64,000 nucleotides of DNA from a virus (IMGVR_UViG_3300021431_000075:128001-192000); one strand, 5' to 3'. Positions 1-64,000 are shown, counted from the first letter of the stretch. The notes: generated by a model from the sequence alone, not told the origin. Program-made: numbers and translations.

Positions 1-416
1 ACTTTCAAAAACAATTTAAACATCGCCTTCGGATCGAACCGGTGACAATCACCATCATCCCCAACAAGATAGCAATAGTTGTCAACTTCGACACATTCGT
101 AAATCTTTCCGACCGTGAATGAATCAACTTTGCAATAACCTGTATCAAAAGGATTTTCTATGCAACCATATTTGCATCCAACTTCCGGCTTCAACAACCC
201 GGATGACGCACAATCATTCGGCAAGCATCTGACAAACAGTTCATATGCTCCAACAGGAGAAAAATAAACACTCTGTCCGTTGTTTGCAACTATCTTGCAA
301 CCATTTGAACAATAAACAGATTTATAAACACATCCGCGTGTCAAAAGGTCCGGTTCAAGATACGGTCTCCTGATGCAGAAGTATTCTTCTCCGTCTTTTA
401 TAACAAGATTTCCCAT
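1..416 (-). CDS. hypothetical protein, partial (runs off window start)
   Basis: Read manually: ATG at 416, MGNLVIKDGEEYFCIRRP...FTVGKIYECVE..., open to position 1; abuts the stop of 421..840. Confidence 0.7.
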   Translation of the reverse strand, partial: MGNLVIKDGEEYFCIRRPYLEPDLLTRGCVYKSVYCSNGCKIVANNGQSVYFSPVGAYELFVRCLPNDCASSGLLKPEVGCKYGCIENPFDTGYCKVDSFTVGKIYECVEVDNYCYLVGDDGDCHRFDPKAMFKLFLK

Positions 417-420
417 ATCA

Positions 421-840
421 TCAAATAACTTCAAAAATGTTCATCAACTTCTCATATGTATCTTTCGAAATGAGATGCCATGTCTCGCCAACCCATACCC
501 GAGTGCTACTAAACTTGGTAATCTTGTCTATCGGAATTATTTCTCCGTCATTATTCATAATAGATTTGATAGTACCACGCCTTCTTAATTTCTTATTATT
601 GGTTCTCACATTATTCATTGCAGGTTCAAGTCTGAAAAACTTTGCATTATAACTTGCATTTGTCATCGGAAACAGACTTCCATCTTCAGCTTTCAAACAT
701 TTAACACCAATAGAATCTTTCATGCACTCATATGAGCCGCCTTCTTTGAACAATCGTGAAAGAATCTCCGGACTTTTTGTGCATATATATTTGCATCCCT
801 CTTCAAAAACAAGTTCATTTATTTTATCTACAGAGTTCAT
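421..840 (-). CDS. hypothetical protein
   Basis: 139-aa ORF in a tightly coupled minus-strand block. Confidence 0.7.
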   Translation of the reverse strand: MNSVDKINELVFEEGCKYICTKSPEILSRLFKEGGSYECMKDSIGVKCLKAEDGSLFPMTNASYNAKFFRLEPAMNNVRTNNKKLRRRGTIKSIMNNDGEIIPIDKITKFSSTRVWVGETWHLISKDTYEKLMNIFEVI

Positions 841-1256
841 CAGTCAAAAATTTCTATCTTATAGTTATTCACACTAACAATATAAGTTACATTCTCCGTC
901 TCTGTCGTGCGGCACCAGCCAGCATCGACATATCTTTCCTTCTTCTTCGACCAGAAATATCTCTTTCCAGTCTTGATTTGTTTCGGATGCGGCTCATGTT
1001 CCCAACAGTCTTCAAAAACCCGCATAAAGATTGTATTGTCTGTGCAATAGAAGTCATAGACAATCCGTTTTGCTTTAATTGTCAACAACCCGTAATCAGA
1101 CGACTTAACCTCGACATCTTGCAGAAAAACGGAAGTTAAAACACACGCTCTATGTTCTGTCTCGTTGAACAGAACTATCGTATTGTCATTTTTAATGATG
1201 CCGTACTTATAGAAATCGGCAATGACTGAGTTATTGACGTTATTCACCATGACCAT
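840..1256 (-). CDS. hypothetical protein
   Basis: 138-aa ORF whose stop overlaps the next start. Confidence 0.7.
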   Translation of the reverse strand: MVMVNNVNNSVIADFYKYGIIKNDNTIVLFNETEHRACVLTSVFLQDVEVKSSDYGLLTIKAKRIVYDFYCTDNTIFMRVFEDCWEHEPHPKQIKTGKRYFWSKKKERYVDAGWCRTTETENVTYIVSVNNYKIEIFD

Positions 1257-1331
1257 AAGAAATGTATCTACTCTTGAAAATTCAACATCTGCATACTTCG
1301 CTTCGGAAATAGTCCGGTCGTTATCAGGAAG

Positions 1332-1742
1332 TTAAATTACTTCAGATTCTAATGTCTGTTCACACTCCGGTTCAGGAACATCACTTTCGACAGAGTCGTT
1401 ACAAACTACTGCAGCATCGTTCTTGTCATCCATGATAAAATTATCTGGAATTTCCTGCTGAATTACAGAATCATCCCGTGTTGCTTGCAACAAGTCTCCA
1501 TCTTCCGGATTATTCTCAATATCAACCAATGTTCCGAACTCGCACTTGAAACCCTGTTCCTTTAGTGCCAAGTCAACACACTGTGCAGAGACAACCAAAG
1601 TGCTCTGAACAAGTTGCTGTCTAAAATCAGCAACAAACTTATTAAAATCAATTTGTCTTTCGCTTTTCATTGCTTTTGTATTTTTGCTTCTAACCGTTTT
1701 TCCTGTTTCCTTTAGTATCAAACTCTTGATTCTTTCCGTCAT
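1332..1742 (-). CDS. hypothetical protein with acidic C-terminus
   Basis: 136-aa ORF in the same block. Confidence 0.65.
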   Translation of the reverse strand: MTERIKSLILKETGKTVRSKNTKAMKSERQIDFNKFVADFRQQLVQSTLVVSAQCVDLALKEQGFKCEFGTLVDIENNPEDGDLLQATRDDSVIQQEIPDNFIMDDKNDAAVVCNDSVESDVPEPECEQTLESEVI

Positions 1743-1911
1743 AAAGCGTCAAGTTTCCAACATCAACATCATGCCCGCCGTCTTCATAATGCCATTGGAA
1801 AAATGTATGCTCATTATGATTAAGCGGATAAAAGACACTGACATCAACAATCTTGTGCGGTCTCTTGTCACCGTCCAGTCGCATGACTATGTCACCAATC
1901 TTGAAACCCAT
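1690..1911 (-). CDS. small protein with FKIGD SH3-like start
   Basis: MGFKIGDIVMR resembles the first half of the expanded module. Confidence 0.6.
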   Translation of the reverse strand: MGFKIGDIVMRLDGDKRPHKIVDVSVFYPLNHNEHTFFQWHYEDGGHDVDVGNLTLYDGKNQEFDTKGNRKNG

Positions 1912-1944
1912 GATTTAAACTTCTTCAAAGACCTTTTGCAATAA

Positions 1945-2802
1945 CTATGATTGCAAGTTCTTGTTGTTTCCGTCGATTTGTCGATTTTTTATTGCAACGT
2001 CTCTGAGCCATTCTCGAAACTCTCTAACTATAGCATCAATGGGGAAATCTCTCGTGTTTTGATGTTTGTTATAAATTTCAAAGACCTTATCGCATGTCTC
2101 GTCAATGGGAATAGTTATTTCATTACCATCAGAATGACAAATCAACTTCATCCGAGATTCTGCATTGACGGATATATTTGATTTCGGCAATTCTTCTGGA
2201 AAATTACCAGCAATACGCGAAACATCATAAGAATATGCTCCGCTAATCTCATTATGAGCAATGCCAACAATCTTATAAACATCACCGTTGTACTCAATAT
2301 AGTCTCCTTCCTTATATGAAGGCAGTTTTGTTAGTTTCTTGATTTTTGGTTCAAATTCAAAACCAGATTCCATCAACAAATCATCAAGCATTCGCTTATC
2401 TCCGGGAGAAGCCGGGCTTGCTTTCGTTTCATCAAGAATCCAACCGCATTCATATACATTGTCTGTTATCTGAAGATAACCGGACGCATCAATTCCTGCA
2501 AATGCATATACCGAACCGGAAGTAAGTTTGTCGGTATGTGACTTGAATATGACGACAATATCACTGTCATCACCGCCACGTATATAATCTCCGAGTTTTG
2601 CATCTGCAAGAGTCCATAACCGCAAGTCCTTAATCTCATCTGCTGGCACAACATACTGATTGTTTGCAAACTTCTTGAAGTTGCAGCAATTCAAGACTAT
2701 CTTGTCATCGCTTGTTTCACATACGCGTCCGTATCTACCGGTGTCGCCGATACAAACCCAGTCTTTGTAGTTAAATTTTGTTGAATTTTTGTTTGTTTCC
2801 AT
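1945..2802 (-). CDS. modular repeat-family protein (1 W-DA-GD module plus extra SH3-like domain)
   Basis: KFNYKDWV...LWTLADAKLGD...SPASPGDKRML...GFEF. Confidence 0.85.
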   Translation of the reverse strand: METNKNSTKFNYKDWVCIGDTGRYGRVCETSDDKIVLNCCNFKKFANNQYVVPADEIKDLRLWTLADAKLGDYIRGGDDSDIVVIFKSHTDKLTSGSVYAFAGIDASGYLQITDNVYECGWILDETKASPASPGDKRMLDDLLMESGFEFEPKIKKLTKLPSYKEGDYIEYNGDVYKIVGIAHNEISGAYSYDVSRIAGNFPEELPKSNISVNAESRMKLICHSDGNEITIPIDETCDKVFEIYNKHQNTRDFPIDAIVREFREWLRDVAIKNRQIDGNNKNLQS

Positions 2803-2832
2803 AATTCATTGCACATCTTTTTTAATGCATTT

Positions 2833-2841
2833 GCAAATATA
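2833..2841 (-). promoter_or_regulatory. Bacteroidota sigma70-type -7 element (TATATTTGC)
   Basis: Matches the TAnnTTTG consensus about 30 nt upstream of the ATG at 2802; the motif recurs before many operons. Confidence 0.65.
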
Positions 2842-2962
2842 GATAATTATTTGTACCAAGCAAAGAAAAAATAATATTTTTATAATTTTTTAACAATCAA
2901 ATCTAAACTTTTTTCATCTTCCATAGTATACATAATCGCACAATAATTCAAATTCTAACTTT

Positions 2963-3457
2963 ATGGAAGTAATTCAAAGTTTCACAATCGACCACACAAA
3001 CCTGAAACCGGGAATCTATGTTTCAAGACAAGACCGCGGTTTCACCACATTCGACCTGAGAATCACAGAACCGAACAAGGAACCCGCAGTGGCTCCTGCA
3101 GCAATGCACAGTATCGAGCATCTCATGGCGACATGGTTCCGCAACAGCACAGTTAAAGATGATGTTGTCTATGTCGGACCCATGGGATGCCTGACCGGAA
3201 TGTACATCATAATGACAGGGAACTATTCAGTAGAAGATATGCATTCATTGACAATGCAATGTCTTGAATGGATCCTAAAACAAGACAAAGTTCCTGCTAC
3301 GACTCCGCAAACATGCGGAAACTATCTGCTACATGACCTGCCGATGTGCAAATTCGAATGCCAGAGATATCTGAACAGACTGAAAAGCGATTTCCATTCA
3401 GAGTACACAAAACTGGAAATAACTCTTGATGATGGAAAGATGTTCGCAGACGCATAG
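2963..3457 (+). CDS. luxS: S-ribosylhomocysteine lyase (autoinducer-2 synthase)
   Basis: SFTIDH start, FDLR, metal-binding HSIEH (HxxEH), GPMGCLTG with catalytic Cys, and CGNY..H. Confidence 0.95.
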   Translation: MEVIQSFTIDHTNLKPGIYVSRQDRGFTTFDLRITEPNKEPAVAPAAMHSIEHLMATWFRNSTVKDDVVYVGPMGCLTGMYIIMTGNYSVEDMHSLTMQCLEWILKQDKVPATTPQTCGNYLLHDLPMCKFECQRYLNRLKSDFHSEYTKLEITLDDGKMFADA

Positions 3458-3458
3458 A

Positions 3459-3509
3459 AGAGAAAACCGCTTGAATGTCTCATTTGAAGATTTCAAGCGG
3501 TTTTTCTCT
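3459..3509. terminator. bidirectional intrinsic terminator
   Basis: agagaaaaccgcttgaa...ttcaagcggtttttctct inverted repeat between convergent genes. Confidence 0.8.
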
Positions 3510-4528
3510 TATTCGAACTTTCCATTACGAATAATGTGCCAAACGCCGGCTTTTATCCTTTCTCCGTCAACAATCTCTGTCTTAATAGAAACCGGAGCAT
3601 TCTTCGCTTCAGACCATTCAACAAGAGTTATCTTCGACCCGATTGTTGCCTTGACCTTGCAGTGCCTTCCCAAGCAAACGATTTCTGCTCTCTCTCCGGC
3701 AACATTGACTTTTGTGCAACTGCCACTCACTCTAATTCTTGAACTATGACCGGCTACATAAATCATTGACTCATATCCAGTCGCTTCTATGAATGCATTA
3801 TGATCAAAAACTGCAATCTTTGCAAAATTTCCGCTCGAATGTATTTCTGGCTTATATCCGGCACTAATAATCTTTGCATTATCACCCGATGACTTTATTT
3901 TTGAATAGAACCCTGTAGAGCAAACCGTGACAAAACCGCCGCTTGTATTAACTTCCTGCCGTTCGAAGTCCATCACAATCTTTTGATAAGGACCCGTCGA
4001 TTCAACAAAGTCTCTAATGTTACGAAGATATGCAGTTGAAGCAAAACCGGATATATAAGCACTCGCGAAACTTGTTTTAAGAACTATATTAGTCCGTTCC
4101 TTTCCATCATCATTCAATATAGATGAAAACTTTTCTGTAGTTTCGTCATATTCAGAAATAAAAGACGTGGCATTGCTCAAATGTCTCTCATAAATATAAT
4201 TTGCACAACACTTAACAAATTGTTCTACTGTCATCTCTTCAAGAATGTGAATCTTTGATGATGCGGTTTTTATATTTCTTTCATCAACAGACATCATTCC
4301 GCTTTGCTCAACCTTGCAAAATCTTGAAATCTCACAAGATTGATTGATGAAATAGAACAACAAGACATCAAGAGGATTCTCACATGCGTGGAAACCGTAA
4401 TTGCATACCGATGGCTGCTTTCCGTCGGCAGGGAGCTCGTACTCTTTTCCGACTTCGTATTGAAACCCGTTGCATTTCAAGTCTTTGTCAAAACCTTTGA
4501 AAGCGATGACTGTTTTCTGTCCATCCAT
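3509..4528 (-). CDS. phage protein with KGFDKDLKC.GFQYEVG N-domain and beta-solenoid-like repeats
   Basis: AFKGFDKDLKCNGFQYEVGKEY, GFHACENPLDV, repeated SSG..AKI units, C-terminal IVDGERIKA..W. Confidence 0.8.
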   Translation of the reverse strand: MDGQKTVIAFKGFDKDLKCNGFQYEVGKEYELPADGKQPSVCNYGFHACENPLDVLLFYFINQSCEISRFCKVEQSGMMSVDERNIKTASSKIHILEEMTVEQFVKCCANYIYERHLSNATSFISEYDETTEKFSSILNDDGKERTNIVLKTSFASAYISGFASTAYLRNIRDFVESTGPYQKIVMDFERQEVNTSGGFVTVCSTGFYSKIKSSGDNAKIISAGYKPEIHSSGNFAKIAVFDHNAFIEATGYESMIYVAGHSSRIRVSGSCTKVNVAGERAEIVCLGRHCKVKATIGSKITLVEWSEAKNAPVSIKTEIVDGERIKAGVWHIIRNGKFE

Positions 4529-4531
4529 ATG

Positions 4532-4846
4532 TCATTCAGTTTTCTTTATCAAATTGCTCATCTCGCAAACTCTGTCTTGCCATCCTGTTATGATGCTCGG
4601 AGAATGCGTTGTTACAATCAGCTGCATGTTAGGGTTCAACTCTAACATCTCTCTAATTAGGATTTCTTGCCAATCTATGTGCAAATTATATTCCGGCATA
4701 TCCAAAAAGAATATGCACGGCATGCAATTAGTATAGTCTGTTTTCAACAAAAGCAAAAGCAACTCTTTCTCGCCGTATGACAATTCATAATAATTGATTT
4801 TGCGTCCGAATTTTGTGAAAACGAAATCACTTCCAATATTGCTCTC
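4532..4846 (-). pseudogene. 3' half of an IS-interrupted gene; C-terminal part of an ABC/AAA_21-type ATPase
   Basis: Frame open from the IS junction: ESNIGSDFVF...LSYGEK (signature-like)...FLDMPEYNLHIDWQ (Walker B/D-loop-like)...IVTTHSPSII (H-loop). Confidence 0.75.
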
Positions 4847-4884
4847 GTGACGCTCCCAGTCCTAAAGGACCTGGGCTTCGCGGT

Positions 4885-6297
4885 TCAACCTTCGATGGTC
4901 TCGTCAGAGAAGAATAGTTCCCTGACGCCTTCATCAAAGTCCCCGCGCGTGAATTCGGACCCGTCCAGTCCTATCTTTTGAGGCATGTTGAGGTACAGCC
5001 AGACCATATCCTTTGCGGAATGTACATCGCGGTCTCCGTCGTCATGCCCGCAATGCGGGCATACGAACTTCCGGTCGCTTTGCTTTATATCATCATGCAT
5101 CATTCCGCAGTGCGTGCAAAGTTTCGTGGTCGGCACCCATCTGTCTATGACATGGACTTGACTTGAGCAAGCCAGTCTCTTCTTCACAAGTCCAAGAATG
5201 CCGTGCTGCACTTTCCTTCCATGGTTGTTCTGTTGCCATCCGGACAGGTTCTCGTCTTGGATGACCAGAACGTGGCTCTCGTTAAGAACCTTGTTGCAAA
5301 ACTCTATTGCAGCATTCTTCTTGACATTGCACATCTTCTCATACTCGCGCTCGATTTGCACAAGTGTCTTGCACATCCTGTTAGAGTTCTTAATCTTCTT
5401 GCGGTTCTTCTTCTTTCCGTTCCAACCCTTGTCAACCAGCTGACGGTTGAACTTTCTCTGAAGACGCTTCAGACGCTCTGTTTCTTCAATCTGTGCATTA
5501 TACTTGTTGCCGTATGCATCCGTTGCCGTTGTCATGCAGCCCAAGTCAAGCGCGTTTATATTATACTCCGGAAGTTTGTCTTCCGGATTCTCTATGTTCC
5601 TGTTCTTGCTCCAGTTCTTCTTTGATTCCTTGTATGAAAGCCATTGCTCTTTGTCAACATACACTGTCTGCAATATGTAATACGACTCTCCGCGATGCGC
5701 AAGCTTCGCAACAGACATCTCGTACTCCATGCCAATCTTGTCAAGATGTCTGAGCTGACGCATTCCGGCAACCCGTATCTCAGAATCGAATCCCTGAACT
5801 CTGTAGCTGTTCGTGTCGCATACCTGATGTGTCAGACCGTATTGCTTCAGCTCTATGCTCGTGCAATCGGACTTGAACTTCAACCATCCGACCTTGTAAC
5901 CCGCTTTCTTCAGTCTGTTCAGTGTCTTCAGTTCCCGCTTTGTCTGCGTGATGACTGCGTCTCGCATGCTGCTCATCAGGCACTCGACTTCTGTCTCTAT
6001 GACATTTCCGCTCTTGTCGAGATGAGAAACCTTTGTGAATTCTTTCTGAGTGAAGCTTGAAACCTTTCTTGCAGAATCTCCATACTTTTTCTTGTTCATC
6101 TGGTCAATCATCGAGTTCTTGACCCACTTTGCTTCTGTGAAGCAGCATTTCAAGCGATCGAATGTTCCGTTCTTCCTGTTTCGCTTCTCGTTGCGGACCT
6201 TGAACTCGAAAACAAGAGGAACCTGATTCTTGCGCTTTTCAATCGTCGCAAGAATAGACTCTTTGATTCTCTGGTTTTTCTGTTCACGAAACGTCAT
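4885..6297 (-). CDS. tnpB: TnpB RNA-guided endonuclease
   Basis: RuvC-I NALDLG, RuvC-II VIQDENL, Zn finger CTHC...CPHC, RuvC-III DRDVHSA. Confidence 0.9.
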   Translation of the reverse strand: MTFREQKNQRIKESILATIEKRKNQVPLVFEFKVRNEKRNRKNGTFDRLKCCFTEAKWVKNSMIDQMNKKKYGDSARKVSSFTQKEFTKVSHLDKSGNVIETEVECLMSSMRDAVITQTKRELKTLNRLKKAGYKVGWLKFKSDCTSIELKQYGLTHQVCDTNSYRVQGFDSEIRVAGMRQLRHLDKIGMEYEMSVAKLAHRGESYYILQTVYVDKEQWLSYKESKKNWSKNRNIENPEDKLPEYNINALDLGCMTTATDAYGNKYNAQIEETERLKRLQRKFNRQLVDKGWNGKKKNRKKIKNSNRMCKTLVQIEREYEKMCNVKKNAAIEFCNKVLNESHVLVIQDENLSGWQQNNHGRKVQHGILGLVKKRLACSSQVHVIDRWVPTTKLCTHCGMMHDDIKQSDRKFVCPHCGHDDGDRDVHSAKDMVWLYLNMPQKIGLDGSEFTRGDFDEGVRELFFSDETIEG

Positions 6298-6418
6298 ATA
6301 AAAACAAGTATGCTTACTTAAATTATTTATCTAACAGTTTATTTGCTAAAATTCAATTTTCTATTTTTAAACTAAAATACAATTCATAAGTAATTAAAGG
6401 CATTATATATAGATTGTT

Positions 6419-6829
6419 ATGCAAAAGTTCTATGAAACATTCGGTCATACAAAGACAAGAATAAGTTATCATATGATATTCTCTACAAAATACAGAAGAA
6501 AATGCCTTGATGTGATTCGCGATGTAGTTATTGAATCATTCAGGATGGCTGAACAGAAATCAAAGTTAACTATTTACGAAATGGAACTGGACAATGACCA
6601 TATTCATTTTCTCATAAACATTCCGCCAAGCATTTCTGTCTCAGACAGCGTCAGACTATTGAAGCAATATAGCACTTATTATATCTACAAGAACACATAT
6701 GCTACCATTCACTTAAGAAAATTCTACTGGGACACCAAGCGATTGCTATGAACGAGCGGATACTTCTGTTCCACTATTGGGGAAGTGTCTGAAGAAACTC
6801 TCAGGTATTACATAGAGAACCAAGGCTGA
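6419..6829 (+). pseudogene. tnpA: Y1 HUH transposase TnpA with premature TGA
   Basis: YHMIFSTKYRR and HUH motif DHIH; TGA at 6749-6751 occupies the conserved LW position; frame continues TSGYFCSTIG...YYIENQG with the catalytic Tyr beyond the stop. Confidence 0.9.
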
Positions 6830-6886
6830 ATTGTTATGCCGATTCATACGACGAACTTAAAAGTTCGCGTCTTTCTCGGCATTTTT

Positions 6887-7198
6887 GTAATGTACTTCAT
6901 AAAGTCGTTCCAGAACTTGCTACGTTCGTTCAATTCTTTCATCCATATCTGCTGTGCTTCGTTCTGCTGTTGCAGTGTTTGCAGGAAGTGTACGGTCATT
7001 CTCGCTTTTTTTTGCAGTCTGTGAGTCTGGTTGCACGGTCTCAACCTGTTCAAGCAGCCATCCGATGCAATCGTCTATCGTGTTGTCGCCGGCAATCTTC
7101 GTCTGCTTCTGATTGTATTCTCTCTCGACATGTGCATCTGCTGGCTGTTCCGCTTCACGCTTTCTTTTCATGGATTTAAAGAAATTGATAATGTTCAT
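6887..7198 (-). pseudogene. 5' half of the IS-interrupted ATPase-like gene
   Basis: ORF 6920..7198 continues past a TAG (QVLERLYEVHY) to the TTAC target, in frame with 4846..4532. Confidence 0.65.
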
Positions 7199-7200
7199 AG

Positions 7201-7923
7201 TTATACCTCATTGTATTTCGCAATTATCTGCTCACAAATCTCCAGCACCTTACGCACTTTCCCGATGTCGAACCAGTCGTCGGTACGCACGCCGCTCTCC
7301 ATGTCGATCCAGAACTCTCCGTCATGAACATTCTCAAAGAGATAAGTCAACTTGTCTGCTACGTTGTCAGGATTGATGCCTCCTGCATAACCTATCTTAT
7401 GGTTATAGACTGACGAGTAGATGCTGATTGGGCTATCAATACCCAGCCCACCGCTGTCATCTATCAACATCGAAACGAGTCGCGGAGATCCGTCTTCGTC
7501 TCCCCATAGACTACGCTCGAAAAACTCTGTATTGTCAGAGCGCTGCTGGATGATGACCTCTGTTTTTAGGGTTGGCAAACTGGCAAGTCTTTCTGGAGTG
7601 TCCAGTCGATTTGCCACGTTTAATTGCACACGCTGGAACAACTGCATCTCCAACATGGACAAAGTATGTTGATTGACACACTCCCACAACCCATTTGCAG
7701 CATCGCTTGCCATTGAGCCGCATATATGCAGGGCGAGGTTTAGTCCGCGCCCATAGAGATTGGGAAAAAACTGCGGATTAATATAGCGGTTGCCGTTCTC
7801 GTACCAATGGTAACTTGTCAGCACACCGAACTCCGCTATCGGATAGTGCTGCTGAATGTCTTGCAATTCCTGCAAGTCTGTACGAGCATCAACGCCCGTA
7901 AATGTAATATGTCTTAGTCTCAT
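7201..7923 (-). CDS. TIM-barrel protein, phosphoribosylanthranilate-isomerase-like phage family
   Basis: ITFTGVD, EFGVL, DDSGGLG, GYAGGINPDNV, WIDMESGVR motifs. Confidence 0.7.
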   Translation of the reverse strand: MRLRHITFTGVDARTDLQELQDIQQHYPIAEFGVLTSYHWYENGNRYINPQFFPNLYGRGLNLALHICGSMASDAANGLWECVNQHTLSMLEMQLFQRVQLNVANRLDTPERLASLPTLKTEVIIQQRSDNTEFFERSLWGDEDGSPRLVSMLIDDSGGLGIDSPISIYSSVYNHKIGYAGGINPDNVADKLTYLFENVHDGEFWIDMESGVRTDDWFDIGKVRKVLEICEQIIAKYNEV

Positions 7924-7925
7924 TA

Positions 7926-8378
7926 TTAGCCCTCCTTTTCTAAATCATAATCATTATATATGTACGTATCATCCGGCTCGTCGTCGAATCTTATTTCCAC
8001 GTCTATTTTGCCAGTCCGATTGTTGCGGTATGCTCTTTCAACAACTGCCTTACGATTATTCATATCTGTGTCTGATTGGTTCACCAACCTTACCTCATCG
8101 CCCGGCTTGAACGGCATCTCTGGTCCGTTGTAGCCCATCTTCTTCAGATAACCCTGCCACTCGTCATAGGTTACATTATCGAAGCGGGTATCTTCCAACA
8201 CGCAATCGAAAGACTTGACAAAATGCTTATCCTCCAAATTACGCTTCGCTTCTTCTCTTGCTCTTTCGGCACACATTTCGATGTAGTCTTCTTCGCTCAT
8301 GTTGATATGCGTCACAGAATCCACCACCGTAGAGAACCGGCACAGCAGTCCATTAGGTTGTCTTGCAATATAACTCAT
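7926..8378 (-). CDS. hypothetical protein
   Basis: Probable start MSYIARQPNGLLCRFS at 8378, just after the stop of the upstream peptide. Confidence 0.75.
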   Translation of the reverse strand: MSYIARQPNGLLCRFSTVVDSVTHINMSEEDYIEMCAERAREEAKRNLEDKHFVKSFDCVLEDTRFDNVTYDEWQGYLKKMGYNGPEMPFKPGDEVRLVNQSDTDMNNRKAVVERAYRNNRTGKIDVEIRFDDEPDDTYIYNDYDLEKEG

Positions 8379-8380
8379 AG

Positions 8381-8506
8381 TCAGTCCTCCTTGCTCTTTT
8401 TCGATTTTCCTATCCATATCAATGGAGCGTTGAAAATTACGGCGAGATAAATCAAGCCGCCAACCCAGTGCCAAAAATTCCCGAAGAAGAATTCACAATA
8501 TTCCAT
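8381..8506 (-). CDS. 41-aa membrane peptide
   Basis: Read manually: MEYCEFFFGNFWHWVGGLIYLAVIFNAPLIWIGKSKKSKED; fills the gap between coupled genes. Confidence 0.6.
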   Translation of the reverse strand: MEYCEFFFGNFWHWVGGLIYLAVIFNAPLIWIGKSKKSKED

Positions 8507-8509
8507 ACA

Positions 8510-8716
8510 TTATTCCTCCAACTTTTTTATTTTGTCAATAGCGTCTGCCACCTCCAGCCAGCTACGGTTGAACGCCTGTTGCTTGTATCGGATGGCTTCA
8601 CGCTCTATCTCAAACTTATGCTCGTTCATGGATGCTATCTGTCTGAAGCACTCATTTTCATACTCCTGCAACGTCTTGACGAGGTTATTCAAGATAGTTT
8701 CTTCATCTTTGGTCAT
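8510..8716 (-). CDS. hypothetical protein
   Basis: 68-aa helical ORF with ATGA coupling. Confidence 0.7.
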   Translation of the reverse strand: MTKDEETILNNLVKTLQEYENECFRQIASMNEHKFEIEREAIRYKQQAFNRSWLEVADAIDKIKKLEE

Positions 8717-9909
8717 GCATTTCCATCTCTTTTTATAATCCTTTTTGAAATCGAAATACCAAACTTTTCAAACTGCTCTCCGAACCGGTCGTTTATCAAT
8801 GCAATAGCGTCAAGAACGCCGCGTCTATATATGTCGCTGACTCTCTTGTCCTTGAAATTGTCAGAACTGTTCTTGAAATGACAAACAAGGTCATCAACAT
8901 CTTTTTGCGTCAACTTCTTGCGTTCGACTTTCTTATTGTCATTTGCACATGAATCTGTTTTGAGACTATTAAAGAACTCAATATCAGATTTTTCAGCAGG
9001 AGTAACAACATAGTCACATGTGGAAAAATCCATTACATTAGTAATCGCAAGCATTGCATCTTCAAGTTCAAACTTGTCTACAAAATATCTATAACCAAAC
9101 GAATAGAAATGAACTTGCTTAGTTTCTCTATCATAACTGCGGAACTTTCCGACAATAGAAATCATTGTTTCATGCTTTTCTCTCTGTCTGATTGAAACCC
9201 TCACAATGTCTCCGTCTTTCACGTCTTCGAAATCAAACAAATGAAATGTTCTATCCGCATATGCGATGCTCTTCGGTCCATTAACCGTTTCATAAACATA
9301 ATTTCCGACATTGATGATTCTCAGAATTTTCAAAACATCAGTTCCGTCAGTCACCACATCTCCGGGTTCGAACTTGTGCTTGACCACCTCTTTCGGCCAT
9401 ATCAGTTGCCTGCTATGTTCGTCAAAACAAATATTGTTATTTTCCATATCTGACCGCATCCGCTCTTTGTCTGAATCGCTCATCGGGAATACAAGAAGAT
9501 TTCCTTCTGACATCTGGATTGCATCTTTAGAAATCCATGTCACTGTACGGAACGGCATTGATGAAGTTTCATCATAAGTGAAAAACAAGCACAGTTTATC
9601 AGTATAAAATTTCGTCTTCTCAACATCCAGTCTGCCGTGGATAATCTTGTTCTCTGGTCCATTATAACCTTTATTAAGAACAATTGTCAAATAGTCTCCA
9701 TCAGATGCATCATCAAGAGTCCATTTGTGGCATCTTGACATATATTCAGAACTTATTGACTCAGGTCCATCTCCATTATCAGAAAGAATTGCACAATCTT
9801 CTCCATAAGGATCTCTTATGAACATCATAATCCGACCAACCAGTTTTCCAGTTTCATTGTTGACAATCCAGTCATTGCCTGAAAATTTTTCTTTCTTTTC
9901 CATCAGCAA
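8713..9909 (-). CDS. modular repeat-family protein (2 modules)
   Basis: KWTLDDASDGD and LFDFEDVKDGD; C-terminal tail shared with 9903..12032. Confidence 0.85.
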   Translation of the reverse strand: MLMEKKEKFSGNDWIVNNETGKLVGRIMMFIRDPYGEDCAILSDNGDGPESISSEYMSRCHKWTLDDASDGDYLTIVLNKGYNGPENKIIHGRLDVEKTKFYTDKLCLFFTYDETSSMPFRTVTWISKDAIQMSEGNLLVFPMSDSDKERMRSDMENNNICFDEHSRQLIWPKEVVKHKFEPGDVVTDGTDVLKILRIINVGNYVYETVNGPKSIAYADRTFHLFDFEDVKDGDIVRVSIRQREKHETMISIVGKFRSYDRETKQVHFYSFGYRYFVDKFELEDAMLAITNVMDFSTCDYVVTPAEKSDIEFFNSLKTDSCANDNKKVERKKLTQKDVDDLVCHFKNSSDNFKDKRVSDIYRRGVLDAIALINDRFGEQFEKFGISISKRIIKRDGNA

Positions 9910-12032
9910 ATATTTTTCTTTGAAATAGAAAATCCAAACTTTTCAAACTGCTCACAAAACCGCTCGTTTAACAATGCAATAGCATCAAGAACGCCGCGCC
10001 TATATATGTCACTGACTCTCTTGTCTTTGAAATTATCGGAACTGTTCTTGAAATGACAGACAAGATTATCAACATCTTTTTGCGTCAAACTCTTGCAATC
10101 GACTTTCTCATTTGTCATACAAAAACCCGCATTCTGCTCCCAGTAGTTTGAGTCCGTTCCTTTGATAAGACGCTTGAGATCTTTGTCAAGTGCAAACCCG
10201 TGCTTGAACATATCATCAAACATCCTATTCTTTTGATGTTCATCCATCGGCACAACATCTCCGCAAATGTCAGTATACGGAATCGACTGACATGTCTTGA
10301 ATTCAACCTTTGCATCCTTGTTCATCGAATTATAAGACATGTACAAGCATAGATATTCATCATCAGATTTAGACTTGGCATATGTTCCGCATATAAAATG
10401 CATAAACTGAATTCCATCCACTCCGGGAGCGACAGGAACCGATACCATCATGCCATCATATGCATCATTGATAGTCCAGTTGTGATACAAGCCGAAACAC
10501 TCTTGCGATATAACCTCTGTATCTCCTGTCCTGTTGTCAAGAACAGCGCTTCCATATTTGTCAAATCTGGAAAAACGTCCAATCAAATTACCATTCTGGT
10601 CTGCAACCCAGCCACCAAAGCGAATTTCTCTCGTATCATAGAAATGCTTCTTGTCGCTACAAAGAGCATATCCTCTCTTGTTCAAGCATTCTTTGATTTT
10701 ATTGATAACTCTCTTCGGAACCGGTTCAACAAGAACATTGCCTTTTTCATCATGTAGCCGGAATCTGACATCCTTTACCAAGTTCACATAGTCGCTATCC
10801 AGATTGGAACATGAGAAATATAAAGAAATCGTATCTTTATCTGTTTCTTTCTTGTTCAATGGTCCATAAACAACTTTTGTGATTTTTGAATCAAGAACAA
10901 GAACATAGTCGCCGTCTTTTGCATCATCAAGACACCACTTATGACATTTGCTCATATATTCCATGTCAACAGCGCCAACTTCCACGTCACCATCACGAAC
11001 AACTGCATAAATGTTATTCAATCGGTCTCTTCCAACCAAATCGATCACACCGACAAGCTTCCCGTCATCATTCCGAACAAGCCAGTCATTGACTTCAAAC
11101 CTGCACTCTTCACCATTCTTTTCAACGCTTTCAATAGAGTCCGTTGCAACCAGTTTCCTTGAGTCGTCAGAAAGAGAATAACCGCATTTTTTCATAGCAT
11201 TCTTGAACTCGTCAAGAATGCAATTGCTAATCGGAGTTACATCTTCCACAAAATCAGAGGTATTGCGAACCCATGTTTCATTCTCGATAAATCTATCTCC
11301 ATGCTCTGAACCACAAACCAATGAGAAATACAAACAAATCTTGTCACTATTGCTCTTCTCCCTGTTCAATGGACCAATCAATAAATATTCAAAACTATTG
11401 ACAACAACAAAATCACAGTCATGCGCATCCGCTATTGTCCACTTATGGCAATTATTCAAAAATTCAATACCAACGAATGAATATTCGCTGTTGTCAAGAG
11501 CCACATATGGACATGCATTTATATTGACACCAGAACTTACAACCCTACCAACAATCTTCCCTTCGGCATTGACAATCCAGTCATAATATTCAAAATTCGG
11601 ACGCTTAACACCAGCACGGTCGAATTCCACCTGTCGATTCAACGGAGGATACTCATAGTCTTCCTGTTCAGTCAACGGAATCGTCTCATTATTGCAATGA
11701 TAATCGAAACAATCAACATAAACAACAACTGGCAATCCGCTTGTTATTCCGTTTTTTGCTTCCTCTTTTGTTCTCATAACATCGCCGATTATGAACTTCG
11801 GCGTGATGTGTCCGGTCTCTATCTCTTCCGCCGTTGCATAACGGAAGTATGCGGAAGCATCTTTCAGCCCCATCATGAACATTCCGCGCTTCGCCTTGAC
11901 AACCGACCCGCGCTTCGCCTGCAGATTTCCGCCGGCATAATAATCCTTGATACACACGTACCATCTGCCGTGCTCTATCTTCACGACATTTTCATTATTG
12001 ATTTCATTCATTGGTTCTTCTATTTTTCCCAA
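9903..12032 (-). CDS. modular repeat-family protein (3 modules)
   Basis: KWTIADAHDCD, KWCLDDAKDGD, NWTINDAYDG; N-terminal WYVCIKDY domain. Confidence 0.85.
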   Translation of the reverse strand: MGKIEEPMNEINNENVVKIEHGRWYVCIKDYYAGGNLQAKRGSVVKAKRGMFMMGLKDASAYFRYATAEEIETGHITPKFIIGDVMRTKEEAKNGITSGLPVVVYVDCFDYHCNNETIPLTEQEDYEYPPLNRQVEFDRAGVKRPNFEYYDWIVNAEGKIVGRVVSSGVNINACPYVALDNSEYSFVGIEFLNNCHKWTIADAHDCDFVVVNSFEYLLIGPLNREKSNSDKICLYFSLVCGSEHGDRFIENETWVRNTSDFVEDVTPISNCILDEFKNAMKKCGYSLSDDSRKLVATDSIESVEKNGEECRFEVNDWLVRNDDGKLVGVIDLVGRDRLNNIYAVVRDGDVEVGAVDMEYMSKCHKWCLDDAKDGDYVLVLDSKITKVVYGPLNKKETDKDTISLYFSCSNLDSDYVNLVKDVRFRLHDEKGNVLVEPVPKRVINKIKECLNKRGYALCSDKKHFYDTREIRFGGWVADQNGNLIGRFSRFDKYGSAVLDNRTGDTEVISQECFGLYHNWTINDAYDGMMVSVPVAPGVDGIQFMHFICGTYAKSKSDDEYLCLYMSYNSMNKDAKVEFKTCQSIPYTDICGDVVPMDEHQKNRMFDDMFKHGFALDKDLKRLIKGTDSNYWEQNAGFCMTNEKVDCKSLTQKDVDNLVCHFKNSSDNFKDKRVSDIYRRGVLDAIALLNERFCEQFEKFGFSISKKNIC

Positions 12033-12388
12033 ATATTAATAAACTTACTACGAATCTTCAGCATCGCGCTCAACTCACCCATGCTGAATGCATCCATGCT
12101 GTATGCATCAGAGCTGCTATCAGGAATGCTTTCAAGACGCTTTATCTCACTTAGCAAAAATGTTCCGAATTCCGAAATCTTTCTATCAAATTCAGCATCA
12201 ACATTCTCTGTTTCAGAGGGAACAGTTCCGCTAATCGTCAATACGCCGTCCTTGTACTTTATGCGGTCCGCATGACAAGTCACATCATGGTCGTGACTAT
12301 TTTCATCCATTCTGATGCAAATGGCGACCGGCGTCTCATCAACAGGACTCGATTCATTCAAATAATGCTTTAGATATTTTGCATCCAT
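12020..12388 (-). CDS. hypothetical protein
   Basis: 122-aa coupled ORF. Confidence 0.7.
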   Translation of the reverse strand: MDAKYLKHYLNESSPVDETPVAICIRMDENSHDHDVTCHADRIKYKDGVLTISGTVPSETENVDAEFDRKISEFGTFLLSEIKRLESIPDSSSDAYSMDAFSMGELSAMLKIRSKFINIWEK

Positions 12389-12459
12389 AATCTAATGATT
12401 TTTTACATCCGACTATCGTTAAGAACACGTTTCTCATCATGTTGTGACATGTATTGCCG

Positions 12460-12792
12460 TTATGAGTTTTTCAATTTTCTTATGCGTTCTGCAATGTCTT
12501 CGATTTCTGATTCAGAAAGAACTTTGCAGAGAAAATTTTCGTTTCTTTTGATATAAAACAACTTGTTTTCCATCTCTTTACGTTTCACATATAATTCTCT
12601 GCTTTCTTCCAACTCATATATGCTCCAGTCAACACAAACCAATGTCCGTGTATCAAACCGATACTTGCGCCCATAGTCATCAGATACCGTAATATAAACT
12701 CTACCGACTGATGTTACGACTGCATCAAAACCTTCCTGCCGACTGTCTGATGACGATACATAGACCTTCTGACCTTTTGTAAAATCTGCCAT
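12460..12792 (-). CDS. small beta-barrel phage protein
   Basis: GQKVYV...VTSVGRVYITV pattern. Confidence 0.7.
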   Translation of the reverse strand: MADFTKGQKVYVSSSDSRQEGFDAVVTSVGRVYITVSDDYGRKYRFDTRTLVCVDWSIYELEESRELYVKRKEMENKLFYIKRNENFLCKVLSESEIEDIAERIRKLKNS

Positions 12793-12804
12793 AATTCAAT
12801 TACT

Positions 12805-13200
12805 TTATATAGTTATTAAATCTTTTTTCAAAAGTTTCAAAACAATTTCAAATACCGAGTCAATAAACTCTACCGGAACCGATTTCTCATTACGGTATAC
12901 AAAATCCTCACCAAGCTTTCTACAAATAACACTTCCATCTGCGCAAAGCGTAGTAACGAAACCGTTATCTCGCAACAACGAACACAATGCCGAAAGACTC
13001 CATGCAGGCTTGTGTTTATATCTATTCAATGATGCTGGAACCAAATCCATCTTAAAATCAGACATCATATGATTTTCGTCATATATGCTTTTCCAAGACA
13101 TATCAGCGGTTCGTTCTGGCAAGTATTCAGAAAGCAAAACCGACTGCTCATAATCAGTGCATAGTTTTGGAATATTACTTTTATTTTCTTGCGAACTCAT
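12805..13200 (-). CDS. hypothetical protein, paralog of 21087..21527
   Basis: T..EQS.LL...ADM.W and PAWSLSAL motifs shared. Confidence 0.75.
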   Translation of the reverse strand: MSSQENKSNIPKLCTDYEQSVLLSEYLPERTADMSWKSIYDENHMMSDFKMDLVPASLNRYKHKPAWSLSALCSLLRDNGFVTTLCADGSVICRKLGEDFVYRNEKSVPVEFIDSVFEIVLKLLKKDLITI

Positions 13201-13220
13201 AATTAAATAATTTTATCATG

Positions 13221-13679
13221 TTAAGAATCAAAAATGCTACAAACCTTATTCATCTGTACACAAAGCCTTTCAAATTCTTCAAAGAATATGTTTATTTCAT
13301 CATACGTTGCAAGTCTCATGTAATTATCTGAAGTATAGACTCTTCTAAATTCAAACTTGCCGTTGCGAAGTGAAACATAAGAATCTATCAAACCTCCAAG
13401 CTCATACTTGTCGAATACGAATATCTCTGTGTTATTGCACATGACAAAGTCACCTTTCTTGTAGAATGCATGTTCATCGTTCTCTTTCGCGTCACTTTGT
13501 TGTTTACTTCCCTTGCCAATCGGGACAATGCTTCCTCCGTAATACTCAAGATTCTGGTCTTTCAATGCATTCAAGACATTATTCCTGATACTTCTTCCGT
13601 CATCAGGAAATACACCCTGTGCAAACAAGCTACAGATGAACTTGTCAAAATCTATCAACCGGTTCTTCCTCTTGTTCAT
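13221..13679 (-). CDS. repeat-family protein (IDFDKF N-domain plus half module)
   Basis: KKGDFV...IFVF...SYV...RLATYDE. Confidence 0.75.
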   Translation of the reverse strand: MNKRKNRLIDFDKFICSLFAQGVFPDDGRSIRNNVLNALKDQNLEYYGGSIVPIGKGSKQQSDAKENDEHAFYKKGDFVMCNNTEIFVFDKYELGGLIDSYVSLRNGKFEFRRVYTSDNYMRLATYDEINIFFEEFERLCVQMNKVCSIFDS

Positions 13680-14181
13680 TGTCTTTTTTAGATTTTATTG
13701 TCGTCTCACATCCGCGATAATTATAAATGCCTTCCGGAAATCCTTCCCTGCGAAGTATGCTTGCCATGATGATTCCGTCCGCATGGTTCGAGACATGCTT
13801 CCGAACAGCATACACAGACCGCGTTATCTCTTTGCCGTCCCATTCCAGAAGTCCGACTCCATCCGGCAAATCTTTCTCTGAAAGAAGTCCTTTCGGAGTC
13901 AAGTAGTAGCGGTAGTTTCCGGCAAGACATTCTTCATGTCCGGGCTGTTTCCAGACCTTCTTCTTGTCATTGAGAAAATCAGAGCGACTCACTTTGACTT
14001 CAACCACGATAGTGCTCCAGCCGTTGAACGCCCAGACATCAGGATTCTCACATGCGTTCACACAAACTTCGACAGCAACATATTTCCATCGTCCATCGAA
14101 CTTCTCGCAGTTCTTTCTCCTGCGGAGCCATCTGGCGCATTCGCAACACAATTCATAGTGCAATGATTTCGTCTGACTCAT
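13645..14181 (-). CDS. PD-(D/E)xK nuclease-like protein (MmcB-like)
   Basis: NPDVWAF...VVEVKVSRSDFLND, GNYRYY, LPDGVGLL. Confidence 0.75.
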   Translation of the reverse strand: MSQTKSLHYELCCECARWLRRRKNCEKFDGRWKYVAVEVCVNACENPDVWAFNGWSTIVVEVKVSRSDFLNDKKKVWKQPGHEECLAGNYRYYLTPKGLLSEKDLPDGVGLLEWDGKEITRSVYAVRKHVSNHADGIIMASILRREGFPEGIYNYRGCETTIKSKKDNEQEEEPVDRF

Positions 14182-14423
14182 AAACTCCTGACTTCTTTAT
14201 AGAAACCACAATTCCCCGCCGGAGTAAACTTGTTCACGCAATGCTTGACCTTCTTGCAGAAAGTGCCGCCATAATAATGCTCGCATTTTCCACAAAGCGG
14301 TCTCAACCACCAGTTCTTCTTTGCCGCTTTCTTGAGTTCTTCTTCTGAAGCCGGAATTCCGGGAGCAGCAGACGAGAACTTCTTATGAAGTTCTTCTGTT
14401 GTATGTAAATTATAGTACTCCAT
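14178..14423 (-). CDS. small Cys-rich protein
   Basis: CGKCEHY...C...CGFY. Confidence 0.65.
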   Translation of the reverse strand: MEYYNLHTTEELHKKFSSAAPGIPASEEELKKAAKKNWWLRPLCGKCEHYYGGTFCKKVKHCVNKFTPAGNCGFYKEVRSL

Positions 14424-14425
14424 AA

Positions 14426-14662
14426 TTATAAATCAATAGATTTCAACGCGTTAGTGAACGTTTTCTTGTTCGTGAAAGTCTTGCTTCCGATAGTCCAGTG
14501 CGTCCTGTCCATTCCATATCTACCATTTTTCAACTTACGGACAAAGACAATCATACCGAACCTACAATCTTCGCTCTTATAAAATGAAATGCATACGTTG
14601 TTCTTGTTTGTATGAGCAACATAATTCATGTTCACGTTCTTTTCAAATTGTTCAAAAGTCAT
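14426..14662 (-). CDS. hypothetical protein
   Basis: First gene of the leftward operon, downstream of a TATATTTGC motif. Confidence 0.7.
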   Translation of the reverse strand: MTFEQFEKNVNMNYVAHTNKNNVCISFYKSEDCRFGMIVFVRKLKNGRYGMDRTHWTIGSKTFTNKKTFTNALKSIDL

Positions 14663-14682
14663 AAGATAAAAGTTTTTATATC

Positions 14683-14886
14683 TGCAAATATATTGACTTT
14701 TTTATTTTCTTGCAACAAAATCAAAAAAATTCTACACATTTTTGACATTCTTTAACATCATGGATGATTTCATCAGATTGTGTTCACATCATTTAACTAC
14801 TAAAAAACCAAAATATAAAAAAGCCTAAATTCAGAAACAAAACTATCAAAAAATTTTCTTAATAACAGGTTTATTACTATTTTTGC
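14683..14886. promoter_or_regulatory. divergent promoter region (two TAnnTTTGC elements)
   Basis: TATATTTGC on minus near 14683-14691 and TATTTTTGC on plus near 14878-14886, at the strand switch. Confidence 0.65.
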
Positions 14887-14913
14887 AAAAAATTATATAA
14901 AAAGAAACATTAT

Positions 14914-15093
14914 ATGGCTAAAACAACTTCAACAAGAATGTGCATACAGGACACTATTATAAATGGTCTTAGTTTTATGCATGGACTCTTTTATAAAGTT
15001 GAATATAATCCGATAATACGCACGTTCATTATATACAATAAATTTGGTTATACTGACATATCCAAACAACAATTCGATTATTCATTCATATAA
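14914..15093 (+). CDS. 59-aa hypothetical protein
   Basis: Read manually: MAKTTSTRMCIQDTIINGLSFMHGLFYKVEY...; directly follows the promoter. Confidence 0.6.
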   Translation: MAKTTSTRMCIQDTIINGLSFMHGLFYKVEYNPIIRTFIIYNKFGYTDISKQQFDYSFI

Positions 15094-15106
15094 AACAATA
15101 GAACTT

Positions 15107-15502
15107 ATGAAACAGACAAAAGTTAAAAAAACAACAACGAACAAACCAACATTGACAGTACAGGAATTCATTGACAAATTTCCTGTCGGTTCAATAATCT
15201 CGTTCATTGAAAGCAAATCATTCATTGCATCCGGAGCAAGGTCTATCTTCAGAATAGACCGTTATGAGCAAACTTCAAGGGGTTATTTCTTTATGTACGG
15301 CATCTGGTGCGGCTTTGATTTCCAGACAACAAACTACAAAAAAGAATACAATCTGGATGTTTCAAACTGGCATTGTGTTGACTGTAATGAAGATTATATG
15401 GCAACATCAGTAGAAAACCTGCTGTTCGGTTTCAATGATGTCAGGCTTGCCAACAACACCGAAAAAGAAATTTTCATCACTTGTCTAAACAATCTGAAAT
15501 AA
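15107..15502 (+). CDS. hypothetical protein (C-terminal RLA..E motif)
   Basis: Likely start MKQTKVKK at 15107. Confidence 0.7.
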   Translation: MKQTKVKKTTTNKPTLTVQEFIDKFPVGSIISFIESKSFIASGARSIFRIDRYEQTSRGYFFMYGIWCGFDFQTTNYKKEYNLDVSNWHCVDCNEDYMATSVENLLFGFNDVRLANNTEKEIFITCLNNLK

Positions 15503-15506
15503 AATT

Positions 15507-17534
15507 ATGGAACCGAACAAATACGAAAAAATCATATCTTTCCTTGAAAATAAGATGAAAGATTGCGATGGCAGCATTTTGGTCATCAACAAGAATGAAC
15601 TGAAAAATATGTTCGATGAGTTAAATGTCAATGCCAAGGATTATAAAGAATGGATTCTTGATTATCTTCAAGATGGTTTGCTCACTGCAGACGAACAAAC
15701 GATGACCGATATCAAAAATGCATTCAACTGGTTAAAAAGTCTTAACAGTCCAGCAGCGGTTCATGAAGATGAAACTCATAATGACTTTAGCCAGTTTAAG
15801 CCAAAATTCCAAGTTGGCGACAAAGTAAACTTGATAGACAGACCCGATGTCAAATATAACATATTGACAATTGATTCCGTCAATATGGATGAACACTGTT
15901 ATGTCTGCAACCAGGGTTCTGTGATTGATTTTTCTGAAGAAATCATATGGCGCAAAGTAGAGAATGACGACACAAAACCAACAAGATTTGATACAGGCGA
16001 TTTTGTGGTTGTCAGGGACGGAAAATGTACAAAAACCCTAAAAATCGAACAGGCTGACAACGCGGACTATACATGTATGAACATGTCGGACGGTTCGATA
16101 GAAACCATCCATGTAGAAAATCTTGATGATGCAGACTCTTGGATATGGTCAATAAAAGATGCAAAACCCGGAGACGTTCTCATCACAGATAGCAATGCAA
16201 TCACTTTCATTTTCAAAAGCCATGTCGAAAACAAACTGGTTTCTGGCTATTGCCGTTATCATACAGATGAAGGCGTATTATATAAACACTCTTTCGACTG
16301 CTACTGCGATACAGATGAAGAAGTTCATCCGGCAACCATACAGCAAGCAAATGAAATGTTCTCCGAGATGCACAGACTTAACTTCGATTGGGACAACAGC
16401 CGCAAGGAAATAATAGCACTTGCCAAAAACGACGTGAATGAGTCCGAACCGAAATTCAGAATTGATGACTGGATTATAGAGAATGACAACGAGGACGCAA
16501 GCGCTTGGCAAGTCGTCTCTATAGAAAACGGCAACTATAAGTTGTCAAATAGTCACGGTCCGCAAAATGTTCTGGAAATAGATTTTGTAGATAAAAATTA
16601 TCATATCTGGAGCATATATGACGCGAAAGACGGCGACATCCTTGTCGTCAAAGGCATAGAGATAATCATTTATCGCAGCCGTCCGGATCATATGATAGAC
16701 TCTTATTGCTCACTGATCCGAAATCAGTTCATCAGCACCCAAACTACATATTTCGGAAGAGTGACGCCGGCATCAGAAGAACAGTACAATATGCTGTTTG
16801 ATGCAATGGATGCAGCCGGTTATGAATGGATTCCAGAAACAAAAACGTTGAGACACGCTAACGCTGATGCGTGTTTCTTCAAGCAAGGCGAATGGTACCA
16901 GTGTGTTGAAGATGTAATGATTGATTTCATAAACTTCGATGCCGGAACCGCATATTTTTGTTCAGGAGAAGAAAGGCTGGAAGCAGAAGACGGAAACCAT
17001 GTCTGGATTCCCGAGAACTCGTACAGCAACTTCAAGCTCTGGAGCATTTCCGATGCAAAGGACGGAGATGTCCTCGCGTCAAGTTCTGAAATTTTCATTT
17101 ATAGTGCTCATCAGAATAACCGGATAGACTCATATTGCCATTTGGTTGGGAACCTTTTCATTGCCGGTCGATGCACACATGTTGGCAAAATAAAACCAGC
17201 GTCGAAAGAACAGAAAGCGTTGCTGTTTGACAAGATGAAGTTAAACGGTTATAAATGGAACGAAACTGACAAGACTTTGATAAAAAAGACAGATGATGAC
17301 GATTTCAGTAGAAAAAATTGTCGTGCATTTCAAGAACAAAGCAAAGAACTTTCAGGACCGGATTCAAACAAAGAAAAACTCATAGGAACAATAAAATCTA
17401 TGATTGCTGAATCTGTCAACAGAGCCAAATCGAATAATCCGCTTGATGAAAATACTTCAGTACAATTCGCATATGGCAGAGCATCTGGCTTAGAAGATGC
17501 TCTCGGCTTGATTGAAAACTTTTTCAACAACTAA
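15507..17534 (+). CDS. modular repeat-family protein (3 modules)
   Basis: IWSIKDAKPGD, IWSIYDAKDGD, LWSISDAKDGD, each followed by PA..EQ...F..M...GY.W. Confidence 0.9.
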   Translation: MEPNKYEKIISFLENKMKDCDGSILVINKNELKNMFDELNVNAKDYKEWILDYLQDGLLTADEQTMTDIKNAFNWLKSLNSPAAVHEDETHNDFSQFKPKFQVGDKVNLIDRPDVKYNILTIDSVNMDEHCYVCNQGSVIDFSEEIIWRKVENDDTKPTRFDTGDFVVVRDGKCTKTLKIEQADNADYTCMNMSDGSIETIHVENLDDADSWIWSIKDAKPGDVLITDSNAITFIFKSHVENKLVSGYCRYHTDEGVLYKHSFDCYCDTDEEVHPATIQQANEMFSEMHRLNFDWDNSRKEIIALAKNDVNESEPKFRIDDWIIENDNEDASAWQVVSIENGNYKLSNSHGPQNVLEIDFVDKNYHIWSIYDAKDGDILVVKGIEIIIYRSRPDHMIDSYCSLIRNQFISTQTTYFGRVTPASEEQYNMLFDAMDAAGYEWIPETKTLRHANADACFFKQGEWYQCVEDVMIDFINFDAGTAYFCSGEERLEAEDGNHVWIPENSYSNFKLWSISDAKDGDVLASSSEIFIYSAHQNNRIDSYCHLVGNLFIAGRCTHVGKIKPASKEQKALLFDKMKLNGYKWNETDKTLIKKTDDDDFSRKNCRAFQEQSKELSGPDSNKEKLIGTIKSMIAESVNRAKSNNPLDENTSVQFAYGRASGLEDALGLIENFFNN

Positions 17535-17559
17535 TTTATCAACCACAATCGTTTCTACA

Positions 17560-17591
17560 AAAAGAGAGACTGCAAAACAGTCTCTCTTTTG
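17560..17591 (+). terminator. intrinsic terminator
   Basis: aaaagagagactg-caaaa-cagtctctctttt. Confidence 0.8.
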
Positions 17592-17708
17592 TTCATTTCT
17601 TTATGTTTGTTAAAAAAATTTAAAAGAAAAAAGAAAAACATCAAATCGTTTCCACATTATTGCAAATAATATTATTTTTGCAAATCAATATCAAAAAATG
17701 CAAAACTT

Positions 17709-18755
17709 ATGGAAAAGATTGACTTTGAAAAAATCCTTGCCGAACTATTAACTACCGGCACTAAACAAAACAAAAACTACATCAAGAGTTTCTTGGAACA
17801 GCGCGGCATCGAGTTCAAGAACAACACGTTCTCGCTTATAAGCAATGAATCCATGAGTATAAAACCAGAATCAACAGACACAAAAGTCATTACCGGAAAG
17901 TACAAGCCCGGAATGACTGTGTTCAACACGATTCGAAGCAGAGCATACATCGTCAAAGATGTATATTTCGAGAATCGAAAAAAGATGCTGTTGCTTATAG
18001 ATGCGTTAAACGGAGAGAAGAACACGACAGCATCAACAAATCCGGCATTGAGAAGATGGAACATTTCAGATGCCAAGATTGGAGACTTCATCTGCACCGA
18101 GAACTTTGTATTCATATTCAATGGCTTCAGACTGGACAAGGATACGCTCAAATGGAACGTTCACTACAAATGCGCAGCTGAATTACACAATCATGAAGAT
18201 GACGATCCTTTCCACATCCCTGCTCCACAAGCGCATATGGGGACGAAGAAAGATACAGATTTCAGAATAGCGACCGAGCAGGAACGGCTGTATCTATTGG
18301 AAGAAATCGAACGTCACGGTTACACTTGGAATCATGAAACCATAGAACTTGAAAAACATCCGTATTTCAAATACAACATCGGAGACTGGGTTGTATATAG
18401 AGATAACGGAGAATTGTGGAAAATTGAAAACGTAGTCAACCACAAATACTCGATGACTATGCAAGACGGAACAGAGAAAGCATTTGATTGTGACTTCGTG
18501 AACTATTGTTCTGACAAATGGTCAATCAAGAATGCGCAACCGGGAGATGTCTTGTATTACACGATGCCGAACGGAGACGAAATATTGGCTGTGTTCGAAT
18601 CTTTCGGAAGCAAGTTCCACAAACTCAGCATCGCATTCTGCACAACTACGGATGAAATCACAACAAACGTTCTAATCGACCCGGAACTTGTCATAGAACC
18701 GGCAACAGACGAACAGAAGCAGTGGCTGAAAGATGTCATAACAAAAACGAAATAG
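17709..18755 (+). CDS. modular repeat-family protein (2 modules)
   Basis: IDFEK N-terminus; RWNISDAKIGD, KWSIKNAQPGD. Confidence 0.85.
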   Translation: MEKIDFEKILAELLTTGTKQNKNYIKSFLEQRGIEFKNNTFSLISNESMSIKPESTDTKVITGKYKPGMTVFNTIRSRAYIVKDVYFENRKKMLLLIDALNGEKNTTASTNPALRRWNISDAKIGDFICTENFVFIFNGFRLDKDTLKWNVHYKCAAELHNHEDDDPFHIPAPQAHMGTKKDTDFRIATEQERLYLLEEIERHGYTWNHETIELEKHPYFKYNIGDWVVYRDNGELWKIENVVNHKYSMTMQDGTEKAFDCDFVNYCSDKWSIKNAQPGDVLYYTMPNGDEILAVFESFGSKFHKLSIAFCTTTDEITTNVLIDPELVIEPATDEQKQWLKDVITKTK

Positions 18756-18903
18756 AAACTCTGAACAAAAATATTCATTATACAGAAATCATTATGGATT
18801 CAGAACTTAAAAATATATCATCGGATTTGAACACAGAGGAACCGTTTTCAACATTCAAGAATATCAAACATTTCATCACCAAAAACAAAAATAAAGAGTC
18901 ATA

Positions 18904-20502
18904 ATGAAAAAGACAGCGATAGACTTCGAGCGTTTGCTCATGGACTTCTTATCGACCAAGCCGAATGACGGTTCCATCATCGAAACTCTTCTTATGAACC
19001 AGGGAATCGTCATAAAGGATGGTGAATTTGTCCGTTCAAAGAAAAATGCCAAAAACATAAACATAGAAAAGACAAAACGCCAATTCAATCCGGGCGACGT
19101 CATCATAAACGTTTCTGATATAGCACAGATTCCATACCGAGTGACCGGCTATGACAGAGACATGATTCTTGCAAAAAACATCCGAACCGGAAAGAGTTGT
19201 TCATTTCCTGACACTGCTCCACTACGAAACTGGCTTATAACGGATGCAACAAGAGGCGACATCCTTGTATGCAAGAACACTGTGTTCATGTACAAGAATC
19301 TTGCATGGGATTTCAGGACAGACAAAACAAAAGTGATGTACATCTGCATGACACTTCTCACTGAAATAGAATATCATGACAACTTCCAGTTTCCATCCGA
19401 AGAATCACACATCGGATTCGTTGAACTGGACAAATTCAGATTCGCGACAGACGATGAATGCAATTTCCTTATCGAAGAAGCCAAGAAACACGGTTACGAA
19501 CTGACATCCGACCACCGCGGTTTCACACATACAAGCGTGAAATATCCAGCAGGAACATGGATTGTCGACGATAGCGGCAACAAAACAGTGTACAAGGTCA
19601 TCGACTTCTACAAAGACAACTACTTGCTTATGACTGTCGATGAAAAAATAGTCTGGAAAGAAAATGCTTACATCAGCAAACAACAAAACATACACAGATG
19701 GTCTATTGCGGATGCGAAACGCGGAGATGTCTTGCATATCAAAAAAGACAAAACAACGAATTATGAATATCTCGTAATTTTTGAAACGTATCTCAATCAA
19801 TTCTTTGCCAAATGCCCGGTCATATACTGCTTGAGCACAAATGACTTTAATTGTCTGCCGTCAAATCCGTTGTCATCAGACAACATCGAACCTGCAACAA
19901 CAAACCAGTCAAAATATTTGTTCTCTCTTATGGAACAGAAAGGAATCGATTTGAAAGACGTCCTGCAACCAGAGAAACAAGAAGCCGACAGCAAGCATTC
20001 CGTTGAAACAAATTCACAAGAATGGAATATTGAAAATGCCAATGAAAATGACATAATCCTGATTTCCGGATACAAACATTTTTATAATTCGGAACCATTG
20101 GACTGGATAGCAAGAATCAAAGAAATCAACAAAGGGATTCTGCGCACATCTGCTCTCAACAAGCAAAAGGGCAAGTTGTTCGATAACATTTCATTCGGAA
20201 TAACAGACAGAAATAGCTATGACTATATCAGGCTTGCTAATGCAGATGAAGTACTTATGTTCTATAATGCACAAAGGAAGAATGCAGTATCATCAAGACA
20301 AGAATACAATGAAAAGATTCTTGCGTTGATTAAGTCTTTTCTTGCTGAAAATCCAGACATAAGGTTCAATCAACTGATTGCAGATATGAATTCTGATGCA
20401 TCAGAAGATGTGTTTGCAGAAGAGCCAAAAACAACATACGAAAGATTCAAAAAATATATAGAAAAAACAAAAGAACAAAAACATCATTATGTCAACAACT
20501 GA
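18904..20502 (+). CDS. modular repeat-family protein (3 modules)
   Basis: IDFER N-terminus; NWLITDATRGD, RWSIADAKRGD, EWNIENANEND; C-terminal NPDIRFNQL domain. Confidence 0.85.
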   Translation: MKKTAIDFERLLMDFLSTKPNDGSIIETLLMNQGIVIKDGEFVRSKKNAKNINIEKTKRQFNPGDVIINVSDIAQIPYRVTGYDRDMILAKNIRTGKSCSFPDTAPLRNWLITDATRGDILVCKNTVFMYKNLAWDFRTDKTKVMYICMTLLTEIEYHDNFQFPSEESHIGFVELDKFRFATDDECNFLIEEAKKHGYELTSDHRGFTHTSVKYPAGTWIVDDSGNKTVYKVIDFYKDNYLLMTVDEKIVWKENAYISKQQNIHRWSIADAKRGDVLHIKKDKTTNYEYLVIFETYLNQFFAKCPVIYCLSTNDFNCLPSNPLSSDNIEPATTNQSKYLFSLMEQKGIDLKDVLQPEKQEADSKHSVETNSQEWNIENANENDIILISGYKHFYNSEPLDWIARIKEINKGILRTSALNKQKGKLFDNISFGITDRNSYDYIRLANADEVLMFYNAQRKNAVSSRQEYNEKILALIKSFLAENPDIRFNQLIADMNSDASEDVFAEEPKTTYERFKKYIEKTKEQKHHYVNN

Positions 20503-20839
20503 AAATTTGCAAATATACGACCTTTTGGTCGAACACTTCGGTAGCAGACAGAATATAGTCTCATCATGCGACAGCAAAAGAGGCATGTGCTTCTATTATC
20601 CACCAATAATGGAAAAACTTGATTTCGTATGTGTGTTTCCATCTAACGAAAAAGACATCGACATTGAATTGCAGAAAGCAATCGATGAACTAAATGAAAT
20701 ATATCCAAACACGGAATGCGTCGAACTCTGTCACATCGGCGAAAACAGAATTGTCAATCTTCGTTCAGACTCTCCTGCAAACATTGAAGCATTAACAAAG
20801 TTCGTGGAAGACATGAAGTCAAAACAAGAAACAGCATAA
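20489..20839 (+). CDS. hypothetical protein
   Basis: 116-aa coupled ORF. Confidence 0.7.
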   Translation: MSTTENLQIYDLLVEHFGSRQNIVSSCDSKRGMCFYYPPIMEKLDFVCVFPSNEKDIDIELQKAIDELNEIYPNTECVELCHIGENRIVNLRSDSPANIEALTKFVEDMKSKQETA

Positions 20840-20936
20840 CAGTTGGACCGGCGAAGTAATAAAAACTGAACCATATGAAGACTTCATCAACAATCTTGAA
20901 GAGAAAGAAATCGACTAAGTTGCACTAACAACATCA

Positions 20937-20969
20937 AAAAGAGACTGGAAACTACAGTCTCTTTTTTTT
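20937..20969 (+). terminator. intrinsic terminator
   Basis: aaaagagactg-gaaacta-cagtctctttttttt; similar to the 17560 terminator. Confidence 0.8.
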
Positions 20970-21086
20970 ATTTAAATGATTTTGTTTGTTAAATATTCTT
21001 AAAATATAAAAGAAAAACATTCAAAATATTTTTCAAATAAGAAGATTTTTCTATATTTGCAAAATCAAATTAAAAAAGTTCAAAAA

Positions 21087-21527
21087 ATGATGAAACAGAC
21101 AAGAAACAAAAAACCATATACGACCCTGGAACAATCAAAATTACTTTCCGGAGTTCTTTCTGATGAATCAGCCGACAATTACTGGAGTCTTGTAGATGCT
21201 GACTCAAAACGGTGGGAAATCAAGAACTATCCGTATTCAAGAGTCAAAGTTCCAAAATTTTCATACAACAAAATTAGTGATGTAATCATTCCGTGCTGGT
21301 CAATCGTTCCATTGATGAACTCTCTGAAACCAGAAATAAAACTGGAAAACGGTCAAACAATCTTCTTACACTTCAACAAAGATATATCCAATGAAGGAAT
21401 CGAAATCTATGTTATCAGGTACACAAACAGTTGGACCGGCGAAGTAATAAAAACTGAACCATATGAAGACTTCATCAACAGTCTTGTTGAAATCATTTTG
21501 AAACTGCATGAAAAAAATTTAATTTAA
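21087..21527 (+). CDS. hypothetical protein, paralog of 12805..13200
   Basis: YTTLEQSKLL...ADNYW...PCWSI; preceded by TATATTTGC near 21052-21060. Confidence 0.75.
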   Translation: MMKQTRNKKPYTTLEQSKLLSGVLSDESADNYWSLVDADSKRWEIKNYPYSRVKVPKFSYNKISDVIIPCWSIVPLMNSLKPEIKLENGQTIFLHFNKDISNEGIEIYVIRYTNSWTGEVIKTEPYEDFINSLVEIILKLHEKNLI

Positions 21528-21560
21528 TTATTCAAATTATTCACATAAAAATTAAAAAAT

Positions 21561-21980
21561 ATGCCAAATCAATCAATAGAAAAAAGTGCATTAATCGCTA
21601 TCATAGAAAACAATATCAAGTACACACCAGTAGAGTACGGTTCCAAATGGAAAGAGGGATACAAGAGAGCATGCTCCGACATGCTTGCTTACATCCAGTC
21701 TGTTCAAACTACATCAACAGTGGAAGATGTTCCAAAGAACAGCAACATGCTTGATGAGGATGCGCTTGACATAGCAATCAGGCTTATTGAAAACAACGGA
21801 AACGACTGTGCCGGAATCCTTGACAAAGAAAGAGCACTCAACTGGCTTAAATCCCTGAATCCAAACTCGTGTTGCTGGAAACCATCACTGCAGCAAATAA
21901 ACAAATTGAATGAGATCAGTCAATCTTTAAACGAATCGAAAGAGTTAATAGATTCAATCATTAATCGAATTCCAAAATAA
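21561..21980 (+). CDS. hypothetical protein (IEKSALIA N-tag, WLKSL and WKPS motifs)
   Basis: Shares short motifs with repeat-family proteins. Confidence 0.75.
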   Translation: MPNQSIEKSALIAIIENNIKYTPVEYGSKWKEGYKRACSDMLAYIQSVQTTSTVEDVPKNSNMLDEDALDIAIRLIENNGNDCAGILDKERALNWLKSLNPNSCCWKPSLQQINKLNEISQSLNESKELIDSIINRIPK

Positions 21981-21988
21981 CTGAAAAT

Positions 21989-22408
21989 ATGAGAATTATA
22001 AAGCATAGAGGAAAGAAACTATCAGGCATTGGATGGATTTATGGCAACCTTGTTACAAAAGTGGTTGACAACGAAACAAAAGCATTCATTTGCTTCTTCG
22101 GCTGGTTGACAGTCCCGAAAGATGAAATAACTTCAATCCCTGTCAATCCAGAGACAGTCGAACAGTTCATAGGCATCTATGATAAAAACGGAAAGGAGAT
22201 ATACGAAGGCGATATTCTTGCACGCGAAGGAATCAAGCAGACACATTATTACAAAGTCTGGTGGAACCCTGCAAGATACACTTTCTATATAGGAAACTCT
22301 CCAATCGACGCATATGGCATAAAAGACGACTGTCTGATTGACTACTATGTTTCAGGCTGCATCCATGAGAACCCGGAACTTCTTGGCATAAACAATAATG
22401 AATTATAA
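21989..22408 (+). CDS. YopX-family protein
   Basis: MRIIKHRGK, WIYG, ETVEQFIGIYDKNGKEIYEGDI, GCIHENPELL. Confidence 0.85.
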   Translation: MRIIKHRGKKLSGIGWIYGNLVTKVVDNETKAFICFFGWLTVPKDEITSIPVNPETVEQFIGIYDKNGKEIYEGDILAREGIKQTHYYKVWWNPARYTFYIGNSPIDAYGIKDDCLIDYYVSGCIHENPELLGINNNEL

Positions 22409-22419
22409 TAAAAAAAGCA

Positions 22420-22812
22420 ATGAACGCAATAGTTAAAATTAAAGACTTTCTGACACAAAGACTCGCAGTTTTAGAAAATAAAACGAACAAGAATTATGAC
22501 ATGCTTGGAACCATGTCACTCGGTTGTGTCATCGAAGAGCTCAAAAATGTACAAAAATTCGTTAACAGCATCGATGACAAGTCAGCTTATCTTTATGAAT
22601 GGCACAAGCAGAGCGAGAACGATGTCACAATGACAGCAGACTGGGAAATCCGTCGTTTTGTATGCATCATGAAAAACGGTTCTGTAAAGCAACTGGACGT
22701 TTATCTTGATGAATCATTCGACGGCTCAATCAGCATGCACTACGAATTCGAGAACGATGAATCGCTTGACACAGATGATATCGTTCTCTGGACAGAAAAA
22801 CCAAAGCAATGA
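22420..22812 (+). CDS. hypothetical protein
   Basis: 130-aa ORF in operon. Confidence 0.7.
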   Translation: MNAIVKIKDFLTQRLAVLENKTNKNYDMLGTMSLGCVIEELKNVQKFVNSIDDKSAYLYEWHKQSENDVTMTADWEIRRFVCIMKNGSVKQLDVYLDESFDGSISMHYEFENDESLDTDDIVLWTEKPKQ

Positions 22813-22874
22813 AAGTGAAATCCAGTTATCAACATCAATGTCAATCCGAAACTAATTAAAAACAATAATGAACT

Positions 22875-23249
22875 ATGACATGCGAAGAAATCAATCTATA
22901 TAATGATCTTGATACCAAGTTCAATAAAGCTGCGGAAAGAGCAGTTCAAATTCTCAAGAAATCAAGAAAAAGAGAAAATGAAGGAATTGCAGAAGCCAGT
23001 GAATTCAAAATCTATGATGACGAAGTCTACTGGAAAGGAGTCATAAGCTGCCGAGGCGAACAAGAAAGCGTCGATGGTTTCTTTCCGATTGATTATCTCT
23101 CAATGACTGATAAAGAACTTGAAGAAGCAGTCAAAAAAGAAAATGAAGAATATGAGCGTTTTCTCAACAATAAAGAAAAGGAAAAACAAGAGAGAGAGAA
23201 AAACAAACGTCGTGAAATGTACGAAAAACTCAAAAAAGAGTTCGGTTAA
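22875..23249 (+). CDS. hypothetical protein with C-terminal coiled coil
   Basis: Ends ...REMYEKLKKEFG, a common phage C-terminal pattern. Confidence 0.75.
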   Translation: MTCEEINLYNDLDTKFNKAAERAVQILKKSRKRENEGIAEASEFKIYDDEVYWKGVISCRGEQESVDGFFPIDYLSMTDKELEEAVKKENEEYERFLNNKEKEKQEREKNKRREMYEKLKKEFG

Positions 23250-23366
23250 TTGCCATTTAAGCTAAATAAAGTTAAAAACTAAAACTTTTATCTCAATGCA
23301 CTTTTATAGAAGAAAAAAATTCTCTATATTTGTGCATTGAATTTATTTTAAATAAAAATAACAACA

Positions 23367-26138
23367 ATGGAAACGAACTCGAACAACTCAAACAAAAACT
23401 CATTACAGAAACTGGAAGAGTGGATCAGCAATTTCAGAAAAACGGCAACCGGACCGAAGGTGCAGGTATTTGATGCAGCAGCTGACAAACTGCTCGACTT
23501 GATATACTTTCTCGACAAATCGTTTGCAAATAACAGCAATGAAACAGAAAACAACGGCTCGGAAAAACTGAAAAATATGGGAGAAGTATCCGACGGCTAC
23601 CATACGTTCAACGAACTGTACTATTACAGGATGCTCTACAATGCCGCTTTCTTCAACCTGCTTCCGAAGGACATGGTCCATAAGAGCAAGAGGCACCATA
23701 CAGGAGAAGAATGCTTCGGCGGCGGATGGTTCATCGTTATGGCAAATCTTCCGACTGGTCAGATAAGCAATCACTATGAACTCAAGGACTGGGACCTATT
23801 CCAGATTCCAGAAAAGGAATGCGCTGACGAATGGGACGGACACACTCCGCAGCAGGCGGCAGAAAAACTGCACGAGTACCTGCTCATGACACAGGATAAG
23901 AAATACAATCTTTCCTCCGAATCAACAGTTCAGGAAAATCAGACAGAATATAAAGTCGGGGACTGGGTCGTTTTCGATCACACCACAAATGTAATCACTG
24001 AGCTACCCAAGAACGGATACGTAAACGTCGAGATTAGAAGATATGCACATGCCGGTTCGAAAACTCTAATAACACAGCATGTACCGATTACGTACATTCA
24101 CAAATGGACTCTTGACGATGCCCGTCCCGGAGACGTGCTTACACTTGAAACAGAGAACCAGAAATGGACGTTCATCTACAACAAAATCGTAAAGAAATCG
24201 GCAGATCTTCCGTTCGACACGCTGAAATACTATGCACTATTAACGGAAGAAGAATTCCTTGATAATGGAGTGGCAAGTCTGTGTGAAGATTGCAGATCCG
24301 AAAATTTCCGCCCGGCAACACAGGTAGAACAGGACATATTCTTCTCTGAAATGAAAGAATCTGGATACGAGTGGGACTGGGTGAATCGTGAGGTGAAAAA
24401 GACTGTTGAAACATCCGCCGATGCAGTGAACACAAAAACAGAGAAGCATAAGCCATTGTTCGAAATCGGCGACTGGGTTGTTCATGACTTGACCACTGGT
24501 GTTCCTGCAATCCGCAAAATCATCGACATGACTAACAAGTCGTATGTTCTCGACGGCGATTGCTTCAACAGCTTCTATTTCAAAGACTTGGAAGAGTCGT
24601 TCCGTCTCTGGACTATTGAAGATGCGCGTCCGGGCGATATTCTTGCAGCACACGAATGCTATGTAATGTTCAAGGAAATCGACGGTCTGAACATAAGATG
24701 CTTCTGCACTTATCACTATATGAATCACCAGTCGTTCTACTTGAACACACTGCAGAACAAGACAGCATTCCATCCAGCAACAGAAGAAGAATGCAAGGAA
24801 ATGCTATCGAAAATGAAAGAAGAAGGATATGCATTTGATTCAGTGCATAATGACTTGATTAAAATTCAGAATGGCACTCCGGATGAAAGCAAAGAACCCG
24901 ATGACGAGACAATACGAAAAACTCTCATCAATCTTGTCAGATGCAATGAGAGAAGCGGTTATACACTGCTTGACAATGTCAAGACAAGTGCAATGATTGA
25001 ATGGCTTGAAAAGCAGAAAGAAACCAACACAAAATCATCTATTGCATTGTCCATTATGAACTTTCTGGACAAAAACACACAGAAAATGTGTCTGTCCAAT
25101 ATGGAATGCGAAGATTTGGAAAATGCAGTCAACAATTCAGACTGGGCTAAAGTCTATCGCTACATGAAGAAGAAACTTGAACCGAAAGACAGCAAGCCGG
25201 CAATGGAATCACAAAAAGAGTCCGCTGCCAATAACAGCAAGATAAAGCCAAAATTCAAGGAAGGCTCTTATGCAGTTTCCGATATAGACAAGAAAGCAAG
25301 ACTCGTTTCAGAAGTCCATTGCGATGAAACAAACTGCTACTATCTGATCAACGGATTAGTGTATGACATCGAAGCTTATGACAAACTGCATCACAACTGG
25401 TCTATTAATGATGCACACACTGGAGATATTCTTGTTGCATCCGATAACTCTGTTTTCATCTTCAACGGAATCAAAGACAACCATGCATTGTATTATGCTG
25501 CAATGACAATGGACGGCTTTGTTCAGATAAGCGACGGCATGCATGCATGGGAAGATGTTCAAGGCTGCCATCCGGCAACAAGAAAACAGTGTCAGTTATT
25601 ATTCGAGTTAATGTACCGAATCGGCTATACCTGGGATGAAACAGCAAAAATGCCGATAAAGTCATCAACAGATAACCGTTCTGCATGCAAAGCATTGTGC
25701 AACATCGGAGACTGGATTGCAACAAAGCAGCATTATGCACTGAAAATCATAGGCATCACAACAGACGAATATATCACATCAGAAAATTCGGATGGAGATG
25801 AAATCGAATCATCGGAAGAAATAGAATTTGTTGACAGAAACTACCACATCTGGACCATCGATGATGCAAGAAACGGAGATATCCTTGCAAACAAAGACAG
25901 GATATTCATTTTCAGGAAAAGCGATCATACCAAGCCGACCAAGGATATTCGCTCTTATTGTCACTATGATATAGAAACAGACTCATTTGAAGAAGATGAT
26001 GAATTCTTTACGCTTCCGCTTGGTATGAAAGTTCAACCGGCAACAGCAGAACAATATAATACATTCTTCAAGAAGATGAAAGAATCTGGTTACGATTGGG
26101 ACGAAACGATAAAAGAACTGAACAAACTCGAAGATTAG
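23367..26138 (+). CDS. modular repeat-family protein (4 modules) with N-terminal WDGH-type domain
   Basis: SDGYHTFNELYYYR...GGWFIV...GQISNHY...WDGHT, then four W-DA-GD modules. Confidence 0.9.
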   Translation: METNSNNSNKNSLQKLEEWISNFRKTATGPKVQVFDAAADKLLDLIYFLDKSFANNSNETENNGSEKLKNMGEVSDGYHTFNELYYYRMLYNAAFFNLLPKDMVHKSKRHHTGEECFGGGWFIVMANLPTGQISNHYELKDWDLFQIPEKECADEWDGHTPQQAAEKLHEYLLMTQDKKYNLSSESTVQENQTEYKVGDWVVFDHTTNVITELPKNGYVNVEIRRYAHAGSKTLITQHVPITYIHKWTLDDARPGDVLTLETENQKWTFIYNKIVKKSADLPFDTLKYYALLTEEEFLDNGVASLCEDCRSENFRPATQVEQDIFFSEMKESGYEWDWVNREVKKTVETSADAVNTKTEKHKPLFEIGDWVVHDLTTGVPAIRKIIDMTNKSYVLDGDCFNSFYFKDLEESFRLWTIEDARPGDILAAHECYVMFKEIDGLNIRCFCTYHYMNHQSFYLNTLQNKTAFHPATEEECKEMLSKMKEEGYAFDSVHNDLIKIQNGTPDESKEPDDETIRKTLINLVRCNERSGYTLLDNVKTSAMIEWLEKQKETNTKSSIALSIMNFLDKNTQKMCLSNMECEDLENAVNNSDWAKVYRYMKKKLEPKDSKPAMESQKESAANNSKIKPKFKEGSYAVSDIDKKARLVSEVHCDETNCYYLINGLVYDIEAYDKLHHNWSINDAHTGDILVASDNSVFIFNGIKDNHALYYAAMTMDGFVQISDGMHAWEDVQGCHPATRKQCQLLFELMYRIGYTWDETAKMPIKSSTDNRSACKALCNIGDWIATKQHYALKIIGITTDEYITSENSDGDEIESSEEIEFVDRNYHIWTIDDARNGDILANKDRIFIFRKSDHTKPTKDIRSYCHYDIETDSFEEDDEFFTLPLGMKVQPATAEQYNTFFKKMKESGYDWDETIKELNKLED

Positions 26139-26143
26139 CGATT

Positions 26144-28465
26144 ATGGACAATAAACTAAAATTCAATATCGGCGACTATATCGCAAATGACTATTGCTTC
26201 GGAAAAGTGATAGAAATCACAGATGATGCTTATCTGTTGGACACCGGACAGGGAATCCCGTTCTCTTGTGAGCATAATGCACATATCTGGACCATCACCG
26301 ATGCGAAAGATGGGGATGTGCTTGCAGATGAATACGGCACGATAATCATGTACCATTCTATGTGTTCGGTTGGCAATGCAAACGTACACTGCTGCATAGA
26401 GAACGGGAAATTCATTGCCAGAAACATCGGAGTGTTCGAAACCGAGAACTTCCATCCAGCGACAATAGAGCAGACAGAATTGATGTTATCCAAGATGAAA
26501 GAATCTGGATATGAGTGGAATGCCGAGAAGAAAGAACTGAAACCAATTAGCAAACCAAAATTCAATGCCGGAGACTGGGTTATAGACAACCTTGGTTTTG
26601 TCTGGAAAATCGAATCCATTGAACAAAATCTATATCACATTTGCGATTCCGAAGGCGTTGAGTCATTACCTGATATAGTTTGGGCAGACAATCATTTCCG
26701 TCTTTGGAGCATCACTGATGCAAAAGACGGTGATGTGCTTATTGAAGATTCTTGCATTTTTATTATTCAAAAATTGGGTGATAATAGTAATGCTGCGAAA
26801 ACATATTGTACATTACATGATGATGGCGATTTTGTTGACGGTTCAATATTATATTTTGATATAGATAGTACTAAACCAGCCACCAAAGAACAGCGTGACA
26901 TCTTAATCCAAAAGATGCATGAAGCCGGCTATGAGTGGGATGAAGAGAAAAAAGAGATTAAGAATGTAAAAATGGAAAGTGAGATTATTGAAAAGTTCAT
27001 AGTTGGAAAATGGTATACATGCGTAAAGGATTTCTTTGACAAGAGTGTCCATTTCGACAAAGGAACCGCATATTTTTGTTCAGGAGAAGAAAGGCTGGAA
27101 GCAGAAGACGGAAATCATGTCTGGATTCCTGAGAACTCGTACAGCAACTTCAAGCTCTGGAGCATTTCTGATGCAAAGAAAGGCGACATACTTGTACATA
27201 ATGATTGTACATTTATCTTTATGGGAATCAAGGACGGCATAGTACAAGCTATCGAGGAGAATATGCTTGAACCTATATCTTTTGGCGAACCGGACAAAGA
27301 CAATGATTATCATCCAGCCACCAAAGAGCAATGCGAATCGCTGTGCCGGAAAATTGCGGAAGCCGGTTACACTTGGAATCAGGAAAAGAAGAAAATAGAG
27401 AAGATTGGAGAAACTCCTGATGAAAACAAAGAGTTGAAACCGATTGACAAACCAAGATTCAATGTCGGAGACTGGGTTATAGACAACCTTGGTTTTGTCT
27501 GGAAAATCGAATCCATTGAACAAAGTTTATATCACATTTGCGATTCAGAAGGCGTTGAGTCGTTACCTGATATAGATTGGGTGAACAATCATTTCCGTCT
27601 TTGGAGCATCCAAGATGCAAAAAAAGGTGATATACTTTTTCAAGATTTAATGGGTGGATTTACATTTATTTTTGATGGATTCGACTCAGAAATGGCAATA
27701 TTGTATTCTTTTATTATAAGTAATGATGGCGAAGATGTTTTGCCATATCATATAGGGAAACCAAATACAGGTATAGGATATGTTGAAGAAGCAGGCATTA
27801 TCTACCCAGCCACCAAAGAACAACGTGCGTTGATATTTCAAAAAATTGCGGAAGCCGGTTACACTTGGAATCAGGAAAAGAAGAAAATAGAGAAGATTGG
27901 AGAAACTCCTGATGAAAACAAAATCCAGCCGAAGTTCAAGGCAGGGGATGTGATAGTCCATAAACTGTCGATGAAGATGGGTTCATCATCTTGGGTTTCT
28001 GGAAAAATCGAGAAAATAGAAGGTGATAGATACATCTTCACAGACGGTTCTTATTTCTTCATCAAGGAACAAGACGAATGGGCTTTCTTTGAACATATGC
28101 CGACAGAAAATACAATCAAGCCGAAGTTCAAGGCAGGGGACTGCATTGTTCATTCTACATGGAAAGACATATATCCACATTCATCTTGCGGAACAATCAA
28201 GGAAGTCAAGGATGACAGATATATCTTCGAAGACGGTAGTTATATCAAGATGTGTGACCAAGACTTATGGGAGTTGTCAAAACCAAAAGATGACGACTGC
28301 AGCAACAAATCATCCGACAACGGTCTGCGTTATGCATTGTCAATCCTTGAGCAGTCTCTCGGAATCGTTCCGGGCTATCAGACAAATGACGGCTTATTAA
28401 AGCACAAGCAGGCAATTGCCGCTGTGAAGAATGCATTGAAGCAGAAGTCATCACAATCTGACTGA
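26144..28465 (+). CDS. modular repeat-family protein (4 modules plus two KFKAGD domains)
   Basis: Start MDNKLKF at 26144; contains internal near-identical duplications. Confidence 0.9.
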   Translation: MDNKLKFNIGDYIANDYCFGKVIEITDDAYLLDTGQGIPFSCEHNAHIWTITDAKDGDVLADEYGTIIMYHSMCSVGNANVHCCIENGKFIARNIGVFETENFHPATIEQTELMLSKMKESGYEWNAEKKELKPISKPKFNAGDWVIDNLGFVWKIESIEQNLYHICDSEGVESLPDIVWADNHFRLWSITDAKDGDVLIEDSCIFIIQKLGDNSNAAKTYCTLHDDGDFVDGSILYFDIDSTKPATKEQRDILIQKMHEAGYEWDEEKKEIKNVKMESEIIEKFIVGKWYTCVKDFFDKSVHFDKGTAYFCSGEERLEAEDGNHVWIPENSYSNFKLWSISDAKKGDILVHNDCTFIFMGIKDGIVQAIEENMLEPISFGEPDKDNDYHPATKEQCESLCRKIAEAGYTWNQEKKKIEKIGETPDENKELKPIDKPRFNVGDWVIDNLGFVWKIESIEQSLYHICDSEGVESLPDIDWVNNHFRLWSIQDAKKGDILFQDLMGGFTFIFDGFDSEMAILYSFIISNDGEDVLPYHIGKPNTGIGYVEEAGIIYPATKEQRALIFQKIAEAGYTWNQEKKKIEKIGETPDENKIQPKFKAGDVIVHKLSMKMGSSSWVSGKIEKIEGDRYIFTDGSYFFIKEQDEWAFFEHMPTENTIKPKFKAGDCIVHSTWKDIYPHSSCGTIKEVKDDRYIFEDGSYIKMCDQDLWELSKPKDDDCSNKSSDNGLRYALSILEQSLGIVPGYQTNDGLLKHKQAIAAVKNALKQKSSQSD

Positions 28466-28523
28466 TAAAACTGTCTTTTGTCTATTATATTCAAAAAAAC
28501 CACAAACAAAATCAACAACAAAA

Positions 28524-29612
28524 ATGGAAAACTTTAATGTGAACCTCGAAGAATTAGTCTCAGACTATAATTCAAACACATCTTCAAAAGATGCAACAAT
28601 AAACGACATGCTTGAACACAATAACTTCATGTGCGAAAACCCGTATAATCCAACAGGTTCAATCACAAGAAAGTATGACATCAAGAAAAGCGACTACATA
28701 TTCAATGAAGATTTCAAGGAAACGTTTCTCGTGACTGATGAAAATAATATGTTCATCACTGCAAAAAACATCAAGACCGGAGAAGTCAGCAGGTTCCTGA
28801 AAACATGCAAGACAATTCAACAATGCCCGGTTATTCCGAACACAATACACACATGGTCAATCAAGGATGCGAAAGCATTTGATGTGATAGCAACAGACAA
28901 TTTCGTTTTCATGTTCAAGCAGATGAATGAGTATACCGGCGCAGTGTTTTGCTATTGTGCGGCTCTACTTTCCAGAATCAACCAGAATGACGAAAACGCT
29001 TTCATGATTCCTGCTAAGAATGCAGTCATCGGAACATCAGAACACACGTCTTATCGACCAGCTACGGAAGAAGAGACAAAATATCTCTTGGATGAACTCG
29101 ACATGCACGGTTTGGAAATGAACTATGACAAGAACTATTTAACATGGAATGATAAAAACCATGAGAATTCCTCGATAATACACAGATGGATTATCGATGC
29201 AAAAACAAACGAATTATTCAGAGTTGCCAGTTTCTACAAAGACGAATTCACGATTGAGCATAAAAACGGAAGCACATTCAAGAAAGACGCAGAACTTGTA
29301 AGAACTCTTCTGAAGAACAACGAGTACAGGCGCTGGGATTTTTTAAATGCAACTATAAATGTCGGAGATGTCTTTGTCCAAACACACGGCAATGACGAAT
29401 GGCTTTATATGGCGACAGAACTCGTTGGTTCGAAAATGACATTTGTTGAATTTTATGCAAATACAGGAAAATTTGCAAAGAAAGAATGGCATTTATCTCC
29501 GGAGAACTATAACAAATTAGGTTATGCAATCGATCCGGCTACAGACTTCCAAAAAGAACAGATGATTTCTCTGATGAAAGACAGCGGTTATAAAGTTCCA
29601 GAACAAATTTAA
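28524..29612 (+). CDS. modular repeat-family protein
   Basis: TWSIKDAKAFD...RPATEEE; second degenerate module ending DPATDFQ; similar to 17709..18755. Confidence 0.85.
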   Translation: MENFNVNLEELVSDYNSNTSSKDATINDMLEHNNFMCENPYNPTGSITRKYDIKKSDYIFNEDFKETFLVTDENNMFITAKNIKTGEVSRFLKTCKTIQQCPVIPNTIHTWSIKDAKAFDVIATDNFVFMFKQMNEYTGAVFCYCAALLSRINQNDENAFMIPAKNAVIGTSEHTSYRPATEEETKYLLDELDMHGLEMNYDKNYLTWNDKNHENSSIIHRWIIDAKTNELFRVASFYKDEFTIEHKNGSTFKKDAELVRTLLKNNEYRRWDFLNATINVGDVFVQTHGNDEWLYMATELVGSKMTFVEFYANTGKFAKKEWHLSPENYNKLGYAIDPATDFQKEQMISLMKDSGYKVPEQI

Positions 29613-29625
29613 ATCGATTTGATTT

Positions 29626-29949
29626 ATGATTGACAAATCAACGAAATATGATAAATTCATCTCTTTCTTCAAAGAGAAATTCAAGAAAGGTGACAACGTG
29701 ATTGTCAGCAGGATCGATATGGAGAAAAACTTTCCTGAACTCAAAACCGAACCAACCGAAGAAGATGAAAACAACATAAGGAATTCCATCATTTTCGCCA
29801 TTCAGCATATCGAAGCACATGGCTACGAAAGAATAAACAACGTGGAAATCTCTGACATTTACGACTGGCTTAACAAGAAACCGTCAATCATGAACTGCAA
29901 TACAAGCAGAAACGGTTACAAAAAGTCAAAAAGAAAAAATTCATGTTAA
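29626..29949 (+). CDS. hypothetical protein (FPELK..EDE..IR..II motif)
   Basis: Shares short helical motifs with 15507, 23367 and 31415. Confidence 0.75.
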   Translation: MIDKSTKYDKFISFFKEKFKKGDNVIVSRIDMEKNFPELKTEPTEEDENNIRNSIIFAIQHIEAHGYERINNVEISDIYDWLNKKPSIMNCNTSRNGYKKSKRKNSC

Positions 29950-29983
29950 AATCACAAAACGCCATTCAAAAACAATAATTAAA

Positions 29984-31291
29984 ATGAAAACCGATAACGA
30001 ATATCTTGAACGAGCAAGAGAAATCATTTCAACTGCCGACATAAGGGACAACAGCATTGCAATAATGGCAATCAAATATATATTCCCTGAACTCAATCAA
30101 GAGAATACAGGTGATGATGCAAAAAATCCGAAAAATGCAAGTGATGATGCAAAAAGCAGAAACCATAAAGACAACCGTGTTTTCCCAGTAATCGCAAGAG
30201 AGAACAAGACTGGAAAACTCATAATCATCAACGGCGGACAGCTTGACGACTGTTCAGACGAATATATCAAATATGTATCCGATGACGGTTATCATGTGTA
30301 CAATCCAGATGAAATCATATTCTATGACGAATGCGAGAACGATTCAGAGAAAAAGAAAGAAACCGGCGACTTCAATGTAGGAGACTGGATTGTAGAAGAA
30401 CTATCCGGAGAATGGCTTGTTGTGACTGATGAAAAGCAATTCACATACACAGCAGAGACCATCAGCGGAAAGCAATTCATCATCCAGAAAGACAGAACAA
30501 AACATAACGGTTATCACAGATGGACGCTGGATGACGCAAGCTCCGGAGATGTTCTTGCAGACTATGTTCAGAACTGTGACAATCCGCTCATCTTCATCTT
30601 AAAGGACTTCAAGCATATCAAGTACAATCTTGTCAAGGAATCTGACTACCACTCTTTCTGCTATCTCAAAGCCAATGAAAGACAGCAGTTCTGTACAGGC
30701 AGCTGGCATCACATCCATGACTTGAAACCCGCTACTGCAAAGCAGCAAGAACTTCTGTTCAACAAAATGAAAGAAGCTGGTTATTCTTGGAAACCTGACA
30801 CTCTCGAATTGACAAAAACAAAACTTGAAACGAAGTTTAAGATTGGCGACTGGATTACTGATAGACAAACTACTGTACAAATTTCCGAAATAGATAACAC
30901 TATTGATGGTTGTTACCGTTGCATTAACGGAAACCACGGATTTGGCACATTTGTTATTGAAATTGCAAAAGCAGACGAAACATTTCATATTTGGACAATA
31001 GAAGATGCCAAAACTGGAGATGTGCTTGCAACAAAATATGCTATTTTTATTTTTAAGCATATGGATATAGCAAGATTAAGTCTTTTTAGTGTATGCAGGT
31101 CATATTGCGAAGTGATAGGTGATTCTGAATTAAGCTTGGGATTTGATTTTCCTCTAAATGACATTCACCCAGCACCAGCAACTAAAGAACAGAAAAATCA
31201 GTTATTCAAAAAAATAAAAGATGCTGGTTATGAATGGAATCCGGTTACTCTCAAATTGACAAAAAATGAACTCTGGATAGTCTCGAATTGA
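29984..31291 (+). CDS. modular repeat-family protein (2 modules)
   Basis: RWTLDDASSGD, IWTIEDAKTGD. Confidence 0.85.
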   Translation: MKTDNEYLERAREIISTADIRDNSIAIMAIKYIFPELNQENTGDDAKNPKNASDDAKSRNHKDNRVFPVIARENKTGKLIIINGGQLDDCSDEYIKYVSDDGYHVYNPDEIIFYDECENDSEKKKETGDFNVGDWIVEELSGEWLVVTDEKQFTYTAETISGKQFIIQKDRTKHNGYHRWTLDDASSGDVLADYVQNCDNPLIFILKDFKHIKYNLVKESDYHSFCYLKANERQQFCTGSWHHIHDLKPATAKQQELLFNKMKEAGYSWKPDTLELTKTKLETKFKIGDWITDRQTTVQISEIDNTIDGCYRCINGNHGFGTFVIEIAKADETFHIWTIEDAKTGDVLATKYAIFIFKHMDIARLSLFSVCRSYCEVIGDSELSLGFDFPLNDIHPAPATKEQKNQLFKKIKDAGYEWNPVTLKLTKNELWIVSN

Positions 31292-31414
31292 CAAGAAATG
31301 AACAAAATCTCAACCACAAACAAATCTGTCAAAGATAGTTATTCAGAATAAATTCGATTAAAACGAGAACAAATATCAAAGATATAAAAATGAAATTAAA
31401 ATCAATTCATAACT

Positions 31415-33172
31415 ATGAGCAAAAAAGATGAAATCCCTTTTGGTACATTTGATAGCGGACTTCAAGAACAGGAATTTTGTATTCCGGATGGATTTGAGGC
31501 AAGCATTGAAAACGGAAAAATTGTCCTTCATAAAATAGAGAGTAAGGATGAAAAGATAAGGAAAGCAATAGTAGAGTTTTTTGAACTCCAAGATGACAAC
31601 ACTACTTATTCTTTTATCCCAAAGAAAGATATTCTTGCTTGGCTCGAAAAGCAAAACCATGATGGCAAAAAGTGGATTTATGAAGATGTATATCTAAAAG
31701 AAAAGGAGCAACTGATTCAAGATGGTATAGATGAAGTGTTGGAAAATCCACAAAAGTATGGTCTTGACAAGCAAGGTAAATACGAGACTATTTGGAAACC
31801 GACAATAGAGCAAATAAATGCTCTTACTCATTTTATCAGAAGTGTTGGAGAAAGTGGCTATGCTTCTCCATATGACCAAAATACAAAGTTGCTTTATTCT
31901 TTATTAACGGATTTACAAGTTCTTCAAAAGCAAGGTGAGCAAAAGGAAATAAACCTTGTTGAGATATTAAAAAATTATCCGAATGAAACAGAACTATATT
32001 CTCCATTATATGGTAAACTTTGGCTTGCAGAAGTTGATGAAAAAAATGGAATAATTACGTGTTACAAGCAACCTTTAAATAAAGGTTGCACAAGAGCAAT
32101 ATTAGAACAAGAAGATACAGTATCTTTTTATTCTAATGGCACTACAGGACTGCCTGATTATAATGTTTCAAAAGATTGTATGCTGTTTGTTTATGATGTT
32201 GGAAATAAAGGAGAGCAAAAGCCTGTCAATGATACAGATGAAGATATTGTTGAAGCAGTCAAAAGAACTTCCATTCTTGATTTGGTTGAGCCAAAGTTCC
32301 ATGAAGGTAATTGGGTTGTACAAAAAAATAGTGGAGTCTATAAGGTTATTGAGATATGCAAATCTTGGTATGAAGTAATTGATTTCGAAGATAATCATTA
32401 TTCGATTTCTTTTGATAAAGAGCATATGTGTCATCTTTGGTCAATACATGATGCTAAGGACGGTGATATTCTTGCATGCAATGGAAGCATATTCATCTTT
32501 AAAGAAGAATATATGGCAGGAAAGCCTACTGCTTATTGCGGTTTAATTAATGGTGTTTTTCATGTAAGTACTTTAAGTTGTTGGACAAATGAAAAATGCT
32601 ATCCAGCAACAAAAGAGCAACAAGATTTACTCTTCTCCAAAATGAAGGCATCAGGATGGTCTTGGAATCCAACAACAAAAGAACTTAGTCAATCAAGAGT
32701 GACTAAGATAAGTGATAAAGATAGAATAGCAACAGATATTGCCATCAAGGCACTCAATCATAATACCGTAAATGATTCTTATTGCAAAGAAAATTGCAAA
32801 GGATATCAAGAAACGGGAAAATGTTATGCCGATTGGGCTTGCGAAGCCAAAAGAAAGGCAGATGTTGTTAAACCGATTTTCAAGGTCGGTGATGAGGTAT
32901 ATAACAAATTTGACAAATCACTTGCTCACGTTATCATCGAATACGTTGACGAATCCACATATTATGGCGATACAACAAACTTTGACATTATTGACCAAGA
33001 CCAATGGGGAATCGTTAGAAGTTGTGAGAATTGCAAATGCGGACACTATGATTACCCTACTGTGTCATGTTATCTTCATAAAGATTGTGGCGGTGACGAA
33101 CCTATTATAATTCATGATGATGACTTTGTAGAGACTGCAATGAACTGTAAAGAGTTTGAACAAGAAAATTAA
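31415..33172 (+). CDS. mosaic repeat-family protein (1 module plus several small domains)
   Basis: SKDEKIRKAI, WKPTIEQ, INLVEILK...LYSPLYG, LWSIHDAKDGD, Cys-rich tail. Confidence 0.85.
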   Translation: MSKKDEIPFGTFDSGLQEQEFCIPDGFEASIENGKIVLHKIESKDEKIRKAIVEFFELQDDNTTYSFIPKKDILAWLEKQNHDGKKWIYEDVYLKEKEQLIQDGIDEVLENPQKYGLDKQGKYETIWKPTIEQINALTHFIRSVGESGYASPYDQNTKLLYSLLTDLQVLQKQGEQKEINLVEILKNYPNETELYSPLYGKLWLAEVDEKNGIITCYKQPLNKGCTRAILEQEDTVSFYSNGTTGLPDYNVSKDCMLFVYDVGNKGEQKPVNDTDEDIVEAVKRTSILDLVEPKFHEGNWVVQKNSGVYKVIEICKSWYEVIDFEDNHYSISFDKEHMCHLWSIHDAKDGDILACNGSIFIFKEEYMAGKPTAYCGLINGVFHVSTLSCWTNEKCYPATKEQQDLLFSKMKASGWSWNPTTKELSQSRVTKISDKDRIATDIAIKALNHNTVNDSYCKENCKGYQETGKCYADWACEAKRKADVVKPIFKVGDEVYNKFDKSLAHVIIEYVDESTYYGDTTNFDIIDQDQWGIVRSCENCKCGHYDYPTVSCYLHKDCGGDEPIIIHDDDFVETAMNCKEFEQEN

Positions 33173-33239
33173 AACGAGAAAGATTATGGCAGATGATTTG
33201 CAAATTACATAAACAAAACTTTTATAACGAGAATAAGTT

Positions 33240-33425
33240 ATGACACAAAATAAAGATTTATGCAAAACATGTAAACATTATTGGCAGGATTTTCCATTGC
33301 CATTAGAGTCAGTGACATCTCATTGTGAAATACTTGATAGCAAAAAAGGACTATCTGCTAATATGGATGATGAAGTGCCATATCCTTGTGTAGAATGCCC
33401 ATTTAATTCATACATTAAAAAATGA
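33240..33425 (+). CDS. small Cys-rich protein
   Basis: CKTCKHYW...C...YPCVECPF. Confidence 0.65.
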   Translation: MTQNKDLCKTCKHYWQDFPLPLESVTSHCEILDSKKGLSANMDDEVPYPCVECPFNSYIKK

Positions 33426-33751
33426 AAATTACAACACAGTTTATCGACAAAGACGCTTTAATAGCAGAGATAGAAAAAGCAATAGACGAACCAGCACCTT
33501 CACATGACCAACAATGTCCTTGGGAAGATGGATATTATTGCGGTCTAAATAAGGCGGAGTCTATAATTGACAGCCTTGAAGTGAAAGAAGCGAAAGATGT
33601 GGACTTAAAAAAAGAGATTTATGAAGCGGAAAAAAGATTCGGAGATATAGACGAAATGGGTGGCTATAGAATTCTAATATTTGATGATGAGTTCCGTGAT
33701 ATTCTACATCATTTCTTTGAACTTGGTCGTAAATCACAGAAAGGAGAATAA
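33422..33751 (+). CDS. hypothetical protein (IDKDALIAEIE N-tag, HFFELG C-motif)
   Basis: Coupled ORF; motifs shared with 34026 and 40243. Confidence 0.75.
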   Translation: MKITTQFIDKDALIAEIEKAIDEPAPSHDQQCPWEDGYYCGLNKAESIIDSLEVKEAKDVDLKKEIYEAEKRFGDIDEMGGYRILIFDDEFRDILHHFFELGRKSQKGE

Positions 33752-33853
33752 TATATGAGCGATATGAGCGATGAAATGTGCGGAAAAAACTGTTTGTTTC
33801 CGTTGATTATTTTTATCAGTTCGATTATTGGACTTTGTGTATATAATTTTTAG

Positions 33854-34000
33854 GTGTTCATCCAGCAACCAAAGAACAACAAGTACTTCTCAGTAAAATG
33901 AAAGAATCTGGTTACGAATGGAATGCAGATACTCTTGAAATGTCAAAAACAAAACTTGAAACGAAGTTTAAGATTGGCGATTGAATCACTGATGGATTTT
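33854..34000 (+). pseudogene. orphan fragment of the repeat module
   Basis: GVHPATKEQQVLLSKMKESGYEWNADTLEMSKTKLETKFKIGD*ITDG; DNA resembles 30770-30862; no start codon. Confidence 0.7.
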
Positions 34001-34025
34001 GCCAATCATTAAAAAATTTTAAGAT

Positions 34026-34301
34026 ATGGAAATACCCGATAAGATTTATATTTCTTGCGAAACAGATGAAGATGAGAATCTGTTTCTTAATTACATGTGG
34101 CACAGGCATCCGTTTGAAAATATGAAAAACATCGAATATGTCCGCAGCGGATTGCTAAAGGAAATAGACTTTGAAAAAGAATTAAAATCATGGATAGACA
34201 AAAACACATGCAACAACGGTTATTGCTCGGCATCTATCCATGACACAGCAGAGCATTTCTTTGAACTTGCTCTTAATGCAATCCATAAGCAAAAAGCATA
34301 G
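34026..34301 (+). CDS. hypothetical protein (PDKIY...IEYVR; HFFELA)
   Basis: 91-aa ORF. Confidence 0.7.
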   Translation: MEIPDKIYISCETDEDENLFLNYMWHRHPFENMKNIEYVRSGLLKEIDFEKELKSWIDKNTCNNGYCSASIHDTAEHFFELALNAIHKQKA

Positions 34302-34337
34302 CGAAGTCCAAAGAAAACAATTTTAGCATTACTCATT

Positions 34338-35063
34338 ATGGAAACAATAGACAAGAACAAACTTCTTGAAATCATAGAAGAAAGAATGCAGGAACTGCGT
34401 CCGACAAACACCGGGAAGATGCAGACCGGAGAAAGAATAGACAACGACACTCTCATGTGGCTGAACGCGCTGACATGGGTCAAGAAGAAAATCAGTGACA
34501 TTTCATCCAAACAAACAAGCAGCACAGATTCATCAATCAAGATTCCAAAGCCTGTGCTTGATGAAATCAAATTCGATAAATGGATTATTAACAAGGGAAA
34601 TCCGATTAAGATTGTCGGGGGCGTGGGAAATGAGTATGTTGCTGTTGATACAACCGGCAAAGTCCGCGGAATTTTTCCAGAAGAACTTAGGAAATATAGA
34701 CCATGGACTATCGAAGATGCAAGACACGGAGAACTGATATTCAACGAAAGATGGCACAAGATATTCATTCTTGATTCATTCGATAAAGAAACTGTGACTG
34801 CAAGCATATCTTATGTTCAGAACGGAGCAGTTTCCAAGTTCGACCAGTTTCCGAAATATGAGCCGTTCTCTCCTGCTTCGAAAAAGCAACAAGACGAGTT
34901 CTACAACGTGCTTGAAACATATTTGTTAAACAAGCATTTGGAGAAAGAATGCGACAAGAAATGAACAATTAAGGATGCAAAGACCAATGACTTGATTTTC
35001 AACAAGACAATGAACCGGTTATTCATTTTCTCGCACATCGGTTCGAAATTCATAAATGCAGGC
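34338..35063 (+). pseudogene. repeat-family gene, 5' part (ORF 34338..34964; second module broken by TGA and an insertion)
   Basis: After TGA 34962-34964 the frame continues TIKDAKTNDLIF...FINAG up to the insertion. Confidence 0.75.
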
Positions 35064-36788
35064 ATGATGTAACTTTCATGTAACATTTTGTGTCAAGTTG
35101 TTCTTTTTGAAAGAAATCTTCTTGGCATAAATTTTATTAGACAAAAGTTTGGAGACAACTGGCTGACAAGCAGACAGAGAGACGCGATACATGATTTTCG
35201 AGTCTGCTTTTAGAGCATAGTAGATTTTCCTCAAGTCTATTTCAGAGTTCTTCAAGTTAAATACTTCCATCGTTCGCTCTATCTGTTCTCTGAAGTCGTT
35301 GACATCAGGAAATACTATGTTCTTTGTTTTTGCAAAATCACTTGCAATATACTGGTGGTAGAACTCGTAAGTCCTTCTTCCTATTTCGATTGATGCAAGG
35401 CACATGTCTGCATAGCCACAATCCCTGAACACGAAGTTGCCTACGAAGCTGCTGTACTCGCACATCACTTCCAAGCATTCTATGTTGTTCTCTGCACATT
35501 TCTTTCTTAAATTGTTGATTAGTGGTCTGCGGAGCCACATGTTGTTTATCAATCTATTGTAATTGGTTCCTTTCTTGTTGTCCTTTGTTACGATTGCAAG
35601 TTGCTCGTAGCCGAACAGAGAACAACCGTAGTGAACTGCTATGCTTATTAAAGTTTTGGATATGAGAAATATCTCGTTGTATCTTTCATTTGTTAACTTC
35701 TTTCTCTTTCTATGACTGCTTGGAAGATGCTGTTCTTTCAGTGCATTTTCTGCGTCATTAAGGTCCTTGATTGTAATAGTATTTGATTCTACTATATGGA
35801 AGTCTCCGTGCGATTTCCAGTCAACAACACTCCAACCCACATAGTTAGGATTCAAGTCTATCGCAAGAACTCTATCTTGAATCTGCTTCGGTCTGTTTTC
35901 TATCTTGACGTTCTTGTACAGTTCTTTGACTTTGTATGATATATAAACGAAGTTAGCATCAATCTTGTAAGTGATAGGCATGTCACCTGCAACCTGATGC
36001 TCATAGAGCAGTCTTATAATCTTGAGATAATTCTTCGATAGCCTTGCAGAGAACTTAACTTCCATCCAATTCTTGTCAGACATCTTTATTCTAACTCCGC
36101 TCAAGTCATCAAGCAATCTGAACTTCCTGTTGCAGTGAACTTTCATTGTCCCTGAGTCTGCCGTTCCTATACAGACGAACGGAGAGAGCCTGCTTGCTCT
36201 CAGTTCGTCCTTCGAAACCTTGCCGCTTCTGTATTCGTTCATCAGTGACTTGCCGCCGAAGCAAGTCCGTATCTTCTTCTCGCTTGACTTCTGAAGTTCC
36301 TTCTCCGTTTCATATATTGCATTGCCTTCATATACGGCAGACTGTTTAAGCCAAGAATCAAGCAAGTCTATGTCATTGTAGTTGTCAAATGAATTAAACT
36401 TTACAGAAAGTCCTTTTTCATATTTCTTGAACGCGGACCGTATTATGTGCGTCTGCTGTCTCTGCAAATCGGAAATCAACATACGTTCTTCGGTTGAACT
36501 GTATTCAACCGGAATCTTTATCGTGCTGTATGTATCTTTCTGGTTTTTTGACATATTATAATGCTTTGAATGACATAGTATTTATCTTTAAAATAGTTCA
36601 ACATGAAGATTATCAAATGAATTTTATGTTAAAAACAATTAAAAATCAATCTGTATATATATTTTTTTTCAGATTATTATTGCATATTGTTTATTTAATC
36701 ATTATCTTTGCATTGTGATACGAATTCATTAAAAATGATAATATGTTTATATTTTATAATATAAAGAATAAAAAATAATTTATGAATT
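35064..36788 (-). mobile_element. non-autonomous TnpB-only insertion element
   Basis: Deleting 35064..36788 rejoins AAT GCA GGC|ATA ACA TAT GAC (NAG-ITYD) in frame; minus-strand target TTAT, element end TCAT. Confidence 0.85.
35076..36554 (-). CDS. tnpB: TnpB-related RuvC protein lacking the CxxC Zn finger
   Basis: RuvC-I VLAIDLNPNYVGWSV, RuvC-II FGYEQL, YSSFVGN, RuvC-III ADMCLASIEIGRR. Confidence 0.8.
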   Translation of the reverse strand: MSKNQKDTYSTIKIPVEYSSTEERMLISDLQRQQTHIIRSAFKKYEKGLSVKFNSFDNYNDIDLLDSWLKQSAVYEGNAIYETEKELQKSSEKKIRTCFGGKSLMNEYRSGKVSKDELRASRLSPFVCIGTADSGTMKVHCNRKFRLLDDLSGVRIKMSDKNWMEVKFSARLSKNYLKIIRLLYEHQVAGDMPITYKIDANFVYISYKVKELYKNVKIENRPKQIQDRVLAIDLNPNYVGWSVVDWKSHGDFHIVESNTITIKDLNDAENALKEQHLPSSHRKRKKLTNERYNEIFLISKTLISIAVHYGCSLFGYEQLAIVTKDNKKGTNYNRLINNMWLRRPLINNLRKKCAENNIECLEVMCEYSSFVGNFVFRDCGYADMCLASIEIGRRTYEFYHQYIASDFAKTKNIVFPDVNDFREQIERTMEVFNLKNSEIDLRKIYYALKADSKIMYRVSLSACQPVVSKLLSNKIYAKKISFKKNNLTQNVT

Positions 36789-36935
36789 ATAACATATGAC
36801 TGCAGTCTTGATTCATTTGAAAACGAAAGCGTTTTCTCAAAGCAAGACGAGTTCTTCCCTGCAACAAAAAGCCAGTTCAATATGTTCCATGACAAGTTGC
36901 TTGACAAGCACTTTCCAAACAATCAAAACCAATAA
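36789..36935 (+). pseudogene. 3' remnant of the gene split by the 35064..36788 element
   Basis: ITYDCSLDSFENESVFSKQDEFFPATKSQFNMFHDKLL completes a module. Confidence 0.75.
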
Positions 36936-36942
36936 GAAAGAA

Positions 36943-39453
36943 ATGAAGAAACTAATAGACAAAGAAAAAGTCGTATCTGAAATAAAGAGAAGGATACGAA
37001 TACTTGAAGATACTATCAACAAACCGGATACTCTCCAGTTTCTCAAGTCTGCTTTGGGATATGAAGTTGAAAGATACAAATCCCTGATTTCGTATCTTGA
37101 TACGATGGAAACGACAGACGATCTTGAAAATATGATTCTTGAACTTCCGGAGTCGATTGCAAATCCGAAAAACCATCAAATTTATCAGTTGTCAATTTAT
37201 CATTATGACAGAAGCTGCTGTGTAGACTATGTCGGAGAACTGGAACATGACTCGCTGGTTTGCTTTGCGGAAAGTACATTTGCAAAAGCGGCAGACAAGA
37301 TGAAAAACTGGATAAAAGAAAACAAGATAGACAAGCATCTGCAGATTCCTGATGAATATGATGTCGTGAACACAACCGGTCAAGAACAAAATAATCTAAA
37401 TTTTGACGAGGTTGAAAAATTCATGATGAATACAAATGCTGAAAACCTTGAAGTCAAGAAAGGCAAATCGTACATTTGTATAGAAGACTGGAAGAAGCGC
37501 GGCACATCATTCACAAAAGGCAAGATATACGTTTGCCATAAAGACAGATGCATGTATGATGATTTCGGAGCAGAGAAAGCATCAGTCAGCAAGTTGTTCC
37601 GTCTTGCAACAAAAGAAGAGATAAAAAAGTCAAAAGCTTTCAGAAAAGGAGACTGGATTGTACTGCTTACAGAAGGCAATGACAACATCACTGTTCAAAT
37701 CATGGATGTTGAAGTGACATCGGACAAAGAAACCCGATACTGGATCTCCGACAACAAACTCAATATGAGATGGTTTGATGACAAATCAATCGCAAGACCA
37801 TGGAACATAAAATTTGATGCAAAAGACGGCGACATTCTCTGCACATATGAATGCGAAGAACCGAAAATCGTGTTCATTCTAAAGGGAAATCCGCATCCGT
37901 TGAGACCGTGCGTGTTAAGTTACTACTGCTACTACAACATCATGTATCCATATTTCGACCCAGGAATCGAAAAGGGTTGTCTTGCTCCCAATGATGAAGA
38001 TGTGAAACCTGCTACAAAAGAGCAGCGTGACACTCTCTTTGCAAAGATGAAAAATTCTGGTTATGAATGGGACGGTGATACAAAGAAGTTGATGGAAATT
38101 GAGCAGAAACCTGCTGATAAGGTTGAGCCAAAGTTTCATGAAGGAGACTGGGCTGTTTCTAATTTAGACGGAAATGCAAGACAAATTTCTGAAGTTCACT
38201 TTGACGAATATAATAGTTATTATGTTGTTGAAGGAAAATCTGTTAATTTAGAAGAATATGATAGACTACACCATCTTTGGACTATTGCTGATGCACAGGA
38301 CGGAGATGTGCTTAGTGATGGAACTACTATTTTTATATTCAAAAACTTACTATCAGACGGTTCAGTTATGTCATATTGTGACTATGATACAGATAGTAAT
38401 GAGAGCGATGCTTTCTGCCCATTATCGGTGAATTTGATATGTTCAAAAATTACTCCTGCGACCAAAGAACAGCATAATACTCTTGAAAAAGCAATGGTTG
38501 ATGCAGGATATACCTTTGACTTTGAAAAGAAAGAAATGAAGAAGATTGAACAGAAGCCTGCTGATAAACCTGAACATAAGTTTAAAGTTGGCAATTGGAT
38601 TACAAATGGCCATTGTACGTGTCAAATTACATTTATTGATAGTCGTTATTGGTATTCAAAACATTGTGTATTAGGTGATATTACATCTATTGATAAAACT
38701 TTCCATCTTTGGTCAATAAATGATGCACAGGACGGTGATGTACTTGCAACAGAACCGATTGATAGTTATAAATCTCCGTTTGTCGCCATTTATAAAAATC
38801 ATGGTCTTGATTTCTTTAATTCATATTGCTTTATTTGTTTTGATGGCAAATTTTATGAAGCAGGGACAGGACATTCAATAGAAAATATTCATCCTGCTAC
38901 AAAAGAGCAGCGTGACACTCTCTTTGCAAAGATGAAAGAAGCAAGTTATGAATGGGACGGTGATACAAAGGAGTTGATGGAGATTGAGCAGAAACAAGCA
39001 ATAGATTATCCAGATAGTCTTCCAAAAGACAACTGTGAACTTGTTCATGAATTCATTGAGAATTTTGGTAGAATGCCGGAAGATGAAGATGAACTAAACG
39101 TTCTTGTGGAATATGTCTTAAAGAGGCAGAAACCTGCTGAATGGAGTGAAGATGATGAAAGAATATGTCAATGCATTATCAAAGAACAAGAAGAAGCTCT
39201 TGTTGAAGTAAGAAATGACAAATATGGTCATTCAGAAATCATTTCAGATCTAAAGGAAATGTATCGTGAAAGAATCGATTGGCTCAAAAATCGCAAAAAC
39301 AGAACACTTCCGCAGCAAAAACAAGAATGGAGTGAAGACGACGAACAGAAATTTAGAGATGTAATCAGACTCATTGAACAAGGGGCGACTGTTCAATCAA
39401 TAAGAAACCATTATATAAATTGGTTCAAATCTCTCAGACAAAGGATAGGATAG
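36943..39453 (+). CDS. modular repeat-family protein (3 modules plus helical tails)
   Basis: Start MKKLIDKEKV at 36943; PWNIKFDAKDGD, LWTIADAQDGD, LWSINDAQDGD; EWSEDDE repeats; frame stays open past the TAG to 39558. Confidence 0.85.
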   Translation: MKKLIDKEKVVSEIKRRIRILEDTINKPDTLQFLKSALGYEVERYKSLISYLDTMETTDDLENMILELPESIANPKNHQIYQLSIYHYDRSCCVDYVGELEHDSLVCFAESTFAKAADKMKNWIKENKIDKHLQIPDEYDVVNTTGQEQNNLNFDEVEKFMMNTNAENLEVKKGKSYICIEDWKKRGTSFTKGKIYVCHKDRCMYDDFGAEKASVSKLFRLATKEEIKKSKAFRKGDWIVLLTEGNDNITVQIMDVEVTSDKETRYWISDNKLNMRWFDDKSIARPWNIKFDAKDGDILCTYECEEPKIVFILKGNPHPLRPCVLSYYCYYNIMYPYFDPGIEKGCLAPNDEDVKPATKEQRDTLFAKMKNSGYEWDGDTKKLMEIEQKPADKVEPKFHEGDWAVSNLDGNARQISEVHFDEYNSYYVVEGKSVNLEEYDRLHHLWTIADAQDGDVLSDGTTIFIFKNLLSDGSVMSYCDYDTDSNESDAFCPLSVNLICSKITPATKEQHNTLEKAMVDAGYTFDFEKKEMKKIEQKPADKPEHKFKVGNWITNGHCTCQITFIDSRYWYSKHCVLGDITSIDKTFHLWSINDAQDGDVLATEPIDSYKSPFVAIYKNHGLDFFNSYCFICFDGKFYEAGTGHSIENIHPATKEQRDTLFAKMKEASYEWDGDTKELMEIEQKQAIDYPDSLPKDNCELVHEFIENFGRMPEDEDELNVLVEYVLKRQKPAEWSEDDERICQCIIKEQEEALVEVRNDKYGHSEIISDLKEMYRERIDWLKNRKNRTLPQQKQEWSEDDEQKFRDVIRLIEQGATVQSIRNHYINWFKSLRQRIG

Positions 39454-39655
39454 AAACCTACTAAGAAACAGTTATCCGAACTTCACTGCCTCATCAGTGG
39501 GCGCTCTTGTGATATAGATGAAATTGTTAAATTAGAAGAAGAATTAAAAGAATTATGAAATGGGTTCACGGCACAATTAAAGAAGCATGGAAATACATTC
39601 AGAATTGAAGAAGACCGAAAACAAGACTCTTGAACCTATAAAATAGATTATTAAA

Positions 39656-40246
39656 ATGAATAACCAGAAAGCAATAACAAACAGAAAAAATCTCTATGCG
39701 TTCAAAGGCAAGCTTCTTGCTTTCCTGCTTCGGCATGACAAGATGTACGACTTCGACCAGCACGGCTGGCGCAAAGTCAGCGACTTGACTGAAAACCACG
39801 GGTTCACTGTCAGCGAACTGGAAGAAATCGTAGAGAAAGACAACAAGAACAGATACGAGTTCTCGGATGACAAGAGCAGCATCCGGGCAAGACAAGGACA
39901 CAGCATATCCGTCGATGTGGAACTTGATGAGAAAACTCCGCCGGATGTGCTATATCACGGAACCGCAAGCCGATTCATCAGTTCCATAATGGACCAGGGA
40001 ATCATGAAAATGACAAGACTGTATGTCCATCTTTCCGCTACGTTCGACACCGCCATCAATGTAGGCAAGCGTCACGGAACCCCTGCCGTCCTGACAATAG
40101 ACAGCAAGAAGATGGCTTCTGACGGTTGCAAATTCTACCTGAGCACAAACGGAGTCTGGCTGACAGACTTCGTAGATGTCAAATATATAAACGGAATATG
40201 GGAAAACCGCTTGGATGAGTATTCACCAAATCAAGAAAAGCAATGA
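39656..40246 (+). CDS. kptA: RNA 2'-phosphotransferase (Tpt1/KptA)
   Basis: LLRH, DNKNRY, IRARQGHS, LYHGT, RLYVHLS, NGVWLT. Confidence 0.92.
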   Translation: MNNQKAITNRKNLYAFKGKLLAFLLRHDKMYDFDQHGWRKVSDLTENHGFTVSELEEIVEKDNKNRYEFSDDKSSIRARQGHSISVDVELDEKTPPDVLYHGTASRFISSIMDQGIMKMTRLYVHLSATFDTAINVGKRHGTPAVLTIDSKKMASDGCKFYLSTNGVWLTDFVDVKYINGIWENRLDEYSPNQEKQ

Positions 40247-40620
40247 ACAAGGATAAAGTCATAGAAGAACTGCAGAAAAAGATAAGGGAATGCGAAGCAG
40301 CCGCAATGAAAGAAGATGAAGGAACACCTCTTGTCGAATCATCATCATGCTTCATATACGGAATGGCTGCAGGTCTTGAAGATGCAATCAAGGTAATAAA
40401 CGATGAGAAGATAGAAAGCACGAAACCAGATTCTGCATTGGATGATAACAACAATCTTGAGAATCTCATCAAGGAAAACATAGACTCTGTCCTGTTCGAC
40501 TTGGATGGCGTTGCAGTCAAAGGTGCTACATCCTATCTGACAGTCGATGATGTCCGGGAAATAGCAAGATTATTCTTCAAACTCGGAATGGATGCAGGTT
40601 CATCATTACATGAACAATAA
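40243..40620 (+). CDS. hypothetical protein
   Basis: NKDKVIEEL...G.AAGLEDA resembles the tail of 15507..17534; IARLFFKLG motif. Confidence 0.75.
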   Translation: MNKDKVIEELQKKIRECEAAAMKEDEGTPLVESSSCFIYGMAAGLEDAIKVINDEKIESTKPDSALDDNNNLENLIKENIDSVLFDLDGVAVKGATSYLTVDDVREIARLFFKLGMDAGSSLHEQ

Positions 40621-40633
40621 AAAACGACAGCAT

Positions 40634-41176
40634 ATGGAAACCCGAATCAACGACAGCATCTGTTCAAACTGTGCATATTGCACAGAAGGCTCCTGCGGGC
40701 TTGCTGACGACCTTGGAAAGTCCAAGGATGATAACTTGTGCTATAACTTCATCAAGACGCCATCAAAAACGATTTATGATTATTCAGATGTCATCTATCC
40801 AGATGAACCGAGATTCATATCAAAGCAGATGATAGAAAAGTTCATCTCGAAAGGGTACGACATCAACAGAAAGTTGTTTCCGTTCAATCCACAGACCGGA
40901 GAAAAGAAAGAAACGGTTGTCATCTGCAGAGAGAATGCAGATTCTCCACTCATTGAACCGACTCACCATGAAGTCCAGCAATGGCTCCGAACAGAACACG
41001 GAATCACCATAGCGATTCTTCCGAGAAAGAAAGACAGTCAAGACTCGTATATGACCGCTTACATTTCAAAGAGAATCAAAGACAAGCAAATCCTTCTTCC
41101 GGAATTCATAGACGGAAAGACAACGGAAGAAACCCTGGATAATGCTTATGATTACATCTTGGAGAAAGTGATTTAG
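40634..41176 (+). CDS. hypothetical protein (N-terminal Cys cluster; PT..EVQQWLR..HGI motif)
   Basis: Probable start METRIND at 40634. Confidence 0.7.
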   Translation: METRINDSICSNCAYCTEGSCGLADDLGKSKDDNLCYNFIKTPSKTIYDYSDVIYPDEPRFISKQMIEKFISKGYDINRKLFPFNPQTGEKKETVVICRENADSPLIEPTHHEVQQWLRTEHGITIAILPRKKDSQDSYMTAYISKRIKDKQILLPEFIDGKTTEETLDNAYDYILEKVI

Positions 41177-41197
41177 ACTTCTTGAAAGACTACAAAA

Positions 41198-41240
41198 AGA
41201 AAAGAGATAACGCGGACTGATTTGCATTATCTCTTTTTTT
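41198..41240. terminator. intrinsic terminator at convergence point
   Basis: aaaagagataa...ttatctctttttttt. Confidence 0.7.
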
Positions 41241-41401
41241 TGCGTTACGTGTTTATGTATAATTTTTAGATATAAGTTCCTTACTTGTACTGACATTAGC
41301 ATTTTATTGCTTGCATATCTAATTATTGTATAAGCATTATAGTTCACCAGCCGTTCTGACAATAGACAGCAAGAGAATGACTTCAGGCATTGTCACAGTT
41401 T

Positions 41402-41620
41402 TTATTCATATAGCACATTTCCAATCCGAATAGACTTATGATTGACAAGAACATATTCATCTTGTTCTGAAAAATCAAAGAACCATCCAATCATCTTGTT
41501 GTCACCATCAATAGAATATTTTTGTTCTTTGATACAGACTCCTGTTATCAAATGTTCATCACCATTATCTTTCTTAACTATATCTCCGATAATGAATTTC
41601 GGTCTGATTATTTTATTCAT
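41402..41620 (-). CDS. small PKFIIGD SH3-like protein
   Basis: PKFIIGDIV...FSEQDEY, the same small domain seen in 9903 and 26144. Confidence 0.65.
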   Translation of the reverse strand: MNKIIRPKFIIGDIVKKDNGDEHLITGVCIKEQKYSIDGDNKMIGWFFDFSEQDEYVLVNHKSIRIGNVLYE

Positions 41621-42302
41621 ATAACTGATTAACTTGTTCGCTATACATGCTATATTGCTGCTGTTGCGTAACTACAATTGTTGAATTCACATCAGGTCCA
41701 AGAATAAAGTTACCTGTTCCGGAATTGCTGAAAAGTTTATTAGAAACCTTATCATACATGAAACCTGTTAAACCTATACGATATGGAACAACATCCATTA
41801 TCAAAACATCATTCTTGAACACTTTAATATTATATAATCGCAATCTTATTTTAGAACAGAATAATCTAAATGGTTTTGTGTTTTGATTACCTTTTGTTGT
41901 CTTATAAGTAATTCTGGTTTTGTTATATGAACCTCCAGTTATTTCGCCATAATCTGGATATAATTTTAGATTATATATAACATTCTTAATTGTACTGACA
42001 TTAGTATTTCCATTGCTTGCTAATCTACCATTAGTAACCATTATGGCACCATCGCTTGCATATCTAATTATTCTATAAGCATTGCTCTGTTCATTAGTAT
42101 AGCATCCAAAAATCAACGGATACTTCCCAACGTCACTCAAATCACCTCTACGCATAAATCTTGCTTCTATAGTATTGTCATAATCAGTAAGAACAATGTC
42201 GGTATCCATTATTTGATAACCATCACTTTCAAGATACTCAATTTCAGATTCATATTTAGGCGCAATTAACAACTGTCTTCTATAATGATTTCCGTTAATC
42301 AT
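41613..42302 (-). CDS. putative adhesin/lectin-like beta-sandwich protein
   Basis: EIEYLESDGYQIMDT start and GFMYDKVSNKLFSNSGTGNFILGP end, typical of Bacteroidota-phage surface proteins. Confidence 0.6.
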   Translation of the reverse strand: MINGNHYRRQLLIAPKYESEIEYLESDGYQIMDTDIVLTDYDNTIEARFMRRGDLSDVGKYPLIFGCYTNEQSNAYRIIRYASDGAIMVTNGRLASNGNTNVSTIKNVIYNLKLYPDYGEITGGSYNKTRITYKTTKGNQNTKPFRLFCSKIRLRLYNIKVFKNDVLIMDVVPYRIGLTGFMYDKVSNKLFSNSGTGNFILGPDVNSTIVVTQQQQYSMYSEQVNQLYE

Positions 42303-42310
42303 GGATTTTG

Positions 42311-42371
42311 GCGTGCTTCTTTAAAATTCTGTTTATTTATTGCCAAAAAAAAAAGAAAAATTGAACATACT
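42311..42371 (-). repeat. shared upstream element, copy 1 (TAAATA, poly-A, GAACATACT)
   Basis: ttctttaaaattctgtttatttattgcc-A10-g-A5-ttgaacatact. Confidence 0.9.
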
Positions 42372-42428
42372 ATAACAATAAATAACTAACTAATTATCAA
42401 GAAATTAACACTTAAAAATCAAAAAAGT

Positions 42429-43250
42429 TTATGATTGCATCTCAACTTTCGTCCAGTTGTACTTTCCAAGATAGTAGTTTCCAGTTCCCATCCAGACATC
42501 ATAGCCTGTGCTACCAGCCGGGACATAAAGAGTGCCGTCAGTTTTTATATCTTGAAATGCAGTGTATACTAATGACGGTGCTGTTGTTGCTCTGCAAATA
42601 ATTGTTTTCAAATTTACACAAGCGTTAAATGCTCTATCACCAATAGAAGTTAATGTAGATGGAAAATCAATAATTTCTAATCGAGTTGCAGCCCAAAATG
42701 CACCGTAATTAATGGAAGTAACTGATTCTGGTATTATTGTATTATAACAACCAAGCACTAAATTGTTACTCTTTGTGCTAATTACGGCATTACAATTATC
42801 TCTTGAATCATAAGTATTATTTTCGCTGGAAACGATTATTTGTGACAAACTACGAAGACCTGTGTGCCAAGCACCAATATTCTTAACATTTTTTGGAATA
42901 TATAATGATGTTAAACTACTCAAATTTTGTAATGCATAAGCTTTAATAGTTTGTATTGAAACAGGTAATTTTATTGAAGAAAGATTTCTCATATCTTTAA
43001 AACCTCGTGATGGAATAGAAGTGACATTGGTAAAGTGTTCAAATTCATCAAAATGAGTAATTGCAGTTTTATTTGAAAATACAGTACCTATATCTGTAAC
43101 TGCTTGTGCTTCTGACAATGTCATATAATACTTGCTTGCACACCAACCTTGTGCATAACACACAGCAAGTACTTCCGGATTACTCACAATTGTCATAATT
43201 GCATCATCTGGAATGTTATCCAAACCTTCCATCAATCTTCGTCTGAACAT
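42429..43250 (-). CDS. BspA-type leucine-rich-repeat protein
   Basis: LSSIKLPVSIQTI, IIPESVTSINYGAF, FPSTLTSIGDRAF..CVNL (LRR_5 pattern). Confidence 0.88.
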   Translation of the reverse strand: MFRRRLMEGLDNIPDDAIMTIVSNPEVLAVCYAQGWCASKYYMTLSEAQAVTDIGTVFSNKTAITHFDEFEHFTNVTSIPSRGFKDMRNLSSIKLPVSIQTIKAYALQNLSSLTSLYIPKNVKNIGAWHTGLRSLSQIIVSSENNTYDSRDNCNAVISTKSNNLVLGCYNTIIPESVTSINYGAFWAATRLEIIDFPSTLTSIGDRAFNACVNLKTIICRATTAPSLVYTAFQDIKTDGTLYVPAGSTGYDVWMGTGNYYLGKYNWTKVEMQS

Positions 43251-43260
43251 CTTGAAAATA

Positions 43261-43319
43261 GCAAGTTCTTTAAAATCTGTTTATTTATTGCCAAAAAAAA
43301 AAGAAAAATCGAACATACT
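43261..43319 (-). repeat. shared upstream element, copy 2
   Basis: ttctttaaaatctgtttatttattgcc-A10-g-A5-tcgaacatact. Confidence 0.9.
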
Positions 43320-43390
43320 TATGAAATAAAAAAGAAGCATATTAAAAAAATACACTTCAATTTATTTCAATTAATCAATAAACAGATTTC

Positions 43391-44008
43391 TCAACTAATC
43401 AACTTATGTACTTCTGCAACTTCAAATGATGTCAAAGCCTTATTAAACAACAAGAAGTTTCTTGTATATATTCTCATATTGTTCGGCGACTTGATGTTTA
43501 TCGTTGAATAGTTCCATATGTCAGGATAAGAACCGGAATCATCATTAATGAACAATGAGCGATTTTCATAAATCTCTCTATGACCACTCTTGTACCTGAC
43601 AATTACCCCTTCGTTCCAAGAGTCATTCGTCCAGTTTGCTGTGCTTGACGTGTTGTTCTGATAACCTGACGCAATCTTGACACCATTGACATCAAACAAT
43701 GCAGCAGTAGAATGGAATGTCGAATTCTCGTATCTGCGGACTTGGCTGAATGTCGTATAATTTCCGTTATCAAAATCATCAGAAGTCAAATCTGAAATGT
43801 TTATATATGCAATACGTTCAACTGTAGTTATAAGATAACTTCCGCTTGCCTGTGGTGTAAGCGTCCCGCGTTCCTTGACGATTGTCCTTCCGCCAATAAC
43901 ATCATTCAACCCATATGTAGCATTCAAGGGAAACCACATCAAACAACCAATATCTTTCAGTCTCTCGAATTTGGTTATGTCAGTCATCAGAAAATGTCTC
44001 CGTTGCAT
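43391..44008 (-). CDS. putative ConA/LamG-like protein
   Basis: WFPLN...DVIG start and RNFLLFNKALT..EV end are LamG-like. Confidence 0.6.
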   Translation of the reverse strand: MQRRHFLMTDITKFERLKDIGCLMWFPLNATYGLNDVIGGRTIVKERGTLTPQASGSYLITTVERIAYINISDLTSDDFDNGNYTTFSQVRRYENSTFHSTAALFDVNGVKIASGYQNNTSSTANWTNDSWNEGVIVRYKSGHREIYENRSLFINDDSGSYPDIWNYSTINIKSPNNMRIYTRNFLLFNKALTSFEVAEVHKLIS

Positions 44009-44017
44009 CTTGTTTTG

Positions 44018-44076
44018 GCGTACTTCTTAAAATTCTGTTTATTTATTGCCAAAAAAAAAGAAAAAATGAACATACT
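44018..44076 (-). repeat. shared upstream element, copy 3
   Basis: cttcttaaaattctgtttatttattgcc-A9-g-A6-tgaacatact. Confidence 0.9.
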
Positions 44077-44084
44077 CTTGCAAT

Positions 44085-44120
44085 AAAAAAGAGAGATTAC
44101 CACCGGGCAATCTCTCAAAA
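44085..44120 (-). terminator. intrinsic terminator
   Basis: Minus strand gagagattg-cccggtgg-taatctctc followed by T6. Confidence 0.7.
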
Positions 44121-44142
44121 ACAAAAACATTAAAATCTATTT

Positions 44143-44676
44143 CTATTTCACAAACTTCAAATAGACCATGTTCTTATCGCTTCTATATTTCTTGAAACCA
44201 TTCTTCTCATGAAATAACAGAGAAACTTCATTACTCTTGTTTACGCTTGACTTGACCGCTCCGTGTTTGACAGCATATTTCAATAACCTGCTGCCAAGAT
44301 GCAGTTCTCTGTACTTCGGATGGACCCAGATTCCTTTAATCCACTCTCCGCTATATCCAACATAACCGACCAGCGTTCTCTTCTTAAAATATGCAATTCC
44401 ATCCACATCATCCTGCATATGGATTAGCAAGTTGTCAGAACTCTTGTACTTGTCTATGATTTCCTGAGTCAGTTTCCTGCGCTCAAGTCCGGAAACTGCA
44501 GACTTTCTTTTCTTTCTTGACTTCTTCTCTATCAGCAAACCAACCAAAAAACTTTCAACTGTCTCTGCAAGCATAGAACTGAAATCGTCATCAGAACAAT
44601 CAAAAGCAAATGATTCATCAAGAACCTTTTCAAGTTGTCTGTTTATTGAAATTTCATAACTATCTAAATAGTGCAT
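44143..44676 (-). CDS. GNAT-family acetyltransferase
   Basis: IWVHPKYRELHLGSRLL (motif A) and VNKSNEVSLLFHEKNGF (motif B). Confidence 0.8.
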   Translation of the reverse strand: MHYLDSYEISINRQLEKVLDESFAFDCSDDDFSSMLAETVESFLVGLLIEKKSRKKRKSAVSGLERRKLTQEIIDKYKSSDNLLIHMQDDVDGIAYFKKRTLVGYVGYSGEWIKGIWVHPKYRELHLGSRLLKYAVKHGAVKSSVNKSNEVSLLFHEKNGFKKYRSDKNMVYLKFVK

Positions 44677-44802
44677 TTATCAAAAAAAAGAAAGAAATTT
44701 TTTTATTTATCAAATCATCAAAAAGAGCCGCATATCTGCATCAAGCAAGATATACGACTCTCGGAATCAAAGAAAAATACAAAAATGCATATGTAACTTT
44801 TT

Positions 44803-45054
44803 TTATCCTGCCATATACGGCTTCCCTCTTTGCACAAGAGCATCCAGAACTCTGAACACAGGAACTTCAAGCACAGGATGATTCCATTCATCCTTGTGCA
44901 AATTCCAATGACTATATTCAAGAACAAACTCTGCAATGGGCTTCAGGTCATCGTCGATGTACTTCATCCTTGAGGATACTTCAACTGTATCGTCTATCTT
45001 TACGTTCGGTCTCTCGAAAAATCTTTCGTCTGCCATATATTTCGCCTTTGTCAA
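44803..45054 (-). CDS. hypothetical protein
   Basis: 83-aa ORF downstream of the tRNA. Confidence 0.6.
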   Translation of the reverse strand: MTKAKYMADERFFERPNVKIDDTVEVSSRMKYIDDDLKPIAEFVLEYSHWNLHKDEWNHPVLEVPVFRVLDALVQRGKPYMAG

Positions 45055-45060
45055 TTCAAG

Positions 45061-45134
45061 TGATCCAGAAGGGATTCGAACCCTTGACCCGCAGCTTAGA
45101 AGGCTGCTGCTCTATCCAGCTGAGCTACCGGACC
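45061..45134 (-). tRNA. tRNA-Arg (anticodon UCU), CCA not encoded
   Basis: GGTCCGG-TAGCTCAGCTGGATAGAGC-A-GCAGC-CTTCTAA-GCTGC-GGGTC-AAGGG-TTCGAAT-CCCTT-CTGGATC-A cloverleaf. Confidence 0.95.
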
Positions 45135-45181
45135 ATCATCTGATTATAGTATACAACGGAATCTTGAAATAGTTTAAATTA

Positions 45182-45811
45182 TCAAATATCGAACTTGTAA
45201 CCGAGAGTTATCTGGAACACACTGTTGCGAGCATCAGTGTCTTTTGCAACTTTCGTGACTCCGATATTATATCTTCCATCAAGAACGAAGTTCTTGAACT
45301 CATATGATACACCAACTGGTATAGAAAAATCGAATGTATTCATATCAACAATATCTGAATTCACAGTTTTCCCATCAATCGTCAAATCAGTAGACGCTTC
45401 GATGCCGAACTGAAAACCGAACTTAAACGCAAATCCTTTCATAAGATAAGCATTTATCACAAACGGAAGCGTAATATAATGCAAATTTATCTTCGCGTCA
45501 TATTTCAGCCAATCATAGTAGTATGTGATTGCTCCGTTGCTTGAAGAAAAAGATTCAAACGTATAATAATAACCTTTCGCTCCCTGCATAGAGTACATAA
45601 CTCCGCCTGCAAAACTGAACGTCTCCGTCAGCTGGTATTCCGCTTCAAGCCCTGCTGCAAGACCGACTTTCTTCTTTGCTTCCGAATCATCTGCGAAATC
45701 AGAAATATTGATGCCGACTTTCGGCTGAATAGTGAACCTTCCGGGCTGCTCTTGAGCAGAACCGATAATGCATATACAAACAAGTATCAAAAAACTAACA
45801 AATCTTTTCAT
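45182..45811 (-). CDS. outer-membrane beta-barrel (Bacteroidota porin-family) protein
   Basis: Signal peptide (..GSA-QEQ), IQPKVGIN, YSMQGAK, DFSIPVGVSYEF, RYNIG, C-terminal LGYKF. Confidence 0.88.
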   Translation of the reverse strand: MKRFVSFLILVCICIIGSAQEQPGRFTIQPKVGINISDFADDSEAKKKVGLAAGLEAEYQLTETFSFAGGVMYSMQGAKGYYYTFESFSSSNGAITYYYDWLKYDAKINLHYITLPFVINAYLMKGFAFKFGFQFGIEASTDLTIDGKTVNSDIVDMNTFDFSIPVGVSYEFKNFVLDGRYNIGVTKVAKDTDARNSVFQITLGYKFDI

Positions 45812-45850
45812 AATTTCTCAAAATTAACTTAATTAAACTTATATTGTATT

Positions 45851-45892
45851 AAAAACATAGATTTATATAAAGAATATAAACTATATGTTTTC
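45851..45892. other. AT-rich imperfect hairpin at the tnpB 3' end (candidate right end / omegaRNA part)
   Basis: aaaacatagatttatat...atataaactatatgtttt. Confidence 0.5.
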
Positions 45893-45894
45893 AT

Positions 45895-47148
45895 TCAAGG
45901 GTTGATTCTCAACACCTCTGGCGATACAACGTCGCCTCTATCCCGTAAGTTCTTAAGTTGAACATTCGAGATTGCTTTTCCTTTCCTTAGGATTCCTATG
46001 GCACCGTTTATGTCTGCATTGAGTTCCTTTCCAGTCGAACTCTTGAACAAGCCTCTCTTGACTCGCTTTCCAAGATACTTGTCATGGTGCTCCATAGTCT
46101 CATAAGCCAAGTGGTCGCACTTGCTTGTGTAGCTTTCTTCGACTACGACTACCTTGAGATTCTCATAGCGTTTCGCCTTGTATTGCAACGTCTTAATCAG
46201 ATCGTTGAACGGAACAGAAACGAAGTTCTGGTTGTTCTTTCTTCCCATATTCGCATTCTGCTTCCATCCCTTGTTATGACCTATGTAGATGGTTGAAATC
46301 CTGTTCTCTATACAGAGCATTATGATTCTGTTTGCAACAGCATGTATGAAGTTGTACATCTTGTGCTTACGTTTCATGGAGAGTCTGTCAAGCGCACGAC
46401 TTGATTCTTGATTCTTGTTGCAATTTGCAAGTTCAGAGTACAGTTTCGCTCTCTTCTTGTTGTAGTACTGGTTGATGCTCTTCAATGGACCACCCTTAAC
46501 GACATAAGAAATGCTCTTGTCGTTTGAAGTTATGGCACAGAAGTTGTTTAATCCAATATCTATTCCAATAGATGAACGCTTGTCTGAATCTATTCTTTCC
46601 TTATTTGAATCGTCATTATATACAATGCATATCTTCACTTTGCCGTAGTACGGCTTCAGTATCAATTGGTGTATGCTCTTGATGTCTATCTGTTTTGGAA
46701 TCACAATGCATTCCGTTGTACAAGGCAGAGTAATCGAGTGTTCTGTCTTCTTCTTTCCCTTTTTGAACCTCGAACTGTTTACATAGACTGTCGCATAATT
46801 CTTGCGCTTGTACAAGTAGTTCGGTATCCTCGGCTTTTTGTCAAACAGTTCTGGATGCTCCTTGTACCTCATCACAGCCTTGATATACTTGTTCCAGTTC
46901 TTTATAACTTCCCTTATCTGATCCTCACGGAGAACATAGTCCAGTTTCGAGTTCTTGAACACGTCGGTTTCTTTCACCAGCTTGCGCAAGTCATTGTATT
47001 TATATGTCTTTACGTCTCCCTGCTTTTTTGTCTCGAAGTATCTCTGTCTCTGGAAGTACAGAGCCTTGTCATATATAGACAACGCTTCCGACATCATTCC
47101 ATGAATGGTGTCGTTTGCCTCCGTTACTATGCTCCAAGACCTTATCAT
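45895..47148 (-). CDS. tnpB: TnpB RNA-guided endonuclease (no adjacent tnpA)
   Basis: IGIDIGLNN, IYIGHNKGWKQ, VEESYTSKCDHL, RVKRGLF, LNADINGA. Confidence 0.9.
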   Translation of the reverse strand: MIRSWSIVTEANDTIHGMMSEALSIYDKALYFQRQRYFETKKQGDVKTYKYNDLRKLVKETDVFKNSKLDYVLREDQIREVIKNWNKYIKAVMRYKEHPELFDKKPRIPNYLYKRKNYATVYVNSSRFKKGKKKTEHSITLPCTTECIVIPKQIDIKSIHQLILKPYYGKVKICIVYNDDSNKERIDSDKRSSIGIDIGLNNFCAITSNDKSISYVVKGGPLKSINQYYNKKRAKLYSELANCNKNQESSRALDRLSMKRKHKMYNFIHAVANRIIMLCIENRISTIYIGHNKGWKQNANMGRKNNQNFVSVPFNDLIKTLQYKAKRYENLKVVVVEESYTSKCDHLAYETMEHHDKYLGKRVKRGLFKSSTGKELNADINGAIGILRKGKAISNVQLKNLRDRGDVVSPEVLRINP

Positions 47149-47195
47149 ATTTATATAACTATATGGTATTTATCTACTTATATACATTCAAAAAC

Positions 47196-47822
47196 TCATT
47201 TCATTTTCTCTTTATGCCTGATCCATCTGTTCAATGTTCCAATATCACGACGCTTCTCATGAACGCTCTCATCTTGTTCTTTCTTTTCCGGAACCACCGG
47301 CTTCTCTGGTCCGTCATCTCCTGAACTCCTTGAACCAAAACTCGATTCGTTCAGTTCATAACATCTCTGATCTGCAATTTCTTCATCCATCATGAATTCA
47401 CAGAATCTATGTTCTGTGAACAGAATGTTCATTATCTCTCCAATGACATCAGCCAGTTCAAACTTCTTCAATTTTCCAGTTCGCCATACAGAGAACCTTC
47501 TAATTAAAGACGAATATCTATTGTTTATCAAAGCCTCATCTATGATATAAGATATCATCGTAAACTCGTCAGCATGAGCAACCAAAGAAAACATTTCATC
47601 TTCCAGAATCATCACATCAAAAAGTCTGTACATAATGTAATGAGGAATTCCATAAAGTCCTTCCAAACGACGGATTCCATACAGAGAGAAGATGTTCACA
47701 TTCACAACTTTGCTTCCGTCAACATGCTTTGCGACACAAGCATTCCGAATCTCTCTCCGTATCTCTGCAAGAACCGTAAAGATTCCATATTTGTTATACT
47801 TCTCTGGTTCCATCAACATCAA
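47196..47822 (-). CDS. YSS..RR paralog family member
   Basis: NRYSSLIRRF...LNRWI. Confidence 0.75.
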   Translation of the reverse strand: MMLMEPEKYNKYGIFTVLAEIRREIRNACVAKHVDGSKVVNVNIFSLYGIRRLEGLYGIPHYIMYRLFDVMILEDEMFSLVAHADEFTMISYIIDEALINNRYSSLIRRFSVWRTGKLKKFELADVIGEIMNILFTEHRFCEFMMDEEIADQRCYELNESSFGSRSSGDDGPEKPVVPEKKEQDESVHEKRRDIGTLNRWIRHKEKMK

Positions 47823-47832
47823 ATAAAATCAT

Positions 47833-48330
47833 TCAACTTTTACCGCCAACAATAATAAAAAGAAAGACAACACACAGAATACCAATCGCTCGGATGATGC
47901 CCCATAAAAGGTTATTTGGATAAAACATCAACCCTGTCGGATACGTCAACTTCGTTCCGCTCTCTCCGTTATCAGTCAACGTCTCTCGGAGCTTCATCAG
48001 AACGTTCGTCTTTTCGAACTGGGACTTTCCTCTTGCTTCATCAAGTTCTTTCTTGGAATCTTTCAAGTTCCTGTACCAGAATCCTACGTTCTCATCTTCC
48101 GTTTTATACAACACAGAAGTGTATCCGTCAGTCCATCCTTTGTACTCGATATAATCAAGCGCTTTTCCAAGTCTTTCCGATGCAACTTCAACTGTATTAG
48201 CATCAGCACTCTGCTTAAGGTAACCAGTACAGTTCTGCTTGAACTGAATTCTCTGATAAATCCACAAGCCGCCAATCGCCAGGGCGACAAATGTAATTAA
48301 AATGCTTAATAAGCAACCAAGATTTTTCAT
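47833..48330 (-). CDS. membrane protein (N- and C-terminal TM helices)
   Basis: Hydrophobic termini around a soluble domain. Confidence 0.75.
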   Translation of the reverse strand: MKNLGCLLSILITFVALAIGGLWIYQRIQFKQNCTGYLKQSADANTVEVASERLGKALDYIEYKGWTDGYTSVLYKTEDENVGFWYRNLKDSKKELDEARGKSQFEKTNVLMKLRETLTDNGESGTKLTYPTGLMFYPNNLLWGIIRAIGILCVVFLFIIVGGKS

Positions 48331-48365
48331 GTAACTTTTTAATTTTAATTGTTTAAGAATTTCAT

Positions 48366-48986
48366 TTATTGTTTATTGTTTCGATTTTCATTTATTTTCT
48401 TCCGAAGCCAAGAATTCATTATCTTTGACTCGTCATGCTCAATTTTATCCACATCTGATGTTTCACCGCTATCTTTCTTGTACATATCTTCAACTTTTGC
48501 CACCAACTCGTTATTCAACTCCAGACATTGTTTCATAAGATAGTCTTTGTCAAGTGAAAATTCACTAAACATATGAATTTTACCAAGTGTTTCAAGAACA
48601 AGCCTTGTTATGTTTTTGACTTCATCTATATTGAAGTGTCTGGTACATTTTGTTTTGAATCTCCTTAATACAGAACTATACCTCGCTTCTTCTATGGCAT
48701 CTTCAACACAAGACGCAGTTCTTTCAAAATCATTATAACTTGCAAAAGAAAACAAATTTTCACTCACTTGCCAAATGGCAAAGAGTTTATATACATTGAA
48801 CGGGATGTATCCGTCGCACTCAAGCTTTCCGCGACGCATGCCACTCACGCAACAAATGTTCTTATTGCTGTCATTAGATAAATTCGAGCATACATTTGCA
48901 ATCGTATTGACTAAAGAATCGATGCCGCGGTAGTCGCTAAAAAAACATCCACCTACGCTATCTTCTGCATAATCATCCTCGTTCAT
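48366..48986 (-). CDS. YSS..RR paralog family member
   Basis: ARYSSVLRRF...FNIDE...MNSWL. Confidence 0.75.
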   Translation of the reverse strand: MNEDDYAEDSVGGCFFSDYRGIDSLVNTIANVCSNLSNDSNKNICCVSGMRRGKLECDGYIPFNVYKLFAIWQVSENLFSFASYNDFERTASCVEDAIEEARYSSVLRRFKTKCTRHFNIDEVKNITRLVLETLGKIHMFSEFSLDKDYLMKQCLELNNELVAKVEDMYKKDSGETSDVDKIEHDESKIMNSWLRKKINENRNNKQ

Positions 48987-49001
48987 TTTCCTTCTTCTAA
49001 G

Positions 49002-49454
49002 TTATTGTTGAACAATCCAACTGTTTATCTTTTTATTTCTAATGCATTTCTTACATAACCGCTCTTTCTCTCTTTCAAGTTCATCAGCATCGAATGACAA
49101 CATAATGATTCTATCTCCACACGCCTCTTTACAAAACTCTCTAATTATCCACATGGTCTCATCAATGTTGAATTCCTTAAAGAAACAACACCACAACCGT
49201 CTAAGCCAAGATGAATATTCACAGTTTATAAACAAACGTTCCAATATATCATATTCACGATTATTAAAACCGTAATCAATAGAGAAATTGAATCTTTTAT
49301 TGCTATGCTTAAAAATCTTAAACATCGGAAAAACTGCATAGTCTCCTCCGCCGTTGAAACTTTTCAAGCAATATAGCACATCAGACCACTGTGAATCATC
49401 AAGTTCAAGCAGTCGTTTTCTGAAATAAAAAAGTTCTCTCGATGTCATAATCAC
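49002..49454 (-). CDS. YSS..RR paralog family member
   Basis: EYSSWLRRL...FNIDE...INSWI. Confidence 0.75.
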   Translation of the reverse strand: MIMTSRELFYFRKRLLELDDSQWSDVLYCLKSFNGGGDYAVFPMFKIFKHSNKRFNFSIDYGFNNREYDILERLFINCEYSSWLRRLWCCFFKEFNIDETMWIIREFCKEACGDRIIMLSFDADELEREKERLCKKCIRNKKINSWIVQQ

Positions 49455-49954
49455 TTAAACATCTCTTCAATGTCTACTTCTTCTCCGTTAAGCATTCTCT
49501 TCAATCCATGTTCAACATTTCGACCAATCTTGCTGAAATATAAAAATAGAACCGAAGAATAAAAATACATCGTCAGAAGCCAGATGTTCCTGTTAAATAG
49601 CAATTGCGACCCTTTCGGCAGAAACTCATAAATGATTCTTGAAACACAAACAGCACCAAGAACTGTAAGAAACTCTATGCTAATCATGTTCTTAAAACAA
49701 CCCGTCATTTCCATTGTCGGTTCCATCTGTTCCTTGTTCTCCACTGTCACTTCAAGCATCACTACAGAACGAGCATATGTCCAGATAAACAACAAGAACA
49801 CGAAGATTATCAAAAGATTCAACCAGTCAGGAATAACACTTCCTTGCATATGATTCCTGAAGATGAAGGAGAAAATGACAGATACACCAGTACCATTAAA
49901 TAGCATTTTAAAACCTGACGTTTCGGTAAGTCTAATGTCTTTTGAAGTTTTCAT
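49451..49954 (-). CDS. multi-pass membrane protein
   Basis: About four hydrophobic segments. Confidence 0.7.
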   Translation of the reverse strand: MKTSKDIRLTETSGFKMLFNGTGVSVIFSFIFRNHMQGSVIPDWLNLLIIFVFLLFIWTYARSVVMLEVTVENKEQMEPTMEMTGCFKNMISIEFLTVLGAVCVSRIIYEFLPKGSQLLFNRNIWLLTMYFYSSVLFLYFSKIGRNVEHGLKRMLNGEEVDIEEMFK

Positions 49955-49998
49955 AATTTGTATTTTCTTTGATTATAATTCATAAATTTGTGTAATTA

Positions 49999-50388
49999 TT
50001 ATTTTTCAGTTGCAAAAAATACATGTCGGCATCCACGTCCTTCAATCATCTTCACGAACTCGTTGGCAATCCAAATCAGTTCGTCAAACTTGAACTTCAT
50101 TGTCAAGCAAGCGCAAATCCGCCTAAAAACTGATGAATATCTACATCTCCATATAGATAAGTCAAGAATCCTTAAATAATAATCATCGAGACCTTCTCCG
50201 GGAACGAATCTGTAATCACAATCATCAATCCGCTTAACGTTGAACAACACAACCTCATCGTCATAGTCACTCTCGATGATTCTCCGTTCTGCAAGCAGAC
50301 TTTCAGAAGTTTCTCCGGCAGCAAGCCGCTTGACCATCAGTCCGAAATCCATTATGAAGTCACTGCCTTTATAGAATTTATGATCCAT
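49999..50388 (-). CDS. YSS..RR paralog family member
   Basis: CRYSSVFRRI...FKFDE. Confidence 0.7.
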   Translation of the reverse strand: MDHKFYKGSDFIMDFGLMVKRLAAGETSESLLAERRIIESDYDDEVVLFNVKRIDDCDYRFVPGEGLDDYYLRILDLSIWRCRYSSVFRRICACLTMKFKFDELIWIANEFVKMIEGRGCRHVFFATEK

Positions 50389-50401
50389 ATTTTCTTAACA
50401 A

Positions 50402-50608
50402 TTACTTGTTCGTGCTTCCGTTCTTATTCTTTGATTCTCTTGCCATACGCTTCCTCAACTTTGTCAACTCGAAGTTGTCCATGAGAATCTTTGCAGGCAA
50501 CGCGGGATCCATCTTTTCCGGAATCTCCTTGTCGCTAACAATCTCGCGGACCTTTTTCATCATCTCCAAATATCTGTCAAGCGCGCTCGGCTTATCCATA
50601 CAAATCAA
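50402..50608 (-). CDS. hypothetical protein
   Basis: Short coupled ORF. Confidence 0.55.
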   Translation of the reverse strand: MICMDKPSALDRYLEMMKKVREIVSDKEIPEKMDPALPAKILMDNFELTKLRKRMARESKNKNGSTNK

Positions 50609-51078
50609 TTTTCAATTTCAACAGCATCTTTCTTTATAGAGAAATAACTATCAAACCTATCATCAAACCAATAACTGATATTATCAATCAAGTCGTTAGA
50701 ACTGTTAGTAAGTTCAATGCCGCTAAGAGGCAGCTTGGACCTCAAGCAAAAGAACCCGACCGGTTCTCTATCTGCATTCTCTGCAACAACTTCCCAAAGA
50801 CCGTCAGAGTAGTTTCGATCCGTGCATCTTGCAAGTCTTGCAATAATTGATACATCATAGCATCTGAACCAGATGCAATACGACATCTCTCCATGACCAC
50901 AGCAAGACTCGCTTGTCGCAACTCCGGGAATCCTGTTCAGCATATCGCACAAAGCAATGCATTCATTGTCTATATCATTCGGCAGGACTATCGCCGGTTT
51001 CTCTCTTAACTTCATAAGCAACTGTTTCTTTATTGATGTTACGATTTTCAGAAATCTCACAAATAAACGGTTTATCAA
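50605..51078 (-). CDS. hypothetical protein with T.ESCCGH motif (Tyw3-like pattern)
   Basis: IDNECIALC..LN..PGVATSESCCGH; start uncertain. Confidence 0.6.
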   Translation of the reverse strand: MINRLFVRFLKIVTSIKKQLLMKLREKPAIVLPNDIDNECIALCDMLNRIPGVATSESCCGHGEMSYCIWFRCYDVSIIARLARCTDRNYSDGLWEVVAENADREPVGFFCLRSKLPLSGIELTNSSNDLIDNISYWFDDRFDSYFSIKKDAVEIEN

Positions 51079-51949
51079 CCGTCACAGGATTTGACATCAT
51101 GCGGATATCATCCATGATTCGTTCCACATAGTCAAGACCGTCTCTGATTTTTCTCGGAAGTGTTCCCCACTCCCTGATGGCGGAAACTTTCTTCCGGCAC
51201 GGTTCAACAATCTCGTTTGCTTTGACCATAAGCCCGTGCGATGCAAGTTCTGTAGCGGTCAAAAGCCTGCGCTTAATCTCTCCAATCTCACACTGCATTT
51301 CATGTCTCTTGTCCTTGAGAGTCCGTTGCATCAACTTGCACTTGCGAATCATCTCGCTTTTCTTTTCTTCTTGCTTGAGCGTTCCAAGAATCCTTATAAG
51401 CGCGTGAGCCATGCTTGCACCGATTTCTGTATAGAGAAACCTGTCTTTCAAAACTTCTTTCAAGAAATCATAGGTTCTCTCGATAAGAATCTCCTTATAT
51501 GACAATGCCTTTGATTCATGCACACCGTCCTCACTTTTCCTTGCAGCACGCTCATAGTATGATAGCATCTTCTCCATATCCAGAAGATTTGACGCTTTTT
51601 CCTTTGCAGTCTCGATTCGCTTGAACTCCATGTCAAGCATCCAAACATTTTGGTTAAGTTCATCAACACCCATCTTCATCAGAGATTCATCGCCGCTCTG
51701 TTTCTGATCGCATTCTGTTGCATCATGCTTGGTATAAGTCTCCGATTTGGCAAGTTTTTCTCTTGAAGTCACATGCCACCCGCCGCAAGCAGCGCAGTAA
51801 TATGCACGGACTGGCTTCTTTCCAGTCTTGGACTCGGCACCGATCTCATCCGCGTTACGTCTAATAAAGTTTTCAGCCTTGTTCTTTGTCTCGAACAGAA
51901 GCTTTGCCCGACCTGCATAAGCGCAGAACACTCTGTTCTTCGGTCTCAT
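50975..51949 (-). CDS. hypothetical protein with N-terminal Zn-binding motif
   Basis: RAYYCAACGGWHVTS; preceded by TATATTTGC near 51977. Confidence 0.75.
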   Translation of the reverse strand: MRPKNRVFCAYAGRAKLLFETKNKAENFIRRNADEIGAESKTGKKPVRAYYCAACGGWHVTSREKLAKSETYTKHDATECDQKQSGDESLMKMGVDELNQNVWMLDMEFKRIETAKEKASNLLDMEKMLSYYERAARKSEDGVHESKALSYKEILIERTYDFLKEVLKDRFLYTEIGASMAHALIRILGTLKQEEKKSEMIRKCKLMQRTLKDKRHEMQCEIGEIKRRLLTATELASHGLMVKANEIVEPCRKKVSAIREWGTLPRKIRDGLDYVERIMDDIRMMSNPVTVDKPFICEISENRNINKETVAYEVKRETGDSPAE

Positions 51950-52064
51950 ATGTTACAGTATTTTAATTTCATTATGCAAATATAGCAACATTTTATGAAA
52001 TCGCAAAACTTTTGATTGTTAATTATCATTAAATCTGTTGAGATAAGACATCTCAACAAAATGC

Positions 52065-52655
52065 TCATTTACCATAGCATCTGAATCTTGACGTACAGCA
52101 AGGACATCCGTGCGTAACCAGATGCTGGTACGGAGTCTGCCAGAACTCTCCGTGAAGCGGACACTTCATCTTCATCTTGGAATTCACAGTATCATAGGTC
52201 TCTCCGTAGTACTTGAACTTATCGCCATGGACTTCCCTTGCCCGGCGTACAAACTCTGTAAAAGACACTCGCTTTCTCGGAATCTTTCCTGCACAGTACG
52301 GACATCCCTGACCTTTGATATGATTGTACGGGGTTGTTCTGAAGTCTCCATGCTCACGACATGTAACAATGACATTGATTTTAGAATTCACATACTTGGA
52401 CTTTGAATAGTCATACCTGTCGCCGTGAACCTTTCTCGCTTTCTCTATGAACTCTTCAGTCGAGCGACGTGTGTTTCCAGCACAAATGGGACATTTGGAA
52501 CCTTTCAGATGATTCCGAGCCGTCTGTGTGAACTCTCCGTGTTCCGGACAGATGATGCGCACTTTCTTCGTCGTGTTCACATAACCCGCTTTGGAGTAGT
52601 CGTACTTGTCGCCGTGAACCTGACGCGCTTTCTCTATGAACTCTTCTTCCGTCAT
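52065..52655 (-). CDS. Zn-ribbon repeat protein (3 DUF723-like repeats)
   Basis: EEFIEKAR.VHGDKYDYS...IICPEHGEF.Q...HL.G..CP.C x3. Confidence 0.88.
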   Translation of the reverse strand: MTEEEFIEKARQVHGDKYDYSKAGYVNTTKKVRIICPEHGEFTQTARNHLKGSKCPICAGNTRRSTEEFIEKARKVHGDRYDYSKSKYVNSKINVIVTCREHGDFRTTPYNHIKGQGCPYCAGKIPRKRVSFTEFVRRAREVHGDKFKYYGETYDTVNSKMKMKCPLHGEFWQTPYQHLVTHGCPCCTSRFRCYGK

Positions 52656-52667
52656 CTTGCTATTGTT

Positions 52668-52961
52668 CTACTCTTCCACATAACTCCATCTGACAACATC
52701 AGTGTCTATCTGATAACCAGCAGGGATTAAAAACTGTTCATGATATGTGTCATACTCGATTACATCCTCGACTTCTGTCCAAGTCTTAAGAACCGCTTTA
52801 ACTTTAACAAAGCGTTCTCCGTGTCTGCTTTCTGGCTTATCCATTTCCAAATTTGATTTGAAGATTTTCTTTATAACACCATTTGATTTTATCTTCCATA
52901 GCATCTTCGTCTTGAAGAGCATTCCGGACAACCATATGACTTCAGCAACAAGCTCGGACAT
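52668..52961 (-). CDS. hypothetical protein (start uncertain)
   Basis: Overlaps the upstream ORF; C-terminal VVRWSY. Confidence 0.45.
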   Translation of the reverse strand: MSELVAEVIWLSGMLFKTKMLWKIKSNGVIKKIFKSNLEMDKPESRHGERFVKVKAVLKTWTEVEDVIEYDTYHEQFLIPAGYQIDTDVVRWSYVEE

Positions 52962-53281
52962 TGCTCAAAGTCACCATGCTCCCTGCATGTGATTCTCATC
53001 TTGGCATTCATGTTTCTAAACTCGCTCTTATAATAAACGAACTTGTCTCCATGAACCTTGCTTGCACGTTCAACAAACTCTTCAAATGTGACTTTCCGAT
53101 TGCTGGAGCATTTCGGACAACCTTTTCCACGCAAGTGATTGTAAGGGTCCTGCCAGAACTCGCCATGCTCATGACAAATGATGCAAACCTTCGTGTTCCA
53201 ACTAACAAAAACAGTCTTTGTATAGTCGTACTTGTCGCCATGCACTTTCTTTGCTCTCTCTATGAATTCTTCCGTTGTCAT
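52889..53281 (-). CDS. Zn-ribbon repeat protein (2 repeats)
   Basis: MTTEEFIERAKKVHGDKYDY... x2. Confidence 0.85.
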   Translation of the reverse strand: MTTEEFIERAKKVHGDKYDYTKTVFVSWNTKVCIICHEHGEFWQDPYNHLRGKGCPKCSSNRKVTFEEFVERASKVHGDKFVYYKSEFRNMNAKMRITCREHGDFEQCPSLLLKSYGCPECSSRRRCYGR

Positions 53282-53332
53282 CGATACCGATATTTTTAAA
53301 AACAACAAAATGCTAAAAAATCAAACAAATAA

Positions 53333-53764
53333 TCAATCCTGATTAGAACAAGCCTTGTATTCTGAACAAAACTCATTGTGCTTCTTGACAAAGATATTTG
53401 CTATGTCTTTCAGGTTCTTGATGGTCTGCTCGTCGATTTCAAACTTGGAATAGTTCTTGTTTCCGTATTCAATATATTTGAATATCTTGCTGAATTCATC
53501 TATGCATTTTCCATAGCAATCCTGAGCAAGCTCGCATGAATAGAACTTCTCTTTGTAAGAAGCAAAGTACTCCGAAAGGAAATCCATATAAATATCCATT
53601 TCTTCTTCTGTCGGCTTCCTGCTTTCTTTTCCTACTTTCATATCTTCGAACCTGAACTTTTCATCCAGATACCAAGAATCGGTCACTGTCTGATAATATT
53701 CTTTTGTGAATAACTCATCCGCACGGACCTGTGCAAGTTTTTGTATAAATTCTTTTGACAACAT
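53333..53764 (-). CDS. hypothetical protein
   Basis: 143-aa ORF. Confidence 0.7.
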   Translation of the reverse strand: MLSKEFIQKLAQVRADELFTKEYYQTVTDSWYLDEKFRFEDMKVGKESRKPTEEEMDIYMDFLSEYFASYKEKFYSCELAQDCYGKCIDEFSKIFKYIEYGNKNYSKFEIDEQTIKNLKDIANIFVKKHNEFCSEYKACSNQD

Positions 53765-53794
53765 AGTTGTATATTTTTAGTTGATTGAACTATA

Positions 53795-54250
53795 TCATTT
53801 CTCATCTATGAAAGATTGCATGTCTTTTACGATTTCAACTTCTCGCAATTCTTCTAAATGCTTCTTCATGAAATCTGTTAGCGCGGCGACATCTCCGTTC
53901 TTGTTTGGAAATCCGTTCGGATATAATGAAACTTCGATGTTCGGAACAAAACAGAAGACTTCCATAGAATTATCGTGATCAGCATTCGTCAAGTAACGCA
54001 TTATTGCCACTCTGTCATTCACAACATCTTTCTTTTCCGTATCCGCGTCAAAAGCAACGATTATCTTATCAATCTCACTGTATTGACCTCGCTTCAACCG
54101 AATCGTTCTTGCAACAGAAGACATATTTGCAAAGCTGCTAACAGGAACTTGATAAACATGTTCATACATTTCGCAATTCAACAAAGTGTGGATTATCCTT
54201 GCATCTATCTGACTTTCCGCTATAATGAATAATGATTTCACTGTGTCCAT
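53795..54250 (-). CDS. stand-alone TOPRIM-like protein
   Basis: FIIAES.ID and IIVAFDAD motifs; preceded by TATATTTGC near 54298. Confidence 0.55.
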   Translation of the reverse strand: MDTVKSLFIIAESQIDARIIHTLLNCEMYEHVYQVPVSSFANMSSVARTIRLKRGQYSEIDKIIVAFDADTEKKDVVNDRVAIMRYLTNADHDNSMEVFCFVPNIEVSLYPNGFPNKNGDVAALTDFMKKHLEELREVEIVKDMQSFIDEK

Positions 54251-54385
54251 ATCCAGATTATAATTTATTTGTTTAATTGTTGTTCTGGTTTCTTTCTGCA
54301 AATATAGCAATAATATACCGAATACAAATAACAATGCATGTTAAACTATGTTAAAAATCAAGAAAAATATTTCAGATATAATTGC

Positions 54386-55366
54386 TTACATTTTCTCTTT
54401 CTTTCCAAGAGAACATTTTGGACATCCACAACCACGAAAATGCACAGCCGGTCTCTGCAAGAACTCTCCGTGTTCAGCACACTTGATTATCACAGGAGTC
54501 GCATTGTTCAAATATTCGACCCGCGAATAGTCATACCTGTCTCCGTGGACTTTTCTTGCCTTTTCTATAAACTTTTCCTTGGTCATCCTCACATTCCCTG
54601 CACATTTCGGGCAACCCTGTCCGTTCAGATGCATAGAAGGAGTCTGCCAGAATTCTCCGTGTTCCGGACAAACAATACATACTTTTGTTGTCGCGCCTTG
54701 ATAAGCAACATTTGAATAGTCATACTTGTTTCCATGAATCTTGCGAGCCTGATTGATAAAATCTTCTGTCGTCTTTCTCTTTCCAACACATTTCGGACAT
54801 CCGGAACCGTTCAGATGTGCAATCGGGACTTGTTCGAAGTCACCATGTTCAGGACACCTAATCACTATCTTGGTGACTGTGTTCACATATTTTATCCCGG
54901 AATAGTCGTACTTGTTTCCATGCACTTCCCTTGCTCTCTGAATAAACTCATCTTTGCTCATCGTGCGCTTTGACGCGCTTACTGCAAAACCACATTTCGG
55001 ACAACCTCTTCCATGCAAGTGATTTGCAGCATTCTGCAAGAACTCTCCATGCTCCGGACATACAATCTTCACAAGAGACCTGTAGTTCAAATAGACAACC
55101 TGCGAATAGTCATACTTGTCGCCGTGAACTTCTCTTGCTTTCTTGATAAAATCATCAGTCGTGAATCTTATGTTACCGGCACACAACGAGCAACCGGCTC
55201 CGTTCAGGTGATTCGCCGGCGTCTGCCAGAACTCTCCATGTTCAGGACAGATAATGCACACTTTCACAAAGGAACCGTCATAGTTCACTTTGGAGTAGTC
55301 ATATTTGTTTCCATGCACTTTTCTTGCATGCTCTATGAACTCTTCTGTTGTGATTTTTCTTTTCAT
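54386..55366 (-). CDS. Zn-ribbon repeat protein (5 repeats)
   Basis: Start MKRKITTEEF; five VHG(N/D)(K/R)YDYS...C(P/A)EHG.F.Q...GC..C units; no nuclease domain visible. Confidence 0.9.
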   Translation of the reverse strand: MKRKITTEEFIEHARKVHGNKYDYSKVNYDGSFVKVCIICPEHGEFWQTPANHLNGAGCSLCAGNIRFTTDDFIKKAREVHGDKYDYSQVVYLNYRSLVKIVCPEHGEFLQNAANHLHGRGCPKCGFAVSASKRTMSKDEFIQRAREVHGNKYDYSGIKYVNTVTKIVIRCPEHGDFEQVPIAHLNGSGCPKCVGKRKTTEDFINQARKIHGNKYDYSNVAYQGATTKVCIVCPEHGEFWQTPSMHLNGQGCPKCAGNVRMTKEKFIEKARKVHGDRYDYSRVEYLNNATPVIIKCAEHGEFLQRPAVHFRGCGCPKCSLGKKEKM

Positions 55367-55553
55367 AATGTTTATTTGTTTAATTGCATTTGCAAAGATA
55401 CATAACTTTTGTAGCAAAAACAAAACTTATTGTGTTAATTTTTATTAATTCAGATAAATTAACTGACAAATAAATCGAATCCAAAATAAATATCTTGTGA
55501 TAATGTAACATAAAATAAGTACTTAAACCATAAAACTATCAGATTTAGAGCAG

Positions 55554-56048
55554 TTGACTATGAAGATGATGAACATTAATGAAACATTAAAGCACAAGCA
55601 TGTTGTGCCGACATTGTACACACTCATTTGGGCTGTGTCTCTTTTGATGTCGTTGGTCGGGGACACATTGCTTGCAAACTTAGGTTTGTTTCCGAGAATA
55701 ACATCAATTCATGGTGAAATAAGCTGGCTGTTCTGGTCTGTATATGTCGCGTTCTTATTCGAGTTCATCGTTTGTGCATTCGACTTGATAGTTCAATATA
55801 AGAATATGCGCTTTCATGGTCTTGTCCTATACAACCTCCTATATTTCGTCATCATCACCAGTGGCGTAGTCGTATTCTGGAACCTATATGACAAGTCAAT
55901 ATCAGGAGAAATCGCAAACAAGTCATTCTTCATCGTTATGGTACTTTTTGCCATCATGCAGAAATACCACACAACATGGCTTTCAAACAACATAGACAAA
56001 TATTTTGCAAACGATGCTCCGATAACCATACAGACGGAAGCTGCATAA
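55554..56048 (+). CDS. multi-pass membrane protein
   Basis: Four hydrophobic segments. Confidence 0.7.
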   Translation: MTMKMMNINETLKHKHVVPTLYTLIWAVSLLMSLVGDTLLANLGLFPRITSIHGEISWLFWSVYVAFLFEFIVCAFDLIVQYKNMRFHGLVLYNLLYFVIITSGVVVFWNLYDKSISGEIANKSFFIVMVLFAIMQKYHTTWLSNNIDKYFANDAPITIQTEAA

Positions 56049-56079
56049 TAAAAATGGATAGAAAAGTTTTTCAAGACAT

Positions 56080-56823
56080 ATGGACACTCTGATTCTAATT
56101 ATCCTCGCGGTCTGCATCGCACTTTTTATCATATTATTCGCGATGCTTGCAAACGCCGCATTAAAATGCGGAAAAACAGAGAGCAAGTTTCCGGTTGCTT
56201 GTGCCGGAGCGCTGGAAGAAAACGCAACATACTGGGGATACGGACTCTCCATGTACTCGAACGAATTCCTGTCCCCTGACGGAACTCCAATGAGTCCGGA
56301 CGATTATGACATCTACTCGACAAGCGGAGAGTCGATGAGCCTGTGCGGAATCCATGACGGCGCGCAACTGTTCGTGAGAAAGAAAGAAAAGCCGAATGTC
56401 GAAACGCTTGACTATCCGAAGATTCTCATACTCAACATAGACAAGAACACCAAAAAACAAGAACCGAAGTTCAAAGTCCGCAGGGCATGGAAAACAGTAA
56501 GACTCGGGGTTACAGACCTTGACAAAGCACTTGAAGAAATAAGAAATGAAGAAAAGTTCAAGAAACTGGAATCAAGCGACAAGTTCCCCGGATGGGACAA
56601 TATGAAAAAGTTATTCCATGATGAGAAATTGGAAACATACAAGAAAGAGTATCCGGACTGTGACAATGCCGGATCAAATAACAATCTCGCCATCATATCA
56701 ACCACGCTGCATGACAACACTATCAATTTCAGCATCCACCCGGCAAGAATCGTAAAGGGCGTTGTGGAGTGCTTCTACAACAAACCGAAAACGAAACATC
56801 AATCAGCCGGTTTGTACAATTAG
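56080..56823 (+). CDS. membrane-anchored S24/S26 peptidase-like protein
   Basis: N-terminal TM helix; TSGESM..GIHDG..LFV and downstream FKVRR. Confidence 0.55.
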   Translation: MDTLILIILAVCIALFIILFAMLANAALKCGKTESKFPVACAGALEENATYWGYGLSMYSNEFLSPDGTPMSPDDYDIYSTSGESMSLCGIHDGAQLFVRKKEKPNVETLDYPKILILNIDKNTKKQEPKFKVRRAWKTVRLGVTDLDKALEEIRNEEKFKKLESSDKFPGWDNMKKLFHDEKLETYKKEYPDCDNAGSNNNLAIISTTLHDNTINFSIHPARIVKGVVECFYNKPKTKHQSAGLYN

Positions 56824-56859
56824 AACCATAGAGTCAAAAAAGTAATGATAACTTACTCG

Positions 56860-57120
56860 TCACAGTTCTTTAACTGCATCAATTGGAATAGGTTCATAGA
56901 CTCTGCATTGCCAACAACCCTCTATATAGTTGTTCATTTCCGAATGCTCTGATGGGTCATACTCAACTTGAAGAAGAATTTCACCATATTGTCTTGCCTC
57001 TTCAATATCAGTTGCAAGATATGTTGCTCTGCTTTTTGCAAATTCTCGCATGCCGAACAATATACCCTCCTTTTGGATTCTCTTCCAATTTTCATCTGTC
57101 GTTCCGTGATAGAAAATCAT
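56860..57120 (-). CDS. minimal ADP-ribosyltransferase-like (NAD-binding) protein
   Basis: FYHGTT..NW..I.KEGI, TYLAT...ARQYG. Confidence 0.65.
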   Translation of the reverse strand: MIFYHGTTDENWKRIQKEGILFGMREFAKSRATYLATDIEEARQYGEILLQVEYDPSEHSEMNNYIEGCWQCRVYEPIPIDAVKEL

Positions 57121-57176
57121 TCTTTGCTTGTTTTATTGATTATAACTTATATGCAAATCATTACCAAAAACACACA

Positions 57177-57220
57177 GAAAGCGCATAAGACAGAATCGTC
57201 CGATTGCGCTTTCTTCTTTT
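57177..57220. terminator. hairpin / terminator
   Basis: gaaagcgca...tgcgctttc flanked by T-rich runs. Confidence 0.65.
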
Positions 57221-57248
57221 TGACCGTCCGGTCTATTAAGCCATTTGG

Positions 57249-57347
57249 TTACTGCTCGCTCTCGCAAACAACCACGTAAGGTTTCACGGACGCATCCGTG
57301 CATTCCTTGATTTCCGGCTTGATGTACTTTTTCTTTTTTGAATCCAT
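57249..57347 (-). CDS. 32-aa peptide with KKYIKPEI leader-like motif
   Basis: Read manually: MDSKKKKYIKPEIKECTDASVKPYVVVCESEQ*, followed by a hairpin. Confidence 0.55.
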   Translation of the reverse strand: MDSKKKKYIKPEIKECTDASVKPYVVVCESEQ

Positions 57348-57394
57348 ACGCTGGTACTTGTTTGTAGTTAAAAAATAAGTTAGGTTTATCTCTG

Positions 57395-58186
57395 TCACTT
57401 GAATGCCTCGTCGAGCATCTCAGCGACCTCGCTCTCTGTCTTGTCAGGAACCAAGTCCGCAGGAATCCCCACTTCTGCAAGAATGTTCTGCAGCTGGTTG
57501 AAGAACTTCACAGAACCGCGGAAACACTTACCGTTCCTCTTGTTCTCGATTGTCCACTGCTCGTTCTCTGAATATCTGACAATGAAGTCTCCATTTCCGG
57601 TCTCTTTCATATCAAGTTCGTATATCCCGTCCGTGCATATGAATCTATTCTCTTTCTCTGTGAACAGAGTTTCCGCAATCTCTATCTTCTCAATATTTCC
57701 ATACGGAACCACATCGTCAATCCCGTCAACCCTCCATCCTTCATCTGTCCTGTCAAGCAGCATCCGGTTCACGTTTCCGACTCTTGCGAAGTTGAACTTC
57801 CTAAGTTCCATATTGCATCTACGAACATCGATGCTAATGTCACTTCTGTGATGACTCTTCAGCGCGGTCTGCAGTTCATGGATGAACTTCATCCGTATTG
57901 TCGTCTCGTGCAGACTAACCGACATCGTCCAGTTTTCTTCTGTTGAATCATATGACAGAATCAACATATTCGTTCCGCTTCCGAACACAAACCTCTCCTT
58001 CGCGCCGAAGAAGCCGGCTTCCTCAAGAATATCCGGAGTTATATGAACCGGCTGGCACATGTCTATCCCGACTTCTTGACCGTCATCGAGCGTTACGTTG
58101 CTTCCGCTGATTCCTGCTATCCTGAACGGCTTTCCGTCATAAGAAACCCAGAATGAAATCATTATGTCTGTGATATCCATAGGCAT
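57395..58186 (-). CDS. hypothetical protein with internal duplication
   Basis: ITPDILEEAGF...FIHELQ and IAETLF...FFNQLQN. Confidence 0.75.
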   Translation of the reverse strand: MPMDITDIMISFWVSYDGKPFRIAGISGSNVTLDDGQEVGIDMCQPVHITPDILEEAGFFGAKERFVFGSGTNMLILSYDSTEENWTMSVSLHETTIRMKFIHELQTALKSHHRSDISIDVRRCNMELRKFNFARVGNVNRMLLDRTDEGWRVDGIDDVVPYGNIEKIEIAETLFTEKENRFICTDGIYELDMKETGNGDFIVRYSENEQWTIENKRNGKCFRGSVKFFNQLQNILAEVGIPADLVPDKTESEVAEMLDEAFK

Positions 58187-58301
58187 ATAGTTTTGAAAAG
58201 GAGCCAGCAAGACCGAACTAACCTGTTAGTTTCAATCCTGACATGACTCCTGCTCTTTGTATATTTATTTTCAGAAGGAGCATTCAGACCGAAACATGTC
58301 A

Positions 58302-59099
58302 TCAATCCCACCATGTAGCGGTGTACCTCTCTCTAATATAATAATAAAGATGCTTGCACTTTGCAATATACATCTCATGCAAATATCCACGTTCCATCGC
58401 CTGCTCGAAACACTTCTCTCCCATAAACCTTGAACAGTTTTTCGTATTGAAATCCGGTCCGTCATACACATACTTGCTTGTTCCCTTATCAAACCGGTAG
58501 AGTTCAGCATCCGTTCCTTTCGGCAAATCTATCCATTCGCCATCCTCGCCATACTTTCCGGGAACAAACTCGCACTTCCCGTCATAATGGTACAAATCAG
58601 TCTCGTTGATGATTATGCCAAGAAGACGCTTTGCAAGTCCGAGATATTTAAGGATATGCTCGTACTGTTCATCGCACATTAGTTGATGATGCGTGAACCA
58701 GTACATCATCTTGTCCAGTTGCGCGTACTCGATGTCAAGCAGATAACCGAAATCCCAAGGATATGCATGGTATGCTCTGCTTACAAGTCTCCAGTGATAT
58801 TTGTTAGTGTTGCAATAAAGCCATGTCCTGATACTTTTATAAGTGTCATACGGAACCTGCCACACATAATAAAGAATATAGTCGTCTATCCACTTCGCAA
58901 ATTTGTTCCTCTTTGTGATACTGTACCATCTATTTGGAATGCTCTTGACAAACTTGCGGAACTTCATCAAGCGAGAAACGACATTCTCGTCCATCCATCC
59001 GGCTACTGCATTCATATGCTGCTTACACCACTGACATATTGTTGTTTTTCTCGACATCTTCATTTTTATAATTAAAAACATTTTTGCAAAAATAGGCAA
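58302..59099 (-). CDS. hypothetical phage protein ending WWD
   Basis: YPWDFGYLL...C-terminal WWD; true start probably about 59063. Confidence 0.75.
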   Translation of the reverse strand: MPIFAKMFLIIKMKMSRKTTICQWCKQHMNAVAGWMDENVVSRLMKFRKFVKSIPNRWYSITKRNKFAKWIDDYILYYVWQVPYDTYKSIRTWLYCNTNKYHWRLVSRAYHAYPWDFGYLLDIEYAQLDKMMYWFTHHQLMCDEQYEHILKYLGLAKRLLGIIINETDLYHYDGKCEFVPGKYGEDGEWIDLPKGTDAELYRFDKGTSKYVYDGPDFNTKNCSRFMGEKCFEQAMERGYLHEMYIAKCKHLYYYIRERYTATWWD

Positions 59100-59136
59100 A
59101 ACAAGCGAAACCGCAAAGAAAAAATCAAAAATATTT

Positions 59137-61929
59137 TCAAAGTTCCGATAATCTTTGTATAAACATGTTCATCTCTGCATTTGTTGCCGGTCTCGCATCT
59201 TTCATCTTATCCGGATGAAATTCCATCGGATTTTCCGCATCATCGCACATTATAGATTTATCTCCAATTCCTTTAATATACAATCCGGAAGTCAACTTGA
59301 TGCCATCGTCTGTTTTAATCACGTCTTTGACAACAACTAAACAATCTTCAACTCTGACAAAGTCCCCTGCATGAATTACGCCCGGAGTCCACAGATAGAA
59401 CTTCTTGTATTCTGTATGCTTGTTCACATATGACAACGCATCAGAATCCTTGCAGTGCCTGACCACGAATATGTCTTCATACTCATCAACAATCTCCATG
59501 CATTCGCCGTCAAGCTTTCTTACAATGAAGTCTCCAACACAAACACGACGCCCCGACTTGTTCCATACAGTCTTGAAATTCGCTGACTTGGTTCTATGTT
59601 CGTTTTCACTCGAAGTAACACTCCCATCATCTGAAATAGTAACACCCGCTTCATCTGAATTGGAAAATTCATTCTTGAAGAATATGCATTTATCAACAGC
59701 ATATAGATACTCTTGATAAGTTGCAGGTCTCACTTCACAATTCTCCAAATCAAAAGTCTTTACATAACGAACCGCAGGCGTCTCGTTTGACGACATATTA
59801 TATTCCACAACAACTTGCATATGTATCGTATTCTTGTCATAATACGCATCATACTGATTACATAAGCAAATGTATGTCTTGTCTTCTGTATGCGACTTAA
59901 GAACGACAACAGAACCATCTTTTATATCAGCAATTGACCACAAACGTAGTCCGGCATTTTTATGCACAATGTATGAATTGCTGAACTGCTGCTTTAATAA
60001 TATATGTGATGCGCTTTCTCCGGAAAGTTGGTCATATGACACAAGAACAACACAAAATACATTTCCTTTCAAATCAACAACCCAGTCTCCCTTATCAAAA
60101 TAACAACAATATTTCTCTGTTTCCGTTTCTTTATTTGGCATCATATTCGTCGTTTCTTTTTCATTTATCGACTTTATAACGCTCAAATACTTGTCTTTAA
60201 CACTCTGGCGCACCGGATATACCCATTGAACCGGCAACATATTCCGGTCTTGCATCTTTATTTTCCAATCAGGCTTGATATCATCCTTTGACAAACTGTC
60301 ATCAGATAATTGCTTCATAACATAATCTTCAACTTCTAACACGTCAGATGAAATCCCTTTCATCTTTCCATAGCCGACAGGTCCGTTCTTCCCTACCACG
60401 CAAATAACATCTCCCCGAGCAACATCTATCTTCAGATTCATCAGACGGAATCTTGAGAGATTCGCGTCAGTCAGTTCAATCGTTCCTCTCCGCAACCCGG
60501 TGTCCAGACTATACAACACGATTATGTTTCCGTTATATTTTTCTGGGTGCTTCTCGTAACAAAGTCCATATGTAATAGCACCATACACGATGATTCTCAA
60601 ATCACCGTTAACAATCCCGTCCGTGATATACTTCCAGACAGCTTCATTCTCCGGAAGCCTAAAGCAGTTCTCATACTCTTTAAAGTCCCTGATTGTAATG
60701 TTGTCGTTTTTGTCAAATGATATGTCCAATCTCTCTCCGAATTCTCCATATATGACCATTATGTCATAACGGACACTATACATCCTTCCGGAGATGAACT
60801 TGTATATGCCGTCAACAACAATAGACTCGATGCACTCGAACCATCCATACATCTTATTCTCCACCATCGACTTGTTACCAAGCCATATGTGCGGATACTC
60901 ACCATGAAGCGCACTTACAAAAAACTGAATGCCTGCCTTGTTCATACACAAATATCCGCCAGTCGTAGATGAAACCACAGAGACCGGAGTAATTACCGAC
61001 TTCGATACGAGCAGTTCTCCATCCGGCACCCGTATGCGACCGATTTCATCTTGTTCGTTCTTATTCACCATAGACTTCGTTTCGTGTAACAAACAATGAT
61101 TATCATAAATATCCTTGATTGCTTCCCATACCGGACATATCCTGACATTTCTCTTGCCTGATATATCATATTCGTATTCTTCGAAAAAATTGTTTGGAGA
61201 TGACAAATCATCTATATCTATATTCTTGACATAGTTCTTGAATATAATATGCGTATCTTTGAAACCCATGAACAATCCACCGCCTCGAGTATCCAAAGTT
61301 CCGGGAATACTCGCGCTTTCTTCATGAATTACAACAAAGTCGCCAAGTTTTGCATCCACGTCAAGAAGCCACGGACGAATCCTATTGATTTTTTCAAGTC
61401 TCTGCGCATTGCATACAAACCTAAATTCAGTTTGACGAGTTGCGTCAAGCGACATCAAATTGACAATATCATTATTTGAATATTCACCATGCGAATGAAC
61501 CTGCAAAAGATAAGGTTTGCCGTCCATTACGCAGCATTCCATGCCGACAAACTGAGTTGACATATATCTAATAAGCCTATCGTATGGAGCATCATCAAAC
61601 CACACATCAAAATCCTCCCACCTGTATCCACTCAATGAAGAATAAACCTGCATTCTCAATGCGTGTCCATTCTCTCTCTGAATCGGAAATCTAAATCCAT
61701 ACTCGCCATAAATCCAGCCCAATAATTCAGAATACCAGTACATGTGTCCGGCAATGAACTTGCAGATTCCGCCATGGTTCATGTCCCTGATACACCGGCA
61801 CCAGTTTCCGGATACAGAAACGCCGGTATTCGCAGCATCATCAGCAGCGGAAACCGGTTTCTTGTTCTCGTCGGATGAAACCGCATCATATAAATTCGAA
61901 TCACTTTGCATAGTCAGGCAAATCAACAA
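59137..61929 (-). CDS. divergent modular repeat-family protein
   Basis: PWLLDVDAKLGD, LWSIADIKDG..RPATYQE, LWTPG..AGD..RPATNAE; C(I/R).....KFI.G.MY domains. Confidence 0.85.
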   Translation of the reverse strand: MLICLTMQSDSNLYDAVSSDENKKPVSAADDAANTGVSVSGNWCRCIRDMNHGGICKFIAGHMYWYSELLGWIYGEYGFRFPIQRENGHALRMQVYSSLSGYRWEDFDVWFDDAPYDRLIRYMSTQFVGMECCVMDGKPYLLQVHSHGEYSNNDIVNLMSLDATRQTEFRFVCNAQRLEKINRIRPWLLDVDAKLGDFVVIHEESASIPGTLDTRGGGLFMGFKDTHIIFKNYVKNIDIDDLSSPNNFFEEYEYDISGKRNVRICPVWEAIKDIYDNHCLLHETKSMVNKNEQDEIGRIRVPDGELLVSKSVITPVSVVSSTTGGYLCMNKAGIQFFVSALHGEYPHIWLGNKSMVENKMYGWFECIESIVVDGIYKFISGRMYSVRYDIMVIYGEFGERLDISFDKNDNITIRDFKEYENCFRLPENEAVWKYITDGIVNGDLRIIVYGAITYGLCYEKHPEKYNGNIIVLYSLDTGLRRGTIELTDANLSRFRLMNLKIDVARGDVICVVGKNGPVGYGKMKGISSDVLEVEDYVMKQLSDDSLSKDDIKPDWKIKMQDRNMLPVQWVYPVRQSVKDKYLSVIKSINEKETTNMMPNKETETEKYCCYFDKGDWVVDLKGNVFCVVLVSYDQLSGESASHILLKQQFSNSYIVHKNAGLRLWSIADIKDGSVVVLKSHTEDKTYICLCNQYDAYYDKNTIHMQVVVEYNMSSNETPAVRYVKTFDLENCEVRPATYQEYLYAVDKCIFFKNEFSNSDEAGVTISDDGSVTSSENEHRTKSANFKTVWNKSGRRVCVGDFIVRKLDGECMEIVDEYEDIFVVRHCKDSDALSYVNKHTEYKKFYLWTPGVIHAGDFVRVEDCLVVVKDVIKTDDGIKLTSGLYIKGIGDKSIMCDDAENPMEFHPDKMKDARPATNAEMNMFIQRLSEL

Positions 61930-61937
61930 AAGACAGT

Positions 61938-62357
61938 CTAATCGTCAAACGCATCAACGACAGCATCAACAAACTCACCTGCAATGATGTATTTCACGCC
62001 ATTTACAGTGAACTGAAAATCACCATCCGGACGAATCTTCTTTTTGAAGTTCTGAATTTCTGAAACCCATTCATTCACAGGAAACTTGTCAAGATATATC
62101 ATCAATGCAGATATTGCACGCTTCTTGTCATATCTATGCAAAGTCCAAGGCTTGCCGACAAGATTGCGATAACTAACTGTACTACATGAAACAGAATTAT
62201 CACCAACCGGTTTTGCTTTACCGAACACATCACAATCATCCGCAACATTTTCAATAGCGGAACGAATCACGTTCTTGATTTGTTCACGCATTTCAGAAAC
62301 TTGCTTCTCATATCCAGCAAGTTCATTGAACATTTTTTCAAAACCTTTTGTTTTCAT
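61938..62357 (-). CDS. hypothetical protein
   Basis: 139-aa ORF. Confidence 0.7.
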   Translation of the reverse strand: MKTKGFEKMFNELAGYEKQVSEMREQIKNVIRSAIENVADDCDVFGKAKPVGDNSVSCSTVSYRNLVGKPWTLHRYDKKRAISALMIYLDKFPVNEWVSEIQNFKKKIRPDGDFQFTVNGVKYIIAGEFVDAVVDAFDD

Positions 62358-62361
62358 GCTT

Positions 62362-62619
62362 CTATATCTTTAAATTGTTAAAATCATTATATTTGACAAG
62401 TGCAGTGCATTTGGCTTCATCCTTGCCAAATATGTCCTTGCCGTTGATGATCGGATTGAACCTCAAATTCATCATAACCCACGGATAGATGTATGAATCT
62501 ATATCATAAACGATTATGATGACAAAGTTAATTGCCATGAAGAAAGAAGTCCAGCCATAACCTTTCCAGTAGTTCTTCCAGTTTCTCTTAAGTTTTTCAA
62601 TATCGATTTTCATGTTCAT
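62362..62619 (-). CDS. small membrane protein
   Basis: One TM segment; follows TATCTTTGC near 62642. Confidence 0.55.
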   Translation of the reverse strand: MNMKIDIEKLKRNWKNYWKGYGWTSFFMAINFVIIIVYDIDSYIYPWVMMNLRFNPIINGKDIFGKDEAKCTALVKYNDFNNLKI

Positions 62620-62883
62620 TGCTGTTTTGATTGTTCTTGCTGCAAAGATAACATTAATGTTTCGATTATGCAAGCATTTTAGGAAAATTTAACAAAAGAG
62701 AAACTTTAAAAATCAATCAGTCTTTTCCACATCTCGTTCTGATGTTTCTGTTCTCTCGTTGAACAAATTTATCAGAAGCGGAACCGTATGAATCTCATGG
62801 TCTCTAAAGAACTTGAACGAGATCATTGCAGAAAACATCAAAATGAGCACATTAAAGAGAAATCTCTTCACATCAAAAATGCA

Positions 62884-63417
62884 TTAAAACAACTCAAATT
62901 GTTCAAAACTGTCATCTATACTTACAATCGGTGAACTCTCTATATAACTCAAATCAGAGACCTTTTTATCCACATCATTTTCATCGTTATCAATCAAGTT
63001 GAGCAGTTCCTTGCTGCTCTTATCCGGAAACTTACTAACTCTGTCTTTCACCCAAGCAATAAACCAGTTCTCACGAACAAACAACAAGGTTCCGGCACTC
63101 TGACCGACAACATCACATAATTTGTTTATCTCTGAATCTGAATTTCCAGACTCTATCTTGTCAGCAAGCCTGTCATCAACCATAACAGCATCAACATCGC
63201 TTGAAAACAAACTGCTGGCATATGCGCCGAAATTTCCAAGCAGCTGCCTTATGATGCTCTTGTCGGTTCCATAGCAATCCGGAAGAAACATCTCGATGCC
63301 GTAGATAGGATTTCTGAATTTTTTGCTTTCTGTATCGAACAATGCTTCACCTTCTCTTGAAACAAGACTGTTCCTGATTGCTTCAATCGGATTTATTTCC
63401 TTTACGTTCTTTGTCAT
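62884..63417 (-). CDS. possible BRCT-like domain protein
   Basis: QLLGNFGA......VDAVMV...FVRENWF pattern. Confidence 0.45.
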   Translation of the reverse strand: MTKNVKEINPIEAIRNSLVSREGEALFDTESKKFRNPIYGIEMFLPDCYGTDKSIIRQLLGNFGAYASSLFSSDVDAVMVDDRLADKIESGNSDSEINKLCDVVGQSAGTLLFVRENWFIAWVKDRVSKFPDKSSKELLNLIDNDENDVDKKVSDLSYIESSPIVSIDDSFEQFELF

Positions 63418-63424
63418 ATCTCAA

Positions 63425-64000
63425 TTACATAAATGGCGAATAAATTTTTATTGTTTCTTTTATTAGCGAATCAACATATGATTCGTCATCGTGGTTATCG
63501 TCAGTTTTCGTCTTTATCGAAACATCGTTCTGTCTTCTATTAAACGCTTTCATCAATTCAGACGCAATCTTTCTATTTTCAGAACAAGATGCTGGCTTCA
63601 CATAACTTCCAAAAAACCATCGCTGTTCTTTTTGGATATTTATTGATTCAGAATCCGGTTCCCAACAGTTCTCTATGAAAATAGTGCTACCGAACTTCAC
63701 GATAGAGCAATCATCTTTCTCTACTTTTTCAACTACAAAGACTGTATTTCCTGAAGTCAAAACATCACCGACTTGAACTACACTCGGACTCCACAAATAA
63801 AAATTTCTATAGTTTCTTCTCTTGTTCAAAACAAACAGTCCGTCTGAACCGATGCCGCAAATAGAAACTATGAAAAAATCCGGATAATCAGATTCTATCT
63901 TAAATATAGTTCCGTCAGATTTCCTAACGATATAATCACTTATATGGACAATCCGTCCGCTTTTATTCCAAGTCTGTCCGTTCTTATTCCAAGTCTGTCC
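63425..64000 (-). CDS. repeat-family protein, partial (open from window end)
   Basis: GQTWNKSGRIVHISDYIVRKSDG...FYLWSP..QVGD...KPAS; homologous to the C-terminus of 59137..61929. Confidence 0.75.
   Translation of the reverse strand, partial: GQTWNKNGQTWNKSGRIVHISDYIVRKSDGTIFKIESDYPDFFIVSICGIGSDGLFVLNKRRNYRNFYLWSPSVVQVGDVLTSGNTVFVVEKVEKDDCSIVKFGSTIFIENCWEPDSESINIQKEQRWFFGSYVKPASCSENRKIASELMKAFNRRQNDVSIKTKTDDNHDDESYVDSLIKETIKIYSPFM

Follow-up and report, generated by a model that had tools for sequence, protein, structure and literature searches.

A protein module of about 140 residues that had not been annotated before, consisting of two small β-barrels and a helix, is present in 54 copies in 25 ORFs of a 673-kb phage genome, the host range of the carrier phage being gut or rumen bacteria. 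Structural residues of the module are kept, and the remaining positions are highly variable. Modules were collected with an iterative HMM that started from the four copies in ORF 26096-28465 and was searched against all genome ORFs of at least 50 aa; the search converged after five rounds, with domain E-values of 1e-8 to 7e-44, and an independent six-frame search of the genome gave 50 module matches.

In the window, by which we mean the whole 64,000-nucleotide stretch analyzed here (IMGVR_UViG_3300021431_000075:128001-192000), the HMM identifies 35 modules in 16 ORFs, and about two to three decayed copies (at least two) lie beyond the 35. An earlier note on this DNA had counted roughly 35 copies by eye, which the profile search reproduces, and had assigned them to about 15 genes, which was close to the actual 16 but lacked ORFs 13221-13679 and 34338-34964. 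A motif scan of the named ORFs found the W[ST]..DA..GD hinge 21 times and PAT.EQ 12 times. The modules are 127 to 163 aa long (the profile has 143 positions) and are joined by short linkers, with one to six copies per protein overall and one to four in the window, the range first reported. Module genes account for 58% of 1945-39558, 5.5% of the genome, and 39% of the window, in agreement with the large share described before.

Arrangement of the module genes in the window

On the minus strand, 1945..2802 (285 aa) encodes one module (2329-2778) and a C-terminal tail with a lone GD-type barrel-like stretch; the upstream sequence matches the full TTG-N-TAnnTTTG pattern at 2834-2863 and has −7 boxes at 2841 and 2905. 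On the same strand, 8713..9909 (398 aa) encodes two modules (9400-9888, 8923-9375), and the next gene, 9903..12032 (709 aa), an N-terminal variant barrel and three modules (11148-11597, 10641-11102, 10164-10622); the C-terminal tails of these two proteins are 84 to 87% identical, with a dN/dS of 0.16. The remaining minus-strand genes are 13221..13679 (152 aa), with a leader mini-domain of about 55 aa and a lone C-half barrel (13245-13496), 59137..61929 (930 aa), with two divergent C-terminal modules (59650-60102, 59140-59544) behind a 609-aa region of unknown fold, and 63425..64000 (192 aa), which extends 3 nt beyond the window end and has one divergent module (63518-63946).

The plus-strand genes begin with 15507..17534 (675 aa; modules 15984-16415, 16452-16853, and 16875-17282). 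The leader mini-domain is found in 17709..18755 (348 aa; two modules, 17898-18353 and 18369-18749; TAnnTTTG boxes upstream), in 18904..20502 (532 aa; two modules, 19081-19524 and 19540-19971, and an extra C-half, 19954-20286), and in 28524..29612 (362 aa; two modules, 28674-29144 and 29175-29609). Two genes encode four modules each: 23367..26138 (923 aa; 23946-24398, 24456-24860, 25251-25658, 25698-26123), the protein of which also has a helical insert with a WLEKQ motif and a WDGH domain (PF25311, residues 72-170, E 2e-37), and 26096..28465 (P0001, 789 aa; 26159-26542, 26558-26962, 26993-27400, 27455-27892), with two lone C-terminal barrels and a true start that is probably the ATG at residue 17. 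Two modules (30368-30814, 30833-31261) are encoded by 29984..31291 (435 aa). The 585-aa product of 31415..33172 has a single module (32294-32689), a Cys-rich stretch, a lone barrel, and a helical N-terminal region with E-x-I-R-K ... WLEKQ and WKPT-x-EQ motifs. Mini-domains that recur beside the modules are the N-terminal leader of about 55 aa, WLEKQ and WSEEDE helical units, lone barrels, and WDGH. The leader is present in only 7 of the 25 module proteins; the N-termini of the module proteins showed neither a signal peptide nor a membrane segment, and no shared cleavable leader was found among them.

Conservation and family searches

Every one of the 27 full window copies has W50 and A55, and D54, G58, D59, and P107 each reach 90% conservation or more, whereas mean column identity is 27%, which bears out the description of conserved hinges in otherwise divergent sequence. 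In 149 modules taken from different metagenomic proteins, 19 positions are at least 90% conserved (F2, G5, D6, W50, I52, D54, A55, G58, D59, L61, P107, A108, T109, E111, Q112, L116, G124, Y125, and K132). Their mean column identity is 26%, with gaps and insertions located between the strands of both barrels; the conserved aromatics are F2, W50, and Y125, and W7 and Y27 are present at the majority level. The median identity between paralogues is 19 to 22%.

The module is covered by none of the Pfam, PHROG, NCBIfam, and PDB sequence families, and it had likewise been recognized as no characterized family in the earlier note. No PHROG family was common to more than one of 27 modules (best E 0.003), NCBIfam gave no profile match to the module, and Pfam LSM matched none of the window or metagenomic modules. 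DUF4250 (PF14056, gathering score 27 bits) scored 28.6 bits with P0001 and 34.3 bits with P0156, only as sums of weak matches to the PAT-x-EQ helix; no single stretch exceeded the cut-off, and one module alone scored 14.3 bits. In metagenomic data, 7,076 protein clusters (50% identity) match the module, and all those looked up were unnamed.

Predicted fold of the module

AlphaFold2 modeled the whole module with a pLDDT of 95.3 and a pTM of 0.85, and the C-half alone with a pLDDT of 94.5. The predicted chain starts with a Tudor/SH3-like barrel and continues through the W-x-I-x-DA-x-x-GD hinge to a longer-stranded second barrel, which is followed by the PAT-x-EQ helix and a small G-Y-x-W hairpin. 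DSSP analysis of the models finds five-strand barrels in both halves. The one in the N-half covers residues 7-49 and consists of a short bridge and four strands that are each 3 residues or longer, and the one in the C-half, in residues 60-107, is followed by the C-terminal helix. The models thereby place both halves in the small β-barrel class (SH3/Tudor/KOW/Sm), at the level of fold only.

The best N-half matches are the UvrD/PcrA C-terminal domain, CarD, TraI, and Spt5 KOW (Z 6-7.3, rmsd 1.6-2.2 Å, approximately 50 residues), and for the C-half, Sm/LSm and extended Tudor domains score highest (Z 5.0-5.6). None of these Z values exceeds the background that the tool states for unrelated small domains, and they therefore indicate a fold class and not kinship. 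Because fold-match Z values of 5.6-7.3 are inside that range, no ligand type is singled out. The initial suggestion of tandem SH3/KOW/Tudor-like barrels is therefore upheld for the fold class, by the models, DSSP, and the barrel matches, but not for kinship. The whole-module model, a confident two-barrel structure, retrieved tandem Tudor domains as its top Foldseek matches (probability 0.9-1.0), but with a TM of 0.26-0.39, an rmsd of 6-12 Å, and an identity of 7-17%, so barrel placement probably differs from that of tandem Tudor domains, and by VIA alignment one barrel at a time aligned with tandem Tudor structures. No solved structure matching the two-barrel unit was found, although the fold of each barrel is familiar. 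Members of the Tudor/KOW/SH3/Sm fold class mostly bind peptides, proteins, or nucleic acids.

Exchange, duplication, and decay of modules

Comparison of half-modules shows exchange at the hinge, with two clear cases within the genome and one between phages. The third module of 15507..17534 and module 3 of 26096..28465 have N-halves that are 76% identical and C-halves that are 32% identical, modules 2 and 4 of 26096..28465 have N-halves that are 88% identical and C-halves that are 46% identical, and between this phage and a Prevotella prophage module the halves are approximately 80% and 25% identical. A combinatorial origin of the family, as first proposed, is supported by these three exchanges. 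Recently duplicated segments have a dN/dS of 0.16-0.33, so the recent duplicates are constrained rather than neutral; a dN/dS that lies below 1 overall is no demonstration of diversifying selection.

Decay, disruption, or a nonsense codon at a Trp position is seen at three plus-strand loci. A decayed module at 33730..33945 retains the PAT-x-EQ helix and the start of the next N-barrel, and contains three in-frame stops, one of which is a TGA at the expected GDW tryptophan. The broken module gene 34338..36938 begins with ORF 34338-34964, which encodes one intact module (34566-34946); the second module has a TGA at the hinge Trp and is cut by a TnpB-type element at about 35064-36788 (ORF 35076-36554, minus strand), its PAT helix resuming at about 36789-36938. 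The gene at 36796..39558 has an 885-aa ORF (36796-39453) that encodes three modules (37636-38094, 38131-38541, 38578-38979) and, C-terminally, WSEDDE helical repeats; in place of the tryptophan expected in a W-K-P-T motif there is a TAG (39451), beyond which homology extends to about 39558. Such decaying copies would also fit a weakly selected family. The high copy number arose by lineage-specific birth-and-death expansion.

Distribution, gene context, and promoters

In 49 other viral records, which were selected for carrying the hinge motif, there are 1 to 9 module copies each, which makes the 54-copy genome an extreme expansion; all 27 near-complete genomes among these motif-selected records retain at least one copy. 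Uncultured phages carrying one or a few modules number in the thousands. The isolate Prevotella sp. tc2-28 contains a prophage with a single-module gene in an early recombination operon, in a same-strand block with a RecT-like annealing protein, an AAA ATPase, a metallo-β-lactamase-fold protein, and an HNH endonuclease, and this block is on the strand opposite the tape-measure and tail genes. At approximately 130 other loci, co-oriented neighbors include small unannotated proteins, YopX, DNA methyltransferases, and HNH endonucleases.

The module genes had been described as mostly behind host-type promoters, which applies to a minority of them: in the window, the 250 nt upstream of a module gene contain a TAnnTTTG box in 5 cases out of 16, and 2 of those 5 have the full TTG-N17-23-TAnnTTTG pattern. 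Many of the window genes lacking the box belong to tight co-oriented arrays. A nearby box at only 5 of 16 genes does not demonstrate early transcription by the host polymerase; early expression would agree with gene context only indirectly, through the recombination operon of the Prevotella prophage.

Possible roles of the module proteins

From the fold class, the conservation pattern, and gene position, we tentatively propose, at somewhat less than even probability, that the module proteins are cytoplasmic, early-expressed, multivalent binding adaptors. Each module would be a rigid scaffold in which the invariant residues form the core, hinge, and helix cap, and recognition would fall to a surface made, on both barrels, of the variable strands and of the loops, which differ in length. 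Presumed to be cytoplasmic and encoded in early or accessory gene blocks, the proteins would, early in infection, serve as decoys or as multivalent adaptors whose binding partners belong to the host or to competing elements and are themselves proteins, and new specificities could arise by duplication, divergence, and half-module exchange at the hinge. Charge says little for or against this reading, the median pI of the module proteins (5.19) being just below that of the remaining proteome (5.52). The earlier note had put forward anti-defense decoys or host-takeover adaptors as candidate functions. We think it quite unlikely that the approximately 54 modules are a recombining library of intracellular binders, with N- and C-barrels swapped at the hinge within and between phages, that counters changing host defense or housekeeping proteins; if true, this would be a combinatorial repertoire-type counter-defense, of a kind not yet described for phages.

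It is unlikely, too, that the barrels are nucleic-acid binders whose arrays provide avidity for RNA, single-stranded DNA, or modified DNA; as such they could, for instance, be RNA chaperones, or could protect or mark the nucleic acid of the phage. Such binding would suit the top C-half matches, which are Sm/LSm proteins and an Sm-like protein of an uncultured organism (Z 5.0-5.6, at background), the PWWP-ssDNA complex and KOW domains among the structural matches, and the module gene adjoining recombination genes in the Prevotella prophage, but the near-invariant residues include no conserved basic patch, K132 being the sole basic one. The acidity of the modules speaks against it as well: their median pI is 5.0 and their net charge about −6, and whole proteins have charges of −10 to −50. 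Docking of the N-barrel on the host RNA polymerase β subunit, as the Tudor-like domains of CarD, TRCF (Mfd), UvrD/PcrA, and RapA do, would redirect transcription during takeover, and we consider it very unlikely. The top matches do include the UvrD C-terminal domain with the RNA polymerase lobe (Z 7.2), CarD (Z 7.1), and the Mtb CarD/β complex (Z 6.9), but these values are level with those of myosin, MscS, and histone-reader barrels. The N-barrel position of one module (residues 357-400) in the metagenomic homolog P0211 scores 34.1 bits with CarD_TRCF_RID (PF02559), above the cut-off of 23, yet the family has no match among the window modules (27, E limit 1) or the diverse metagenomic modules (149, E limit 0.01). 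The RapA N-terminal domain is the only chain spanning both barrels, but at an rmsd of 6.7 Å, and one conserved target is hard to square with 54 divergent copies.

Phage decoration and fiber proteins often have repeated small β-rich domains, and the beads-on-a-string barrels could be adhesion or spacer domains of proteins that decorate the capsid or tail, or that are packaged and ejected with the DNA. This we judge decidedly improbable, given the early, recombination-side position of the Prevotella prophage copy opposite the tail genes, the lack of a PHROG structural family match, and the failure to find a shared cleavable leader, the leader mini-domain being present in just 7 of the 25 proteins. 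Nor does it seem probable that the family has no diversified binding role and is a fast-evolving, largely dispensable accessory family, which spreads through recombination and duplication in a very large genome that tolerates it. Decayed and transposon-split copies, the three nonsense codons at Trp positions, the extreme divergence of the paralogues, and the lack of known partner domains are what would be expected of it, but the dN/dS of the recent duplicates, the intactness of most copies (in ORFs as long as 930 aa), the maintenance of the 19 core positions across thousands of phage lineages, and the retention of the module in every near-complete motif-selected genome argue against it.

Comparison with known systems

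Like the tandem Tudor domains by which eukaryotic proteins read chromatin (53BP1, UHRF1, BAHCC1, SETDB1, and plant Agenet pairs), the module has two successive five-stranded small barrels, and 53BP1 also has a C-terminal helix; unlike them, the module has no sequence-family match, and the hosts are bacteria, which lack histone tails. The N-half resembles the CarD/TRCF RID and UvrD/PcrA C-terminal domains in being a single five-stranded barrel of about 50 residues (Z 6.4-7.2, within the background range; rmsd 1.8-2.9 Å, 47-53 residues aligned), but those domains occur once per protein, beside helicase or helical domains, and not in arrays. The RapA N-terminal domain, with two Tudor-like barrels, is the only solved chain that aligns over both barrels (93-95 residues, Z 6.5-6.7, likewise within background), with an identity of only 10-11%; RapA lacks the helix-hairpin cap and is a single-copy bacterial Swi2/Snf2 ATPase. 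The C-half shares long, bent strands with Sm/LSm proteins (57-60 residues aligned), but the helix is C-terminal in the module and N-terminal in Sm proteins, and Pfam detects no Sm1/Sm2 motifs. In Bacillus phage G, a zinc ribbon has undergone lineage-specific expansion to about 35 copies (Iyer et al. 2021, PMC7824862). That domain differs from the module in its zinc ribbon fold, in its proposed transcription factor or DNA-binding function, and in having no two-half unit or multi-copy chains (PMC7824862), whereas the two cases are alike in that a very large phage carries tens of paralogues of one small domain of unknown role.

Number and conservation of module copies

The window (C1:128001-192000) lies on a single 673,114-bp contig with a GC content of 40.7%, which is read with the standard genetic code and encodes five tRNAs, among them tRNA-Arg (TCT) at 45060-45134 (minus strand). 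The virus record has direct terminal repeats and an estimated completeness of 100%. The module is a unit of about 140 residues, in which an N-half barrel, the hinge W-x-I-x-DA-x-x-GD and a C-half barrel are followed by a PAT-x-EQ helix and hairpin. A regular-expression scan of the large window ORFs recovered 21 instances of the hinge (W[ST]..DA..GD) and 12 of PAT.EQ. An iterative profile search, seeded with the four aligned copies of ORF 26096-28465 (plus strand; the 789-aa protein P0001) and run against the 3,184 genome ORFs of at least 50 aa, settled after the fifth round on 54 domains distributed over 25 ORFs genome-wide (domain E 1e-8 to 7e-44). Searched independently in six frames with the alignment of the 27 full copies, the genome yielded 50 matches. 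The window share from the profile search is 35 domains in 16 ORFs, in agreement with the roughly 35 copies that had been counted by eye in the earlier note.

The profile is 143 positions long, and individual copies span 127-163 residues. Every one of the 27 full copies has W50 and A55, and conservation reaches 90% or more at D54, G58, D59 and P107, with a mean column identity of 27% for the module. Module genes occupy 58% of the interval 1945-39558, 39% of the window and 5.5% of a genome that ranks among the largest phage genomes known.

Predicted fold of the module

An AlphaFold2 model of the module, built from the 27-sequence alignment, has a pLDDT of 95.3 and a pTM of 0.85. In this model the N-half (residues 1-54) is a five-stranded small barrel. 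The C-half, modelled separately (pLDDT 94.5), is predicted to combine five longer strands with a helix of 13 residues and a short hairpin. Exhaustive structural alignment of the N-half with 48,161 PDB representatives placed Tudor/SH3-like barrels at the top, namely the C-terminal domains of UvrD and PcrA, CarD, TraI, RecD2 and plant and animal Tudor domains (Z 7.2-6.1, rmsd 1.4-2.3 Å, 46-54 residues), and the best matches to the C-half were Sm/LSm proteins and extended Tudor domains (Z at most 5.6); all module Z values fall inside the range that the tool gives for unrelated small domains. With the whole module as query, the highest-ranking Foldseek matches were tandem Tudor, Agenet and KOW pairs, with probabilities as high as 1.0 but TM values of 0.26-0.39. 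When the matches were re-examined, the RapA N-terminal domain alone spanned both barrels at once, with an rmsd of 6.7 Å. Because the Z values lie in the background range, the safe statement is that the predicted module pairs two small beta-barrels of familiar type in a way that no solved structure closely matches. The SH3/KOW/Tudor-like assignment guessed earlier from sequence is thus correct at the level of fold class.

Absence from named families and distribution in metagenomes

No characterised family had been recognised in the first reading of the sequence, and the database searches bear this out. Pfam, PHROGs and NCBIfam contain no model covering the module, and profile searches of PDB sequences with two module alignments returned chance-level rows only (E of at least 0.026). 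Weak scores to DUF4250 arise when sub-threshold matches on the repeated PAT-x-EQ helices are added up. A tblastn search of 50,697 GenBank phage records with P0001 and P0223, a single-module protein from a Prevotella sp. tc2-28 prophage, found nothing even at E 0.1, and megablast of window positions 40000-52000 gave no match. Matches in the ESM Atlas were all to unnamed clusters, with no named one found; one cluster reached a TM of 0.90 and the remaining ones cover just residues 48-135. BFVD matches were uncharacterised proteins from uncultured gut phages, including one crAss-like phage, and some matches in both resources were restricted to the C-half and helix. Literature searches on the WDGH domain, Tudor-like phage families and rumen megaphages turned up no account of the module.

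When 1.84 billion cluster representatives (50%-identity clusters) were scanned in full with HMMER, 7,076 proteins matched the module at E ≤1e-3 and 5,621 at E ≤1e-10; all matches whose names were looked up were metagenomic and either unnamed or labelled "hypothetical protein". A single module used as query retrieved 2 viral loci and no GTDB loci. The hinge was also searched as a degenerate DNA pattern in IMG/VR and GTDB genomes, and it occurred in over 116 contigs of IMG/VR, from about 5 to 435 kb long, and in 12 from GTDB genomes, the latter mostly rumen MAGs with misbinned huge-phage contigs among them. The module HMM was positive in all 133 loci that were fetched. The module appears to be typical of phages in rumen and gut metagenomes.

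The expansion in this genome is exceptional. In 49 viral records picked for the hinge motif (35-410 kb, 27 of them at least 90% complete), each record holds 1-9 matches, versus 50-54 in this genome. L010, which covers 23 kb of a 70-kb rumen contig and is syntenic with this phage and distantly related to it, encodes 14 modules in 7 ORFs, and the tendency to expand is therefore common to this phage's clade.

Architecture, exchange and decay

N- and C-halves alternate almost always, the exceptions genome-wide being five C-halves and one N-half that stand alone. An N-terminal mini-domain of about 55 aa (I-D-F-x-x-L-L ... G-I/F-E) is shared by seven of the genome's module proteins and by the module-less ORF 1332-1742 (minus strand); in the window it forms the N-termini encoded at 13221-13679, 17709-18755, 18904-20502 and 28524-29612, and it may serve for docking or oligomerisation. 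Other recurrent pieces joined to modules are WLEKQ and WSEEDE/WKP helical units, lone barrels and the WDGH domain. A GNAT domain is inserted in one metagenomic homologue; a Pfam search of 148 non-module homologue segments returned that insertion and otherwise only chance-level rows.

The paralogues are old, with median identities of 19% between N-halves and 22% between C-halves. Exchange of half-modules at the hinge is clear in two pairs of modules within the genome (N-halves 76% identical versus 32% for C-halves, and 88% versus 46%), and module 1 of P0001 and the module of P0223 have N-barrels that are about 80% identical and C-halves that are about 25% identical. Recent duplicates give dN/dS values of 0.16-0.33, which are imprecise at only 51-82 codons, and dS against L010 is saturated because its proteins are just 30-50% identical to those of this phage. 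The family is therefore under constraint, recombines and turns over by birth and death.

Decayed copies were sought by six-frame reading through stops. A remnant with three stops lies at 33730-33945, and a TnpB/IS605-type element (about 35064-36788; ORF 35076-36554, minus strand) splits another module in two. Three nonsense codons occupy expected conserved Trp positions: TGA at 33982 (GDW of the remnant), TGA at 34962 (hinge) and TAG at 39451 (W-K-P-T). Each is a single G-to-A change from TGG, and they could reflect decay through a biased mutation process or have another cause. Two further TnpB/IS605-type elements lie on the minus strand at 4885-6297 and 45895-47148; the latter has an 83%-identical copy, labelled OrfB_IS605, in the related rumen phage contig (L010:7568-8821).

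Genomic context of module genes

In the roughly 130 loci compared, the genes most often found beside module genes in the same orientation encode five unannotated small-protein families, YopX, DNA methyltransferases and HNH endonucleases, a make-up that is typical of phage early or accessory regions. The small-protein families (80-200 aa) lie beside module genes on the same strand in 24-54 of these loci, and one of them is a free-standing F-P-E-L-K-E-S-E-D-E-x-I-R-K ... W-L-E-K-Q unit. None of these five matches Pfam, and a Pfam search of ten recurrent neighbour families was empty. The window also encodes three neighbouring paralogues of about 130-139 aa (21561-22812, plus strand), the middle one of which (21989-22408) is the counterpart of a gene annotated YopX in a near-identical assembly; YopX recurs beside module genes in other phages. 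At 2963-3457, an intact homologue of LuxS (S-ribosylhomocysteine lyase; E 4e-17 against LuxS crystal structures) stands alone on the plus strand amid minus-strand phage genes.

The cultured rumen isolate Prevotella sp. tc2-28 carries the P0223 gene (L142:8351-10090) on a prophage-like contig (NZ_FNRE01000014.1), in a plus-strand block with DUF6291, an AAA/SMC-like ATPase, an HNH endonuclease, a RecT-like annealing protein and a metallo-beta-lactamase-fold protein. Helical repeats of the WLEKQ and WSEEDE/WKPS kinds are also present in P0223, and a reverse-transcriptase-like ORF (RVT_1, E 2.5e-6) follows about 8 kb downstream of its gene, at L142:17795-19204.

Neither a signal peptide nor a membrane segment was seen at the N-termini of module proteins. 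The modules are acidic, and acidity was dropped as an argument for DNA mimicry because the entire proteome is close to equally acidic. The view that these genes sit mostly behind host-type promoters found no support: in a strict Bacteroidota promoter scan, a TAnnTTTG box was close upstream of only 5 of the 16 window module genes, two of which have the full promoter pattern.

Possible functions of the module proteins

The predicted two-barrel scaffold is rigid, and its conserved positions sit at the starts and ends of strands, at the hinge and in the helix cap. The strands are variable, the loops vary in length, the modules are joined in multi-copy chains and their genes are located in early or accessory blocks. 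We tentatively propose that the modules are binding units, and that the proteins would serve as multivalent adaptors or decoys in the host cytoplasm early in infection. This putative role is the most probable of the readings considered here, while well short of secure.

Nucleic-acid binding by the modules is unlikely, and leads the alternatives. A weakly selected selfish module family ranks after it as improbable; the decayed and interrupted copies speak for this reading, and the low dN/dS of recent duplicates speaks against it. Association of module proteins with the virion is placed lower again, as doubtful; against it, the tape-measure and tail-fibre genes of the tc2-28 prophage are on the strand opposite the P0223 block. 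The least probable alternative is CarD-like docking of modules on RNA polymerase. In P0211, a metagenomic homologue, the barrel at residues 357-400, in the slot of the N-barrel, exceeds the Pfam cut-off for the CarD/TRCF RNA-polymerase-interacting domain; this one protein suggests that the slot may be exchangeable for other Tudor-like barrels. Complex prediction with the P0223 module and the RpoB of the tc2-28 genome (residues 1-480) scored 0.00, a result that carries no weight either way.

Significance and comparison with known systems

The protein family defined by the module is very large and entirely without annotation, and the confident model, the simple signature and a culturable carrier in the tc2-28 prophage bring the function of this major portion of phage dark matter within reach of experiment. 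Should the modules prove to be diversified binders, they would reveal what huge phages spend their extra coding capacity on, and might supply a binding scaffold that is both natural and compact. The new elements are the sequence family, the helix-capped NC unit, the metagenomic family size and the scale of the expansion; the fold class and the expansion of small domains in very large phages were already known. Phage G offers the precedent: there, as in this phage, a small domain has been multiplied in a very large genome, in that case by a lineage-specific expansion of about 35 zinc ribbons (PMC7824862).
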